64,000 bases of DNA from Alphaproteobacteria bacterium (GTDB lineage Bacteria; Pseudomonadota; Alphaproteobacteria; UBA828), in contig CBDEFM010000002.1 in NCBI GenBank assembly GCA_965237415.1, positions 1,248,001 to 1,312,000 on the forward strand. The letters run 5' to 3'. The translations under genes and the position numbers were made by a program. Shown one piece after another: positions 1-64,000 of the stretch (position 1 is the first letter of the stretch; every line of letters starts with the position of its first letter). The notes below the pieces were generated by a model. It saw only the letters and a program-made list of their open reading frames with translations. It was not told the DNA's origin and did not search any database.

Positions 1-64
1 CGCCCACCAGCACGAAGAAGGCGCCGATGCCGATGCTGATCCAGCTCAGGATGTCGAGGATCAT
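1..64 (-). CDS. mnhG: Mrp/Mnh Na+/H+ antiporter subunit G (5' part, runs off the window edge)
   Basis: ATG at 64 overlaps the mnhF stop (ATGA); reads MILDILSWISIGIGAFFVLVG; follows mnhE-mnhF. Confidence 0.75.
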   Translation of the reverse strand, partial: MILDILSWISIGIGAFFVLVG

Positions 65-336
65 GGCGCGCCCTCGACGTCCTGCGCGCGCCTCCGCTTG
101 ATGTAGCGGAGCACCGCGATCGTGCCGATGAAGTTGATCAGCGCATAGACCAGCGCGATGTCGAGGAATTCCGGGCGGCCCATGAGGAAGCCCACCGCCG
201 CGATCAGCAGCACGGTCATGGTCCCGATCGCATTCACGCCGAGCACGCGGTCGTACACCGTCGGCCCCAGATACGCGCGAACCAGCGCGAGGAAGGTGGT
301 CACCACGAGCGCCGCGACGGCGGCGAGGAACATCAT
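61..336 (-). CDS. mnhF: Mrp/Mnh Na+/H+ antiporter subunit F
   Basis: 91 aa hydrophobic; GPTVYDRVL and DIALVYALINFIGT motifs. Confidence 0.9.
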   Translation of the reverse strand: MMFLAAVAALVVTTFLALVRAYLGPTVYDRVLGVNAIGTMTVLLIAAVGFLMGRPEFLDIALVYALINFIGTIAVLRYIKRRRAQDVEGAP

Positions 337-809
337 GACCGGCCCTCGACCGCCGTGACGCGGCGGTCCATATCGCTCGACTTCAGCTCGTCCATGCCGC
401 GCCGGGTGAGCGCGTGGACCTCGATGCCTTCGGCCGTCACCGACGTGGTGAGCGTGCCGGGCGTGAGCGTGATGGAGTTGGCGTAGATCACCTTGCCGAG
501 ATCTGTCTTCTGGCTCGACGGCACGGTCTCCAGCACCGGGTCGATGCGCAGGCGGGGCGACAGCACAATGCGACTGACCTTCACCGCCGAGACCAGAATC
601 TGGATCGCCAGCCAGGCCCAGTAGAGGGGGATGCGGTAGCCGAGATGAACGGGATGCCCCTCGTGGTCCACCACGTCCATGCGCATCGCCACCGCCACCG
701 CGAACGCCGCGCAGACGGCGCCGATCGCGAGCAGAAAGGGCGTGTAGTGACCGGACAATGCGAGCCAGAGCCCGTAGAGACCGGCGAACAGACTGAGCGC
801 GTGTCGCAC
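333..809 (-). CDS. mnhE: Mrp/Mnh Na+/H+ antiporter subunit E
   Basis: ANSITLTPGT motif; ATGA overlap with mnhF. Confidence 0.92.
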   Translation of the reverse strand: MRHALSLFAGLYGLWLALSGHYTPFLLAIGAVCAAFAVAVAMRMDVVDHEGHPVHLGYRIPLYWAWLAIQILVSAVKVSRIVLSPRLRIDPVLETVPSSQKTDLGKVIYANSITLTPGTLTTSVTAEGIEVHALTRRGMDELKSSDMDRRVTAVEGRS

Positions 810-943
810 GCGAATCCCTCGTGCGGAGCCGGGAGCGCCCGGATTATGCCCCTAGCGACGCGGCCCGCAACAAGGAATGCCCGCAACTGTCGTCCGGCAA
901 GCCGATCTGTCGCCTCCGGCCCTCAGCTTCGGCAGCGTGAGCG

Positions 944-1056
944 CCCCCACCTCTCCCCGGCCCTCTCCGCCCCCAGGGGCGGAGAGGGAGTCACGGGCGG
1001 CGCCTCCTGCGTCCCCCCTCCGCCCTTGGAGGAGGGGGACAGGGGGAGGTGGAGGC
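944..1056. repeat. REP-like double-hairpin intergenic palindrome (CCCTCTCC...GGAGAGGG type)
   Basis: CCCTCTCCGCCCC-a-GGGGCGGAGAGGG hairpin, then an imperfect second hairpin, with complementary outer arms CCACCTCTCCC / GGGGGAGGTGG. Confidence 0.7.
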
Positions 1057-1073
1057 AACGGTTCTGACTGTCC

Positions 1074-1588
1074 CTAGTCGTCAGCCTTGTTGTAGTCCCA
1101 GGTCAGCCAGTCCTGCGGCGTGATGGTCACGATCGTGCGGCCCTCGGCCATCACCGGCTCGGCGTACTTGTCCGCGTCCTCCGGCCCCAGCGCCTTCTTC
1201 AGAACTGCGACGGTGGCCTCGCGAATCAGCGCATCGTCCTGGGAGAGAGTGGCGTTGCCCCGGCACATGATCGCCCACGCTCCGGCGCCAAGACCCTGGG
1301 CGCCCTCGTCCACGCGCGGGTCGCGGTCGATCAGGATCGCCAGCGCGGGTCGCGGTCGATCAGGATCGAGACCCGCGGGTCCCGCGCCAGGTTCTTGAGG
1401 TGGATGCGGCCCGCGCCGAGGGTGAGCCGGAACACCTCGCCGTTCCAGTCGAACCAGATCGGCGTGAGGTGGATCATCCCGTCCTCGCGATAGCTCGCGA
1501 GCCGCGCCAGGGTGCCGGCCGCCAATCGCTCGTCGATTTCCGCCTTGGAGAGCGCGTTCTCAGGGGTTGCAGTGGTCTTCGAGCTCAT
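1074..1588 (-). pseudogene. Pyridoxamine 5'-phosphate oxidase (PPOX class, split-barrel flavin/F420-binding) family protein, frameshifted
   Basis: N-part MSSK...TPIWFDW...KNLARDPRVSILID (1331-1588) and C-part (1074-1313) are in different frames; removing a 29-nt duplication at 1314-1368 gives one 161-aa ORF. Confidence 0.8.
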
Positions 1589-1756
1589 GGTCTCTCCCGC
1601 TGTCGCTTGTTGCCGGCGGGCGGGCGCCCGGCCGATGATGGGCGGCGATGATAGCGGCCGGCCCTCTTGATCGGAAGGCGCCGCGATCCTTGCCGGGCGC
1701 CGGCCGATGGGCGAGGCTCGCGCCCGGCCTCTGGCGTGTGAAGGAGAGATAAGGGC

Positions 1757-2875
1757 ATGGCATCGTCGCCGGAACGCCCACGCACGGACTACGGCAGCGC
1801 CGGCGTCGACGCCGACGCCGTCGAAGCGGGGCTCGCCGGCCTCGTCCGCCACGTCCGCGCCACATGGCCGGATGCCGACAGCGGCCTCGGCGCGATCAAG
1901 GTCGGCCTCGGCTATTTCGCGAGCGTCCTCGATTTCGGCGGCGTCGGAGTCGCCGTCTGCACCGACGGGATCGGCACCAAGGCGCTGATCGCGCAGATGA
2001 CGGGCCGCTACGACACCGTCGGCATCGACTGCGTGGCGATGAACGTCAACGACCTCATCTGTGTCGGCGCGCGGCCCATCACGCTGGTCGACTACGTCGC
2101 CGTCGAGCGCGCGGAGCCCGCGATGCTGGCGGCGATAGGCGCGGGCCTCGCGGAAGGCGCGCGGCAGGCCGGCGTCTCCATCGCGGGCGGCGAGATCGCC
2201 GCGATGCCAGACGTCATCAAGGGCGCGGTGCCGGACGCGGGGTTCGACCTGGCGGGGACCGCCGTCGGGCGCGTGGCGCTCGACGCGGTCAATACCGGGG
2301 CCCACGTGCGGCCGGGAGACAGCATCGTCGGCATCGCCAGCAGCGGCATCCACAGCAACGGCCTGACCCTGGCCCGGCGGGTCTTCTTCGAGACGGCAGG
2401 CCTCACCGTCGCCGACTGCGTGGACGAGCTCGGCGAGACCGTCGGCGAGGCGCTGCTCCGCCCCACCCACATCTATGTCCGCGAGGCGCTGGACCTGCTG
2501 GCCGAAGTGCCGGTGCACGCGCTGGTTCACATCACCGGCGACGGGTTCCTCAATCTGACCCGAATCGAGGCGCGGGTCGGCATGAAGCTCGACGCGCTGC
2601 CTGCGCCGCCGCCGGTCTTCACGGTCCTCCAGCGACTGGGCGGGATCGAGGACGCGGAGATGTACCGCGTCTTCAACATGGGCATCGGCTTCTGCGTCAT
2701 CGTGCCGGCTCGGCACGAGGCCCGCGCCGTCGCCATCCTCGGCGCGCACGGCAAGGCGTGCCAGCGGATCGGGACGGTGGTGGACGACGCGGACGAACGC
2801 GTGTGGATCGAGCAGGCGGGGCTGGTCGGCCGAGCGGGCCAGGGCTTTGCGGAGGAGCGCCCCGGCCCGGCCTAG
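1757..2875 (+). CDS. purM: Phosphoribosylformylglycinamidine cyclo-ligase
   Basis: DYGSAGVD, TDGIGTK, DCVAMNVND, SSGIHSNG, HITGDG, FNMGIG motifs. Confidence 0.96.
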   Translation: MASSPERPRTDYGSAGVDADAVEAGLAGLVRHVRATWPDADSGLGAIKVGLGYFASVLDFGGVGVAVCTDGIGTKALIAQMTGRYDTVGIDCVAMNVNDLICVGARPITLVDYVAVERAEPAMLAAIGAGLAEGARQAGVSIAGGEIAAMPDVIKGAVPDAGFDLAGTAVGRVALDAVNTGAHVRPGDSIVGIASSGIHSNGLTLARRVFFETAGLTVADCVDELGETVGEALLRPTHIYVREALDLLAEVPVHALVHITGDGFLNLTRIEARVGMKLDALPAPPPVFTVLQRLGGIEDAEMYRVFNMGIGFCVIVPARHEARAVAILGAHGKACQRIGTVVDDADERVWIEQAGLVGRAGQGFAEERPGPA

Positions 2876-3111
2876 CCCGGACCATGGTGCGCTGCACGGC
2901 GCCCCCGACACGTCATGGCCGGACTCGTTCCGGCCATCCACGTGTTTGCCCAGCGTCCGGCGGGCCTGGCTCTGGGGATGCCCGGAACAAGTCCGGGCAT
3001 GACGGCGTGTGGGAGTGGTCGGTCGGAGAGACCGCGCGCCGGCCCGACAACATGCAAACGAACTTCGGAAACGGGACACGAGCCCGGACCATGGTGCGGT
3101 GCACGGCGCCC
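2874..3111 (+). repeat. 31-bp direct repeat (2874-2904, 3081-3111) flanking a REP-doublet insert
   Basis: AGCCCGGACCATGGTGCG(C/G)TGCACGGCGCCC occurs twice with 1 mismatch, 176 bp apart. Confidence 0.85.
2911..3077. repeat. REP doublet (GTCATGGCCGG...CCGGCCATCCACG type) plus tail, family B copy 1
   Basis: Inverted pair CGTCATGGCCGGACTCGTTCCGGCCATCC / GGATGCCCGGAACAAGTCCGGGCATGACG; tail GGCGTGTGGGA...AACGAACTTCGGAAAC shared with 33468-33539. Confidence 0.85.
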
Positions 3112-3472
3112 GGCGTCCGTGCCAGGATCGCGCGATGCAGCAATCACGCTCCCGCGCGCGTATCCGCGCGACGCAACGCGAGAGCGAGCGGGAATCGGCA
3201 GGCGGAGTGAGAAGGCGCGCGCGACCTCATATTCCGCGCCCACGACCTTTCAGGCGTGGGCGACATCCCGCGGGCACGACCCTATGTGACGCGCGCGTGT
3301 CCTTTCTGGCACGCGCGACGCGGGCGTGCGGGACTCTTGATTCCGCGCCCGCGACCTTTCAGGCGCGGGCGACATCCCACTTATCCCACTTATCCCACTT
3401 ATCCCACTTATCCCACTTATCCCACTTATCCCACTTAATCCCACTTAATCCCGGCGAATCCCGCTTGGAATT
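3081..3472 (+). repeat. Dispersed repeat family A copy 1, with (ATCCCACTT)7+1 tandem tail
   Basis: Homologous to 32920-33249 (+) and 18203-18464 (-); seven perfect 9-mers at 3374-3436, then AATCCCACTTAATCCCGGCGAATCCC. Confidence 0.88.
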
Positions 3473-3552
3473 AAATGTGTATCCGTCCCGCCGCGTTCTT
3501 CGGACCGCTCCCGGCGGAGCGAACGCTCGAGCGCCTCGGCGAGACTCGCGAC

Positions 3553-4170
3553 CTAATCGTGGGAGAAGATGTCCACCTCGGGCCAGCCCTCGAGATCGAG
3601 CCGGGCACGGTCGGGCAGGAAGGCGAAGCAGGCCTGCGCGAGCTCGACCCGCCCTTCGCGGGCCAACATCGCGTCGAGCTTCTCCTTGAGCGCGTGCAGG
3701 TGGAGAACGTCGTTCGCGGCGTACTCGAGCTGGCTTCGGGAGAGCGCGTCCGCGCCCCAGTCAGACGACTGCTGCTGCTTCGATATCTCGACGCCGAGCA
3801 GGTCGCGGCAGAGGTCCTTGAGGCCGTGGCGGTCGGTGAAGGTGCGCGAGAGCCGCGAGGCGATCTTGGTGCAATAGACCGGCCCGCAGCGGACGCTGAG
3901 CGCGTGCTCGAGCACGGCGATGTCGAAGCGGGCGAAGTGGAAGATCTTCAGCACCGTCTCGTCGGTCAGCAGCTTCGCCAGATACGGCGCGTCGATGGGC
4001 TCGCCCGGCGGAAACTGGACCAGATGGCAGTCGCCATCGCCGCGCGAGAGCTGAACCAGGCAGAGCCGGTCGCGATGCGGGTTGAGGCCCATCGTCTCGG
4101 TGTCGATCGCCACCGCATCGCCGAAGGTGAGCCCCGGCGGCAGGTCGCCGCGATGCAAGTGCTGAGCCAT
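3553..4170 (-). CDS. rnd: Ribonuclease D-like 3'-5' exonuclease (short DEDDy form)
   Basis: AIDTETMGL, FHFARFDIA, QQSSDWG, YAANDV motifs. Confidence 0.88.
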   Translation of the reverse strand: MAQHLHRGDLPPGLTFGDAVAIDTETMGLNPHRDRLCLVQLSRGDGDCHLVQFPPGEPIDAPYLAKLLTDETVLKIFHFARFDIAVLEHALSVRCGPVYCTKIASRLSRTFTDRHGLKDLCRDLLGVEISKQQQSSDWGADALSRSQLEYAANDVLHLHALKEKLDAMLAREGRVELAQACFAFLPDRARLDLEGWPEVDIFSHD

Positions 4171-4181
4171 GGCGTGCTGCC

Positions 4182-4252
4182 TAGCCCGGAACTCTCGCCA
4201 GGGTCAACGTCTGCGCGACGCAGGCCGTGACATTGGTGAGAAATCCGGGCTA
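4182..4252. repeat. 71-bp imperfect palindrome TAGCCCGGA...TCCGGGCTA (MITE/ERIC-like), family C
   Basis: Right arm 4219-4252 is identical (34/34) to 60834-60867 and related to 31844-31877. Confidence 0.8.
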
Positions 4253-4296
4253 ATAGTCGTGGCGCGTCAACGGCAAGGGCAGCGAGCGGGGCCCAC

Positions 4297-5298
4297 GTGC
4301 GTATCGTCACAATCTTCGGCGGCAGCGGGTTCCTCGGGCGCCATATCGTCCAGCGCCTCGCGCATGAGGGCTACGGCATCCGCGTCGCGACCCGGCGGCC
4401 GGAACTCGCCGGATTCCTGCGGCCTTGCGGCGATGTCGGCCAGATCGTTCCGGTTCAGGCCAACGTGCGCGACGAGGCGTCGATCCGCCGTGCCGTCGCC
4501 GGGGCAGACGCGGTGATCAATCTCACCGGCATCCTCTACGAGCGCGGCCGGCAGACCTTCTACGCCGTCCACGTGGCATCGGCCGAGCGCATCGCGCGTG
4601 CAGCGGCAGATGCCGGCGCCTCTCATCTGCTGCACGTGTCTGCGATCGGTGCCGATGCGGCCTCGCCCTCGGACTACGCACGCTCCAAGGCGGCCGGCGA
4701 GGCAGCCGTCAGGGAGGCGTTCCCCACTGCCACCGTGTTCAGGCCGAGCCTTGTGTTCGGGCCGGAAGACGAGTTCTTCAATCGCTTCGCGTCCATCGTG
4801 CGCCTGGTTCCGGTTCTGCCGGTGTTCTTCGACGGGCTGCCGAAGATGAAGCTGGATGGGCTTTTCCTCACGCCCGAGTTCGTCGCGGGCACGACGCTAT
4901 TTCAGCCGGTCTTCGTGGGGGACATCGCCGAGGCCACCCAGCGGGCGCTGGCCGGCGAGGCGGCGCAGGGCAAGACCTACGAGCTCGGCGGCCCCTCGGT
5001 CTACAGCTATGCCGAGCTGATGGCGCTGGTCGCACGCGAGACCGGCCGAAAGGCAATTCTGGCCCCGGTACCGTTCTTCGCCGCGGCGGTGATGGCCAAG
5101 TTCCTTCAGTTTGCGCCGGTGCCGCCGCTGACGCCGGACCAGGTGACGCTGCTCCGGATCGACAATGTCGCCTCGGCGGACGCGCCGGGCCTCGCCGATC
5201 TCGGTGTCAGCGCGACGGCGGCGGAGCTCATCCTGCCGACGTACTTGCGGGACCATCGCCGCGGCGGTAGCGAATCGACGCCGGTGGCCGAAGCCTGA
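4297..5298 (+). CDS. Complex I NDUFA9-like NAD-dependent epimerase/dehydratase
   Basis: TIFGGSGFLG, YARSK, RPSLVFGPEDEFFNRFA motifs. Confidence 0.9.
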   Translation: MRIVTIFGGSGFLGRHIVQRLAHEGYGIRVATRRPELAGFLRPCGDVGQIVPVQANVRDEASIRRAVAGADAVINLTGILYERGRQTFYAVHVASAERIARAAADAGASHLLHVSAIGADAASPSDYARSKAAGEAAVREAFPTATVFRPSLVFGPEDEFFNRFASIVRLVPVLPVFFDGLPKMKLDGLFLTPEFVAGTTLFQPVFVGDIAEATQRALAGEAAQGKTYELGGPSVYSYAELMALVARETGRKAILAPVPFFAAAVMAKFLQFAPVPPLTPDQVTLLRIDNVASADAPGLADLGVSATAAELILPTYLRDHRRGGSESTPVAEA

Positions 5299-5323
5299 GA
5301 CCCGCGCGCCGCGCGGGCGCCCA

Positions 5324-6133
5324 TCAAGCCAGGTAATGGAGCCAGACGAGCACCGCCCCGCCCAACAGCAGGCGGTAGATGACGAACGGCGTGAAACTCA
5401 CACGCCGGAGCAGGGCGAGCAGCACCGCTATTGCAACGAGCGCCACGAGGAACGAGAGGGCTGCGGCCAGCGCTGCGTTCGCGGTGACGATGGGGTCCCC
5501 CTGGCTCCAGACCTCGTAGCCGGCCACCGCGCCGCTCGCCCCGATGACCGGGATCGACATGAGCATGGAGAAGCGCGCCGCCTCCGGCCGCTCGTAGCCG
5601 AGCCAGCGGGCGGCGGTCATGGTGACGCCCGAGCGGCTGGCGCCGGGAATGAGGGCGAGCACCTGGAAAAGGCCGATCAAGAACGCGTGGCCGAGCGACA
5701 TGTGCTCGACGCGCCGGACCGTGAGCCCGATGCGATCGGCGCCATAGAGCAGAAACCCGAAACCGATCGTCGCCCAGGCGACCACCGCCGGATCGCGGAG
5801 CACCGTGTGCCCCATCACGTAGAGCACGCCACCGGCAACGATGACCGGAACGGCGGAGACGATCAGGTAGAAGCCGAGGGCCCGGCCCAGGCGCCGGTCA
5901 TGCCGCCGCCAGTGCCCGCCGATCCAGCCGAGGACCATGTGCCAGAGATCGCGCGAGAAATAGACCAGCACCGCCGCCAGCGTGCCGACGTGGACCGCCA
6001 CGTCCATGATCAGCCCCTGGTCCTGCCAGCCGGTGACGAGCGGCACCAGCACGAGATGCCCGGACGAGCTCACCGGCAGAAACTCGGTGATGCCCTGGAT
6101 GATCGTGAGGACGGCGATATGGAGGAACGGCAC
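5324..6133 (-). CDS. uppP: Undecaprenyl-diphosphate phosphatase
   Basis: QGITEFLPVSSSGHL and PGASRSG motifs. Confidence 0.96.
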   Translation of the reverse strand: MPFLHIAVLTIIQGITEFLPVSSSGHLVLVPLVTGWQDQGLIMDVAVHVGTLAAVLVYFSRDLWHMVLGWIGGHWRRHDRRLGRALGFYLIVSAVPVIVAGGVLYVMGHTVLRDPAVVAWATIGFGFLLYGADRIGLTVRRVEHMSLGHAFLIGLFQVLALIPGASRSGVTMTAARWLGYERPEAARFSMLMSIPVIGASGAVAGYEVWSQGDPIVTANAALAAALSFLVALVAIAVLLALLRRVSFTPFVIYRLLLGGAVLVWLHYLA

Positions 6134-6346
6134 GGCCGCGCTGCTCTGTCGAAAGCGGCCGATTCGCCGCCGCCGCGCTTATACCACTACGGGACCGATG
6201 AGGGACAGAATTGGACGCTCGTTTCATAGTCGCAGTTCGGTCCTAATTTGGGTGGCAAGCGTGACTCAGTTCGCTTGCCGCAGATGCCGATACGGCGCCA
6301 CTGGAAACTTTCAGACAGCCATTCTGCCCTATTGGCGCCGAATTGC

Positions 6347-6376
6347 TTGGCGTGACCGACCGCTTGCGGCTATAGT
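6347..6376 (+). promoter_or_regulatory. Possible sigma70 promoter for gltDB
   Basis: TTGGCG-N18-TATAGT about 70 nt upstream of the gltD start; motif match only. Confidence 0.3.
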
Positions 6377-6444
6377 GGGAGCGATCGGAGGTGGAGGGTG
6401 CGCGGCAGCCCCGCCCGTACACCGAGACGCCAGGGAGAGAGCGC

Positions 6445-7893
6445 GTGGGCACAGAAATGCTCAAGTTCGTGACGCTCGGGCAGCAGCATCCGGACAAGCG
6501 CGCGCCGGCGCTCCGCCGCCGCGACTGGGGGGAGGTCTACGGCGACTTCCGCCCCGAGGCTGCAGCCGACCAGGCCGCCCGCTGCTCTCAGTGCGGGGTG
6601 CCCTTCTGTCAGATTCACTGCCCGGTCTCGAACAACATCCCCGACTGGCTGATGCTGACGGCCGAGGGACGGCTGGAAGAAGCCTACGAGATTTCGTCGG
6701 CGACCAACAACATGCCGGAGATTTGCGGCCGCATCTGCCCGCAAGACCGCCTCTGCGAAGGCAACTGCGTGATCGAAAAGGGTTTCGAGTCGGTCACCAT
6801 CGGCGCCGTGGAGCGCTACATCACCGACACGGCGTTCCAGAACGGCTGGGTGAAGCCGCCGCAGCCCAGGGTCGAACGGCCGCAGTCGGTCGGGATCGTC
6901 GGCGCGGGGCCGGGCGGAATGACGGTCGCCGAGGAGCTGCGCCGCCTCGGCTATCAGGTCCACATCTACGACCGCTATGACCGGGTCGGCGGGCTGCTGA
7001 TCTACGGGATTCCGAACTTCAAGCTGGATAAGTCCATCGTTGGGCGCCGGGCCGATCTGCTCGTCGAGGGCGGCGTGCACATGCACCTCAATGTCGAGGT
7101 CGGGCGCGACTGCTCGCTTGCCGAGCTGCACGCACGGCACGATGCGATAGTGATCGCGACCGGCGCCTACAAGGCACGCAACATGTCCGTTCCGGGGATC
7201 GGCCTCGGCAACATCTTCCAGGCGATGGACTACCTCACCGCGAGCAACCGCAAGGGATTGGGCGATGAGGTGCCGGCCTTCGACGACGGCACCCTCGACG
7301 CCGAAGGCAAGAACGTCGTTGTCGTCGGCGGCGGCGACACGGCGATGGACTGCGTGCGCACGGCGGTGCGCCAGGGGGCGCGCTCGGTGCGCTGCCTCTA
7401 CCGCCGCGACCGCGCGAACATGCCGGGCTCGATGCAGGAGGTCAGGCACGCCGAGGAGGAGGGCGTCGAGTTCGTCTGGCTCTCGGCGCCGGAGGCCGTG
7501 CTCGGCAACACCGACGTCGAGGGCGTGCGCGCAGTGCGCATTCATCTCGGCGTCGCCGATGCCAGCGGCCGCCAGATCCCCCAGCCAATTCCGGGCTCGA
7601 GCTATTCCGTCGACGCCGATCTGCTCATCAAGGCGCTCGGCTTCGACCCTGAAGATCTACCGGCGATGTTCGGCGAGCCCGGGCTTGAGACGACGCGTTG
7701 GGGCACGCTGCTCATCGACTGGCGCACCATGATGACGAACCTCGACGGCGTCTTCGCCATCGGCGACATCGTGCGTGGCGCCTCGCTGGTCGTCTGGGCG
7801 ATCAAGGACGGGCGGGACGCCGCACGCTCCATTCACCGCTATATCCAAGTGGGAGCGGATGAAGGCGCCGTCGTGAGGGAGGCCGCGGCATGA
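6445..7893 (+). CDS. gltD: Glutamate synthase small subunit
   Basis: CSQCGVPFCQIHCP, CGRICPQDRLCE, GGGDTAMDC motifs; start GTG 6445 or ATG 6457. Confidence 0.95.
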   Translation: MGTEMLKFVTLGQQHPDKRAPALRRRDWGEVYGDFRPEAAADQAARCSQCGVPFCQIHCPVSNNIPDWLMLTAEGRLEEAYEISSATNNMPEICGRICPQDRLCEGNCVIEKGFESVTIGAVERYITDTAFQNGWVKPPQPRVERPQSVGIVGAGPGGMTVAEELRRLGYQVHIYDRYDRVGGLLIYGIPNFKLDKSIVGRRADLLVEGGVHMHLNVEVGRDCSLAELHARHDAIVIATGAYKARNMSVPGIGLGNIFQAMDYLTASNRKGLGDEVPAFDDGTLDAEGKNVVVVGGGDTAMDCVRTAVRQGARSVRCLYRRDRANMPGSMQEVRHAEEEGVEFVWLSAPEAVLGNTDVEGVRAVRIHLGVADASGRQIPQPIPGSSYSVDADLLIKALGFDPEDLPAMFGEPGLETTRWGTLLIDWRTMMTNLDGVFAIGDIVRGASLVVWAIKDGRDAARSIHRYIQVGADEGAVVREAAA

Positions 7894-10800
7894 GCGATCG
7901 CAAGCACCCTCCCCTCGCCCAACCGATGGTGCTGAGCGGCGGCCTCTATGATCCCAGTTTCGAGCACGATTCGTGCGGAGTCGGACTGATCGCCTCGCTC
8001 GATGGCACACCGCGACGCGATGTGGTCGAGGCCGGCATCGCGGCGCTCAAGGCGGTGTGGCACCGGGGCGCGGTCGATGCCGACGGCAAGACCGGCGACG
8101 GCGCCGGCATTCACGTCGAGATTCCGCAGGACTTCTTCAGGGAGCATGTGGAGGCGACCGGCCAGGGGACCAAGGGCGGGCGGCTGGCCGTCGGCATGGT
8201 GTTTCTGCCCAAGACCGATCTCGGCGCGCAGGACCTCTGCCGCAGCATCGTAGAGACGGAGATTCTCCGCTTCGGCCACGGCATCCAGGGTTGGCGCCAG
8301 GTGCCGATCGATTCGTCGGTGATCGGAGAGAAGGCGAATGCCAGCCGGCCGGAGATCGAGCAGGTCATGGTCGACAACGAGCGCGGCGTCGATGACGATC
8401 AGTTCGAGATCGACCTCTACATCATCCGCCGGCGCATCGAGAAACAGGTCCTCGACCACCACATCACCGGTTTCTACATCTGCTCGCTCTCGTCCCGCTC
8501 GCTCATCTACAAGGGGATGTTCCTGGCCGAGCAGCTCACGGCGTTCTATCCGGACCTGCTGGACGAGCGCTTCGTGTCGCGCTTCGCGATCTTCCACCAG
8601 CGCTATTCGACCAACACCTTCCCCACCTGGCGCCTGGCGCAGCCCTTCCGAATGCTCGCCCACAACGGCGAGATCAACACGGTACGCGGCAACAAGAACT
8701 GGATGGCGAGCCACGAAACGCGGGCCGCCAGCGACGTGTTCGGCGCCCACAACAACGAGCTCTTTCCGCTGATCGAGCCGGACACCTCGGACTCGATGGC
8801 GCTCGACGCCGTGCTCGAGGGCGTGGTGCGGGCCGGCCGTTCCGTGCCGGCGGCCTATAGCCTGCTCATCCCGGACGCCTGGTCCAAGAAGCAGGACATG
8901 CCGGCCAACCACCGTGCGTTCTACAACTTCTGCAACTGCGTGATGGAGCCCTGGGACGGCCCGGCGGCGGTCGCCGCAACCGACGGGGCCTGGATTCTGG
9001 CCGGGATGGACCGCAACGGCCTCCGCCCGATGCGCTATAGCGTCACGGCCGGCGGCATGCTCGTCGTCGGCTCCGAGACCGGCATGGTCCCGATCCCGCC
9101 CGAGCAGATCGTCGAGAACGGCCGGCTCGGCCCCGGTCAGCTCATCTGCGTCGATCTTGCCGAGGGTCGCCTCTATCACGACCGCGAAATCAAGGACATG
9201 CTCGCCGAGGCCAAGCCCTACGCGTCATGGGTCGCCGACGTGGTGGACGGCAGCGCCCTCGTCGGGGGCCGGACGGAGCCCCGCATGTTCTCGCGCGACG
9301 AGCTCCGCCGGCGCCAGCGCATGGTGGGCTATTCCATGGAAGAGCTCGAACTGGTGCTCCATCCCATGGTGGAGGCCGGCAAGGAGCCGACCGGCTCGAT
9401 GGGCGACGACACGCCGCTCGCCGTGCTCTCCGGCCAGTATCGGGGCCTGCACTACTACTTTCGCCAGATGTTCGCGCAGGTGACCAATCCGCCGATCGAT
9501 TCCTTGCGCGAATACAGCGTCATGAGCCTGCTCACGCGGCTCGGCAGCATGGGCAATATCTTCGCCGACGAGCCCGAGCAAACCGCGTTCCTGCAGCTCG
9601 ATTCGCCGATCCTCACCAACGGCGAGTTCGCGGGCCTGATCGAGCATCTGGACGACAAGGCGGTGTGGATCGACTGCACCTTCGACGCCGCCCCCGGCCG
9701 CGAGCGGCTCACCGAGGCGATCGAGCAGATCCGCGGGCAGGCGGAGGAGGCGGTGCGCGGCGGCGCCACCCACCTCATCCTCACCGACGAGCATGTCTCG
9801 GAGGAGCGCGCGCCGATCCCCATGATCCTGGCGGCCGGCGGCGTGCACAGCCACCTGGTGCGCCAGCGGCTCAGGACCTTCACGTCGATCAACGTGCGCG
9901 CCGCCGAGTGCCTGGACGTGCACTATTTCGCCGTCCTCATCGGAGTCGGCACGACCACGATCAACCCCTATGTCGCGCTGGAAAGCCTGGCCGACAGGCA
10001 GGAGCGCGGGCTCTTCGGCAACCGCAGTTTGGCGGACTGCGAGGAGCGCTACCGCAGTGCCGTCGATGCAGGGCTCCTCAAGATCCTCTCGAAGATGGGC
10101 ATCTCGGTGCTGAGCTCATACCGGAGCGGCTACAACTTCGAGGCCGTCGGCCTCAGCCGGGCATTGGTCGCCGATTTCTTCCCCGGCATGACGGCGCGCC
10201 TCTCCGGCATCGGGCTCAGCGGCATCAAGCGCCGCGTGCTTCTCCAGCACCGCAAGGCCTATGAGGAGAGCCCGGTCGTGCTGCCGGTGGGCGGCCTCCT
10301 CAAGTACCGCCGGTCGGGCGAGGTGCACGCCTTCGACGGGCCGCTTATCCACATGCTCCAGTCGGCTCTCGCGACCGATTCCTACGCGACCTACAAGAAG
10401 TTTGCCGAAGGCGTCTACGCGTTGCCGCCGATCCAGATACGCAACCTCCTCGGCTTCAAGACCGAGAGGCCGGCGATCGGGCTCGAGGAAGTGGAATCGA
10501 TCACCCAGATCCGCAAGCGCTTCAGCAGCGGCAGCATGTCGCACGGGGCGCTCTCCAAGGAGGCGCACGAGACCCTCGCCATCGCGATGAACAGGATCGG
10601 CGCGGCGTCCTGCAGCGGCGAGGGCGGCGAGGCGCGCGAGCGCTTCGAGCCGCGCGACAACGGCGACAACGCATCGTCTGCGACCAAGCAAATCGCCTCC
10701 GCCCGCTTTGGCGTGACCGCGGAGTACCTGAACCACTGCCGCGAGATCGAGATCAAGATGGCCCAGGGGGCGAAGCCCGGCGAAGGCGGCCAGCTGCCGG

Positions 10801-12404
10801 GCTTCAAGGTGTCGGAGGAGATCGCCCGCCTAAGGCTTTCCACGCCGGGGGTCACGCTCATCTCGCCGCCGCCGCACCACGACATCTACTCGATCGAAGA
10901 CCTCGCGCAGCTCATCTACGACCTGAAGCAGATCAACCCCCACGCGAGAGTCACGGTCAAGCTCGTGGCAGAGGCCGGCATCGGCACCATCGCCGCCGGA
11001 GTCGCCAAGGCCAAGGCCGACGTGGTCCTCGTCTCCGGCCATGACGGCGGCACCGGCGCATCGCCCCAGAGCAGCGTGAAATATGCTGGCGTGCCCTGGG
11101 AGATGGGCCTCGCCGAAGTGCATCAGGTGCTCACGCTCAACCGCCTGCGCCATACCGTGACGCTCCGCGTCGATGGCGGCATCAAGACCGGCCGCGACGT
11201 CGTCACCGCCGCCATGCTGGGAGCCGAGGAGTTCGGCATCGGCACCACCTCGCTGGTCGCCATGGGCTGCATCCTGGTGCGCCAGTGCCACAGCAACACC
11301 TGCCCGGTGGGCGTCTGCACGCAGGACCCGGCGCTCCGCGCCAAGTTCGAGGGCACGCCGGAGAAGGTGGTCAACCTGTTCACCTTCATCGGCGAGGAGG
11401 TGCGCGAGATCCTGGCATCGCTCGGGGCTTCGACGCTCGACGAGATCGTCGGGCGCACCGACCTCTTGCGCCAGGTCAGCCGGGGCAGCGCCGATCTCGA
11501 CGATCTCGACCTCAACCCACTGCTGGCCCAGGCGGACCCCGGCGGCCACCCCCGTCACTCGACGCGCAAGGGCCGGATCGCGGTGCCCGACACTCTCGAC
11601 GAGCAGATCATCAGCGACGCCGACGATGCGCTCGAAGTGCCGGAGAAGATGCAGTTCGCCTACACGATCCGCAACACGCACCGCACGATCGGGGCCAAGC
11701 TCTCCTCCCACCTGACCCGTCGCTTCGGCATGTCGGGGCTGCCGCCCGACTACTTCACCGTGAGCCTGCGCGGCTCCGCCGGCCAATCGCTCGGCGCCTG
11801 GGCCGTGCAGGGCCTCAAGATCGTGGTGAGCGGCGACGCCAACGACTATGTGGGCAAGGGGCTTTCCGGCGGCACCATCGTCATACGCATGCCGACCTCT
11901 AGCCCGCTCATCTCCAGCGAAAACACGATCATCGGCAATGTCGTCCTCTACGGTGCCACGAGCGGCAAGTTGTTCGCTGCCGGCCAGGCGGGCGAGCGCT
12001 TCTGCGTGCGCAACTCCGGCGCCCGCGCCGTGGTCGAGGGCTGCGGCTCGAACGGGTGCGAATACATGACCGGCGGTATCGCCGTGATCCTCGGGCCGGT
12101 GGGCCACAATTTCGCGGCCGGCATGACCGGCGGCATGGCCTTCGTCTACGACCCCGACTCCTCCTTCGAGCGCCGCGTCAACGCCGACACCGTGGTCTGG
12201 CAGCGGATCGCCAGCACCTATTGGGAGAACGAGTGCCGGGCCCTGGTCGAGGAGCACCATGCCGAGACCCGCTCTCGCTACAGCGAGCGCCTGCTCGCCG
12301 ACTGGACCCTGGAGATCGGCAAATTCTGGCAAATCTGCCCGCGGGAGATGATCTCCCGTCTCGCCCAACCGCTGGTCGACGAGGCGCAAGCCGAGATCGC
12401 TTGA
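7890..12404 (+). CDS. gltB: Glutamate synthase large subunit
   Basis: HDSCGVG N-terminal Cys, HQRYSTNT, QGAKPGEGGQLPG, CHSNTCPVGVCTQD motifs; 1504 aa. Confidence 0.98.
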   Translation: MSDRKHPPLAQPMVLSGGLYDPSFEHDSCGVGLIASLDGTPRRDVVEAGIAALKAVWHRGAVDADGKTGDGAGIHVEIPQDFFREHVEATGQGTKGGRLAVGMVFLPKTDLGAQDLCRSIVETEILRFGHGIQGWRQVPIDSSVIGEKANASRPEIEQVMVDNERGVDDDQFEIDLYIIRRRIEKQVLDHHITGFYICSLSSRSLIYKGMFLAEQLTAFYPDLLDERFVSRFAIFHQRYSTNTFPTWRLAQPFRMLAHNGEINTVRGNKNWMASHETRAASDVFGAHNNELFPLIEPDTSDSMALDAVLEGVVRAGRSVPAAYSLLIPDAWSKKQDMPANHRAFYNFCNCVMEPWDGPAAVAATDGAWILAGMDRNGLRPMRYSVTAGGMLVVGSETGMVPIPPEQIVENGRLGPGQLICVDLAEGRLYHDREIKDMLAEAKPYASWVADVVDGSALVGGRTEPRMFSRDELRRRQRMVGYSMEELELVLHPMVEAGKEPTGSMGDDTPLAVLSGQYRGLHYYFRQMFAQVTNPPIDSLREYSVMSLLTRLGSMGNIFADEPEQTAFLQLDSPILTNGEFAGLIEHLDDKAVWIDCTFDAAPGRERLTEAIEQIRGQAEEAVRGGATHLILTDEHVSEERAPIPMILAAGGVHSHLVRQRLRTFTSINVRAAECLDVHYFAVLIGVGTTTINPYVALESLADRQERGLFGNRSLADCEERYRSAVDAGLLKILSKMGISVLSSYRSGYNFEAVGLSRALVADFFPGMTARLSGIGLSGIKRRVLLQHRKAYEESPVVLPVGGLLKYRRSGEVHAFDGPLIHMLQSALATDSYATYKKFAEGVYALPPIQIRNLLGFKTERPAIGLEEVESITQIRKRFSSGSMSHGALSKEAHETLAIAMNRIGAASCSGEGGEARERFEPRDNGDNASSATKQIASARFGVTAEYLNHCREIEIKMAQGAKPGEGGQLPGFKVSEEIARLRLSTPGVTLISPPPHHDIYSIEDLAQLIYDLKQINPHARVTVKLVAEAGIGTIAAGVAKAKADVVLVSGHDGGTGASPQSSVKYAGVPWEMGLAEVHQVLTLNRLRHTVTLRVDGGIKTGRDVVTAAMLGAEEFGIGTTSLVAMGCILVRQCHSNTCPVGVCTQDPALRAKFEGTPEKVVNLFTFIGEEVREILASLGASTLDEIVGRTDLLRQVSRGSADLDDLDLNPLLAQADPGGHPRHSTRKGRIAVPDTLDEQIISDADDALEVPEKMQFAYTIRNTHRTIGAKLSSHLTRRFGMSGLPPDYFTVSLRGSAGQSLGAWAVQGLKIVVSGDANDYVGKGLSGGTIVIRMPTSSPLISSENTIIGNVVLYGATSGKLFAAGQAGERFCVRNSGARAVVEGCGSNGCEYMTGGIAVILGPVGHNFAAGMTGGMAFVYDPDSSFERRVNADTVVWQRIASTYWENECRALVEEHHAETRSRYSERLLADWTLEIGKFWQICPREMISRLAQPLVDEAQAEIA

Positions 12405-12487
12405 GCCGGCCGCCGAGGCGCAGGATGAGGAAGCGCGCCACGGGTTTCGGCTGGAAAAGCGAGCGGTAGCGGCGGAACGCGCTTCTC

Positions 12488-13609
12488 TCAGTTTGCGTCG
12501 TCGGAATCTTCAGCCGCTTCTCCACGCGCCGCCGCAAAAACTTCGAGGCTCCCCTCCGCGATCGCGGCGCGCAGATCGGCCATCAGCCGCTGATAGAAAT
12601 AGAGATTGTGCTGGGTCAACAGGATCGGGCCCAGCATCTCGCCCGTGCGGAACAGGTGGTGCAGGTAGGCGCGGCTGTAGTCCGCGCACGTCGGGCAGGC
12701 GCAGGCGGCATCGACCGGCGATGAGTCCTCGGCGTGGCGGGCGTTGCGCATGTTGAGAGTGCCGCGCGCGGTATAGGCACGCGCGGTGCGGCCGGAGCGG
12801 GTGGGCAGCACACAGTCGAAGAGGTCGATCCCGCGGCGGACAGCCTGCACGATGTCGTCCGGCGTGCCCACGCCCATCAGGTAACGCGGCCGCTCTGCCG
12901 GCAGCGCGCCTTCCAGCCCGTCGAGCACGGCCAGCATGCGCGCCTGGCCCTCGCCCACCGCTAGCCCGCCCACGGCATAGCCATCGAAGTCGATCTCCGT
13001 CAGCGCTGCCGCCGATTCCGCCCGCAACGCCGGAAAGACGCCGCCCTGCACGATGCCGAAGAGCCCATAGCCCGGCCGCGGCACGAACGCGTCCTTGCAG
13101 AGCGCGGCCCAACGCATCGAGCGGCGCATGGCCTTCGCGGCCTCGTCTTCGCTCGCCGGCCAGCGCGTGCATTCATCCAGCACCATGGTGATGTCGCTGC
13201 CCAGCTGATGCTGAATCGCCACGGCGCCCGCCGGGGTCAGATGGTGACGCGAGCCGTCGGTATGCGCGCGGAACACGACGCCGTCCTCCTGGACGGTGCG
13301 GAGCTGGGCGAGCGACATCACCTGGAAGCCGCCCGAGTCGGTGAGGATGGGCCCCGGCCAGTTCATGAATTTGTGCAGGCCGCCGAGGCGCGCGATGCGC
13401 TCTGCGCCGGGCCGGATCATCAGGTGATAGGCGTTGCCGAGCACCATCTCAGCGCCGCTCGCCCGCACGGCATCGACCGTGAGGCCCTTGACCGCCGCCT
13501 GTGTCCCCACCGGCATGAAGGCGGGCGTGCGCACAGGCCCGTGGGCGGTCTCCAGCCGGCCGAGCCTAGCCCGGCCATCCGTCGCCTCCACGGAGAAGCC
13601 GAGCGTCAT
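12488..13609 (-). CDS. tgt: tRNA-guanine(34) transglycosylase
   Basis: [25 protein letters not shown] motifs and CACPTC zinc site; overlaps the queA stop. Confidence 0.96.
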
Positions 13610-14634
13610 GTCGCCTCCTCGCGCGCAAGCAGGCAGGCGTCGCCGTAGGAATAGAAGCGGTAGCCCTCGGCCAGCGCCTCTGCGTAGGCCGCCTTCATCC
13701 ACTCGGTGCCGGCGAAGGCCGAGACCAGCATGAAGAGCGTCGAGCGGGGCAGGTGGAAATTGGTCAGCATCAGATCGACCGTCTTGAAACGGTAGCCCGG
13801 CTTAATGAAGAGATCGACCTCGCCCGAGAACGCTTCGACGGTGCCGTTGGGCCGCGCCGCGCTCTCCAGCAGCCGCACGACCGTGGTGCCCACCGCGACG
13901 ATGCGCCCGCCGGCGGCCCGACAACCGTTGATGGCGGCGGCGGCATTGGGCGCCAGCTCGCAGGCCTCCGCGTGCATCGGGTGATCGGCAGTATCCTCCA
14001 CCGAGACAGGCAGGAACGTGCCGGCACCGACGTGGAGGGTGACGAAGCGCCGGCCGATGCCGCGCGCGTCGATCGCCTGCAGCAGGCGGTCGGTGAAGTG
14101 AAGGCCAGCCGTCGGCGCGGCGACGGCACCCTCCCGCCGCGCGAACACGGTCTGATAGTCATCGCGGTCGTGCGCATCGGCCGCGCGGCGGATATAGGGT
14201 GGCAAAGGCATGGCGCCATGGCTCTGGAGCGCCTCGGCGAGCGCCGCGCCACCCCGATCGAAGACAAGGCTCACCTCCGGCCCGTCGCGCGCCTCGACGG
14301 CGGCCGAGAATTCGTCGGCAAAGTGGATCACGTCGCCCGGCCTCAGCCGCCGCGCCGGCTTGGCGAATGCCTGCCAGCACCCGTTCGACCGTTGCCGGTG
14401 CAACGTGAGCTCGACTCTCGCCTCGCCCCTCACGCCCACCAGGCGCGCCGGGATCACCCGCGTGTCGTTGAAAACCATCAGGTCTCCCGGCCGCAGCAGG
14501 GCCGGAAGGTCGGCCACCCTGCGATGGGCGAGGCCGGCGGAGAGATCGAGGAGGCGCGCGGAATCGCGCGGACGGGCCGGGCGCATCGCGATCGCCTCGC
14601 GCGGGAGGTCGAAATCGAAGGCGTCGACCCGCAC
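13606..14634 (-). CDS. queA: S-adenosylmethionine:tRNA ribosyltransferase-isomerase
   Basis: [36 protein letters not shown] motifs. Confidence 0.97.
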
Positions 14635-14658
14635 CGATGGCCGCCGGCGCCGCCTGCC

Positions 14659-15157
14659 TCAGGGAGACGCCGTCCCGAACCGCTCGGCGAGGCGGCGGGC
14701 GATCATCGGCGAGACGAAGCTCGAGACGTCGCCGCCGAGGGAGGCGATCTCCTTGACCAGCTTGGAGGCGATGAAGTGATGGCGCTCCGACGCCATCAGG
14801 AACACGGTCTCCACGCCCTGGTCGAGCCTGGCGTTCATGCCCGCCATCTGGAACTCGTACTCGAAATCGGACACCGCCCGGAGCCCGCGCACGATGACCG
14901 TGGCGCCGACCTCGTGGACGAAGTGCATGAGCAGGCTGTCGAAGCGGCGGACCTCCAGCTGCGGCGGTTCGAGCCCGAGCGCCGCGAGGTCCTGCGCGGT
15001 CAGCGCCACCCGCTCGTCCACGTCGAAGAGCGGGCTCTTGCCCGCGTTGCCGGCGACCGCCACGACCAGCCGGTCCACCACCCTGAGGGAACGCCTGATG
15101 ATGTCCTGGTGGCCCGTGGTGATCGGGTCGAAGGTCCCGGGATAGAGGCCAACCCTC

Positions 15158-15165
<8 letters not shown>
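14659..15165 (-). CDS. coaD: Pantetheine-phosphate adenylyltransferase
   Basis: [12 protein letters not shown] and [12 protein letters not shown] motifs. Confidence 0.97.
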
Positions 15166-17872
<2,707 letters not shown>

Positions 17873-18202
17873 TGACCGGAAAGATTATTGAAAGACAAGG
17901 AATTAGGCCGCGCTCTGCGACTCGATCCTTACGCCTTTGAGACTACAGCAAACGCCCTCGCTTCACAATGTTGCGGGCGCGAAATACCGAGCCGTCGGCG
18001 GACCCGTCGATCCCGGTTTCCGGCAGCCGAACGACGTGCTTTCGACACCGTTGGGGATGGCAGCAAACATCCCCTAATCCTGTCGGCTCTGATCGCTCTC
18101 CAGCCAACGCGATTTCACAGCACAAGACTTCCGACACCCGTCTCCTCGCGGCCCACGTGTATTCCGTCCACGTGCGCGGGCTCACGATCCGAGCGGAACA
18201 CT

Positions 18203-18464
18203 AATTTCAAGTGGGATTCGGCGGGATTAAGTGGGATAAGTGGGATTCCGCGCGGGAAAAGGTCGTGCGCGCCCGAAGGGGTCGTGCGCACTTGGAACAT
18301 GCTCGTGCGCTCGAAGGGTCGTGTAGGCGGGAAATGGTCTCGCGCGCCCATCCCGATGATGCTACCCCCGCGCGCATCCCGCGCATGTGGCCCGCTCGCT
18401 CTCGCCCTGCATGACGCGATCATGGCGCATAAGCCTCGCTCCCTGCATTGCAACATGGTCCGGG
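18203..18464 (-). repeat. Dispersed repeat family A copy 3 (inverted, diverged)
   Basis: Reverse complement reads CCCGGACCATGTTGCAATGCA...GATCGCGTCATGCAG..GCGAGAGCGAGCGGG...CGGAATCCCACTTATCCCACTTAATCCCGCCGAATCCCACTTGAAATT. Confidence 0.8.
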
Positions 18465-18844
18465 GCGTCGACGGACAGCTTCTTCCCTTCCGTCGCCGCT
18501 CGGCAGCACATCAGGCGCTCAGCGCGCGTCCCGCGCGACGGCGGACCCGGCAATCACCTGGTGGCCGAGGGGCTGCGGGTCGCGTTCTGATTGGGGGACG
18601 CGATACGGCGCCTTTGCCCCTGAGTAGCTACGCCCGCGCCACCTGCATCCTCGACGAACTCAGCACTGCTGTGCGGCTCTCGACGGCGTGAAGGATACGC
18701 GATAGCAGCTACGAACGCGACCTCCAGCCCGACGGGGAGAAAACTCGCCCCAACGATGTAACGTCGCCAAGTTAATCATGCTATTAGTCTTGATCCGTCG
18801 CGCGCCATTGCGTCGCTGCGGAGTGACAATCGGGGTACTAGCAA

Positions 18845-19887
18845 ATGAGCTCCAACGACACAAGGGTCTGGGGCATCCATATGGGTGCTCAAGTCGGTTC
18901 AAGACCGGTTGACCACGGCTATGTTGCCATCGGCTGGCCGCAGCTTGGTGACCTATCAAAATATTCCGATAATCGAGAAAGAATAAAGGACGCGCTAACC
19001 CGTCTGATCCCAAACATGAAAGCAGGAGCCGTTCCGGTTAACGCTGGCGTCCTTGTGCGGTTTGCTAACGAAATGACCATCGGGGATATGGTCGTCTATC
19101 CGTCCAAGACTGATAGAATGGTTAACATCGGACGGATCGTGGGCGATTATCAATATTATCATGACGACCCGCATGATTATCCAAATCATCGACCGGTAGA
19201 GTGGCTTGCTCATTTGCCGCGTAATGAGTTCAGCCAATCTGCACTGTACGAGATTGGCTCCTTCATCAGTTTGTTCCGTATCAGGAACCATGCGCGCGAC
19301 TTCTTGAAGAAATTAGATCCGGAAAGAAATTAGATCCATCACATACGGTTGAAAACGTAGAGGGCAGCGAGAACGTCGAACCGGATGATGAGGCTGTAAC
19401 GGGAGGAATTTCTGAACTAGCGGTCGAGGTAGCGGACGATTATATTATTCGCCAAATATTCGAGGGTCTGAGTGGATACGATTTTGAGCATTTTGTCGCA
19501 CATTTGTTGGAGCAGATAGGTTACACTTGTCGCGTTACAAGCAAATCGGGAGATGGTGACGTCGATGTGATCGCCCATAAGGATGTTCTTGGCTTCGAAC
19601 CACCCATACTAAAGGTTCAATGCAAGAAGATAACGTCGAAGATCGGTGATCCGGAAGTGAATCAGCTTCTTGGAACTATTGGGGAAGGAGAATGTGCACT
19701 ATTTGTCACTCTTGGATCGTATAGTTCTAAGGCGCAGCAACTGGAACGCAATAGACCAAAGCTTCGTCTAATTGATGGTGAGCAACTAGTGAAGTTAGTC
19801 AAACAAAATTATAATAATTTGTCTCCCCGATATCGTGCCCTCATGCGCCTCAAGCAGATTTATGTCCCCGACCCTGTTGCTGACTGA
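18845..19887 (+). pseudogene. mrr: Mrr-family (type IV) restriction endonuclease, frameshifted
   Basis: N-domain (VAIGWP, GDMVVYP) and Mrr catalytic domain (FEHFVAHLL..GY, DVD..VQCK) are in different frames; a 17-nt duplication at 19307-19337 causes the shift; lower GC than flanks. Confidence 0.85.
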
Positions 19888-20035
19888 AAGAGATACCATT
19901 CTCGATAAAATCCGTGTCGATGCTATTGGTGGACTTCAGTTACTCCCCAGCCCCGTATTGACCAGGGATCGAGCGGCTTCCAGCCGCATCAGCCCGCGCT
20001 TCTCGGGAAGTCGCCCTATCCGTATGGGGAAACAC

Positions 20036-20125
20036 TGGCGGAGGGGGTGGGATTCGAACCCACGGTACGCTCACGCGTACAACGGTTTTCGAGACCGCCC
20101 CGTTCGACCACTCCGGCACCCCTCC
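20036..20125 (-). tRNA. tRNA-Ser (anticodon CGA)
   Basis: 90 nt GGAGGGGTGCCGGAGTGG...GCGGT-CT-CGA-AA-ACCGT, long variable arm, GGTTCGAATCCC T-arm, encoded CCA. Confidence 0.97.
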
Positions 20126-20160
20126 GCGGTCCACAGCCCGATGGGCAGCGCGGCATCTAT

Positions 20161-21033
20161 CTACGCTGGGGCGGCCTCCTCGGCAACTGCAGTTGCCGCC
20201 ACGCTCCGCTCGTAGCCCGTGAAATCCTCGGTGCCGAGCACGTGGCGCTCCATCCAGGCCGTAAAGCGCGCCCGGTCGCGCGCGATGGCGTCCCACGCCT
20301 CGTAGAACGTGTTGTCCCGCCGGTAGTAGCCGAGCGCGTAGGAAGGCCGGGCGCCGCCCGGCGCCGGCGAGACGGCGCTCACCACCCAGTGCGGCAGGTG
20401 CACGGCGCCCGGCCTCGGCTCCAGCTCGTCCACGATCTCCTCCACCGTGACAAGCACGCGGTGGGACGCGAGCGCCACCTCCTTCTGCACGCCGGAGATA
20501 CCCCACAGCATGACGTTGCCTTTGCGGTCCGCCTGCTGGGCATGGATCACCGCGACATCGGGACGGATGGCGGGGCTGGCCGCGAGCTTCTCGCCGGTGA
20601 AGGGGCAGGTGATGAACTTGATGATCGGGTTGTGCGCCGGCAGGTCGGAGCCGGCATAGCCCCGGATCACCGAGAAGGGCAGCCCGCTCGCGCCCGCGAC
20701 ATAGGCGTTGACGAGGTCGGCGTGGCTCCGCTCCTCGATCTCCAACGGCCGGGGCCAGCCCTTCTCCACCGCATCGCGGAAGCGATGCAGCGAGCCCACC
20801 CCCGGATTGCCGCCCCATGAGAAGACGAGCCGCTTGACGCAGCCCATGCCGATGAGCTGGTCGTAGATCAGGTCCGGTGTCATCCGCACCGCCGTGAGGT
20901 CGCGGAGCCCCGCGCGGATCACGGCATGGCCTGCGGCATGGGGGATCAGGTGGGTGAATCCCTCCATGGCGACCGTGTCGCCGTCCTGGATGAGCGACGA
21001 TACCGCCTCGGCAAGCGGGACGATCTCGGCCAT
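20161..21033 (-). CDS. Family I CoA-transferase subunit A (glutaconate/3-oxoadipate CoA-transferase-like)
   Basis: MEGFTHLIP, RMTPDLIYDQLIG, FSWGGNPGVGSLHR motifs. Confidence 0.88.
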   Translation of the reverse strand: MAEIVPLAEAVSSLIQDGDTVAMEGFTHLIPHAAGHAVIRAGLRDLTAVRMTPDLIYDQLIGMGCVKRLVFSWGGNPGVGSLHRFRDAVEKGWPRPLEIEERSHADLVNAYVAGASGLPFSVIRGYAGSDLPAHNPIIKFITCPFTGEKLAASPAIRPDVAVIHAQQADRKGNVMLWGISGVQKEVALASHRVLVTVEEIVDELEPRPGAVHLPHWVVSAVSPAPGGARPSYALGYYRRDNTFYEAWDAIARDRARFTAWMERHVLGTEDFTGYERSVAATAVAEEAAPA

Positions 21034-21094
21034 GCGCCGGGCCTGCCGTGACGCGGGCGTTGCGGCGAGGGTGGAGTAGACGAGCGCCGGGCGC

Positions 21095-22087
21095 CTAGAA
21101 GCGCACGGGCACGACCGGCGCCTCGCCCTTGGCGATCATCTCGGGGATCGCCGGCGAGGCGTTCTCCCACACCAGCAACATCGAGCGCTTGGGCGAGAAG
21201 CCTTGATGGCGGATGTCGGCCGGCATGCAGGCGACGTCGCCCGCCCGCATGGTCACCACCGCGCGAGGGTCGCCCGACTCCTTGTCCTTGACGTTCCAGA
21301 TGATCTCGTCGGAGAGCTGGATGAACCACTCCACCCGATCGTTGCCGTGCTCCACCGGCAGGCTGAACTCCTCCGAGGTGGGGCAGAAGAGGCTGTCCCG
21401 CAGCACGGTGCAGACCGACGGGTTCCAGGTCACGTCCGAGCGCGAGAGATAGGCGAAGAGGTTGAAGGCCTGCACCTCGCCCTCGCAGCCGGGCTCGGCC
21501 TCGACCTCCGGCTCGTCCTGCTCCACGTCGGCGAACATGCGGTTGACCGGGTAGCCGCTCTCGTCGGTGCGAATCGGCGCATCGTCGGGCAGGCCCACCA
21601 TGCGCTTCGCCATCACCCGCACGCGGCCGAGGGCCTCGGGGTTGCGTCCGCTCTTGCGGCCGAAGGGATGCGCCGTTTCCTGCGGCGCCCTGAACGGGTC
21701 GTAGCCGGCGTTGGTCCAGTCGTCGAGCATCGCCTGGAAGGTCGCCCTGAGGTCGTCGGAGTCCACGGTCTCCTGATAGTCGCGGCCGTTGTCGCGGTAG
21801 GCATCGTTGAAGCGCCCGACATAGAGCTCGACCCGGCCGTAGAGGTTGGTGGTGCCGAACACGTCGTCGAAGTTGATGGTGCCGTAGAAGAAGTTCCACG
21901 CCACCACGCGCACCAGCGCGCGCAGGAAGGCATCCACGGGCATCAGGTGGCTGCCCTCGGGCCAGGTGATATGGGCGAAATACTCGTCGCGGCGGAAGCC
22001 GAAGCCGCCCGTCTGGAAGGTGCGGTAGCCGGTGTAGTTGTCGGGATCGGAGGCCGTGTAGGCTGCCTCAGCCATCTGTGTCGCCAT
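21095..22087 (-). CDS. Hydroquinone 1,2-dioxygenase large subunit (HapD/PnpD-like)
   Basis: FRRDEYF, WNFFYG, LPVEHGNDRVEWF and MPADIRHQG cupin metal ligands. Confidence 0.85.
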   Translation of the reverse strand: MATQMAEAAYTASDPDNYTGYRTFQTGGFGFRRDEYFAHITWPEGSHLMPVDAFLRALVRVVAWNFFYGTINFDDVFGTTNLYGRVELYVGRFNDAYRDNGRDYQETVDSDDLRATFQAMLDDWTNAGYDPFRAPQETAHPFGRKSGRNPEALGRVRVMAKRMVGLPDDAPIRTDESGYPVNRMFADVEQDEPEVEAEPGCEGEVQAFNLFAYLSRSDVTWNPSVCTVLRDSLFCPTSEEFSLPVEHGNDRVEWFIQLSDEIIWNVKDKESGDPRAVVTMRAGDVACMPADIRHQGFSPKRSMLLVWENASPAIPEMIAKGEAPVVPVRF

Positions 22088-22092
22088 CGCGC

Positions 22093-22590
22093 TCACTCCT
22101 CGCCGGTCTGGCAGATCTCGGCCCAGCGCTCGATGGTGAGGGGGCCGTCCATCGTTTGGAACAGGACAACGCTCGGCGCCTCGGCCGAGAAACGGTAGGC
22201 GGCGTGCGCCGGCAGCAGGGTCAGGTGGCCGCGCCCGGCACGCACGCGTCCCATACGCGGGCCTTCGGGCTCGCCCTCCAGCGCGTGCGCGCCGTCGCCT
22301 TCCGGTGCCGGGCCCCCGTGCTTCGCCAGCGCGACCTCGATCTCGCCGTCCAGGCAAAGCGCGAACTCGTCATGGGCCGCCGTGAACCAGGGTGAGGCGC
22401 CTTCCGCCCGCATGATCTCGATCACATATTCCAGGTTCTTGGCCACGCACACCCGCTCGAACGGCGCCGACTTGGAGGCGACCTCGAACGCGTTCGAGAA
22501 GACATAGTTGCGCGGATCGTCGTTGATGATGTGAACGCCGCCCTTGCGGTAGTCGCCGAGCGATCCGAGCTCCGTCTTGTAGTCGGCCAT
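22093..22590 (-). CDS. Hydroquinone 1,2-dioxygenase small subunit (HapC/PnpC-like)
   Basis: DDPRNYVFSN, VAKNLEYVIE, HDEFAL, TIERWAEIC motifs; directly upstream of the large subunit. Confidence 0.85.
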   Translation of the reverse strand: MADYKTELGSLGDYRKGGVHIINDDPRNYVFSNAFEVASKSAPFERVCVAKNLEYVIEIMRAEGASPWFTAAHDEFALCLDGEIEVALAKHGGPAPEGDGAHALEGEPEGPRMGRVRAGRGHLTLLPAHAAYRFSAEAPSVVLFQTMDGPLTIERWAEICQTGEE

Positions 22591-22783
22591 GGGCTTCGTC
22601 TCCTGCCCCTCCTTCGTGTCGTGGCGGCCCACTCTACCCCAAACTGCCCCCGTCGCGGAGCCCGTACGCGGAGCAACCTCCATCTCGGCGGAGAACGTCC
22701 TCCTGTTCTCGCGCTTCTTCGCTTCTCCAGCCCGCCCGCCTACAATCGAACAGCACGGGCACGAAGATCAAGGGGAACGGGCG

Positions 22784-23794
22784 ATGGAAATGGTCATGCG
22801 AAGCTACCCCAACGACTGGGTCGCCAGCTCGATCATGCACCGCAAGGGCATCGGCGGCGGCTCGTCGGGGGTCGCGCACGAGCTGACCGAGGAGAAGCAG
22901 GGCACCTACCTCTACACCATCGGCCCCTACGCCGACCCGGTGCTCTCCATCGAGCCGGGCGACCGGGTGGTCGTCGAGACCCGCGATGCCTTCGAAGGCA
23001 AGATCACGAGCGAGAGCGATGTTCCCTCGGAGCTGCTGGAGGTCCCGTTCCTCAACCCGCAGTGCGGCCCGATCTTCATGGCCGGCGCCGAGAAGGGCGA
23101 CGTGCTTGCGGTCCACATCGAGAGCATGGCCCCGCGCGGGCCCCAGCCCCGCGGCACCTGCTGCATGATCAAGGAGTTCGGCGGGCTGACCGGCACCTAC
23201 TACACCGCGACGCTCAACGAGCCGCTGCCCGAGAAGGTGCGCAAGGTGGAGGTGGACGAGGAGAACGTCTACTGGAGCGACCGGGTCACCCTGCCATACA
23301 AGCCGCACATCGGCACGCTCAGCTGCTCGCCCCAGATCGATTCAATCAACTCGCTGACGCCTGACGATCACGGCGGCAACATGGACTTGCCGGACATGGG
23401 CCCCGGCACGATCACCTACCTGCCGGTGCGTGCGCCGGGCGCGCTGCTCTATATCGGCGATGCCCATGCCTGCCAGGGCGACGGCGAGGTCTGCGGCGTC
23501 GCGGTCGAGTATCCCACCACCACCACGATCACCGTCGACCTGATCAAGGGCTGGACCATCGACTGGCCGCGCCTGGAGGCCGACGACTTCATCATGACGA
23601 TCGGCAGCGCCCGGCCGCTGGAGGACGCGACCCGGATTGCCTATCGCGAGCTGGTGCGCTGGATGGTGAAGGACTACGGCTACGACCAGTGGGACGCCTA
23701 CATGATGCTGAGCCAGTGCGGCAAGGTGCGGCTCGGCAACTTCGTCGATCCCAAGTACACGATGGGCGCGGCGATTCCGAAGAAGTACCTGTAG
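22784..23794 (+). CDS. Acetamidase/formamidase family protein
   Basis: NPQCGP, GGNMD, IGDAHACQGDGEVCGVAVE motifs. Confidence 0.9.
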   Translation: MEMVMRSYPNDWVASSIMHRKGIGGGSSGVAHELTEEKQGTYLYTIGPYADPVLSIEPGDRVVVETRDAFEGKITSESDVPSELLEVPFLNPQCGPIFMAGAEKGDVLAVHIESMAPRGPQPRGTCCMIKEFGGLTGTYYTATLNEPLPEKVRKVEVDEENVYWSDRVTLPYKPHIGTLSCSPQIDSINSLTPDDHGGNMDLPDMGPGTITYLPVRAPGALLYIGDAHACQGDGEVCGVAVEYPTTTTITVDLIKGWTIDWPRLEADDFIMTIGSARPLEDATRIAYRELVRWMVKDYGYDQWDAYMMLSQCGKVRLGNFVDPKYTMGAAIPKKYL

Positions 23795-23995
23795 CGGGTG
23801 CCGAGACTCTGCTCCGCTCGACGGACCTCCCTCCTCGGCGGCCAAACCGCCTATGCACGACCGGCTGACGCGGAACAATCGCCGGGGCGCTGGCGACTGC
23901 GCTTACTCTAAAACGACTTGGGTCCATGCTTAAGCGATTTTTCTCTTGCTTTCGATCTATTGGGCGGAAACACTTGTGTGCCTAACTATCGTGCG

Positions 23996-25246
23996 TTAGC
24001 GCCAAATTCCTCGTGTATCGATTACCAGTTTGTCCGTCAATTTTGCCTGGTCCATATTCCGAAATTCCTGGTGGTCGGTCAGAAGCACCACGATTCGGGC
24101 CGACATCAGTGCCTCATCCAGGGAAGCAAGTATCGTACCATTGTTCCCCGCTAATTCCGTCGGCAGTGCTACGATATGCGGCTCCACAACGAGCAATCGT
24201 CCCGCAATCGATTGCTGTAAGCCGCGTACGACCTCAATTGACGGGCTTTCACGCAAATCTCCGACATCCGCCTTGTAGCTCAGGCCGAGACAAGCAACAT
24301 CGGGCTGCACCATTTCCACAGCCGCCGATAAGACGCGTTCGATCACCTTACGCGGCTTGTCATCATTGACCCGCCTTGCCGTGCCAATTAGCGGCGTAAG
24401 ATCAGGTGCGGAGTGCACCAGAAACCAAGGATCGACAGCGATACAGTGGCCACCGACACCGGGGCCGGGCCGAAGAACATCGACGCGCGGGTGGCGATTG
24501 GTAAGCTCTATGAGTTCCCAGGGATCGACGCCGAGGAACTCGCACACCGAAGAAATTTCGTTGGAGAACGCGATATTGACGTCTCGGTATGCGTTTTCGG
24601 TCAGTTTTGCCAACTCGGCCGTTCGTGCATTCGTTATCGAACACGTGCCCTGCAAGAATACCTCGTAGAGAGCCTTCGCAGCCGCGGCGCATGCGGGCGT
24701 CACTCCTCCTACGACGCGATCGTTTTGCAAGAGTTCCACAATAATCCGGCCTGGCAAAATTCGCTCAGGACTGTAGGCGACACGGATATCGCTGCCTTCT
24801 CCCTTCGAATTGGGAAATGACAGGTCCGGGCGAAGCGCCGAGAGCCATTCGCAGAGTGCTTCCGACGTCCCGACCGGCGAGGTCGATTCGAGCACCACTA
24901 GATTTCCCGACCTTAGCACCGGCGCCAGGCTTCTCGCGGCAGCCTGCAAGTGACTGAGATCGGGAGCATGCCCATCCTTCAGGGGTGTCGGAACGGCAAT
25001 GATAAAGGCGTCGGCGATAGCCAGCTCTTCTTGAGCACGCAACTTCCCGCTTACGACCGCGCCGCGAACCATGACATCGAGATGGGGCTCTACGATGGGG
25101 GCCACGCCGGTGTTTATCGTCGCCACGCGATCAGGATCGGTATCGACGCCAATCACCTCGATATTGTTCGTTGCGAATGCTGCTGCCGTCGGAAGCCCGA
25201 CATAGCCGAGGCCGATCACGCAAAGTCGATTGAACCGCTCAGCCAT
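23996..25246 (-). CDS. wecC: UDP-N-acetyl-D-mannosamine dehydrogenase
   Basis: [38 protein letters not shown] motifs. Confidence 0.92.
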
Positions 25247-25670
25247 CGATCAGGTTCGCCAGAATTCGTTCGCTTGCATGGCCGTCTCCGTAGGGATTGT
25301 GAACCCGCGCCATAGCGGCATAAGCATCCGAGTCATCCAGCAACGCCGTTACCTCTTTGACGATACGGTCAGAATTCGTGCCGACCAGCCTCACCGTACC
25401 GGCTTCCACGGCTTCGGGTCGCTCCGTAACCTCTCTTGTCACGAGCACCGGCTTGCCAAGCGACGGGGCTTCCTCCTGGATTCCGCCGGAATCTGTAACA
25501 ATGATATAGGCTTCGGTCATAAGGTAAACGAATGCCACATAGTCGAGAGGAGGAATTAGATGAATATTGGGATGAGAGCCCAGGGCCTCATGTACTGGGG
25601 TGCTCACGTTAGGATTCGGATGGACCGGATATACAATTTCGACATCGTCACGCGCTGAAATTCGAATCAG
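25239..25670 (-). pseudogene. wecB: UDP-GlcNAc 2-epimerase, 3' fragment (IS256-interrupted)
   Basis: [29 protein letters not shown] motifs; joins the 5' fragment as [12 protein letters not shown]. Confidence 0.92.
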
Positions 25671-27119
25671 GGTCGTGTCCCAGGACGTGGTGTAGGAGTT
25701 GTTGGAGCCTCTGTTAGCTGTGGGTAGGCGGCTTGCTGTAGCGACCGCCGAGAGTCTGGCGTAGGCAAGCCGGCTATCCACAGCGGAGGCCATCGCGGTT
25801 CCGGTTTAGGGTTGGGCTAGAGCGAACCAACCTGACCCGAAGGAGAACCACGATGACCCAGGACATGATGACCCTGCGCGCGCTTTTGGAGAAGAGCTCC
25901 GATGCCGATCTGCTTCGCGAGATGATCGGCTTCACGGCCGAGCGGCTGATGGCACTGGAGGTCGAGGGCCTGACCGGCGCCGGGCACGGCGAGCGCTCGG
26001 CGGATCGTATCACCCATCGCAACGGCTATCGCGAGCGACGCTGGGAAACGCGGGCGGGCACGGTGGAGCTGAAGATCCCGAAGCTGAGGAAGGGGAGCTA
26101 CTTCCCGGGCTTCCTGGAGCCGCGGCGGATGGCCGAGAAGGCGCTGGCTGCGGTGATCCAGGAGGCCTACATCCAGGGCGTATCGACCCGCTCGGTCGAC
26201 GATCTGGTTCAGGCGATGGGGATGTCGGGCGTCTCCAAGAGCCAGGTCTCCAGGCTGTGCGGCGAGATCGACGATAAGGTCAACGGCTTCCTCGATCGAC
26301 CGCTGGAGGGCGACTGGCCCTATCTGTGGCTGGATGCGACTTATTTGAAGGTGCGCGAGGCCGGGCGCATCGTCTCGGTCGCGGTGACTGTGGCTGTGGC
26401 CGTCAACGACCAAGGCCGCCGCGAGGTCCTGGGCGTGGCGATCGGCGCGTCGGAGGCCGAGATCTTTTGGACCGAGTTCCTGCGCTCGCTGGCCCGGCGC
26501 GGGCTGCGCGGCGTGAAGCTGGTGATCTCCGACGACCACAAGGGCCTGAAGGCCGCCGCGACCCGGATCCTCGGCGCCACATGGCAGCGCTGCCGCGTGC
26601 ACTTCGCCCGCAACCTGCTGGCCCATGCCGGCAGGCAGGGCCGGCGCGTCGTCTCCGCCTTCGTCGCCACCGCCTTCGCCCAGGAGGACGCCGACAGCGC
26701 CAAGGCCCAGTGGCGCCAGGTCGCCGACCAACTCAGGCCCAAGGTGCCCAAGCTGGCAGTTCTCATGGACGAAGCCGAGCACGACGTCCTCGCCTACATG
26801 AGCTTCCCCAGGGAGCACCGCCAGAAATTGCATTCGACCAACCCGATCGAACGGCTCCATGCCGAGGTCAAGCGCCGCACCAACGTCGTCGGTATCTTTC
26901 CCAACGAAGCCGCTATCACACGGCTCGTCGGTGCCATCCTTCTCGAGCAGAACGACGAGTGGGCCGTCTCAAGGAGATACATGACGCTGGAATCCATCGC
27001 TCCGCTGCGCGATGGTGTCCCCATCACGCTGCCCACCGTGGCAGCCTGAACGTCCCGGCCCTACCCGCCGGGAGCCGCGTAGAGCGCAACGCTCTTACAC
27101 CACGCGCCGGGACACGATC
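25671..27119 (+). mobile_element. IS256-family insertion sequence (~1.45 kb)
   Basis: Imperfect terminal IRs GGTCGTGTCCCAGGACGTGGTGTAGGAG / GATCGTGTCCCGGCGCGTGGTGTAAGAG; target duplication AATCAG(GG) at 25665 and 27120. Confidence 0.93.
25853..27049 (+). CDS. IS256-family transposase
   Basis: [41 protein letters not shown] (DDE triad); intact 398 aa. Confidence 0.96.
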
Positions 27120-27809
27120 AATCAGGGCTTTGCATACCTCCGCTATACCGGGGCCCAAATTCTCGCGCCGATGCCCGGTAACGAGAATCAACCGCCTGTT
27201 CGCACTGAGGTCAGGTAAGGCCGCACAAGCCTTTTCGGTTAACTTGGGCTCGTTTCCAAGTCTCTCAACCATATATTCTAGAGCATCGACAACGGTATTG
27301 CCTGTAAGCGTGATTCCCTCTTCGGCAATTCCTTCGGCCAGGAGATTCTTGCGTGCTTGTTCCGTCGGCACATAGTGCCGATCGCTAATCAGATCGGTCA
27401 ATCGCCGGTTTATTTCTTCCGGCCAGGGCATCGAGATGTTCCCGCTACGTAGACCGGCTTCAACATGGCCGACCGGTGTCTTGGAATAAAATGCGGCAAG
27501 AGCCGCGGCGAAGGAGGTCGTCGTATCGCCTTGTACCAACACGCGATCCGGCCGCGCTTCGGAAAGGACTGTCGCCATTCCTGTCGTAACGGCGTTCGTA
27601 ATATGCGTAAGGTCTTGGTTGGGTTTCATGACACTCAGATCGAAGTCCGATCGAAGCCCAAACATTTTGAGGCCGGAATCCAGCATCTCACGATGCTGAG
27701 CCGTCACACAGATAAGGTGCTCAACCTCTTCAGACGAAGACAAGGCACGTGCCACCATCGCCATCTTAATCGCTTCGGGACGCGTCCCTATTACGGACAG
27801 GACTCGCAT
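27120..27809 (-). pseudogene. wecB: UDP-GlcNAc 2-epimerase, 5' fragment (IS256-interrupted)
   Basis: GTRPEAIKM, VQGDTTT, HVEAGLRS, TGHRREN motifs. Confidence 0.93.
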
Positions 27810-28045
27810 GTTAATTCGGATGATCGTCGATTGTACAACTCAAATCCATATGCTTTTGGTTTGAGCCTATATGCCTACTAAACATGAAGAGTTAAATAAC
27901 GCGGAAACGGATGTTTAAATCGATTTATTGAAGGCCGTATGTGGAGGCGGAGGGGACCACGCCCTACGCGCCATGGCCGTCCGAGCCAAACCCGATGGAC
28001 GCGCACTGTGATGGGCTGCAGAATCGCCTTAGTCTGCGAGCCATC

Positions 28046-28927
28046 ATGTATCCGGCGCCCATCGAGGCCTATTTCGCACCGAAGACCGTCGAGGAGGCGC
28101 TCAGGTGCCTCGCCGAGGCGGGCGACAGCGCGATGTTCATCGCCGGCGGAATGAGCCTGATGCAGGCCATGAAGGCGCGGCTGCTGGCACCGCGCGCCCT
28201 CATCGACCTGAACGAGGTGGAGGAGCTGAGCGGCCTCGCCAAAGGGCCGCGCGGCGTGACCGTGCGCCCCCTCACCCGTTACCGCGAGCTCACCGCGACC
28301 TCGGCGCTCCACGGTGCCCTGCAGGCGATCGGGGACGCGGCGGCAACGGTGGGCGACCGGCAAGTACGCAATGCCGGCACCATCGGCGGCAGTCTCTGCT
28401 GGAACTACGTCGCGTCTTGCATGCCGAACGTCTGCCTCTGCCTCGATGCGACACTTGTTCTTGCCTCACGAGGCGGTGGCGAGCGAACCCTGCCTATTGA
28501 AGAATTTCTGGTCGGGCCGCTCGAAACCGCACGGCGTGACGACGAGCTCTTGATCGAGATTAACTTTCCGTCCTCAAAGCACTACGGAGTCGGCAGCGCC
28601 TACAAAAAATATAGCGCAACGGTAGACGGATTACCCATCATCGGCATCGCGGCCTCGATCGAAATCGACGAGTCCGGGCTTTGTACAGATGCACGCTTCA
28701 GCGTCGGCGGTATTCTGCCAACCGCCCAACGGTTCGACGGAGTCCGCGCGCTACTTTGCGGCCAACCGGGCAGCCCAGAGACCTCTGCCAAAGCGGCCAG
28801 CGCCGCAGCCGATGCAATCGAGACGCAGACGGACCATCTCGCCAGCGCCCACTATCGCAAGGTGCTGATCCGTACGCTTGGCCGCGACGTGTTGGCCGAG
28901 GCTCATGCCCGCGCGATGGGGAGGTAG
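28046..28927 (+). CDS. Molybdenum hydroxylase FAD-binding medium subunit (CoxM/CutM-like)
   Basis: IAGGMSL and QVRNAGTIGGSL motifs. Confidence 0.88.
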   Translation: MYPAPIEAYFAPKTVEEALRCLAEAGDSAMFIAGGMSLMQAMKARLLAPRALIDLNEVEELSGLAKGPRGVTVRPLTRYRELTATSALHGALQAIGDAAATVGDRQVRNAGTIGGSLCWNYVASCMPNVCLCLDATLVLASRGGGERTLPIEEFLVGPLETARRDDELLIEINFPSSKHYGVGSAYKKYSATVDGLPIIGIAASIEIDESGLCTDARFSVGGILPTAQRFDGVRALLCGQPGSPETSAKAASAAADAIETQTDHLASAHYRKVLIRTLGRDVLAEAHARAMGR

Positions 28928-28931
28928 GCGT

Positions 28932-29447
28932 GTGAACAAGACGATCACCGTCACCGTCAACGGCAAAGCCTACGAGCGGACCGTGCCGATCCGCCTTCTG
29001 CTCGTCGATTTCATCCGCGACGAATGCCGCCTGACCGGCACACACATCGGTTGCAGCTACGAAGGACGTTGCGGGGCGTGCACGGTGATGATCGAGGGAC
29101 GCGCCCACAAGTCCTGCATGAAGCTCGCGGTGCAAGCCGACGGCAAGGACGTGACCACGATCGAGGGGCTCGGCAGCCGGGATAACCTGCACCGATTGCA
29201 ACAGGCCTTCCGCCGCTATCACGCGCTGCAGTGCGGGTTTTGCACGAGCGGGATCCTGATGAACGCAGTCGATTTCCTGAACGAGAACATCAACCCGAAC
29301 GAAGAAGAGGTGCGCCGCGCCCTGGTCGGTAACCTCTGCCGCTGCACCGGCTACACCCATATCGTCGAGGCGATCCTCGCCGCTTCGGCCATGCGTCACG
29401 GGGTGAAGCCGGTGCCGCCGCCGGCGGAAACCGAGAGCGCGCCATGA
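28932..29447 (+). CDS. Molybdenum hydroxylase 2Fe-2S small subunit (CoxS/CutS-like)
   Basis: GCSYEGRCGACTV, QCGFCTSG, GNLCRCTGY motifs. Confidence 0.92.
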   Translation: MNKTITVTVNGKAYERTVPIRLLLVDFIRDECRLTGTHIGCSYEGRCGACTVMIEGRAHKSCMKLAVQADGKDVTTIEGLGSRDNLHRLQQAFRRYHALQCGFCTSGILMNAVDFLNENINPNEEEVRRALVGNLCRCTGYTHIVEAILAASAMRHGVKPVPPPAETESAP

Positions 29448-31846
29448 CCAGGGCCGGCGAGGCACGCTGGATCGGCCGCTCGCTGGAGCGGCGCGAGGAT
29501 CTGCGCCTGCTCACGGGCCAAGGCGAATACCTTGCGGATCTCCGCGTCCCCGATTGCCTCCATCTCTGCTTCGTCCGCTCGAGTCACGCGCACGCCAAGA
29601 TAAGGAGCGTTCGACTGGAGACGGCGCTAGCGATGCCGGGCGTGGTCGGCGCGATCGCCGGCGCCGAACTCTCTAAGGAGATTCAGGGCCAAAAGATTCC
29701 GGTATTGATCCCCGCCTTCGCCGCGACCTATCGCCAGTACTGGCCGCTCGCGGTGGACGAGGTGTATTGGCACGGCGAGCCGCTCGCCGCGATCGTGGCG
29801 CAAGACAAGTATGTCGCCGAGGACGCCGCGGCCGCCGTGGAGGTCGATTACGAGCCGCTCCCCGTCGTCACCGACGCCGAGGCTGCGCTGCGCGACGGCG
29901 CACCGCGGGTCTATGACGACTGGGACAGCAACGAGATTTTTGGCACCAGCTACACCGGCGGCTCCGAAGCGGACGAGATCGCCGCGAACGACGCCGAGGT
30001 CGAGGCCTTGTTCGCCAAGGCCGACGTGGTGCTCGAGCAACGCTTCCGCACCCACCGCTGCGGTGTCTGCCCCATCGAGACCCGGGGCGCGCTCGCGATC
30101 TGGAGCGATGCGGACGGGTTGACCGTGCACCTGACGACGCAACGCCCTCACATCGAGCGTCTCGCCCTTGCCGACCTCCTCGAGCTTTCGACCGCCGAGG
30201 TTCGGGTCGTCGCACCACGCGATCAGGGCGGCGGCTTCGGCGTCAAGGCGCCGTTCTACCGCGAGCATGTCGTGGTCTGTCATCTCGCGCGCAAGCTCGC
30301 CCGACCAGTGCGCTGGATCGAGACACGCGAAGAACACCTGATGACGGTGAGCCAGGAGCGCGACCAGATCCACGATCTCGAAATCGCGGCGGACAAGGAG
30401 GGCCGCATCCTCGCGCTCCGCAATCGCGGCATTGCCGATGTGGGCGATGGGCGCCAGGGGGTCTATTGGGGCTTCGTCATGCCCTCGCTCGGCTCGGTCA
30501 TGCTGCCGAACGCCTACGCGATCGGGCGTGCCGATATCAAGCTGCGCTGCGCGGTCACCAACAAGACCTGCCTGAGCCCGTCGCGCTCGTTCGGTGCGCT
30601 GCCCACACGTTTCGCGCTCGAACGCGGCCTCGACATGCTGGCACGCAAGCTCGGGCTCGAAACGGTGGACCTCAAGCGCAGGAACCTGATCACCGACTTC
30701 CCGTTCACCAGCGTTACGGGTGTCCATCACGACAGCGGCGATTACGTGAAGGCGTGGGACACGCTGCTGGACAAGGTCGATCTCGCCGGCTTTCGCGCGC
30801 TGCAGAAGGAAGCCCGTGCCGAGGGTCACTATCTCGGGATCGGCTTCGCCTGCGGTGCCGAGTTCTCCGGGATTCCCTCGGACGTGCTGGTGCCCCTGGA
30901 GAACCAGCCCGGCTACGGCGTCGTCACCATGCGCATCGACCCGCGCGGCAAGGTGGCGATCCACGAAGGCGATGCGCCGCAGGGCCAAAGCCACGAGACC
31001 ACGATGGCGCAAGTTGCCGCAGACGCATTCGGCATTCATCCGGACGACGTGAGCGTGCGGCACGGCGATACCGCTACGACGCCGCTCAGCTCGGGCACCA
31101 TCGGCGCGCGCGGCGCCTCCTACACCGTTGCCGCCATCGCCGACGCCGCGGCCGCTCTCAAGGCGAAGATGGCGCGCTACATGATCCACGATCACGGGCT
31201 GGAGGGCGCGAGCCCCGACGATTTCAGCTTCAGGGGCGGCGCGGTCATCTACAGGAAGGATGGCAATATCCGCCGCGAGTTCGCCGCGCTCGCGGATCGC
31301 ATCGTGATGGGGTCGATCGACCTGCCGCCCGGCGAGAGTCCCGGTCTTGAGCACACGGCCTATTTCGAAGCGCCCAAGGCCATGATCTGCTTCACCGCGC
31401 AGGCGGCCAAGGTCGAGGTCGATATCGAAACCGGGCAGTTCGCCATCCTCGACTACGCCACCTGCGAAGATGTCGGCACCGTGATCAATCCGATCGTCGT
31501 CGAAGGCCAGGTTCAGGGCGGCGTCGTCCAGGGCATGTCGAACGCACTGTTCGAGGAGTTCCTGTACGACGAGAACGGCCAGCAGTTGACGGCCGATTTC
31601 GAGAATTATCGCCTCGCCTCTGCTGCCGACGTCCCGAACGTGACGGTCAGCCACTCGCCCACGCCCTGCCCGGACCATCCCCTGGGGGTTCGCGCGGTGG
31701 GCGAAGGCAGGCCGGGGCCCGTCCCGGCCGCGCTCGCCAACGCCATTTGCGATGCGCTCTCGCCCTTCGGCGTCGAAATCACGACGCTTCCGCTCAAGCC
31801 CGAGATGATTTTCGCCTTGATCGAAGCTGGCCGCGCTGGGACTTAG
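29444..31846 (+). CDS. Molybdenum hydroxylase large subunit (xanthine dehydrogenase/CoxL family), substrate unknown
   Basis: GGGFGVK, QGQSHET, VEGQVQGG, VGEG motifs; active-site loop PSRSFG. Confidence 0.9.
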   Translation: MTRAGEARWIGRSLERREDLRLLTGQGEYLADLRVPDCLHLCFVRSSHAHAKIRSVRLETALAMPGVVGAIAGAELSKEIQGQKIPVLIPAFAATYRQYWPLAVDEVYWHGEPLAAIVAQDKYVAEDAAAAVEVDYEPLPVVTDAEAALRDGAPRVYDDWDSNEIFGTSYTGGSEADEIAANDAEVEALFAKADVVLEQRFRTHRCGVCPIETRGALAIWSDADGLTVHLTTQRPHIERLALADLLELSTAEVRVVAPRDQGGGFGVKAPFYREHVVVCHLARKLARPVRWIETREEHLMTVSQERDQIHDLEIAADKEGRILALRNRGIADVGDGRQGVYWGFVMPSLGSVMLPNAYAIGRADIKLRCAVTNKTCLSPSRSFGALPTRFALERGLDMLARKLGLETVDLKRRNLITDFPFTSVTGVHHDSGDYVKAWDTLLDKVDLAGFRALQKEARAEGHYLGIGFACGAEFSGIPSDVLVPLENQPGYGVVTMRIDPRGKVAIHEGDAPQGQSHETTMAQVAADAFGIHPDDVSVRHGDTATTPLSSGTIGARGASYTVAAIADAAAALKAKMARYMIHDHGLEGASPDDFSFRGGAVIYRKDGNIRREFAALADRIVMGSIDLPPGESPGLEHTAYFEAPKAMICFTAQAAKVEVDIETGQFAILDYATCEDVGTVINPIVVEGQVQGGVVQGMSNALFEEFLYDENGQQLTADFENYRLASAADVPNVTVSHSPTPCPDHPLGVRAVGEGRPGPVPAALANAICDALSPFGVEITTLPLKPEMIFALIEAGRAGT

Positions 31847-31877
31847 CCCGGATTTCTCACCGGGCTCGCAGCCTGCG
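31844..31877. repeat. Family C half element overlapping a stop codon
   Basis: TAGCCCGGATTTCTCACC...GCCTGCG resembles the reverse complement of 4219-4252; its TAG ends the upstream gene. Confidence 0.75.
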
Positions 31878-32054
31878 TCATCGCCCATCGCGAATTTGGC
31901 GAGACCTTCCAGGCCGTGCTCTCAGGCGCGCTTGCGACCCGCTCCCCGTTGACGCGCAACCGGACAGCATAATACTGACGCCCGGTGCTACGCACCCGGC
32001 CCTCCGCCAGCGGCCGGCAAGCGATGCCGGCAGTGATCACGGGAGCGTTTTCAC

Positions 32055-32879
32055 ATGAACAGACTGAAATGGGTGTGCGCGCGCATTGTGGCCGCGCCGG
32101 CGTTCGACGGCCTGATCATCGCGATGATCCTGATAACCGCGCTCGGCCTCGGTCTGGAAACGAGCCAGGCGTTCCACGCGCACTTCGGCCACGCCATCCA
32201 GTGGGCCTTCCACGCGGCCCTTGCCATCTTCGTGATCGAAGCCGCGATCAAGCTCACCGCCGTCCCGCCCCGCTTCGAGCGCTATTTCAAGGACGGCTGG
32301 AACCTCTTCGACTTCGTCATCCTGGTCCTCGCCTTCGTGCCGGATGCAGGCGAGCTCGCCCTCGTCGCGCGGCTCGCGCGCCTGCTCCGGGTGCTCCGGG
32401 TGGCGACCGTGGTGCCGCAGCTCCGTGTCATCGTCTCGACCCTGATCCGCTCCCTGCCGGGGCTGGGCCACGTGATGCTGCTGCTCTCGGCGGTCTTCTA
32501 TGTCTACGCGATCACGGGCGTGCACCTCTTCCGCGACCACGACCCGACCCACTGGCGCAACCTCGGCATCGCGCTGCTCTCGCTCTTCCGCGTGATGACG
32601 CTGGACAACTGGACGGACATCATGTACGTCGCGATGGAGCTCCATTCGATGACTTGGTTGTTCTTCGTCAGCTTCGTGATGCTGGCGGCAGTCATCATGA
32701 TCAACCTCGTGATCGCGGTGGTGATCAACAACCTGCACGACGCGCGCCTCGAGGTGGCGCCGGTGAGGGGCGACGAAAGCGAAGACGAAGCGACACTCAG
32801 AGCCGTGCGCGAGGAGGCGGCGAACGCCCGCGCCGCCCTGGAGCGTGTCGAGACTATTCTCGCCAAGATGAAGAAATAG
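32055..32879 (+). CDS. Bacterial voltage-gated cation channel (BacNav/Ion_trans family)
   Basis: 6TM pattern, WNLFDF, S4 RLARLLRVLR, pore TLDNWTD, S6 INLVIAVVIN, coiled-coil tail. Confidence 0.9.
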   Translation: MNRLKWVCARIVAAPAFDGLIIAMILITALGLGLETSQAFHAHFGHAIQWAFHAALAIFVIEAAIKLTAVPPRFERYFKDGWNLFDFVILVLAFVPDAGELALVARLARLLRVLRVATVVPQLRVIVSTLIRSLPGLGHVMLLLSAVFYVYAITGVHLFRDHDPTHWRNLGIALLSLFRVMTLDNWTDIMYVAMELHSMTWLFFVSFVMLAAVIMINLVIAVVINNLHDARLEVAPVRGDESEDEATLRAVREEAANARAALERVETILAKMKK

Positions 32880-32919
32880 GCCGTCCCCTTCCCCCTTCCA
32901 GCGGTGCGCCGAAGTGCGC

Positions 32920-33249
32920 TAGCCTGGACCATGGTGCGGTGCAAGGCGCAGGGCGTCCGCGCCAGGATCGTGCCGTGCAGCAATCATGCTCCCGCGCGCG
33001 TATCCGCGCGACCTGCTCCCGCGCGCGTATCCGCGCGACCTGCTCCCGCGCGCGTATCCGCGCGACGCAGTGCGAAAGCGAGCGGGGTGCGCGGGCGGGC
33101 GTGACCCCAAATGCCGCGCGCGCGACCCTCCGAGCGCAGGCGACCTCAAATGCCGCGCGCACGACCCTCCGGGCGTGCGCGACTTGTCCCACGGAATCCC
33201 ACTTATCCCACTTAATCCCACTTAATCCCGGCGAATCCCGCATGAAATT
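32920..33249 (+). repeat. Dispersed repeat family A copy 2, with internal 27-bp x3 tandem
   Basis: Starts TAGCCTGGACCATGGTGCGGTGCA; TGCTCCCGCGCGCGTATCCGCGCGAC(C) x3 at 32987-33066; (ATCCCACTT)2+1 at 33196-33223. Confidence 0.88.
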
Positions 33250-33310
33250 TCGGTTTGCCGAGGTGGGACGCGGAACCGGATCGCGACGCGAAGGGCATGT
33301 GCAGGCCAAT

Positions 33311-33547
33311 GCCCGTTTTCGAAGTTCTTCCCTTCCGATACCGTGCGCGTCCTCTCGGACCTCAGTTCCTCACCCCGTCATGCCCGGACTCGTTCCGGGC
33401 ATCTCGCTCGGCCACATCCGTCGAACGACAAGCAAACACGTGGATGGCCGGGACAAGCCCGGCCATGACGGCGTGTGGGAATGGCCGGGTCGGAGAGATC
33501 ACCTGCCGGCCCAATTTCCTGGGAACGAACTTCGGAAACACGGGCTA
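33311..33547. repeat. Family B copy 2: ~235-bp imperfect palindrome containing a REP doublet
   Basis: Outer arms CCCGTTTTCGAAGTTCTTCCC / GGGAACGAACTTCGGAAACACGGG; inner arms CGTCATGCCCGGAC / GCCCGGCCATGACG. Confidence 0.82.
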
Positions 33548-33868
33548 TGGATGCGGGCCCCAGGGCGCTGCGTTCAGCAGTTCGACTTCCTGTGTGATGA
33601 CCAGCGGTCGGAAATTCCCGGCGAAGTTCATGAACTCGTCGTTCTGGAAGAGCCGCGCCCAGTGGGCCCGGCGGTCGGCGTCGTCGTCGAACTTCCAGAT
33701 ATGCACCAGCCGGTTGATGGTGCCGGTGTCGGCGATGAAATAGCCGATCAGCTTCTCGCCGAAGCCGCCCTTCTCCAGCGCGGGCCAGCCCAGATCCCGA
33801 TAGTGCGAGACAGCCTCCGGCAGCTTGCCGACCTTCAGCGTGTAAGTCCTCATCTCGTAGAGTGCCAT
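33545..33868 (-). CDS. NIPSNAP family protein
   Basis: LYEMRTYTLKVG and GTINRLVHIW motifs; 107 aa. Confidence 0.9.
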   Translation of the reverse strand: MALYEMRTYTLKVGKLPEAVSHYRDLGWPALEKGGFGEKLIGYFIADTGTINRLVHIWKFDDDADRRAHWARLFQNDEFMNFAGNFRPLVITQEVELLNAAPWGPHP

Positions 33869-34010
33869 GCCATTTCTCCCGTTTGGCTTCGTGCGGGAGA
33901 CTGGCGGGGCCGGCGCCTCGCGTCAATCGGCACGGAATGCGTGGCCATTGCCGGCGGCGCACCGGAGCGGGCAGACTGGCCGGACAGGAGAGCGATCGGG
34001 GAGCGGCAGC

Positions 34011-35042
34011 ATGGCGGAGACAGGTACGAGGCTCAGCACGCGGATCGATTTCGACCGCGACGGGAAGCAGTGCGACCACCTGCGCCTGCCTCATTCCGTC
34101 CACCGATCCGCCTACGGGTGGCTGCCGGTGCCGCTCGTCTGCATCCGAAACGGCGATGGGCCGACGGTGTTGCTCACGTCGGGCGTTCACGGCGACGAAT
34201 ACGAGGGGCAGGTGACGCTCACCAGGCTCATCCGCACCCTCGACCCGGCCGACGTGACCGGCCGCATCATCATCTTTCCCATGGCAAACTACCCTGCCGC
34301 AAAGGCCGGGCTCAGGACGTCGCCGATCGACGAACTCAACCTGAACCGGGTCTTCCCCGGCAAGCACGACGGGCGGCCCACCGAAATGCTGGCGCACTAC
34401 ATCGATACCGAGCTGACGCCGCGCGCGGACTACATGCTCGACCTCCATTCCGGCGGCAGCTCGCTCATGTACCTGCCCTCCCTGGTCCTCCGGGATTCGG
34501 CGATGCCGGCCGACCTGCAGGCCAAGATTATCGAGCTCGGCCGGGTCTTCGGCGCGCCCTACGGCTTCCTGTTCCCGGCGGTGCGCGGCATGGGCGGCAC
34601 CAACATGCGGGCGGCGATCGCCCGCGGCGTGGTCGCGTTCGGCACCGAGATGGGCGGTGGAGGGACGGTCACGCCCGAGTGCCTCCGCATCTGCGAGGCG
34701 GGCACCAGGCGTGTGCTCCGCCATGTCGGCGTCTGGCACGGCCCGGTCGAAGACGACGAGGAGCCGGGGGTGGAGCCGCGTCTGCTCACCGCCGAGACGT
34801 GGGACTTTTTCACCTATGCCAGCGAGGACGGCCTGTTCGAGCCCGCCGTCGAGCTCGGCGCCGAGGTGGAAAAGGGCCAGCTCGCAGGCCTGATCCACAC
34901 GCCGGAGACGCCGTGGCGGGAGCCGACCCAGGTTCGCTTCGATGAGACGGGCCTGGTCGTCTGCAAGCGGGTGCCGGGGCGGGTGGAGCGCGGCGACTGC
35001 CTGCTCCATCTCGGCGCCGAGGCGATAGACGAGAGCCAATGA
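34011..35042 (+). CDS. Succinylglutamate desuccinylase/aspartoacylase (M14) family deacylase, DoeB-like
   Basis: GVHGDEYEG, NLNRVFPG, DLHSGG, TEMGGGG motifs. Confidence 0.88.
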   Translation: MAETGTRLSTRIDFDRDGKQCDHLRLPHSVHRSAYGWLPVPLVCIRNGDGPTVLLTSGVHGDEYEGQVTLTRLIRTLDPADVTGRIIIFPMANYPAAKAGLRTSPIDELNLNRVFPGKHDGRPTEMLAHYIDTELTPRADYMLDLHSGGSSLMYLPSLVLRDSAMPADLQAKIIELGRVFGAPYGFLFPAVRGMGGTNMRAAIARGVVAFGTEMGGGGTVTPECLRICEAGTRRVLRHVGVWHGPVEDDEEPGVEPRLLTAETWDFFTYASEDGLFEPAVELGAEVEKGQLAGLIHTPETPWREPTQVRFDETGLVVCKRVPGRVERGDCLLHLGAEAIDESQ

Positions 35043-35076
35043 CGGGGTGCCACGCTGGGCGGACGAGGGGGACGGG

Positions 35077-35604
35077 ATGAGCGCGAAAGAGAGCGACGAA
35101 GGCTGGCGCGGCAAGATCGGCAAGATGAGCGCGGACGAGGTCGACGGCTTCCTTGAGGAGCCGTTCCTCGCCCGCGTCGCCTGCCTCGACGACAACGATT
35201 GGCCCTATGTGGTGCCCTGCTGGTACCAGTGGGACGGGGCTGCGCTCTGGGTCGTTCCGCGCGCGCGCTCGGCCTGGGCCCGCCACCTGGAGGCGCGGCC
35301 CCGCTGCGCAGCAACCATCGACGAATCCTCGGCTGCCGACACCGCCTCGGATACCGGCGTGCAGCGCCGCTTCCTCGCCCAGTGCGAGGCGACGATCGTG
35401 GAGCGGCCCAACGTGGGCGGCCGTTGGGTGGAGGTCGCCCGCGCCATGTCGATCCGCTACTACGGCGAGAACGGCCCCAGCTATCTCGAGCCCACCATGA
35501 GCTGGAAGCGCTGGCTGATCCGCCTCGACCCCGTGCGTATCCAGACATGGCAGGGCATCGCCTGGCCCGAGCGCTATCTGGAGGGCGACGCCGTCGCCCG
35601 TTGA
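35077..35604 (+). CDS. Pyridoxamine 5'-phosphate oxidase family (split-barrel) protein
   Basis: FLEEPFLARVAC..WPYVVPCWY..RPRCAATID pattern. Confidence 0.8.
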   Translation: MSAKESDEGWRGKIGKMSADEVDGFLEEPFLARVACLDDNDWPYVVPCWYQWDGAALWVVPRARSAWARHLEARPRCAATIDESSAADTASDTGVQRRFLAQCEATIVERPNVGGRWVEVARAMSIRYYGENGPSYLEPTMSWKRWLIRLDPVRIQTWQGIAWPERYLEGDAVAR

Positions 35605-35638
35605 GCAGAGTCGACGCGTCGCACCGGCTCGATCAGTG

Positions 35639-36058
35639 TCAGTCCGCGTTGCCCCGCTTGGCGCCACCCAGAAAAGCCGCATCGACATCGACGGCGTAGC
35701 CGTTGGCCAACGCGTTGGTCTCGTTCGCCATGCCCACCACCGCCATGAGCTCGGCCAGCATCGCGTCGGTCATGCCCTGCCGCCGCGCGCCTGCGGTGTG
35801 GGAGCGGATGCAGTATTCGCAGCCGTTGGTAGCGCTCACCGCGACGTAGATCATCTCCTTGGTGAGCGGATCGAGGGCGCCGGGCGCCATCACCTGCTTG
35901 ATGCTCTTCCAGGTCCGCTCCAGGGTCGGCGGATGGTTCGCCAGCATCTTCCAGAAGTTGTTGATCCAGTCGGTCTTGCGGGTCTCCATGATGTCGTCAT
36001 AGACCGCGCGGACCTCCGGCGGGGCGTCGTCGTACTCCACCATCGAGACCGTCGCCAT
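35639..36058 (-). CDS. Carboxymuconolactone decarboxylase/AhpD-like protein
   Basis: KEMIYVAVSATNGCEYCIRSH (CxxC) motif. Confidence 0.9.
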   Translation of the reverse strand: MATVSMVEYDDAPPEVRAVYDDIMETRKTDWINNFWKMLANHPPTLERTWKSIKQVMAPGALDPLTKEMIYVAVSATNGCEYCIRSHTAGARRQGMTDAMLAELMAVVGMANETNALANGYAVDVDAAFLGGAKRGNAD

Positions 36059-36142
36059 GCTCTCCTCCCACGATGCATTGCAGTTGATGCCGGGATAACC
36101 CGAATGAGGCAGCGCGACCAGAGTGCCGCGACGTGCGGGCGT

Positions 36143-37747
36143 TCAGAGATCCCCGCGGCCCATCTGACGCGCGATGCGACCCGCCTGGCGCAGCGCAAGA
36201 GCGACGATGGTGAGCGTGGGATTGCCGGCGATCGACGACGTGAACTGGCTGCCGTCGGAGACGAAGAGGTTGGGGATCTCGTGGCTCCGGCCCCAGCGGT
36301 CGACCACGCCGGCGTCGGGATCGGCGCTCATGCGACAGGTGCCCAGATTGTGCGAGACCGGCAACGGCGGCGAGCAGAACACGCGTACCGCGCCGGCCGC
36401 CTCCAGGAGCGCGATTCCGTTGCGGTAGCCGTAGCGCTTCATCGCGAGGTCGTTGGGGTGATCGTCGAGGTGGAGGCTGGGAATCGGCAGCCCGTGCTGG
36501 TCCTTCTCGCTGGGGTGCAGCGTCACCCTATTGGAGGCGATGGCGAGGTCCTCGCCGTTCATGAAGAGGCCCCCCATGCGCTCATAGGCCTCGATCCAAC
36601 TCGTGTAGTCGCGGCCCCAGCGCCCCGGGCTGAGGAAAGCCGCAAAGAAGGGCAGGCCGAGGCCGATGGTGCCGTAGAAGAAGCCGCCGGCGAAGCCGCG
36701 CGACGGATCGTGCCGCGCCTCGTCTTTGATGATGCCGGAGCAGACCACGCCGCGGTACATGCGCACAGGCTTTGGGAACTCGGCGTACATGTAGGCGGTC
36801 GTGTGGCGCATGTAGTGCTTGCCGACCATGCCCGATCCGTTGGCGAGCCCATCGGGCCAGGCGCTCGACTCCGAGTTGAGCAGAAGCCGTGCGGTCTCGA
36901 TCGAGTTGGCCGCCACGCAGACCAGCCGCGCCTTCTGCAGATGATGGCTCCCGCCGGCGTCGGCATAGAGGACTCCGCTGGCGCGGCCGCGGTCGTCATG
37001 CTCGATGCGGAGCGCCATGCAGCGGGTGCGGATCTCGCAGCGGCCGGTCGCCTCCGCGCGGGGCAGCTCCGAGACGAAGGTGGACCACTTGCCGCCCGAC
37101 TTGCAGCCCTGCATGCAAAAACCAATCTGATCGCAGGCGTTGCGACCGTCACGGGGCACCGCGTTGATGGCCACGTTGTTGGGGCCGTAGTCGCGATAGC
37201 CCATGCGTTTCGCGCCGAGTGCCATGACCCGGTAGTTGTTGGAACCCCGCTGCAGCGGGATGTCGCCCCGCCCGGTAACGCCCATCTTGCTCTCGGCCTC
37301 GCGCAAGAAGGGCTCCATCTCGTCGAAGTCGACCGGCCAGTCCTCCAGAGCCGCGCCATCGACATCGCCGTAAGTGGAGCGCACCTTGAACTCGTAAGGC
37401 CGCGGGCGCGGGCACATGGCCGCCCAATGGAGGGTGGTGCCGCCCAGCCCCTTGCAGGTCCAGGTCGGTGCCGTCGGGTAGTCGCGGGCGATGGGGGAGG
37501 CGCCGGTGCAGGCGCGCGTGTCCTTCCACGTGAGGCGGTCGTACATCGCCCACTCGTCGTTGACGAAATCGCTCATCTTGAAGCGCGGCCCTGCCTCCAG
37601 CACGACCACGTCGATCCCCCGCCGGGTCAGCTCGTCGGCAATGGTCCCGCCACCGGCGCCCGAGCCGATGATGACAACGACGCTGTCGTCGTTCAGGTCG
37701 TAGGTGACGGCGGGGACGTCGTCGTCATCGAGGTGAGGCGCGATCAT
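36143..37747 (-). CDS. GMC family flavoprotein oxidoreductase
   Basis: IIGSGAGGG, GLGGTTLHW, CDQIGFCMQGC, HNLGTCRM, NPTLTI motifs. Confidence 0.92.
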   Translation of the reverse strand: MIAPHLDDDDVPAVTYDLNDDSVVVIIGSGAGGGTIADELTRRGIDVVVLEAGPRFKMSDFVNDEWAMYDRLTWKDTRACTGASPIARDYPTAPTWTCKGLGGTTLHWAAMCPRPRPYEFKVRSTYGDVDGAALEDWPVDFDEMEPFLREAESKMGVTGRGDIPLQRGSNNYRVMALGAKRMGYRDYGPNNVAINAVPRDGRNACDQIGFCMQGCKSGGKWSTFVSELPRAEATGRCEIRTRCMALRIEHDDRGRASGVLYADAGGSHHLQKARLVCVAANSIETARLLLNSESSAWPDGLANGSGMVGKHYMRHTTAYMYAEFPKPVRMYRGVVCSGIIKDEARHDPSRGFAGGFFYGTIGLGLPFFAAFLSPGRWGRDYTSWIEAYERMGGLFMNGEDLAIASNRVTLHPSEKDQHGLPIPSLHLDDHPNDLAMKRYGYRNGIALLEAAGAVRVFCSPPLPVSHNLGTCRMSADPDAGVVDRWGRSHEIPNLFVSDGSQFTSSIAGNPTLTIVALALRQAGRIARQMGRGDL

Positions 37748-38181
37748 CGGTCGGCCTCCGTCTCGGTGCTCTCCTCGGAGATCCAGTCGATATCGTCGAA
37801 ACCGCGCTCGATGTAGCCGCCGAGATGAGACGACGCACCCTCGTAGCCGAAGCGCGGCCAGAGCGCCCGGTCGTCATAGAGGTGGCGCGCCGTCGCCGCG
37901 CGCATGGCCTCGAAGAAAGGCGAGCCCTCGATCGCCTGGACCGCAGCGAGCTTCTCCTTCTCCTCGAGGCCGACGAAGGGGCGGCCCCTGGCCTCATCCA
38001 GCGCCGCGGCTCCATCCGCCAGCAACGCGTGCTGCGCGGCGTCCGCCTCCGTCGCCACGATCTTGACCACCCGGCGGTAGGAGGCGTCGTCGAGGAAGTC
38101 GTGGGGATAGAGAACGCGCGCCATCGCCGTCAGCGTCTCGGCTGTGTGGGAGTCGAGCGCTTCGTCAGGTGTCGATGCCAT
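37744..38181 (-). CDS. Gluconate 2-dehydrogenase subunit 3-like partner protein
   Basis: LYPHD and WPRFGYEG..RGFDDIDW motifs; ATGA overlap with the GMC gene. Confidence 0.8.
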   Translation of the reverse strand: MASTPDEALDSHTAETLTAMARVLYPHDFLDDASYRRVVKIVATEADAAQHALLADGAAALDEARGRPFVGLEEKEKLAAVQAIEGSPFFEAMRAATARHLYDDRALWPRFGYEGASSHLGGYIERGFDDIDWISEESTETEADR

Positions 38182-39496
38182 AGCTCTTCGCCACCAGCTC
38201 GATGGGGTGATGGGCGCGCGCAGGAGGTGCGCGGCCTTCGCCGAACCGCTCCATCCCCTGCACGATTTGGTCGCCGGCGAGCGGGCACTCCGAGGCAATG
38301 TAGGCGCGGCCGCTCTCGGCCGCCTGCCGGATGACCGGCTCGCCGACCTTCATGCCGGTCTCGAAGTTCTGCTTCATCACACCCCAGGTGCCGCCATGCC
38401 CCGCGCAGCGCTGCATCATCAGCACGTTGCACGCGGGGATCATGCGCAGCATGACCGCAGCCTTCGCACCGATGTTCTGGGCCCTTGCATGACAGGCCTG
38501 GTGGAGCGCGACATCGCCGTCGAGCGGCATCATTCCCTCGGCAAGCCCCTCGCTCCGGGCGATATCGATGACATACTCGGAAATGTCGCTCGTGTGCCGG
38601 GCAAGGCGCGCCACCGCCGGGTCCTCGGGCAGGTGGAGCGGCCATATGGTCTTCATCATCAGCGCGCAGGACGGGATGGGAGCGATCACGTCCCATCCAC
38701 GTTCGATCCAGGGACCGAGCGTCGCAGCGATACGCCGGGCGCGCCGGCACACCTCGGCGATATCGCCCCGCTCCAACTGCGGCATCCCGCAGCATGCGTC
38801 GTAGACAACCTCGGTCTCGACCCCGTTCTTCGCGAGCACGCCCTGGGCAGCGCGGCCAATCCCGGGATTGTTGTACTCGACGAAGCAAGTGGCGTAGAGC
38901 ACGGCCTTGCGCCCCGCGGCCGGCGCGCTCGCATCGACCGAAGGCGGGGTCTCAGCGGCCCGCCGGCTGAACCTGCGGGCATGGAAGCGGGGCAGCACTG
39001 CATCGCGGTGAATACCGGCAAGCGCCTCCATGAGCGGCCTCGTGAGCCGATTGCCGCGGCGCGCTGCCCAGTTGGCGAGCGGCGCGAGAGCGCCGAGCAA
39101 CCGGCCGTTGCGGTCGGTGGCGCCCAACGCCCGCTCGGCAGGGCCGACCCTTCCGTCGTGCAGGGCGTGCGCCCGCTGACGCATCATCAGGGCGGGAAAA
39201 TCCACCGCGTGTACGTGCGGCGGCGTGTAGGGACAGACCGGATAGCACATGTCGCAGAGCGTGCAGGCCGCGCCCACGCTCTCGAAGCCGGCGCTCGTCA
39301 CCGCGTCGACGGCACCCGCACGGTCGATCAGATCGAAGAGCCTCGGAAAACTCTCGCAGAGGTCTTCGCAGCGGCGGCAGGTGTGGCAGACGCCAGCCAC
39401 GCGGCGCAGCTCGCTGTCGAGCGCGCCCGCGTCGAGGTATGCCGGCGCCTCCCAGTCGATGGCGGGCCGTGGAGCGGGGCGCTCCTGCCCCGCCAC
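38165..39496 (-). CDS. Fe-S oxidoreductase with CCG domains (GlpC/heterodisulfide reductase-related)
   Basis: CHTCRRCEDLC, CTLCDMCYPVCP, ACCGMP, RCAGHGG, SECP motifs; GTG start inferred. Confidence 0.85.
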   Translation of the reverse strand: MAGQERPAPRPAIDWEAPAYLDAGALDSELRRVAGVCHTCRRCEDLCESFPRLFDLIDRAGAVDAVTSAGFESVGAACTLCDMCYPVCPYTPPHVHAVDFPALMMRQRAHALHDGRVGPAERALGATDRNGRLLGALAPLANWAARRGNRLTRPLMEALAGIHRDAVLPRFHARRFSRRAAETPPSVDASAPAAGRKAVLYATCFVEYNNPGIGRAAQGVLAKNGVETEVVYDACCGMPQLERGDIAEVCRRARRIAATLGPWIERGWDVIAPIPSCALMMKTIWPLHLPEDPAVARLARHTSDISEYVIDIARSEGLAEGMMPLDGDVALHQACHARAQNIGAKAAVMLRMIPACNVLMMQRCAGHGGTWGVMKQNFETGMKVGEPVIRQAAESGRAYIASECPLAGDQIVQGMERFGEGRAPPARAHHPIELVAKSYGIDT

Positions 39497-39512
39497 GTCC
39501 TGCCCGCCGCTC

Positions 39513-40859
39513 TCAGCCGAGGACGACGCGGGTGGACTCGGCAATGATCTCCACCGACCGATCGATGGTCTCGTCGTCGATGACGATCGGCGGCGCGATG
39601 AAGAACACGTCCGGCCGTATGCGGCTGAAGAGGCCGCGCGCCATCGCCTCGGCGTTGATCTTGGCGGCGATGCCGTCGGCCGGATCGAAGTTCTCCTTGG
39701 TCGCCCGGTCCTTGACGTACTCGACGGCGCACATGAGCCCGAGGCCGCGGATGTCGCCGACATGGGGATGATCGGCGAGCGCGTCCTTGAGGCCTACCAG
39801 GAGTCGCTTGCCTTTCACCGCGGCCTGGCCGGGGAAATCCTCCCGCTCGATCAGATCGATCATGGCGCAGCCGATGGCGCAGCCGGTGGGATGCGCGCTG
39901 TAGGTGTAGGCGTGCATCCAGGGCTTGCCGCTCTCGTGCATCGTGTTGGCGATCTCGTCGCTGATCCCGATGCCGCCGAGGGAGAAGTAGCCCGAGGTGA
40001 TGGCCTTGGCGAACTGGATCATGTCTGGCTCGACGCCCCAGTGCTGCAGGCCAAACATCTTGCCGGTTCGCCCGAACCCGGTGATGACCTCGTCGGAAAC
40101 CAGCAAGACGTCGTACTTGTCGCAGATCTCGCGGATGCGCGGGAAGTAGTCGGGCTGGGGCGGGATCACGCCGCCGCCGCCCTGCACCGGCTCGGCAATG
40201 AACATCGCGATCGTTTCCGGCCCCTCGGCGAGGATCGCCTTCTCCAGTTCATCGGCCGCAGCAATCCCCTGGCTCACCGCGCCCTCCGGCGCTTCGTAGC
40301 GATAGGGGTAGGGGCTCGGGATGTGGATGAAGCCCGGGATGCGCGGCTCGAACATGGGCCAGTAGATGCTCATGCCCGTCGCGCACATGGCAGCGAGCGT
40401 GACACCGTGATAGCCCCAGATACGAGAGATGACCTTGGTCTTCTCGGGCCGCCCCTTCAGCTTCCAATAGTAGCGGGCCATCTTGATGTTGCTGTCGGTC
40501 GCCTCGCCGCCGCCCGACGTGAAATAGAAGTGATTGATGTTCGGGTAGGTGATCCGGGCGAGCTTCTCGGCAAGCTCGATCGCGCGCGGGTTGGAACTGC
40601 CGGCATAGCCGGAGGCGTAGGCCAATTCGGCAAGCTGCTTGCTGCCGGCGTCGATGAGGTCGCGGCAGCCATTGCCGGCCGTGTTGTTCCAGAGGCCGGA
40701 GAGGCCGTCGATGAAGCGATCCCCGTTCGCATCGACGAGGAAGGCCCCGTCACCGCCGACCCAGACCTTGCCGGTGGAATGGGTGGCTTGGCTGTGCAAC
40801 GGATGGAGCAGGTGCGCGCGATCTCGATCGAGCAGCGCAGCTTCGGCGTCGTTGGACAT
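39513..40859 (-). CDS. Class III PLP aminotransferase (omega-amino acid type)
   Basis: DGLSGLW, YHG, AEPVQGGGG, DEVITGFGRTG, FAKAITSGY motifs. Confidence 0.93.
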   Translation of the reverse strand: MSNDAEAALLDRDRAHLLHPLHSQATHSTGKVWVGGDGAFLVDANGDRFIDGLSGLWNNTAGNGCRDLIDAGSKQLAELAYASGYAGSSNPRAIELAEKLARITYPNINHFYFTSGGGEATDSNIKMARYYWKLKGRPEKTKVISRIWGYHGVTLAAMCATGMSIYWPMFEPRIPGFIHIPSPYPYRYEAPEGAVSQGIAAADELEKAILAEGPETIAMFIAEPVQGGGGVIPPQPDYFPRIREICDKYDVLLVSDEVITGFGRTGKMFGLQHWGVEPDMIQFAKAITSGYFSLGGIGISDEIANTMHESGKPWMHAYTYSAHPTGCAIGCAMIDLIEREDFPGQAAVKGKRLLVGLKDALADHPHVGDIRGLGLMCAVEYVKDRATKENFDPADGIAAKINAEAMARGLFSRIRPDVFFIAPPIVIDDETIDRSVEIIAESTRVVLG

Positions 40860-41101
40860 CTCAGGCGTTCCTCCCCGTATGCGACCGCGCGTTTGCGCGC
40901 TCGGCCTGTTCTCGCGCACAAGTGTGCGCTGCGAGGGCGGGTTCGATCAAGTGACGCAGGCGCGGCCCGATACTCAAGGAATTGCGACGGCCGTAGCGGC
41001 AGCCGGAGAAAACCGTTTGGCGGTTTCTCTCGAATGGGCGTAAAGGTGCGCGTAGTGCAGACCGATACGAAACCCTGCGGCGATCGCGACGCGTTTGGCC
41101 G

Positions 41102-41548
41102 ATGAACGATAGCGTAACCGACAACACGTTTGAGCTGTCGCTGGTCAACGATCTGCAGGAGATCGGCGCCGCAGCCGTGAAAATCGACGAGTATTGCGAG
41201 GCACGGGGGCTCTCGCCGCAGATCGCCTACGCGGTCAATCTTTCGATCGACGAGATCCTGACCAACACGATCAGCTACGGTTACGATGACGACGAGCAGC
41301 ACCGGATCGACCTCACGCTCCGCGTAGACGGCGAAACGCTCGTGGTGGTGATCGTGGACGACGGCCGCGCATACGATTCCTCGCTGACACAGGACCCCGA
41401 TGTCGAAGCCACGCTCGAAGAGCGCGCGCTCGGCGGGCTCGGCCTCTTTCTCGTGCAGCAGATGATGGACGACGTGGCGTATCAGCGCAGGGACGAACGC
41501 AACGTCATCACGCTTATGAAGAGCACGGCCGAAGAGGGAGAACGGTAG
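41102..41548 (+). CDS. RsbW-like anti-sigma factor Ser/Thr kinase (HATPase)
   Basis: DEILTNTISYG, DDGRAYD, GGLGLFLV motifs. Confidence 0.88.
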   Translation: MNDSVTDNTFELSLVNDLQEIGAAAVKIDEYCEARGLSPQIAYAVNLSIDEILTNTISYGYDDDEQHRIDLTLRVDGETLVVVIVDDGRAYDSSLTQDPDVEATLEERALGGLGLFLVQQMMDDVAYQRRDERNVITLMKSTAEEGER

Positions 41549-41587
41549 CCGCGCCTTCGAACTGCCCCGGAGGTACGTCTCTATATA

Positions 41588-43390
41588 TTACGAAGTCGGC
41601 TCGTCGGGCGAAGTCGGCTCGGCGCGGGCCGTGCGCTCGCGGGCGGTCGCGGCACCATCGAGCGCAAACGTATCGGTGACGACCACGCCGTAATCGCGCA
41701 GCGCCGCCTCGGCGCTGGTGTGGCCATCGGCAACATCCGCCGCCACCTGTTCGGGCGGGCGAAGCAGCGGATCGCCGTAGCCGCCGCCGCAGCCGGAGGT
41801 AACGATCACGCGGTCGCCGGCTGCCCCTTTCATATGGGCAAGCTTGGACGGCAGCGCTTGCGTTGAGCCATCGGCGCGGACCAGGGTGATGCTGTTCGCT
41901 CGGCCTTCAGCGCCGCCGTCGTGGCCCCAGGGCGGGAAGCGCTGGCCCTCGCCCTCGATCGAGAAGCCGGCATCGTCGAGCAGCTCGGTTTCGCGGATCG
42001 GTCCGATCCCGCCCCGCCAACGCCCCGCCGCGCAGCCCTCCTCGCGTAGCTCGTAGCGGTGGACGCGCAGGGGAAAGTGAGATTCGACGTCCTCGATCGG
42101 GTTGTTCCGCGTGTTGGTGAAGAGGATGTCCACCGCGTCCATGCCGTCCTTGCCGGCGCGCCCGCCGTAGGCGCCCTCGTAGATCTCCATGTGGACCCAG
42201 TGTCGCTCACCGCGCAGCCCGCTGTAGGCGACGACGTTGAGGTTGCTGACGCCGGCCGAAATTTGGTCCGGCACAGCCTGGGCAAGCGCCTTCATGATCG
42301 TGTCGGCGCATTGAATCCCCGGGCAGGCGCGCGCAATCGTGGGCGCGGGGAACGTGGGGTTCACCAGAGTCCCCTTCGGTGCCACGAGATGGATCGGCCG
42401 GGTCAGCCCGGCGTTGAGCGGTATCCTGCCGTGCACCGCAGAATCCAGGAGGATCGAGCGGAGCGTCATCCAGACCGCGCAATCGACCGTGCCGCGGAGC
42501 GGCATGTTGATCGGCCGGTCGTCGACCTGTGCTGCCGTACCGGTGAAATCGACCGTGATGTCGCTGCCCGAGACGGTCACCGCGACCGCGATGGGGAGTT
42601 CGCGTCGCGCCGGGTCGTCGTCGTCCAGGAAGCCGTCGATCGCGCCCTCGGCGCAATAGCGCCCGTCCGGCAGCGCCTCGATGGACTGGCGCATCATTCG
42701 CTCGGAGTAGTCCATGAGTGCTGTGCAGGCCGCCTGCACAGTCGCAAGACCGTAGCGATCAATCAGGCGGAGAAAGGCCTCGGCGCCGATCCGGGCGGCG
42801 GCGATCTGCGCCTCCATGTCGCCCAGCACTAGGTGGGACGCGCGGATATTGTCAGCCAGCACCGCCCAGAGCGTCGTGTTCTTGACCCCCTTGTCGTAGA
42901 TCTTGAGGCCCTTGAGTTGAATTCCCTCGGCATAGGCGTCGACCGCATCGACGATGCCGGCGCTGCCGGGCGTGTGGGCGCCGATATCGACGTGATGAGC
43001 GGCAGTCCCGGTGAAGCCGACCAGCGCGCCCTCGTGGAAGACGGGCACACAAAACGCGACATCGGGCACGTGGCTCGCGCCGCCATAGGCGTCGTTGTGG
43101 ATGTACACGTCGCCCGGCTCGATCGCCTCCCCGCGCCTCTCGAGCGCGGCGCGAATCCCGCGCACATAGCCCGGCAACGGCCCAGACTGGAGAGGTGTGC
43201 TCTGCGGCGTCTCCGCGATCTGATTGCCCGCCGCATCCATCACGGCAGCGCCGAAATCCTCGGACTCCCGTATCAAGCTCGAATGCGACATGCGCATGAG
43301 CTTGAGGCCCATCTCAACGGCAATCGTCTCCAGCGCGCCGCCGATCACGTTCGCCGTGATGGGATCGATCGTGGCCGCGGACCGTTTCAC
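41588..43390 (-). CDS. Hydantoinase B/5-oxoprolinase family protein
   Basis: HNDAYGGASHVPD, AHHVDIG, NNPIEDVE, GGGYGDP motifs; start uncertain (43390-43468). Confidence 0.9.
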   Translation of the reverse strand: MKRSAATIDPITANVIGGALETIAVEMGLKLMRMSHSSLIRESEDFGAAVMDAAGNQIAETPQSTPLQSGPLPGYVRGIRAALERRGEAIEPGDVYIHNDAYGGASHVPDVAFCVPVFHEGALVGFTGTAAHHVDIGAHTPGSAGIVDAVDAYAEGIQLKGLKIYDKGVKNTTLWAVLADNIRASHLVLGDMEAQIAAARIGAEAFLRLIDRYGLATVQAACTALMDYSERMMRQSIEALPDGRYCAEGAIDGFLDDDDPARRELPIAVAVTVSGSDITVDFTGTAAQVDDRPINMPLRGTVDCAVWMTLRSILLDSAVHGRIPLNAGLTRPIHLVAPKGTLVNPTFPAPTIARACPGIQCADTIMKALAQAVPDQISAGVSNLNVVAYSGLRGERHWVHMEIYEGAYGGRAGKDGMDAVDILFTNTRNNPIEDVESHFPLRVHRYELREEGCAAGRWRGGIGPIRETELLDDAGFSIEGEGQRFPPWGHDGGAEGRANSITLVRADGSTQALPSKLAHMKGAAGDRVIVTSGCGGGYGDPLLRPPEQVAADVADGHTSAEAALRDYGVVVTDTFALDGAATARERTARAEPTSPDEPTS

Positions 43391-43495
43391 CCTGAGCCCC
43401 TCCCCCGCTTCGTGATAGGCCTCACCTGCCATCTCCATCATAGCGGCTGACGGCGCCGGCCCGAACACTCCACCCCGAGTGCGGCGTTTCAGGCG

Positions 43496-43702
43496 ATGGC
43501 TGCGAGAGTACTTGGCGCGCCTCAGCTGCCGATGCTGTCGGGGATACCCGTCTGCCTCATTGTTTTCGTCGCGAATGTCTCCCTGGCACAGTCGGACATC
43601 GCCGACACGATGGAAAACCGCCGCGCAATTGCGGAACGCTACGCCGCTCTATCGCTACCGCTGATGCTAAAGGATATCGAAGAGGCGTCGGCAGAGTCTT
43701 GA
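43496..43702 (+). pseudogene. Short exported-protein fragment, possibly a truncated DUF2059-like N-terminus
   Basis: Signal-peptide-like stretch followed by DTMENRRAIAERY; runs into the 3' end of the opposite-strand heparinase gene. Confidence 0.35.
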
Positions 43703-45441
43703 GGGGCGAAATCGATCTGCCACCTGCTTTCGACGAGATCGGCAGGACATGAGGCAGTCACCACGTACGCCGGCGTCAGCTCCAGGTACCCAGTGCTTAC
43801 CCAACCCTGATAAGGCTCCGTCGCGCCTACGGTTGCAATCAGTTCGCACTTGGGCCCATCGAATTGGGCTTGCACAATCCGATCTCCGACCCGAACGGTG
43901 AACCCTCCCTCCTCAAGCTCGGGCACTAAACCAGGGGCAAGGTGAAGATTTGACAACCACCGCGAGTCGGTCTGGTTATACAAACGATCCTCAATGACCA
44001 GCGAAACGCCCGGGCGATAGTAGAGGACTCGTTCGTGCCGGAATAGGCCAGGGCGTACGACAACGCCTGCAATAACGAAATTGGAGCCATCTTGCCCGAT
44101 TGGCCCCATCCGCAATTTACGGATATCGATATCCCTTGGCATAATGACCCGGTCGGCGAGACTTATCACATTGTGTGCTCGGGCGCTTCGCACATAGTGC
44201 CTCGCTTCGTCATTAGTGTAACCGTACTTACCGCTATCCACGAATACCTTGCGCCCCCCTTCCATAAGCACAAATCCGAGATCGTCGGCATGCTTGTGCC
44301 CGCTCTCACGCGCCATTCCGCTAACGAACAGCAAACTGGAACGTTCTTGCGGAGTATCGGGCAGCGACCGAATGATCCCGTATCCCGACCTTGTTAGGTC
44401 GCGCACCGCCCAACATGATTCGGGTACAGCGGTGAGACAGGTCTCAGGCACGGGTGACTTTAGTGCGGGCCCGGTTCCGGCACTGTCGCCAACGGCAATC
44501 CATGACCTGTCCGGATAGGCTAACCACGGCGAAATATTTTCCGCATACTCCAATAGACGCATGATAGAGGGTGTGCCAAGACGCTCGACTGCGCCTGAGT
44601 CGCGCAGCGTTCTGAGTACCCATTGATGATAGGTAGGGGAACTTTCCGCATGAACACCCTGTTCGGTAAACTGTGACTTCAGCAATGACTCGAAGGAATG
44701 GCGCGCATACTCCCGAGCAGCCCCTTGTCCACAGGAACTACGCCACGAGATCACCTCGCACAGCATATCGAGCCCGACCAACTGAAAAATAGCATGATTC
44801 CCCTTGGCCAAAAATCCACGATCCTGAAGCTTCTGGGCATGGAGGTCCGCCAAATTCGCCAGTGTTTCAAGCTCAACATCGCCCGCTTCCACACGCTCGG
44901 ACAGAATGCGATCAAGCATAAACGCCAGTCGCGCGGCGCGAATCCCGGCGGCCATATCGTACCAAGAGAACTTTTCGCTATGTCCCAGGTCAACGTGATA
45001 GTGCGCCCAGTCGAGAGCAATCTCGATCGCCTCGCGTAACCACGCCGGATCTTCGGTATCGCGATACTCATACAACTGATACTCCATCACGCGCCACGCG
45101 TGGAGCTGATATTGCCAATTTGGATCGTGAAACGGGTCTGCGCCCCAATCGATCGGCAGTGAGGCATCCCATGCCTGCACATCTCGTCGCGGTTTGAAAC
45201 TGGTGGGAGAAACAGACTTGCGGCCCAAGGCAAGCCCGGAAAAAGCGAATTCAACGGGTTCGTAGTTCAACGGTCGCAGAGGTTCGGATGCACCAACCGC
45301 ATCCGGCAACAGACATGCGTGGGCCATTGCGGCCACCAAGGCACATACGAGACTGCGGGACAAACACCTGAGTGGCGGCAATTGAACGATGCGCTGTCCG
45401 CTAACGAGGCGGAATTTCATGCAAATTATGGCTATGCCCAA
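43639..45441 (-). CDS. Heparinase II/III family (polysaccharide lyase-like) protein
   Basis: WYDM..GIR, NHAIFQ, ESSPTYH, HKHADDL, DSGKYGY, AHN motifs; lower GC; start uncertain. Confidence 0.82.
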   Translation of the reverse strand: MGIAIICMKFRLVSGQRIVQLPPLRCLSRSLVCALVAAMAHACLLPDAVGASEPLRPLNYEPVEFAFSGLALGRKSVSPTSFKPRRDVQAWDASLPIDWGADPFHDPNWQYQLHAWRVMEYQLYEYRDTEDPAWLREAIEIALDWAHYHVDLGHSEKFSWYDMAAGIRAARLAFMLDRILSERVEAGDVELETLANLADLHAQKLQDRGFLAKGNHAIFQLVGLDMLCEVISWRSSCGQGAAREYARHSFESLLKSQFTEQGVHAESSPTYHQWVLRTLRDSGAVERLGTPSIMRLLEYAENISPWLAYPDRSWIAVGDSAGTGPALKSPVPETCLTAVPESCWAVRDLTRSGYGIIRSLPDTPQERSSLLFVSGMARESGHKHADDLGFVLMEGGRKVFVDSGKYGYTNDEARHYVRSARAHNVISLADRVIMPRDIDIRKLRMGPIGQDGSNFVIAGVVVRPGLFRHERVLYYRPGVSLVIEDRLYNQTDSRWLSNLHLAPGLVPELEEGGFTVRVGDRIVQAQFDGPKCELIATVGATEPYQGWVSTGYLELTPAYVVTASCPADLVESRWQIDFAPQDSADASSISFSISGSDRAA

Positions 45442-45942
45442 TGGTTATGTCTTCTTTGAAGTAATGGCATATGTGTGTGAGAGGTCCAATACTACCGCAC
45501 TTCATTGATACCTAAACGGCGCTCTCTCAGACCAGGAATTAATACTGAAATCATCACTGTAGTCAATTGGAGACGAGACATGATTAACAGGCGCACGAAA
45601 CATGTAATATTGTTACATGAAAATTGTCGTATAGTTGGCCAGATAAGTGTTCGGAACTCGCCTTTATCTCTTCGAATCCTTGATAGGGCACCAGGAATAA
45701 CAGATTAACCAATCGAAATAACAAGTTTGGACTTGTCGACATACTGATCGCCGCTTTGAACGATCGTACGCAACACAACTATAGCCCCCTTCCGGCCATG
45801 ACGCGCGGCCAGCGGCTGCCTCATTGTCCTCCGGCGTTCACGCAGGTAGGGCAGGCACCGCAGACGCGCCACTGCGTGGCTGGCAGGCGGTGGGGAAGAC
45901 GGGTATCGTCGCTCACGGGCGCCGCAACGGGAGAATTGGCGC

Positions 45943-46785
45943 ATGAGCCTCGGCGACACGATCACGCTCAGCCTCGTGCAGATGAACAGCGGACCGGACC
46001 GCGACGCGAACATTGCGCGGGCCGCCGCCCATATCGACCGCGCAGTCGAGACCGAGCGGCCGGACCTGGTGGTGATCCCCGAGTTCTTCAATCACCCCTA
46101 TGTCTTCAACGAACGCGACCATGAGCATCTGAAGCGGGCGGAGCCCGAGACGGGGCCGAGCATCACGGCCATGCGGGCGAAGGCGGCGGAGCACAGGATT
46201 CATCTGATCGCGACGCTCTACGAGGAGGAGTCCGCCGGCCTCTACTATGACACGGCCTTCGTGATCGACCCCAAGGGTGCCATCGTCGGGAAATACCGCA
46301 AGGTGATGCCGGGGCTCTATCTCAGCCTCGAGCGCATGTATTTCCGCTTCGGCTCGCGCTTCTCAGTCTTCCAGGTGGGCTCGTGGAAGATCGGCATCAT
46401 TATCTGCTACGACACGTTCTTCCCCGAGCACGCGCGCTGCTCGGCAGTCAATGGCGCCGAACTGATCGTGGTGCCGTTCGCCGCGCCCCGCGTTGGCCCC
46501 TGGCGCGAGATGATGATCACGCGGGCCTGGGAAAACGCCGTCTATTTCGCGCCTTGCAACAAGGTCGGGCCCGAGAGCGGCTGGACCTTCGGCGGCGAAA
46601 GCATGGTCATCGACCCCGAGGGCCAAGTCCTGGCCGCTGCCGGGAACGACGGCGACGAAATCATCACCGCAGCGCTGGACCGCCGTCAGGTGTTCGAGGT
46701 CCGCCAGAAGAAGCCCTTCTTCCGCGACCGCCGGCCGGACCTCTATGGGCCGCTCTGCGCGCAGACGGAGGATATCCACGGCTGA
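45943..46785 (+). CDS. Carbon-nitrogen hydrolase (nitrilase superfamily)
   Basis: E-K-C triad: PEFF, YRK, ICYD. Confidence 0.92.
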   Translation: MSLGDTITLSLVQMNSGPDRDANIARAAAHIDRAVETERPDLVVIPEFFNHPYVFNERDHEHLKRAEPETGPSITAMRAKAAEHRIHLIATLYEEESAGLYYDTAFVIDPKGAIVGKYRKVMPGLYLSLERMYFRFGSRFSVFQVGSWKIGIIICYDTFFPEHARCSAVNGAELIVVPFAAPRVGPWREMMITRAWENAVYFAPCNKVGPESGWTFGGESMVIDPEGQVLAAAGNDGDEIITAALDRRQVFEVRQKKPFFRDRRPDLYGPLCAQTEDIHG

Positions 46786-46928
46786 GCGGAAATCCCTGTC
46801 GAATTGGGGGCGTCGGCATACTACCGTTGGAGATCGCGTGTACCGGACGAAGCACTGAAAAGGCCGCCGTCCGAGCTGCGGGCATGTGTCGCGCGCGTGT
46901 TGGGAGATAGACCTCTGCGGAGACGACG

Positions 46929-48461
46929 ATGAGCGCTCGAGTATTCGAAGAGGTGGAGCGCGAGCGGGCACGGGAGATTTCCAGGGCCGCGTTCGACGAA
47001 CAGGCGGCGGCGCTCAGGATCGCGCTGGTCGAGGCGCAGCGCGCGCTCGCGGAAGCGGATTTTCCGGTCATCGTGCTGTTTGCAGGCGTTGACGGTGCGG
47101 GCAAGGGAGAGACGGTCAACCTGCTCACGGAATGGCTCGACCCGCGCCGCATCGTCACCCACGCCTACGACCGGCTCACCGAGGAAGAAGGGCAACGGCC
47201 CGAGTTCTGGCGCTATTGGCGCGACCTGCCGGCGCGGGGGCGGTTCGGCCTCTTCCTCAGCGCCTGGTATTCCGCGCCGCTGCTGGACCGCGCCTACGGG
47301 CGCATCGGGCCGAGCGCGCTCGACCGGCGGCTCGCGCGCATCGCGGCGTTCGAGCGCACGCTCGCCGACGACGGTGCGCTGATCCTCAAGTTCTGGATGC
47401 ATCTCGACCGAGAGGCGCAGCAGAAGCGCCTGGAGGCGCTGCAGAAACATCCGCGCGACCACTGGCGAATCTCGCAGTGGGACTGGCGCAACTGGCACCG
47501 CTACGAGCACTTCAACGAAGCCGCCGAGCACATCATCACCCGCACCAGCACCGCCGAGGCGCCGTGGCTCGTGGTCGATGGCCGCCATGCGCGGTACCGC
47601 TCGCTCACCGTGTTGGGGATGGCGCGCCGGGCGCTCGAAGCCCGTCTCGCCGGCCTACCCCCGCCGGACGCGGGCTTCCGCGCCCGCGCGCCCGTCGCAA
47701 GCCCGACCGTGGTCGGCGCGACGGTGCGCGACGTCAAGCCGCTGTCTACGATCGACCAGGCGAGAACCGTGGGCCGCAAGGTCTATGAGAAGTCGATGGC
47801 GCGCTTGCGGGCCGATCTCTACTGGCTTGCAGCACAGAACCTCCTGCATGGGCTCTCGGTCGTGCTCGTCTTCGAAGGCTGGGACGCCGGCGGCAAGGGC
47901 GGCGCCATCCGGCGCATGGTCTCGGCGCTGGATGCCCGCAGCTACCGCGTCCATCAGGTAAGCGCGCCGAGCGACGAGGAGCGCGCCCATCACTACCTCT
48001 GGCGCTTCTGGCGCAGGCTGCCCGAAGCCGGGCAGATCGCGGTCTTCGACCGCAGCTGGTACGGCCGCGTCCTGGTGGAGCGCGTCGAATCATTCGCGAC
48101 GGAGCCGGAGTGGCGGCGCGCCTACGCCGAGATCCGAGACTTCGAGGAGCAGATCATCAGCCACGGCACGCTGCTGATGAAATTCTGGCTCCACATCGAC
48201 AAGGACGAGCAGGAACGACGATTCCTGGCGCGCAAGGAAAATCCCTACAAGAGCTGGAAGCTGACCGAAGAGGACTGGCGCAACCGCGCGAAGTGGGACG
48301 CTTACGAGAACGCGGCCAACGACATGATCGCAAGCACGAGCACGCCCGAGGCGCCGTGGACTCTGGTCCCCGGCAACAACAAGAGGCACGCGCGCCTCGA
48401 AGTCTTGCGGACGCTCTGCGCCGCACTGCAATCGCGGCTCAGCCAGCGGGCGGCGGAGTGA
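46929..48461 (+). CDS. pap: Two-domain polyphosphate kinase 2 (polyphosphate:AMP phosphotransferase, class II)
   Basis: Two PPK2 domains: GVDGAGKG and EGWDAGGKGG, FDRSWYGRVLVERVE. Confidence 0.92.
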   Translation: MSARVFEEVERERAREISRAAFDEQAAALRIALVEAQRALAEADFPVIVLFAGVDGAGKGETVNLLTEWLDPRRIVTHAYDRLTEEEGQRPEFWRYWRDLPARGRFGLFLSAWYSAPLLDRAYGRIGPSALDRRLARIAAFERTLADDGALILKFWMHLDREAQQKRLEALQKHPRDHWRISQWDWRNWHRYEHFNEAAEHIITRTSTAEAPWLVVDGRHARYRSLTVLGMARRALEARLAGLPPPDAGFRARAPVASPTVVGATVRDVKPLSTIDQARTVGRKVYEKSMARLRADLYWLAAQNLLHGLSVVLVFEGWDAGGKGGAIRRMVSALDARSYRVHQVSAPSDEERAHHYLWRFWRRLPEAGQIAVFDRSWYGRVLVERVESFATEPEWRRAYAEIRDFEEQIISHGTLLMKFWLHIDKDEQERRFLARKENPYKSWKLTEEDWRNRAKWDAYENAANDMIASTSTPEAPWTLVPGNNKRHARLEVLRTLCAALQSRLSQRAAE

Positions 48462-48494
48462 GTCGGCGGGTGGGCACCTCCCGTATCCGATAAC

Positions 48495-50546
48495 TCAAAG
48501 CGCGCGGCCGAGTTCCTCGCCCTCGTACATGGACTGAATCGGGCGTCTCGGCGCGAGCGCGTCGCCGACCCGGTGCAATGCCGCGACGCGCCCTTCGAGC
48601 GCCCGGTAAAGCGCGTCGTTGGGCGAGCGCAGCATCGAGATGACGACGGTATCCACCCCCTCGATGATGCGCGGCTGCCCGCCCCAGACCGAGCGGACGT
48701 GAACCGTGCTGCCTTCGATCTTCTCCACGTTCGTATGCGCGCTGCACAGCACGCCGGCCTCCTCCAGGCACGGCATCACGTAAGAGAGATCGAGCGTGCG
48801 CATGACATCCTCGCCCACCATGGCCCGCGGCGTCACGATCTCCACCTCGGCGCCGCCCGACGCCAGAATCTCGGCGAGCCCGAGCGGGAGGTAGAAGCCG
48901 GTCTCCTCCAGGATCACGATCCGCTGCCCGAGCGCGCTTGCATCCGCCAGCGCGCGCGCCGTTGCGGTGCCGACATCGATGACGTTCTTCTGCTCCGCAC
49001 CCGCAAGGCTGGGGCTGCCGGGGCGGAACTGGCTGCGGCCGTCGCAGTCCCAGCGTGCGCCGGTGGCGACGACCACGGCATCGGGTTTCTCCCGCTCGAT
49101 CGCGTCCGGCGTTGCGTCCACCCCGAGCCTCACATCCACCCCCGCGACGTCCATGGCGCGCACCAGATTGTCGATGGCGGTGCCCCATTCCTTGCGCGTC
49201 GGCAGCTCCATCAGCAGGTTCAGGTGGCCGCCCAGGCGCTCCTCGCGCTCCATCAGCACGACCCGATGACCGCGGCTTCCCGCGACTGCGGCCGTCTTCA
49301 TCCCGGCGAGGCCCCCGCCGACGACGACGATCGACTTCGCATCCTCTGGCGCCACCGGCTTCAGCGTATCGTTGCCCCACCGTGCCTCGCGGCCGACGCT
49401 CGGGTTGACCGCGCACGTGACCTGCCGGTTGTCGAAGAGGCGCGCGACGCACTCGTTGGCGCCCATGCAGCGCCGAATCTCCTTCTGCCGGCCTTCGCGG
49501 GTCTTCTTCACCAGGTGCGGCTCGGCCATCTGCGCGCGGGTCATCGCGACCATGTCGGTGGCGCCCTCGGCAAGCGCCTGCTCCGCCTGGTGCAGGTCGA
49601 CGATCCGGCCGACGGCGAAGACCTTGGCCCTGTTGCCCACCACCGCCTTGGCTCGCTTGGCGAAGGGGAGCATGAAGCCGTTCTCCACGCCCATTGGGGC
49701 GACCGCACGGTGCAGCGTGTAGTAGCCGCCGCCCGAGATGTTGAAGAAGTCGAAGAGGCCGCTGCTCGAGAGAACCTCCAGCTGCTCCTCGGTCTGGTCC
49801 GGCGTGATCCCGACATCGCCCATGAACTCGTCGAAGGAAAGGCGGACGCCGACGGTAAAGGCATCGCCGACCTGCGCGCGGACCGCTTCGCCGATCTCAA
49901 GCAGGACCTGGCAGCGCTTGCGGACGGAGCCTCCGTAACGGTCGGTGCGGTCGTTGAAGGCGGGGCTCAGGAACTGGCCGAGCAGGTAGCTGTGCGCCGC
50001 GTGCAGCTCCACTCCGTCGCAGCCAGCAACCTTCACGTTGAGAGCCGACTCGCCGAATTCCTTGACCACGTCGTCGACGTGCTTCTGCTCCATGACCATC
50101 GGGATCTCGTGGTGCACGATCGAGGGCATCTTGGAGACACCCCAGAGCGGGTGCCACTCGTCCATGATCATCGTGCCCTTGTCATGCACGCCGCAGCCGA
50201 ATAGCTGAATGAACTGCCGCGCGCCGTGCTCGTGCACCGCGTCGGCGAGCTTGGCGTATTGGGGAATGGCGCGCTTCTCCCACGCCGAACATCCTTCGAA
50301 GAACGACCCCTTGCTCAGCCTGTGGCCGGCCTGTTGCTCGGTGATGAAGAGGGCCGCACCCCCCGTCGCGCGCTCCCGAAAAAACTCGATGTGCCGGTCG
50401 CCGAGGACGTTGTCCTTGCCGAGAAGCGTCGTTTGGGCGGTCATCATGATCCGGTTCTTCACGTGCGTGGAGCCGATCTCCATTGGCTCCCACACCAGAC
50501 GAAGCTCGGACGCGGATTGATTTCCCTCGGCTGCCGCTGCGCTCAT
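48495..50546 (-). CDS. Old-yellow-enzyme-type flavin oxidoreductase with Fe-S and FAD domains (DgcA/TMADH/2,4-dienoyl-CoA reductase family)
   Basis: ELHAAHSYLLGQF, NDRTDRYGG, CMGANEC...C, GGGLAG motifs. Confidence 0.88.
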   Translation of the reverse strand: MSAAAAEGNQSASELRLVWEPMEIGSTHVKNRIMMTAQTTLLGKDNVLGDRHIEFFRERATGGAALFITEQQAGHRLSKGSFFEGCSAWEKRAIPQYAKLADAVHEHGARQFIQLFGCGVHDKGTMIMDEWHPLWGVSKMPSIVHHEIPMVMEQKHVDDVVKEFGESALNVKVAGCDGVELHAAHSYLLGQFLSPAFNDRTDRYGGSVRKRCQVLLEIGEAVRAQVGDAFTVGVRLSFDEFMGDVGITPDQTEEQLEVLSSSGLFDFFNISGGGYYTLHRAVAPMGVENGFMLPFAKRAKAVVGNRAKVFAVGRIVDLHQAEQALAEGATDMVAMTRAQMAEPHLVKKTREGRQKEIRRCMGANECVARLFDNRQVTCAVNPSVGREARWGNDTLKPVAPEDAKSIVVVGGGLAGMKTAAVAGSRGHRVVLMEREERLGGHLNLLMELPTRKEWGTAIDNLVRAMDVAGVDVRLGVDATPDAIEREKPDAVVVATGARWDCDGRSQFRPGSPSLAGAEQKNVIDVGTATARALADASALGQRIVILEETGFYLPLGLAEILASGGAEVEIVTPRAMVGEDVMRTLDLSYVMPCLEEAGVLCSAHTNVEKIEGSTVHVRSVWGGQPRIIEGVDTVVISMLRSPNDALYRALEGRVAALHRVGDALAPRRPIQSMYEGEELGRAL

Positions 50547-50649
50547 TCCTTCCCTCCTGTCCTGGGCCTGCGAGATAGTACACTGGCCCCTCACGGAAGG
50601 CCCACACCAGGCCATTTTTCAGGGCGGCGCAAGCAGGATCGCAGAGGCT

Positions 50650-50708
50650 GGATGACCGAGACGCTGACGGCCGACGTGGTGGTCGTGGGCGGCGGCAACG
50701 CCGCGCTC
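50650..50708 (+). repeat. 59-bp duplicate of the tcuA 5' end (second copy 51724-51782)
   Basis: GGATGACCGAGACGCTGACGGCCGA...AACGCCGCGCTC with 2 mismatches. Confidence 0.9.
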
Positions 50709-50716
50709 GGTCGCGC

Positions 50717-51277
50717 CTATTCCGAAGAGACCCGCACCTCATCCATGCCGACGAGCTCCCGAAGAGTGATCGGGTTTGCGGGCGCCATCGCACGCCGAAA
50801 GTGGCGGAGCTCCAACGCGGCGCTGAAGGCCGCCGTGACTTCATCCTGGGAAATCGGCAATGCCTCGCCCAACTGTTCCACGCACCAGCGCTCCACGTCG
50901 GACCAGCGCCACAATCGATAGCGACCACGCGGGTCGGTGACCGGTTTCGGAAATCCGCCGGGACCTCGAGCACCGCTTACCAGCAATCGAACACTTTCTC
51001 GGGTGCGGCCGAGGCGGGCGGCGATATCCGCCAGCGAGGCAAGACCGGCGTCGGCGATGCGTACGACCTCGACCCCCTGCAGCTTCTCCATGTCGTCCAC
51101 TGCCGACAGGATGGCGCGGTTGAGAGTTCCGGCCTTGCGATCGAAGTCTGCGAACTGGATTCCATCGCTTCGACCGATGGCCGCATCGTCGCACCCGGCC
51201 TCGAACAACGCGTCGATGCACGGCTCATCCTGAAGGTCGGGCCCCTCGACAATCAGAGTGAAGTGGAACGTAGACAT
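50717..51277 (-). CDS. Putative antitoxin/DNA-binding protein (HicB-like N-domain plus HTH)
   Basis: FTLIV..DALFEAGCDDA..FDR N-domain; LADIAARLGRTRESVRLL HTH; GFPKP, WRWSDV. Confidence 0.65.
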   Translation of the reverse strand: MSTFHFTLIVEGPDLQDEPCIDALFEAGCDDAAIGRSDGIQFADFDRKAGTLNRAILSAVDDMEKLQGVEVVRIADAGLASLADIAARLGRTRESVRLLVSGARGPGGFPKPVTDPRGRYRLWRWSDVERWCVEQLGEALPISQDEVTAAFSAALELRHFRRAMAPANPITLRELVGMDEVRVSSE

Positions 51278-51278
51278 G

Positions 51279-51530
51279 TCAGCTATCTCCCATTCGCTGG
51301 TCCCACGTATGCGAGCAGCGAGCGATGAATCGTCGCAATTGCTTGGCGTGGTTGCCGGTGTTGCGGGGCGTGGACCAGATTGATATCTGACAACCGAAAG
51401 GGCCCTCCACGCCGCATCTCATCACGCCCCAGCGATGCCCGGATTGTGTCGGCGTCACCGTCCAACCGGCGCTTTCGGCATCTCGCAAGGCACTCTCGAC
51501 CTCCTTCTTCGGATGCTTTGCCCGAGGCAT
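51279..51530 (-). CDS. Putative HicA-like small basic toxin
   Basis: 83 aa, HPKKEVESAL..GW..SGHRWG..ISIWSTPRN; ends 1 nt before the partner gene starts. Confidence 0.6.
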   Translation of the reverse strand: MPRAKHPKKEVESALRDAESAGWTVTPTQSGHRWGVMRCGVEGPFGCQISIWSTPRNTGNHAKQLRRFIARCSHTWDQRMGDS

Positions 51531-51725
51531 GTTGACACGATACAACATTCGCAGAGCCACTGTCGACCGCCACCGTGGGGAATGACCTTGACATGAAACT
51601 TGACCCCCAGCTCTCGATCGGACGAACTGCGGCCGCGGCGTGCCTGACGCGCCGGCCCGTCGGTTGGTACGGCCTCACACAGTACCTGCGGCGACGGCGA
51701 CGCAGCCTGGGACGGCAAGAATAGG

Positions 51726-53231
51726 ATGACCGAGACGCTGACGGCCGATGTCGTGGTCGTGGGCGGCGGCAACGCCGCGCTCTCGGCAGCGCTTGCCGCG
51801 GCCGAGGCCGGCGCTCGCGTGCGCCTGCTCGAAGCCGCGCCCGAGGAAGAGCGGGGCGGCAACAGTACCTATACCGCCGGCGCCATGCGGGTGGTCTTCG
51901 ACGGCACCGATGCGCTCCGCGCGCTGATTCCCGATCTCTCCGGCCGTGAACTGGCGGAGACCGATTTCGGCGCCTACACCGAAGCAGACTATTACGACGA
52001 CATGGCGCGGCTGACCCAGTACCGCGCCGACCCCGACCTGGTCGAGCAGCTCGTGACCCGCAGCCACCCCACCCTGCTCTGGCTGCGCGAGAACGGCGTG
52101 CGCTTCCAGCCGAGTTACGGCCGCCAGGCCTTCAAGAAGGAAGACGGCCGTTTCCGCTTCTGGGGCGGGCTCGCGGTCGAGGCCTGGGGCGGCGGGCCGG
52201 GTCTCGTCGCCGCGCTCTACAAGGCCGCGGCAGAAGCGGGAGTCGCCGTCCATTACAAGGCCGAGGCCCGCTCTCTGCTCACCGACGACGCCGGCGTGCG
52301 CGGCGTGCGCGCACGGATCGACGGGCATACGGTCGATATCCTTGCGGGCGCCGTGGTCCTGGCCTGCGGCGGCTTCGAGGCCAACGCCGCCTGGCGTGCG
52401 CGCTATCTGGGGCCCGGCTGGGACCTCGCCAAGGTGCGCGGGACCCGCTTCAACCAAGGCGACGGCATCCGCATGGCGCTGGAGGCCGGCGCCATGCCGG
52501 CCGGCAACTGGTCCGGCTGCCACGCGGTCGCCTGGGACCGGAATGCACCGGATTTCGGCGACCTCGCCGTGGGCGACGGCTTCCAGAAGCACAGCTACCC
52601 CTTCTCGATCATCGTCAACGCGGCAGGCGAGCGCTTCGTCGACGAGGGCGCGGACTTTCGCAACTACACTTATGCCGCCTACGGCCGGCGGGTGCTGGAG
52701 CAGCCGGGTCAGGTGGCGTGGCAGGTGTTCGACTCGCAGGTGACCCACCTGCTGCGGGACGAGTATCGCATCCGGCAGGTGACCAGGGCGAAGGCGGACA
52801 CGCTGGAGGGTCTCGTTGCCCAGATGGAAGGCATCGACGGCGCGCGCTTCCTCGAGACCGTGCGGGCCTACAACGACGCGGTGGTGACGGAGGCTCCCTT
52901 CGACCCGACCGTGAAGGACGGCCGCGGCACCCGTGGTATCGCCCCGCCCAAGTCCAACTGGGCCAACCGGATCGAGGCTCCGCCGTTCGAGGCCTATGCC
53001 GTCACCTGCGGCATCACCTTCACCTTCGGCGGACTCGCGATCGATCCCTGTGCCCAGGTGCGGGCGGTCTCGGGCACGCCGATCCCCGGCCTCTTCGCGG
53101 CGGGCGAACTGGTCGGCGGTCTCTTCTACGGCAACTATCCGGGTGGCACGGGCTTGGTCTCGGGCGCGGTGTTCGGCCGCCTCGCCGGCACTGGCGCTGC
53201 CCACTTTGCGAAGGAGGGCCGCGACCAGTGA
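51726..53231 (+). CDS. tcuA: FAD-dependent tricarballylate dehydrogenase (TcuA/CobZ-like)
   Basis: GGGNAAL, GGNSTYTAG, GNWSGCHAVAWD, YPGGTGL motifs. Confidence 0.85.
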   Translation: MTETLTADVVVVGGGNAALSAALAAAEAGARVRLLEAAPEEERGGNSTYTAGAMRVVFDGTDALRALIPDLSGRELAETDFGAYTEADYYDDMARLTQYRADPDLVEQLVTRSHPTLLWLRENGVRFQPSYGRQAFKKEDGRFRFWGGLAVEAWGGGPGLVAALYKAAAEAGVAVHYKAEARSLLTDDAGVRGVRARIDGHTVDILAGAVVLACGGFEANAAWRARYLGPGWDLAKVRGTRFNQGDGIRMALEAGAMPAGNWSGCHAVAWDRNAPDFGDLAVGDGFQKHSYPFSIIVNAAGERFVDEGADFRNYTYAAYGRRVLEQPGQVAWQVFDSQVTHLLRDEYRIRQVTRAKADTLEGLVAQMEGIDGARFLETVRAYNDAVVTEAPFDPTVKDGRGTRGIAPPKSNWANRIEAPPFEAYAVTCGITFTFGGLAIDPCAQVRAVSGTPIPGLFAAGELVGGLFYGNYPGGTGLVSGAVFGRLAGTGAAHFAKEGRDQ

Positions 53232-54139
53232 GCGGCGAACACATCGGATTTGTCGGCGTGGGCGTCATGGGCGAGCCCATGTGCCGCAATCTCGTGCGCA
53301 AGCACGACGGACCGGTCACGGCCTACGACCTGGACCCTGCGCCGCTGGAGCGACTCGCGGCCGACGGCGCGGCGGTCGCGCCCTCCATCGCCGGGCTCGC
53401 CGAGGCGGCCGACTTGATCTTCCTGTCGCTCCCTTCGGGCCGCGAGGTGCGGGCGGTGTGCCTCGGCGACGGCGGCCTCATCGAGCTCCTGCCTGCCGGG
53501 CGGACAGTGGTCGACACCAGCACCGCCCCGCCGGCGCTTGCCCGTGAGATTGAAGGCGCCTTCGCCGCGCGCGGTATCGCCTTCGCCGATGCGCCGGTCG
53601 CGCGTACGCGTCAGGCCGCCATCGACGGCACACTCAGCATCATGGTGGGCGGCGATGAGGCGCTGGTCGCGCGGCTGCAGCCGCTGCTCGGCTACATAGC
53701 CCGGGACGTGACCCATTGCGGGCCGGTCGGCAGCGGACAGGCGGTGAAGATCCTGAACAACATGATCCTCTTCCAGAACGTCCGCGCGCTGGCGGAGGGT
53801 CTCGCGATCGCGCGACGTCAGGGGATCGAGCCGGCGACATTCCTGGAGGCGGTGGGCCGAAGCTCGGGGGACAGCTTCGCGCTCCGCAATCACGGAATGA
53901 AGGCGATCCTCGCGGAGCGCTTCCCGGAGAGCGCGTTCCCTGTCACTTACGCGCTGAAGGACCTCGACTACGCGCTTGAACTCGCGGCGGACTCAGGTAT
54001 CGACGCCGAGGGCGCGGTGCTGGTCAAGGCGCTGTTCACCGAGGCCATCGAGAACGGGCTGGGCGCGCGCTACCATCCTGTGATCGCGACCCTGATCGAC
54101 CGCAAGCGCCCGAACCAGCCGGAGGAAGGATCGTCATGA
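53228..54139 (+). CDS. Beta-hydroxyacid dehydrogenase (3-hydroxyisobutyrate/tartronate semialdehyde reductase family)
   Basis: GVGVMGEPM, DAPV, KILNN motifs; GTGA overlap with tcuA. Confidence 0.9.
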   Translation: MSGEHIGFVGVGVMGEPMCRNLVRKHDGPVTAYDLDPAPLERLAADGAAVAPSIAGLAEAADLIFLSLPSGREVRAVCLGDGGLIELLPAGRTVVDTSTAPPALAREIEGAFAARGIAFADAPVARTRQAAIDGTLSIMVGGDEALVARLQPLLGYIARDVTHCGPVGSGQAVKILNNMILFQNVRALAEGLAIARRQGIEPATFLEAVGRSSGDSFALRNHGMKAILAERFPESAFPVTYALKDLDYALELAADSGIDAEGAVLVKALFTEAIENGLGARYHPVIATLIDRKRPNQPEEGSS

Positions 54140-54792
54140 CCCAGATTCCCGACACGCTTCTCGCAACGGTGCGCGGGGAGCTCTCCACCGCGCAGCTCGG
54201 CGACGTGCTCGATACCCTCGGCCGTCGTCACCAGTTCCTGCCGCCGGCCATCCAGCCGGCCGTGCCGGGCACCATGCTCGTCGGCCGGGCGATGCCGCTG
54301 CTGGAGATCGCCGCCACGCCGGACGATTACAGCTTCGGCCTTATGTTCGAAGCCCTCGATTCCCTTCAGACGGACGAGGTGTATGTCGCCGCCGCGGGCG
54401 CGCCGCCCTTTGCGCTCTGGGGCGAGCTGATGACGACCCGCGCGTTGGCACAAAGCGCGGCCGGTGCCGTGCTCGACGGCTACATGCGCGATTCGCGGGA
54501 GATTCGCGGGATGACACTGCCGGTCTTCGCCCGCGGCTCCTACGCGCAGGACCAACGGGGCCGGGGCCGGGTGGTCGCTTACCGGGAGCCGGTTCGGATC
54601 GCCGAGGTCGCTGTCCGGCCGGGCGATTTGATCGTGGGCGACGATGACGGCGTGCTCGTGGTGCCGAGCGAGGTCGCGGCCGAGTGCGTCGAGAAGGCGC
54701 TGGAGAAGCGCCGCATGGAAACCCGAATCGCCAAAGAGATCGAGGCCGGGCTTTCAACCACCGAGGCGTACGAGAAGTACGGGGTGATGTAG
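54136..54792 (+). CDS. RraA/HMG aldolase family protein
   Basis: WGELM, DGYMRD, PGDLIVGDDDGVLVVP motifs. Confidence 0.88.
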   Translation: MTQIPDTLLATVRGELSTAQLGDVLDTLGRRHQFLPPAIQPAVPGTMLVGRAMPLLEIAATPDDYSFGLMFEALDSLQTDEVYVAAAGAPPFALWGELMTTRALAQSAAGAVLDGYMRDSREIRGMTLPVFARGSYAQDQRGRGRVVAYREPVRIAEVAVRPGDLIVGDDDGVLVVPSEVAAECVEKALEKRRMETRIAKEIEAGLSTTEAYEKYGVM

Positions 54793-54827
54793 CGTTTCGG
54801 CCTATGCCGCGGTGATGAAGAGGCCCT

Positions 54828-55862
54828 TCATCTGAAGAGCATCTCGAACTCGTTCGCCACCGAATCCCAGCTCCGGTTCCGGCCACTCCGACGCGCCGTC
54901 TTGCTGGCCTTCTCGAAGGCTTCGTCGTCCTTCAACATGGCAAGGGCATTCTCGACGAACGCATCGTCGTCGGGCGCGAGGAAGCCGGACTGACGATCGG
55001 TGAAGCGCTCCTTGACCGCGCCGACCGGCCGCGCGACCGCCGGCAAGCCGACGGCCTGCGATTCCGCCAATGTCGAGCAATACATCTCGCGTTCGGAGCC
55101 GGGATAGAGATGCACCCGCGCCCTGGCGTAGGCCTTCGCCATGTCCCTGTCGCCGGCGGGCGCCATGATGACCACCCCGTGCTCGGCACCCGCGTGCGCC
55201 TTCTCGTAGATCGGCATGAGCTCTTCGGCCAGCGTCTCGCCAGTCTGCGCGCGCTTGAATGCAGCCGAATAGACCTGCAACTGGGCGTTTGGCGCTTGCG
55301 GGCGAATCCGCTCGATCCACAGACCCAGCAGCCAATCCAGATCGTGCTTCGGGTGGGTGGTGACCACGGCGGTCGGCGGTTCTTCGGGCGACATCTCCTC
55401 GATACTGCGGTATTCCTCGCGCACGCCGGGTGAAATCGAGCGGCAGTAGATCGCGTTCTCCCCCTGCGTCCGATAGGCCTCGGAATGGGTGTTGCCCTGA
55501 AACACGAGCTTGGCGTCGGTGCGGCTCAGCACGTCGTGGACCTGCGGCCGATGGAGGTAATCCGGCGGCCCGGTCACCCAGAGGATGCGCGCCTTGACCG
55601 CGCGCGTGAACTCGAGCAGGGCCGGCTTGCGGAACGCGATCAGCACCTCGGTGATCGGCGGCCTGCGTCCCTCCCAATGAATCCAGCTCACATTCTCGAA
55701 GCCCAGGCTGTTCGGGCTTCGGTTGACGGCGCGCACGACATGGCCCTGGCGCGCGAGCGCCGCCGGCAGGCTGGCAAACGCCTTCTCGGCGCCGCCAATG
55801 GGTTGATAGGCCGGGGTCATCCCGTTGAACGGGATGGAGTCGTCGACCAGAGTGACCAGCAT
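54828..55862 (-). CDS. Glycosyltransferase family 4 protein
   Basis: GGAEKA and EMYCSTLAESQAVGLP (E-x7-E) motifs. Confidence 0.82.
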   Translation of the reverse strand: MLVTLVDDSIPFNGMTPAYQPIGGAEKAFASLPAALARQGHVVRAVNRSPNSLGFENVSWIHWEGRRPPITEVLIAFRKPALLEFTRAVKARILWVTGPPDYLHRPQVHDVLSRTDAKLVFQGNTHSEAYRTQGENAIYCRSISPGVREEYRSIEEMSPEEPPTAVVTTHPKHDLDWLLGLWIERIRPQAPNAQLQVYSAAFKRAQTGETLAEELMPIYEKAHAGAEHGVVIMAPAGDRDMAKAYARARVHLYPGSEREMYCSTLAESQAVGLPAVARPVGAVKERFTDRQSGFLAPDDDAFVENALAMLKDDEAFEKASKTARRSGRNRSWDSVANEFEMLFR

Positions 55863-55963
55863 GCCTCGGCTTATAGCCCTGCCCGCAGGGCTTGCCAAGC
55901 AACGGCGCGGTATCCGAGACCAGGCTGTATGGTTGCGGTACGGGCCGCACGGATGGGGAGACA

Positions 55964-57310
55964 ATGACGACGACCGGCACGAGGGGAACCGCGACGCTGC
56001 AATTGCCGACATGCCCGCGTGCGGCGGAGATCGCGGCCAACGTCCGCGCCGGGCGCGAGAGCGCGAGGGAAGCCTGCGCCGCCGCCCTGGCCCGCATCGC
56101 CGAGACCGAATCGAGCGTGCACGCGTGGCACCATCTCGATGCTGCGCAGGTCCTGGAGCGGGCGCAGGCGATCGACGACGCCGGCCCCAACGGGGCGCTC
56201 GCCGGCGTTCCCGTCGCGGTAAAGGACATCATCGATACTGCCGACCAGCCGACCGAGAATGGCACCCCGCTCGATGCAGGACACAGGCCGGGCGCGGATG
56301 CCACGGTCGTGCGCCGCTTGCGCGCGGCCGGGGCGTTGATCCTGGGCAAGACCGTGACCACCGAGCTTGCCTGCGGCGCCGCCCGCGCCACCCGCAACCC
56401 GCATGCCCTCGCTCATACGCCGGGCGGCTCCTCCTCGGGCTCGGCCGCGACCGTGGCCGCCGGCGGCGTGCCGCTCGCGCTCGGCACCCAGACGGCAGGC
56501 TCGGTCGTGCGGCCCGCCGCCTTCTGTGGCGTGTGGGGCATGAAACCGAGCTTCGGCACGATTCCGCGCACCGGGGTCACGCGACTTTCGCGAACGCTCG
56601 ACCATGTCGGCGTACTCGCAGGCTCGGCGCAGGACGTGGCGCTCGGCATCGATGCGATCTCCGGCGATGACGGTCTGGATCAGGCGAGCGCCGGGCAGGC
56701 GCCCACCCGCCTCGTGGCCGCGCTTGCCCTGCCGCTCGGGCAGCCCCGGCTCGCGTTCATCAGGCAACCGGCCTGGGAGGAGGTCGGCGCGGATGCAGCG
56801 GCGGCCTATGAGGCTGCGGCGGTTGAACTCGGCGCCGAGCCGCTCACCCTCGGCTCGCCCTTCGATCGGGCGGCGCCGGTGCATCTCGGCATCATGAGAC
56901 GGGAGGTTGCCCACGCGTTTACGCCGTGGTTCGCGCGGGGCGCGGCTGACCTCTCCGATACGGTGCGCGCGCACATCGCCGGAGGGCGGGCGACCGATGC
57001 CGATGCCTATCTCTCTCTGCTCGACGAAGCGGACGGGATGCGGTGCGCTTTCGAGCACGCTCTGAGGCCCTACGATGCAGCGCTGACCCCTGCCGCCCCC
57101 GGCGGAGCACCGGAAGGGCTGGACTTTACCGGCAGCCGCTCCCAGACCATGCTCTGGACCATGCTCGGCGTGCCGGCGGTCAATGTCCCGATCCTTTCGG
57201 TAGGAGGCCTGCCGCTCGGCCTCCAGGTGGTGGGGCGCTTCGGCGCCGACGCGACGACGCTGCGCGCGGCGGCCTGGTGCGGCACCCGCTTGCAGGAGGC
57301 GCGCCAGTGA
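55964..57310 (+). CDS. Amidase signature family protein
   Basis: AVKD, GGSSSGSAA, GTQTAGSVVRPAAFCG motifs. Confidence 0.92.
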   Translation: MTTTGTRGTATLQLPTCPRAAEIAANVRAGRESAREACAAALARIAETESSVHAWHHLDAAQVLERAQAIDDAGPNGALAGVPVAVKDIIDTADQPTENGTPLDAGHRPGADATVVRRLRAAGALILGKTVTTELACGAARATRNPHALAHTPGGSSSGSAATVAAGGVPLALGTQTAGSVVRPAAFCGVWGMKPSFGTIPRTGVTRLSRTLDHVGVLAGSAQDVALGIDAISGDDGLDQASAGQAPTRLVAALALPLGQPRLAFIRQPAWEEVGADAAAAYEAAAVELGAEPLTLGSPFDRAAPVHLGIMRREVAHAFTPWFARGAADLSDTVRAHIAGGRATDADAYLSLLDEADGMRCAFEHALRPYDAALTPAAPGGAPEGLDFTGSRSQTMLWTMLGVPAVNVPILSVGGLPLGLQVVGRFGADATTLRAAAWCGTRLQEARQ

Positions 57311-57355
57311 GCGCACCATTGGGCGCGCAATTGAGCCCACCGTTGAGCGCGCTTT
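57308..57355 (+). repeat. Imperfect 12-bp tandem repeat x4
   Basis: TGAGCGCACCAT-TGGGCGCGCAAT-TGAGCCCACCGT-TGAGCGCGCTTT. Confidence 0.6.
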
Positions 57356-57385
57356 CCTGCGCGACGTAGCACCGGGACGCAGAGG

Positions 57386-58501
57386 ATGACGCGATTTCAT
57401 TACGCCCATGCCGGTGGGCCGAGCGGCGAAGCCGCCATCGAAGCCTGCATAGAGAAGCTCGGGCCGACGCTGCCGCAGCATGGGCTTGGGATGCTCTACG
57501 TCACCGACGCGATCGGCGACCATCTGCCGGCCGCGCTGGACCGGCTCAAACGCGCGACCGGCATCGACGAGTGGGTGGGCTCGGTCGGCATCGGAATCTG
57601 CGCCACCGGGCGGGAATACTTCGACGAGCCCGCCGCCGCGGTGATGATCGCCGACCTCGACCAGACGAGCTACCGGGTCTTCGACACCATCCGCGACGAC
57701 CTCGGCGAGTTCAGCCGCGACAATGGCGCCTGGATTGCCCGGGCACCCGCCCGCTTCGGTATCGTTCACGCCGACCCGCGCAACCAACGCACGGGCGACA
57801 TCATCGCCGACCTCGCCGACGAGCTGAATGGATTCCTGGTGGGCGGCCTCTCGTCGTCGCGCGCGGTCCCGGCCCAGATCGCGGGCGGGGTCACTGAGGG
57901 CGGGGTCTCCGGCGTCCTCCTTTCCGAGACCGTCGCCGTCGCCACCGCGCTCAGCCAGAGCTGCATGCCGATCGGGCCTGGCCACGAGATCACCGACTGC
58001 CAGGCCAACATCATCATCGAGCTCGACGGGCGCCCGGCGCTCGATGTCTTCAAGGAGGAGATCGGCGAGAAGCTGGCCAGCGAATTGCGCCGGGTCGGCG
58101 GCCTCATCTTCGCGGCTCTCCCGGTCGCGGGCAGCGACACCGGCGACTATCTGGTGCGCAACATCGTGGGCTTCGACGTCGACCGGGGGTTGATCGGTAT
58201 CGGCGAGTTGGTGGAGCGCGGCACCCTGGTGCAGTTCTGCCGCCGCGACGCGGACGCCGCCGAGAAAGACCTCGGCCGCATGGTCGAGTCGGTAAAGCAG
58301 CGGGCCGGCGCCGAGCCGCGCGGCGCCCTCTATTTCACCTGCCTCGCCCGAGGCCCCAACATGTTCGGCGAGGCCTCCGAAGAGCTGCGGCTCATCGAAC
58401 GCGCGCTCGGCGACGTGCCGCTGGTGGGCTTCTTCTGCAACGGCGAGATTTCGCACAACCGGCTTTACGGCTACACCGGCGTTCTCACCCTCTTCCCGTA
58501 G
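57386..58501 (+). CDS. FIST domain sensory protein
   Basis: GGLSS, SQSCMPIG, ELDGRPAL, CLARG, GFFCNGEI motifs. Confidence 0.88.
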   Translation: MTRFHYAHAGGPSGEAAIEACIEKLGPTLPQHGLGMLYVTDAIGDHLPAALDRLKRATGIDEWVGSVGIGICATGREYFDEPAAAVMIADLDQTSYRVFDTIRDDLGEFSRDNGAWIARAPARFGIVHADPRNQRTGDIIADLADELNGFLVGGLSSSRAVPAQIAGGVTEGGVSGVLLSETVAVATALSQSCMPIGPGHEITDCQANIIIELDGRPALDVFKEEIGEKLASELRRVGGLIFAALPVAGSDTGDYLVRNIVGFDVDRGLIGIGELVERGTLVQFCRRDADAAEKDLGRMVESVKQRAGAEPRGALYFTCLARGPNMFGEASEELRLIERALGDVPLVGFFCNGEISHNRLYGYTGVLTLFP

Positions 58502-58508
58502 CCGCCCC

Positions 58509-59531
58509 CTACTTTCCACGCAGATAAGCCTCCGCGAGCGTGCACACGAGCTGGGCGACCTCGGCCGCCAGGCTCTGCGCGCTCGCGGTTTCCGAGCGCG
58601 TGTGAACCCAGCCCAGATAGCTGAACGCGCGCGCGAGCTCGAAGAGCGGCAGGTGCTCGAGTTCCTCGTCCGGCAGGTCGCGCTCGCGGCGGTAGCCCTC
58701 GACGACGCCGGCACGAATCGCCTCGGCCAGGTCGCTGCCGTGATAGATCGTCCACACCGTCGCCAGGTCGAACAGATGCCAGCCGAAGCCGCAGTCGTCG
58801 AAATCGAGAGGGATCACCCGCTCGCCGTCGAGCAGCATGTTGTCGAGGTTGAAGTCGGCGTGGATGAGGCCGTAACGCCGCGGCGAGCGGCCATAGGCCG
58901 TGAGCGCCTCACGCACGCTGGCGCGGGCACGCTCGATCAGGCGGCGCTCCTCGGTGCCGAGCACGGCGGCCTCCCAGAACCGGCCCCAGAGCGGCTCGGG
59001 ACCGACCAGTCCGTCGCGGTCCCAGGCGTGACGCGTGAAACCGGCGGGCGGAGTCCACGCTTCGGTCTGGTTGTGGAGACGGCCGCAAAGCCGGCCGACA
59101 CCGGCAAAGACCGCGTGCACGTCCACGATCGCAGAGTTCAGGCCCTCTTCCAGAGTGCCGATGGGGATGCCGGGCATCCAGGTGAGCATGTCCACCTGGC
59201 GCGGCTCCGGCACACCGGCGCCTTGCACGATCTCGAACGGCGCGCCGGCGGCACTCGGGATCACTGCGGGCACGGCGATACCGTCGGCGTGCAGCGCCTC
59301 CAGCCAGGCAAGCTCGGACCGGAGCGCGGCGTCGCTGTGATAGCCGTGGCGGTGAACGCGGAGCACCGCGTCCCGCCCGTCCGCCGCGGCCACACGAAAC
59401 ACGGCGTTCTCGCGGTACTTGACGATCTCCGGCTCGCAGTCCCGCACGCCCCAGCGGGCTAGCGCGACTGTCGCGAGCGCACGCAAACGCTCGCCCCGCT
59501 CGGCGAGCGGCAGGCGATAGAAGTCGGTCAT
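58509..59531 (-). CDS. APH/choline-kinase-fold phosphotransferase
   Basis: RENAVF, LIHADFNLDN, LDFDDCGFGW motifs. Confidence 0.88.
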   Translation of the reverse strand: MTDFYRLPLAERGERLRALATVALARWGVRDCEPEIVKYRENAVFRVAAADGRDAVLRVHRHGYHSDAALRSELAWLEALHADGIAVPAVIPSAAGAPFEIVQGAGVPEPRQVDMLTWMPGIPIGTLEEGLNSAIVDVHAVFAGVGRLCGRLHNQTEAWTPPAGFTRHAWDRDGLVGPEPLWGRFWEAAVLGTEERRLIERARASVREALTAYGRSPRRYGLIHADFNLDNMLLDGERVIPLDFDDCGFGWHLFDLATVWTIYHGSDLAEAIRAGVVEGYRRERDLPDEELEHLPLFELARAFSYLGWVHTRSETASAQSLAAEVAQLVCTLAEAYLRGK

Positions 59532-59541
59532 GGTCGCCTTG

Positions 59542-60810
59542 TCACACGCGCTGGTCGAGCGACTCCAGCGTCTCGTCGAGGGCGGCGAGAAGCTGATCTG
59601 CATCGGCGGCCGAAAACGGCATGGGCGGGCGTATCTTGAGTACGTGATCGTGCCGCCCGGTGCGGCTGATCAACACGCCGCGCTCGCGCATCCCGTTCAC
59701 CGCGGCCTTGGTCGCATCCGGCGCCGGCGTTTCGCCGTCTTCGCGAGAGAAGAACGGGACCCCCATGAAGAATCCCCGCCCGCGCGGCGCGCCGATCATG
59801 GCGTGCTTGTTGCCGAGCGCCAGGAGCCCCTCGTGCAAATGCTCGCCAACCGCGTGGGCGTTCTCCATGAGGCCCTCCTCCTCGATGACTTCCAGCACTG
59901 CGTGCCCCACCGCGCAGGAGACCGGATTGCCGCCGAAGGTGTTGAAGTACATGGCCCTGGCCGTGAACTCGTCCATCAACGCCGGACGAGCGACGACGCC
60001 CGCAAGCGGGTGACCGTTGCCCATCGGCTTGCCGAGAGTCACCAGGTCGGGCACCGCGTCATACAGCTGGTGCCCCCACATCGCGGCACCCGTGCGGCCG
60101 AGACCCGGCTGCACCTCGTCCGCGATGTAGAGCCCGCCGGCGTCGCGGTTGAGCGCGACGGCGCGCTCGACGTAGCCCGCCGGCACAGCCGGCATGCCTT
60201 CGGTCGCGAAGATCGTGTCGAAGAAGATCGCGGCGGGCCGGATGCCGGCCTTCGCCATCGAGGCAATGGCGGCCTCGACGTCGGCTGCAGCCTCGGCGGC
60301 GTCTGCCTCGGGGCCATCCGGCACGTGGATCGTGCGCACGCGCGGGTCCCTGCCCTCGGGCGCGTCGAACGCCGTGCAAAGCGAGGCGACCACTGCGGAG
60401 TTCCCGTGGTAGCAGAAGTCCGTGACGATGACGCCCTCGTTGCCCGTGCAAGCGCGCGCGACTCGGAGCGCAAGCTCGCTGGCCTCGGTGCCGGAACAGC
60501 AGAGCGCGACGCGGGAGAGGTCGTCTGCGAAGGTGGCGGTAAGCGCCTCGGCATAGTCGAGGATGCGCTCGTCCAAGTAGCGGGTGGAGAGGTTGAGCCT
60601 GCCGGCCTGATCCGCGAGCGCCTCCACCACATGCGGATGGCAATGGCCCACATGAGGCACGTTGTTGTAGGCGTCGAGATAGACCCGGCCGTCGCTGTCC
60701 CAGACCCTGGTCCCCTCCCCCCTCACCAGATGGAGCGGCTGGTCGTAGAAAAGCGGCGCACCGGCGCCGAGCAGCCGGTGACGGCGTTCGAGCAGCGTCT
60801 CGTCAGACAT
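59542..60810 (-). CDS. Class III aminotransferase of the AGXT2L/phospho-lyase-like branch
   Basis: YLDAYNNVPHVGHCHP, DEVQPGLGRTG, TLGKPMGNGHP, YFNTFGGNP, LKIRPPM motifs. Confidence 0.88.
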   Translation of the reverse strand: MSDETLLERRHRLLGAGAPLFYDQPLHLVRGEGTRVWDSDGRVYLDAYNNVPHVGHCHPHVVEALADQAGRLNLSTRYLDERILDYAEALTATFADDLSRVALCCSGTEASELALRVARACTGNEGVIVTDFCYHGNSAVVASLCTAFDAPEGRDPRVRTIHVPDGPEADAAEAAADVEAAIASMAKAGIRPAAIFFDTIFATEGMPAVPAGYVERAVALNRDAGGLYIADEVQPGLGRTGAAMWGHQLYDAVPDLVTLGKPMGNGHPLAGVVARPALMDEFTARAMYFNTFGGNPVSCAVGHAVLEVIEEEGLMENAHAVGEHLHEGLLALGNKHAMIGAPRGRGFFMGVPFFSREDGETPAPDATKAAVNGMRERGVLISRTGRHDHVLKIRPPMPFSAADADQLLAALDETLESLDQRV

Positions 60811-60833
60811 GAGGGGAGACCTCTTTCGTTGGC

Positions 60834-60867
60834 CGCAGGCCGTGACATTGGTGAGAAATCCGGGCTA
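60834..60867. repeat. Family C half element
   Basis: CGCAGGCCGTGACATTGGTGAGAAATCCGGGCTA, identical to 4219-4252. Confidence 0.85.
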
Positions 60868-60877
60868 GAGACGTCCC

Positions 60878-61645
60878 ATGAGCATTACCGTCACGGCGCG
60901 CGGCGTGGTCAAGGCGTTCGACGGCAGGCCCGTGCTGCGCGGAGTCGATCTCGATGTGCCGGGGGGGCAGTCGACCGTGCTGGTCGGCCCCTCGTCGGGC
61001 GGCAAGTCGGTCTTGCTGAAGTGCGTGCTCGGCCTGATGCCGATGGAGGGCGGCAGCGTCCGCTTCGGAGACACCGACCTCGCAAGCCTCGCCAAGAGCG
61101 AACTGGAGCAGCTGATGCGCGGCGTCGGCGTGCTGTTCCAGCAGAACGCGCTCTTCGACAGTCTCAGCGTGTGGGAGAACGTGGCCTTTACCCTGATCCA
61201 CGGCCACGGAATGGCCCACCGCGCCGCCAAGCAACGAGCCGTGGAAATCCTCGCATCGGTGGGCCTCAGGCCGGACGTTGCCGATCGTTCGCCGGCCGAG
61301 CTTTCCGGGGGCATGCAAAAGCGCGTCGCGCTGGGCCGCGCGATCGCCGCCGAGCCCCGCTTCCTCGTGCTCGACGACCCGACCGCCGGCCTCGACCCGA
61401 TCCTGACCGGCGCGATCGTCGCGCTCATTCGGGACGCCATCGAGCGGACCGGCGCGACAGCGCTCACGGTGACGAGCGACATGAGCATCGCGCGGCTGAG
61501 CTTCGACCGGCTCGCCATGCTGCACGACGGCGCGATCCTGTGGCAGGGCGCCGCCGGCGACATCGACGAGAGCGGCAACGCCTATCTGGACCAACTGATA
61601 AACCAGCGCGCCGAAGGCCCCATCCGCACGCACGCCACCACGTAA
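60878..61645 (+). CDS. MlaF/Ttg2A-like ABC ATP-binding protein with degenerate catalytic motifs
   Basis: FQQNALFDSL, LSGGMQKRV, PTAGLDPI motifs; Walker B LDD and switch VTSD. Confidence 0.85.
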   Translation: MSITVTARGVVKAFDGRPVLRGVDLDVPGGQSTVLVGPSSGGKSVLLKCVLGLMPMEGGSVRFGDTDLASLAKSELEQLMRGVGVLFQQNALFDSLSVWENVAFTLIHGHGMAHRAAKQRAVEILASVGLRPDVADRSPAELSGGMQKRVALGRAIAAEPRFLVLDDPTAGLDPILTGAIVALIRDAIERTGATALTVTSDMSIARLSFDRLAMLHDGAILWQGAAGDIDESGNAYLDQLINQRAEGPIRTHATT

Positions 61646-61691
61646 GCGCGCGGCATCGCGATCGTGCGGCCGCAGCCGTTGCCGTGCCGCC

Positions 61692-63065
61692 TCAGGGAAT
61701 CAGGATGAAGCGGGCCCCGTCGCCCCGCCTTATGTTCAGCAGAAGCGGCGGAACGGACCCCTCGAACGCCTCCAGGATCTCGTCGGTGCTCTTCACCTCG
61801 CGGCGATTGACCTCGACGATCACGTCGCCCTCGCGAAGTCCGGCGTTCCAGGCGGGAGTATCCACCTCGACCTCGATGACGAGCACGCCTTCCACCTCTT
61901 CGTAGAGTGGAGAGGAGGGCGTAAGCGGGCCCAGCACGACGCCCTTCAACTGCGGTATCTGGCTGCCCGCGCCGAGCGCGACCTCGCTGCTCTCGCCGAC
62001 CGCAAGCTCGATCGTCATGGGCTCTCCGTCGCGTTCGATGGTGAGCCGAACCGCATCGCCCACCCGCAACAGGCCGACCTTGTTGCGAAGATCGGACGAG
62101 CCGATCACCGGCTCGCCGTTCATCTCGACGATCACGTCGCCAATCTGGAGCCCGGCCTCCTCCGCCGGCGTGCCGGGTATCACCTGGGCGACCACGGCGC
62201 CTCTCTCGTGGCTGGTTCCGAGCGCTTCGGCGAGATCGGGGATCAGGTCCTGAATTTGCACGCCGATGCGGCCACGCTGAATCTCGCCGTGGGTGAGCAG
62301 CTGATCCATGATTTGGCGTGCCATGTTGATCGGAATCGCGAAACCGATACCGATATTGCCGCCGCGCCCGCTGAAGATCGCCGTGTTGATGCCGACGAGC
62401 TCGCCCTTGAGATTGATGAGCGCACCGCCCGAATTGCCGACGTTGATGGCGGCGTCGGTCTGAATGAAGTCTTCGTACGATTCGAGGCGGAGGCCGGAGC
62501 GGCCGACGGCGCTCACGATGCCGGCGGTGATGGTCTGGCCGAGGCCGAATGGATTGCCGATGGCGACGACGTAATCGCCGATCTGCAGTTCGTCCGAATC
62601 CGCGAACGGCAGTGCGGTCAGCGAATCGGCGTCGATCTTGAGCAACGCGATGTCCGTCTCGGGGTCGGCGCCCACCACCTCGGCCTCGAACTCCCGCCGG
62701 TCGGTGAGCGCAACGGTGATCTGTTCCGCCTTGTCGATCACATGATGGTTGGTGAGCAGGTAGCCGTTCTCCGCGTCCACGATGACGCCCGACCCCATGG
62801 CACGGGGGCGCCTGGGTTGTGGGTTGGGGCGCTCACCGAAGAATCGCTCGAAGAACGGATGGTCGAAAAAGGGATGCGGTTCCTGCATCTGCGGCTGCTG
62901 CAGCTTGCCCCGTGTCGCGACGATCACCACCGCCGGCGCGCTCTCCTTCACGAGGGGCGCGAGCGAGGGCACCTCGTCCGCCGGCAGGTGCGCGTGCGCC
63001 GGGGCCGCGAGGCCCAGCGTCGCCGCGAGCAGAATGGGGGTGAGCAGAAGCAGCGGAAAGCGCAT
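61692..63065 (-). CDS. DegQ/DegP (HtrA) periplasmic serine protease
   Basis: Signal peptide, TNHHVI, TDIA, GNSGG, two PDZ domains. Confidence 0.93.
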   Translation of the reverse strand: MRFPLLLLTPILLAATLGLAAPAHAHLPADEVPSLAPLVKESAPAVVIVATRGKLQQPQMQEPHPFFDHPFFERFFGERPNPQPRRPRAMGSGVIVDAENGYLLTNHHVIDKAEQITVALTDRREFEAEVVGADPETDIALLKIDADSLTALPFADSDELQIGDYVVAIGNPFGLGQTITAGIVSAVGRSGLRLESYEDFIQTDAAINVGNSGGALINLKGELVGINTAIFSGRGGNIGIGFAIPINMARQIMDQLLTHGEIQRGRIGVQIQDLIPDLAEALGTSHERGAVVAQVIPGTPAEEAGLQIGDVIVEMNGEPVIGSSDLRNKVGLLRVGDAVRLTIERDGEPMTIELAVGESSEVALGAGSQIPQLKGVVLGPLTPSSPLYEEVEGVLVIEVEVDTPAWNAGLREGDVIVEVNRREVKSTDEILEAFEGSVPPLLLNIRRGDGARFILIP

Positions 63066-63217
63066 CGATCCCTCCCTTGGATCCACAGGCCCCAATGTGG
63101 CGATTATCCGGCGCAGGTCCAGCCCCAATAGACCGGAAAAGTCGCGCCGGAGGCATATCGCCCATAAAACCGTGCGGACGCGACCGTGATACGCTGAGAG
63201 CAACAGGAGGAGAGCCC

Positions 63218-64000
63218 GTGGCCAAGACAGTTCTGTTCAGCCATCCCGTGTGCGCGGACCACGACCCCGGCACGCGTCACCCTGAGTCGGGCGCAAGGCT
63301 GCGAGCGATCGAGGATGCGCTCGCCGCCGAGGCTTTCGCAGATCTCGAGCGCCGCGAGGCGCCGGTCGGCGAGCCCGAAAGCCTCGCCTGGGCGCACGAC
63401 AAGCAGCTGGTGGACGCCATTCTCGCCAACGTGCCCGACGAGGGACGGGTGGCGATCGACGCCGACACGGTCATGTCGCCGGCCTCCGGCGAAGCAGCGC
63501 GGCGTGCGGCGGGCGCGGTGACGGCTGCGGTGGACGCGGTGCTCACCGGCGAGGTGGACAACGCCTTCTGCGCGGTGCGCCCGCCCGGCCACCATGCCGA
63601 GCCGCGCCGGCCGATGGGGTTCTGCCTCTTCAACAACGTCGTGATCGGCGCCGAGCGGGCGCGGCGCGCCCACGGGCGTACGCGCATCGCCGTGGTCGAC
63701 TTCGACGTCCATCACGGCAACGGCACCCAGGCGGCGTTCGAAAGCGACGGCGATCTCTTTTTCGGCTCGACCCATCAATCGCCGCTCTACCCGGGCACGG
63801 GCGCTGCGCGCGAGACGGGCGTCGGCAACATCGTCAACGCGCCGCTTTCGGCGGGCACGGGCTCGGCCGGCTTCCGCGATGCGATGGAGAGCCGCCTGCT
63901 GCCGGCGCTCCGCACACATCGCCCGGAGCTGATCCTGATCTCGGCCGGCTTCGACGCGCACCGCGACGATCCCCTGGCGAACCTGGAGCTCGTCGAGGAG
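63218..64000 (+). CDS. Histone deacetylase family protein (runs off the window edge)
   Basis: HPES, RPPGHHAE, GFCLFNN, DFDVHHGNGTQ, SAGFDAH motifs; GTG start after GGAGG. Confidence 0.92.
   Translation, partial: MAKTVLFSHPVCADHDPGTRHPESGARLRAIEDALAAEAFADLERREAPVGEPESLAWAHDKQLVDAILANVPDEGRVAIDADTVMSPASGEAARRAAGAVTAAVDAVLTGEVDNAFCAVRPPGHHAEPRRPMGFCLFNNVVIGAERARRAHGRTRIAVVDFDVHHGNGTQAAFESDGDLFFGSTHQSPLYPGTGAARETGVGNIVNAPLSAGTGSAGFRDAMESRLLPALRTHRPELILISAGFDAHRDDPLANLELVEE

Follow-up and report, generated by a model that had tools for sequence, protein, structure and literature searches.

A high-copy intergenic repeat of an alphaproteobacterial genus with a promoter-like head, a small-terminase gene remnant and a phased tail array: a candidate phage Mu-type late transcription unit

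The window analysed here, a stretch of 64,000 nucleotides from an uncultured alphaproteobacterium (contig CBDEFM010000002.1, positions 1,248,001 to 1,312,000), contains three copies of an asymmetric repeat (Table 1), and these lie exactly where a preliminary description of the same DNA had placed them. As that description had it, all three have a head in common (CCCGGACCATGGTGCGGTGCA...GATCG...ATGCAG), followed by a middle that varies and by ATCCCACTT units (7+1, 2 and 2+1, respectively), which form a tail ending in AATCCCG(G/C)CGAATCCC. A further, truncated head close to copy 1 is interrupted by an unrelated inverted-repeat element. The start codon of copy 3 is mutated to GTG, and a 27-bp triplication is located inside its decayed open reading frame (ORF). 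In copy 1 the tail carries eight ATCCCACTT units, compared with three in the orthologous copy of a close relative. The right-hand extension found behind copy 3 has counterparts resembling TTGCCGAGGTGGGACGCGGAACCGGATCGCGAC behind about 25 of 75 tails, as counted by eye. A scan of the copy-1 region (window 2800-3600) for paired sigma-70 -35 and -10 elements returned no full promoter.

Table 1. Features of the repeat in the window and related loci elsewhere on the contig (window coordinates, or contig coordinates where prefixed C2)
Feature	Position	Strand	Evidence or remark
Truncated head, first 27 nt	2876..2902 = C2:1250876-1250902	+	nhmmer score 22.8, model positions 1-27
Copy 1, whole	3081-3472	+	
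Copy 1 head, read as Mor/C-type promoter	3083..3140	+	nhmmer; geometry matches Mu late promoters as described in PMC2582627
Copy 1 dyad ACCATGGT	3088-3095	+	
Copy 1 -10-like CAGGAT	3123-3128	+	
Copy 1 ATG, likely +1 and start codon	3135-3137	+	start inferred from geometry
Copy 1 middle, first ~20 codons of decayed TerS-like ORF (MQQSRSRARIRATQRESER...) and two hairpin modules	3135..3373	+	blastn to 1.24-kb copies; ORFs; hairpin covariation
Copy 1 hairpin modules	about 3236-3264 and 3345-3373	+	covariation
Copy 1 tail, 10 phased TCCC cores (8 ATCCCACTT units), end AATCCCGGCGAATCCCGC, then TTGGAATTAA	3374..3472	+	
Copy 2 (head 18407-18464, hairpins, tail 18205-18251)	18203..18464	-	
Copy 3 (head 32923-32980, two hairpins, tail 33200-33247)	32920..33249	+	
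Right-hand extension (TTGCCGAGGTGGGACGCGGAACCGGATCGCGAC), one inverted core (GTGGGAC) and small GC hairpin	33258..33292	+	
Lysis cassette behind similar head	C2:1209578	-	
TerL behind weaker, divergent head variant	C2:1226465-1227862		head variant from permissive scan only
Protease and major capsid behind similar head	C2:24623		
Tail genes, including 1370-aa tape measure, behind head	C2:1133185	-	
Mor-like activator	C2:1212934-1213281		PHROG 836, E 1.2e-13; Pfam Mor, 26.5 bits (cut-off 24.9)

Two rounds of nhmmer across the whole genome recovered 77 heads and 75 tails, which form 67 head-to-tail pairs on the same strand with spans of 145-1272 bp. A 25-nt tail pattern, allowing at most one mismatch, occurred 57 times in the source genome; the reversed pattern, used as a control, gave 0 occurrences in each of 44 genomes searched. 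The abundance of the family is far above chance. By size, the copies comprise ten longer ones of 0.7-1.27 kb with an ORF of the small-terminase (TerS) type and about 57 of less than 600 bp. At the Rfam gathering score a tRNA was the sole match in the whole window, the repeat itself having none, and the literature searched held no description of it. As far as these searches reach, the family is undescribed, in line with the preliminary description, which had not recognised it.

The head is a bipartite, promoter-like block composed of the dyad (C)GSACCATGGTGCG, 14-16 variable nucleotides, a NANNNT hexamer and an ATG. Of 76 heads, 60 have the ATG at position 53, and in 62 the hexamer, most often CAGGAT, occupies -12 to -7 from the A of the ATG. 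Taking the A at position 53 as +1 places the centre of the ACCATGGT dyad (head positions 6-13) at -43.5. The Mu activators C and Mor are described as binding 16-bp dyads centred at this same distance, in promoters without a -35 element (PMC2582627, PMC4390567). We read the head as a promoter of the phage Mu Mor/C type: the position of the dyad, a -10 without a -35, an activator gene and a late-gene context are all present in the sequence. Judging by geometry alone, transcription would probably start at the A of the ATG and yield a leaderless mRNA. From this likely start, the conserved unit reaches about 52 nt upstream. Upstream of the portal gene, the dyad block and a GATGATCGGGSCATG block are the only conserved stretches in 9 of 9 genomes compared.

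The middle is the remnant of a phage Mu gp27-type TerS gene, accompanied by strand-specific hairpin modules. Four copies of ~700 bp are 86-94% identical to one another, with similarity limited to the stretch from head to tail; these and five copies of ~1.24 kb each carry one ORF that begins at the ATG of the head. The ORF matches PF11985 (Phage_Mu_Gp27; E 1.6e-23 and 1.3e-6), scoring 84.4 bits (700-bp class) and 29.4 bits (1.24-kb class), both above the curated cut-off of 28, and PHROG 426, 'terminase small subunit' (E 1.5e-27). An AlphaFold model of the protein (mean pLDDT 61.8) shows confident helices at residues ~20-80 and low confidence in the remainder; no solved PDB structure matched this model at E <= 0.001. 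The recognition-helix region CSRSAVGRY is invariant in 14 aligned homologues, save for one residue in two of them, and in the 1.24-kb class the helix-turn-helix region is disrupted. Selective constraint on the ORF is relaxed: the four 700-bp copies show dN/dS values of only 0.35-0.82. By blastn, copy 1 aligns with both ends of the 1.24-kb class, over ~120 bp at the 5' end and ~200 bp at the 3' end. On this sequence evidence, the ancestor of the repeat is a phage-derived unit consisting of a putative late promoter, a TerS gene and a phased array, and the short copies are internal deletion derivatives of that cassette. The earlier statement that the repeat lacks a credible ORF is correct for the three window copies but not elsewhere, the TerS ORF being intact in longer copies. 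These dispersed TerS-like copies are flanked by unrelated host DNA and have no adjoining large terminase gene (TerL). In the relative G003, a native TerS paralogue (50% identical) is flanked by the lysis genes and by TerL, which is ~330 bp away, and no recognisable array was found with it.

The tail is made of (A/G)TCCC(A/G)C cores at 9-10 bp intervals, at or just past the 3' end of the TerS gene. Its variable length, previously noted in the window, extends to the whole family: ATCCCACTT units number 0-8 among copies, and four of nine strict orthologous pairs differ in unit number, which points to slippage in place. Comparison between species shows the AATCCC/TCCC core retained at its 9-10 bp period, with 4-nt spacers that differ; one array has ~45 cores. 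The array accompanies the TerS gene in every gene-bearing copy read (in G000, G003, G017 and one further MAG), and in G003 it follows the TerS stop codon. The ORF of the 700-bp class meets no stop codon within the cassette and reads on through the array; that of the 1.24-kb class stops ~300 bp before the array, which is therefore not required as coding sequence. In phages P22, SPP1, P1 and T4 the pac site is found at terS and is built from short repeated motifs, and the array described here likewise consists of phased short repeats in or beside terS. We read it as a predicted TerS recognition (pac-like) site. One alternative in the preliminary description was that the array consists of sites for protein binding, 9-10 bp apart; the spacing is borne out, and protein binding is now our preferred, predicted reading of the tail.

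The main rival to this reading treats the tail and the hairpins as an RNA 3'-end module, in which G-poor, C-rich and unstructured (AUCCCACUU)n would load Rho and terminate transcripts begun at the head, and the short copies would be promoter-terminator shells with no packaging role. Sites of Rho loading (rut) are described as having more C than G, regularly spaced C and unstructured RNA, followed by a pause site (PMC6407284). The tail has 40% C and 11% G (C/G 3.57; the genome as a whole has 33.5/33.3%), shows no pairing in the centroid structure and is often followed by a small GC hairpin. It always lies on the sense strand, its orientation to the head being fixed in 67 of 67 pairs, and a scan of the copy-1 region (window 2800-3600) gave no intrinsic terminator. 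In addition, a 12.4-kb tail operon is closed by hairpins and an array without a head, an arrangement equally compatible with a 3'-end signal and with a pac site. Rho loading, however, needs a composition, yet it is the specific (A)ATCCC core that is retained while the spacers change. Most tails measure 45-60 nt with a spacing of 9-10 nt, whereas the usual figures given for rut are 70-80 nt and 11-13 nt (PMC6407284). Moreover, the ORF of the 700-bp class crosses the array, so that ribosomes would cover it, and ~45 cores far exceed what a terminator requires. We consider Rho loading rather unlikely as the explanation of the tail. It is compatible with the promoter and ancestry parts of our best explanation.

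Two other suggestions of the preliminary description concerned RNA. A structured non-coding RNA has little support, as the fold of the whole element has a z-score of -1.6, the tail is unpaired and Rfam gave no match; the hairpins of the middle, however, do covary. The second suggestion was a SINE-like, retro-copied element whose tail grows by repeated templated synthesis at insertion, and the asymmetric architecture without inverted ends and the variable number of 3' units would suit it. It is nevertheless unsupported, because the unit holds an activator site and a -10 upstream of the likely start, which would be absent from an RNA copy, and because the long copies encode a TerS-like protein, not a reverse transcriptase, their ancestor being a DNA-packaging gene cassette. 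The tail is itself the 3' end or 3' flank of the TerS gene, and its length changes in place between orthologues; full-length copies already have the array in or beside the gene. A search for a reverse transcriptase in or beside the long copies found none. We find a retro-copied origin scarcely credible.

We also compared the presence of the repeat among relatives. At the site of copy 3, 650 bp in the source genome correspond to a spacer of 14-34 bp between the same two genes in 10 relatives, so that short, apparently empty sites do exist. Of the 21 genomes of the genus, 10 contain the tail pattern (1-66 hits); none of 23 genomes from other genera does. Copies also occur at synteny breakpoints, and the boundaries of the long copies are discrete, with unrelated flanks. 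Such a distribution could reflect a selfish mobile element of a new type, in which an unidentified recombinase acts on head and tail, the TerS-like protein is perhaps an end-binding factor and the short copies are MITE-like, without any role in a particle. The widely differing copy numbers among species of one genus, internal deletions that retain both ends, the relaxed constraint on the ORF and the more than 120 metagenomic protein clusters (90% identity) that are 79-93% identical to the TerS-like query would agree with this. Against it, no transposase, integrase or reverse transcriptase was found inside any copy, the IS110 and IS21 genes in one copy being insertions into it; the parent copies encode a TerS-like protein only. 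Consistent with the earlier remark on terminal inverted repeats, we found no inverted pair joining the head end to the tail end. No target duplication or target consensus was readable, the empty-site relatives being diverged and other repeats sharing the spacers. The analysis identified neither a transposase or reverse transcriptase nor a terminal inverted repeat or target duplication by which the cassette could have spread. Furthermore, the head is also the predicted promoter of conserved particle genes, even in genomes without the tail pattern, and TerS-like genes co-occur in the genus with the activator, capsid and TerL, although this last argument is weak because kin are not independent. 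An element of this kind seems to us improbable.

Heads similar to those of the repeat precede several Mu-like particle genes of the source genome, including the portal gene (Table 1). A gene for a Mor/C-like activator of that family is found 35 kb ahead of the window, next to a repressor gene and a Gam-like gene. Among the 21 genomes of the genus the portal was found in 19, the activator in 16, TerS-like genes in 18 (1-17 matches each), and the capsid and TerL in 17 each; the best capsid matches of 16 relatives are 92-98% identical. Genomes G012, G015 and G016 had no match for activator, TerS, capsid or TerL, and outside the genus the capsid was found in 0 of 28 genomes. A search for the MuA core (PF02914) gave no match in the source genome, and the control genomes were equally silent. 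Phage structural genes are thus scattered over several loci and conserved in the lineage, as they are in gene transfer agents. Unrelated Mu-like prophages also circulate in the genus. One could suppose that the copies are decoys in a phage-host conflict, with ~77 activator sites and ~70 TerS arrays titrating the Mor/C activator and the terminase of an infecting or resident Mu-like phage and so delaying or aborting its late phase. The copies do multiply the two types of binding site expected for late regulators and packaging proteins, and Mu-like phages are at hand. But the cognate activator, like the particle genes, is itself encoded by a conserved gene of the chromosome, the other Mu-like prophages examined in three relatives have neither such heads nor a related TerS, and no defence gene linked to the copies was noted. 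We regard decoys as a very remote prospect.

On balance, we lean towards the view that the repeat is a phage-derived late transcription unit, made of a late promoter, a TerS gene and a pac-like array, which has been multiplied in the chromosome. In this scheme a Mor/C-like activator, once made, would bind the dyad at -43.5 as a dimer, and RNA polymerase would start at the A of the ATG at all ~77 heads and at the particle genes, giving leaderless mRNA. TerS-like protein from intact cassettes would then bind the phased AATCCC arrays along one face of the DNA through its N-terminal helix-turn-helix, both beside its own gene and at gene-less copies. It might then deliver the DNA to TerL and the portal, both conserved, and chromosomal DNA would be packaged from many dispersed starts, much as in a gene transfer agent or in lateral transduction from about 70 sites; tail length would drift by replication slippage. 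Weighing against this scheme are the relaxed constraint on the ORF, its open end in the 700-bp class, the disrupted helix-turn-helix region of the 1.24-kb class, the native G003 paralogue that has no recognisable array, the small confident part of the AlphaFold model and the rut-like features of the tail. A more far-reaching version, which we put forward tentatively as possible rather than probable, is a Mu-derived gene transfer agent whose packaging is launched from dozens of promoter-TerS-pac modules under a shared Mor/C-type activator, with headful packaging of the adjoining chromosome. The repeats would then be origins of transduction, spread by preferential packaging. Should terminase indeed enter at the arrays, the chromosome would hold many dedicated modules for starting packaging, coupled to a domesticated phage particle system; we know of no earlier bacterial example. 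Such a finding would bring together work on gene transfer agents, on lateral transduction and on families of intergenic repeats, and would provide a sequence handle on the old question of how domesticated particles select the DNA they package. On a more modest reading, a ~70-copy repeat family is explained as decayed phage late transcription units, a large activator regulon of about 77 sites is defined, and a conserved, scattered set of Mu-like particle genes is described in an uncultured alphaproteobacterial genus.

Each component of the proposed unit has a known counterpart. The promoters of Mu's late genes (Plys, PI, PP and Pmom) and the middle promoter Pm have the same dyad at -43.5, a recognisable -10 and no -35 (PMC2582627, PMC4390567). 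The late promoters of Mu likewise drive lysis, head and tail operons, with a Mor/C-family gene near a repressor and a Gam-like gene. The heads described here differ in the sequence of their dyad (ACCATGGT core) and in being probably leaderless, are known from sequence alone, and number ~77 per genome, most of them not before any phage gene. Pac sites in or beside small-terminase genes, such as that of P22, resemble the tail in their location at terS and their short repeated motifs, and headful packaging is described as beginning from the cognate pac site (PMC11260489). In contrast to the P22 type, the terS-plus-array unit stands apart from terL, has its own late promoter, is multi-copy with gene-less derivatives, and its site is a predicted one.

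Packaging of host DNA by RcGTA is largely sequence-independent, and RcGTA is not known to be of Mu-like ancestry. Like the genes reported here, those of RcGTA are phage-derived head, tail, packaging and lysis genes that are distributed over several loci, conserved in a lineage and apparently under one regulator (PMC5026251). The present system is of Mu-like ancestry, is known from its genes, with no particles known, and has many stand-alone TerS genes with specific-looking arrays. In lateral transduction and in PICI/SaPI islands, too, host DNA is packaged in place, starting from an adjoining pac site in the chromosome that may or may not have its own TerS (PMC8575950, PMC12829572). Those systems act from one prophage or island per genome, whereas here ~70 units of 0.15-1.3 kb are dispersed and carry no integrase or replication genes. 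Finally, the repeat is similar to MITEs, REP/BIME and RIME elements in being short, intergenic, high-copy and modular, in its hairpins and deletion derivatives, and in its link to rearrangements. Unlike these, it has no terminal inverted repeats and no transposase-bearing parent; instead, one of its ends is a working-looking promoter common to phage genes, and its parent gene is a small terminase.

The three copies that the preliminary description had placed in the window were located, each consisting, as described, of a head, a variable middle and a ATCCCACTT tail; the element lacks terminal inverted repeats, as stated there too. Two rounds of nhmmer across the source genome (4.75 Mb, 66.7% G+C, two contigs) gave 77 heads and 75 tails, which formed 67 head-to-tail pairs of 145-1272 bp with both parts on one strand in every pair; 60 of these 67 carry 4-6 phased TCCC cores per tail, the maximum being 13. 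As a control, the reversed 25-nt tail pattern was run against 44 genomes and matched none of them. The copies show no replication-strand bias (36 of 62 co-oriented), and scanning for the exact pattern gave 56 loci among MAG records of uncultured Alphaproteobacteria. A 16-nt segment in the 5' part of copy 1 (3187-3202, AGCGGGAATCGGCAGG) shows 81% complementarity to the final units of the array (3450-3465) and thus puts a TCCCGC core in inverted orientation close to the head; the inverted core GTGGGAC also lies behind about a third of the tails.

Ten head-to-tail pairs are long. Four copies of ~700 bp are 86-94% identical to one another, their similarity ending at the head and at most 10-50 bp past the tail; five pairs are ~1.24 kb, and one of 968 bp contains a foreign IS fragment. 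An eleventh long copy is interrupted (see the table). The single ORF of the long copies starts at an ATG within the head and matches phage Mu gp27 (Pfam PF11985, E 1.6e-23 and 1.3e-6) and PHROG 426, 'terminase small subunit' (E 1.5e-27). Copy 1 aligns with ~120 bp at the start and ~200 bp at the end of the 1.24-kb class and has the same first codons as the ORF of that class (MQQSRSRARIRATQRESER). Judging from this match of both ends and of the first codons, the short copies are internal-deletion derivatives of a small-terminase (TerS) cassette. The ORF enters the array in the 700-bp class; for the 1.24-kb class and for a copy of 58% identity in G003, another genome of the genus, the stop codon precedes the array. 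Some metagenomic TerS homologues terminate within the array, at the TAA contained in ACTTAA, and others continue into the flank, which explains both their range of lengths (213-360 aa) and a 3-residue indel equal to one 9-bp unit. The dN/dS ratio among the four 700-bp copies was 0.35-0.82, and public assemblies hold at least 922 homologous proteins (E <= 1e-5). A tblastn search of a phage record collection returned nothing beyond two distant DUF3486 matches, the tail pattern had no match in IMG/VR viral contigs, and a Foldseek comparison of the modelled TerS-like protein with the PDB gave no match at E <= 0.001; a lone IMG/VR match to the head pattern, in low-GC coding DNA, was dismissed as chance.

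We then consider the head itself. Position 53 is the ATG in 60 of 76 heads, and a NANNNT hexamer occupies -12 to -7 from its A in 62 of 76, reading CAGGAT at exactly that offset in 26. The dyad ACCATGGT is centred at -43.5, counted from the same A. Mu C and Mor bind 16-bp dyads centred at -43.5, in promoters with a -10 and no -35 element, according to PMC2582627 and PMC4390567; a simple scan of the copy-1 region (window 2800-3600) likewise gave no -35/-10 pair. Like the Mor/C promoters of phage Mu, the heads thus combine a dyad at -43.5 with a -10-like hexamer, the start being placed by geometry, and the sequence identifies them as predicted late promoters of Mor/C-type architecture. Comparison of the region before the portal gene showed the dyad block and a GATGATCGGGSCATG block as the only conserved stretches in 9 of 9 genomes, and this footprint also holds in genomes that lack the tail pattern. 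Among public runs, two RNA libraries from a single study gave contigs that overlap the head and middle; this may reflect DNA carry-over and is not taken as evidence in either direction.

Heads also precede phage-like genes outside the window. That of the large terminase (TerL) is a weaker, divergent variant found by a permissive scan only, and the portal looks as if it were translationally coupled to a leaderless mini-ORF. Together these loci hold a repressor, a Gam-like gene, a Mor-like activator, lysis genes, TerL, portal, protease, capsid and a tail with tape measure, a particle gene set that is apparently complete though scattered and may be a new gene-transfer-agent-like system.

Features of the element, neighbouring repeats and particle genes. 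Positions with the prefix C2 refer to contig CBDEFM010000002.1, others to the window (C2:1248001-1312000); the last column gives genus genomes with a match.
Feature	Position	Strand	Details	Genus genomes
Copy 1	3081-3472	+		
Copy 2	18203-18464	-		
Copy 3	32920-33249	+		
Truncated head	2876-2902		ends after 27 nt	
Eleventh long copy	C2:1799755-1805666		TerS cassette split by insertions: IS110-family transposase gene, IS21-family istA/istB pair	
TerS-like genes			1-17 matches per genome	18/21
Variant-core arrays	G002 spacer orthologous to window 32880-33545; C2:2949486; C2:780631			
MITE-like family	about 4183 and 31845		start TAGCCCGGAATTCTCACCA..., inverted end TGGTGAGAAATCCGGGCTA; ~28-114 sites genome-wide	
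Third repeat family	2905-3010 and 33370-33400		inverted repeat on CATGCCCGGACTCGTTCCGGGCATG-like arms	
tRNA gene	20039-20125	-	only Rfam match in window; 1.6 kb from copy 2	
Scattered Mu-like particle gene set	C2:1208141-1213281, 1226413-1230969, 24623-27323, 1120979-1133185		17-40 kb and more outside window	
Lysis cassette behind head	C2:1209578	-	DUF5675, holin-like protein, DUF2730	
Mor/C-like gene (activator)	C2:1212934-1213281		115 aa; adjoins S24-type repressor and Gam-like gene	16/21
Large terminase behind head	C2:1226465-1227862		PF17289, E 6.8e-20	17/21
RTX calcium-binding-repeat protein gene	C2:1228074-1229426		450 aa; HemolysinCabind, E 9e-43; between TerL and portal	
Conserved ORF upstream of portal	C2:1229588-1229643		17 codons; starts at presumed leaderless +1 ATG, ends in TGATG overlapping portal start	
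Mu-type portal behind head			PF06074, E 7e-87	19/21
Head protease and major capsid behind head	C2:24623		PHROG 976, E 3.7e-46; PHROG 1005, E 9.3e-70; best capsid match per relative 92-98% amino-acid identity (16 relatives)	17/21 (capsid)
Connector and tail genes behind duplicate head	C2:1133185	-	include 1370-aa tape measure	

Pfam family searches of this genome found no sheath, baseplate J, Mu F, gpT-type or HK97-type capsid; the families without a match were PF08765, PF03237, PF03354, PF10124, PF05065, PF04984, PF04865, PF04233 and PF02914. The PF08765 search missed the activator later found by hmmscan, and the search for the MuA core (PF02914) is uninformative because control genomes were silent too. 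Judging by gene matches, the particle gene set is kept across most of the genus. Activator, TerS, capsid and TerL are all unmatched in G012, G015 and G016, whose joint absence is not independent evidence since they may be one clade; the capsid was matched in none of 28 genomes from the order's other genera. Within the genus the tail pattern is present in 10 of 21 genomes (1-66 matches each), versus none of 23 from other genera of the family. Other Mu-like prophages of the genus (in G006, G002 and G013) were rejected as relatives of the element, having no such heads, arrays or related TerS.

As for dispersal, the two convergent genes around copy 3 stand 650 bp apart in the genome under study versus 14-34 bp in ten relatives, whose divergence prevents the exact junctions from being read; in G002 this site holds a copy with a variant array. 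All three window insertions are common to a close relative; a 24-kb island beside one copy in that relative was considered as a prophage and rejected, its genes being metabolic and IS genes. At several loci of a close relative the two flanks map to distant places in the genome under study, so that copies lie at rearrangement breakpoints. We found no target consensus in left or right flanks, no readable target duplication and, as dispersal machinery, no inverted ends, no transposase within the copies apart from inserted IS genes, and no reverse transcriptase in or next to the long copies. An apparent upstream target motif, TAGCCCGGAATT..., belongs to a distinct MITE-like family that has inverted ends of its own and often shares intergenic spacers with the element. 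The CATGCCCGGACTCGTTCCGGGCATG-arm repeat interrupts the truncated head, and its summed depth is very high in metagenome runs.

The modules of the middle are hairpins. An HMM search located 81 of them: 49 within elements, 48 of which share the strand of their element, and 19 no more than 150 bp away from an element. For the 69 that match the motif, pairing of the outer arms reached 6.16 of 7 positions versus 5.04 with shuffled partners (maximum 5.39 in 1000 shuffles), a kind of test that relatedness inflates. Several arm positions covary (GC/CG, GC/AT, CCT-AGG versus CCC-GGG). Apart from these covarying hairpins, the suggestion of a structured ncRNA finds little support: the element as a whole is unmatched in Rfam at gathering scores and folds with a z-score of -1.6.

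The tail is an array of (A/G)TCCC(A/G)C cores with a period of 9-10 bp. Species share the AATCCC/TCCC core and differ in the 4-nt spacers, and one metagenome-assembled genome has ~45 cores in an array. The variation in unit number noted earlier arises in place: copy 1 has 8 ATCCCACTT units versus 3 in its orthologue from a relative with 97% identical flanks, and among nine strictly orthologous pairs unit number differs in four and length by >15 bp in four. In four public runs the summed contig depth of the tail bin was ~100-fold that of the flanks, owing to repeat copy number. In a few copies GTGCC or GAGCC replaces ATCCC as the core, with the same 9-10 bp phasing; these arrays may be specificity variants.

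TerS ancestry and promoter architecture can be read directly from these sequences; from them we infer activation, binding and packaging. In the most likely working mechanism, the Mor/C-like activator would fire all heads jointly with the particle genes, and the TerS-like protein made by intact cassettes would bind the phased arrays and recruit TerL and portal, so that chromosomal DNA would be packaged from many sites. The chief rival explanation takes the tail for a Rho-loading 3'-end module, by the criteria of PMC6407284. The tail is 40% C and 11% G and is unpaired in RNA folds. Hairpins followed by a headless array close a 12.4-kb tail operon and fit Rho loading and packaging alike. Packaging at TerS-bound arrays remains our preferred reading. 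Neither dispersed terS cassettes nor a gene transfer agent derived from Mu were described in the literature searched (full-text search, mostly abstracts). In G003 a head, lysis genes, a 50%-identical TerS and TerL stand at one locus, and a head, protease, capsid and tail genes at a separate second one, an arrangement nearer to that of Mu than is the arrangement in the genome under study.
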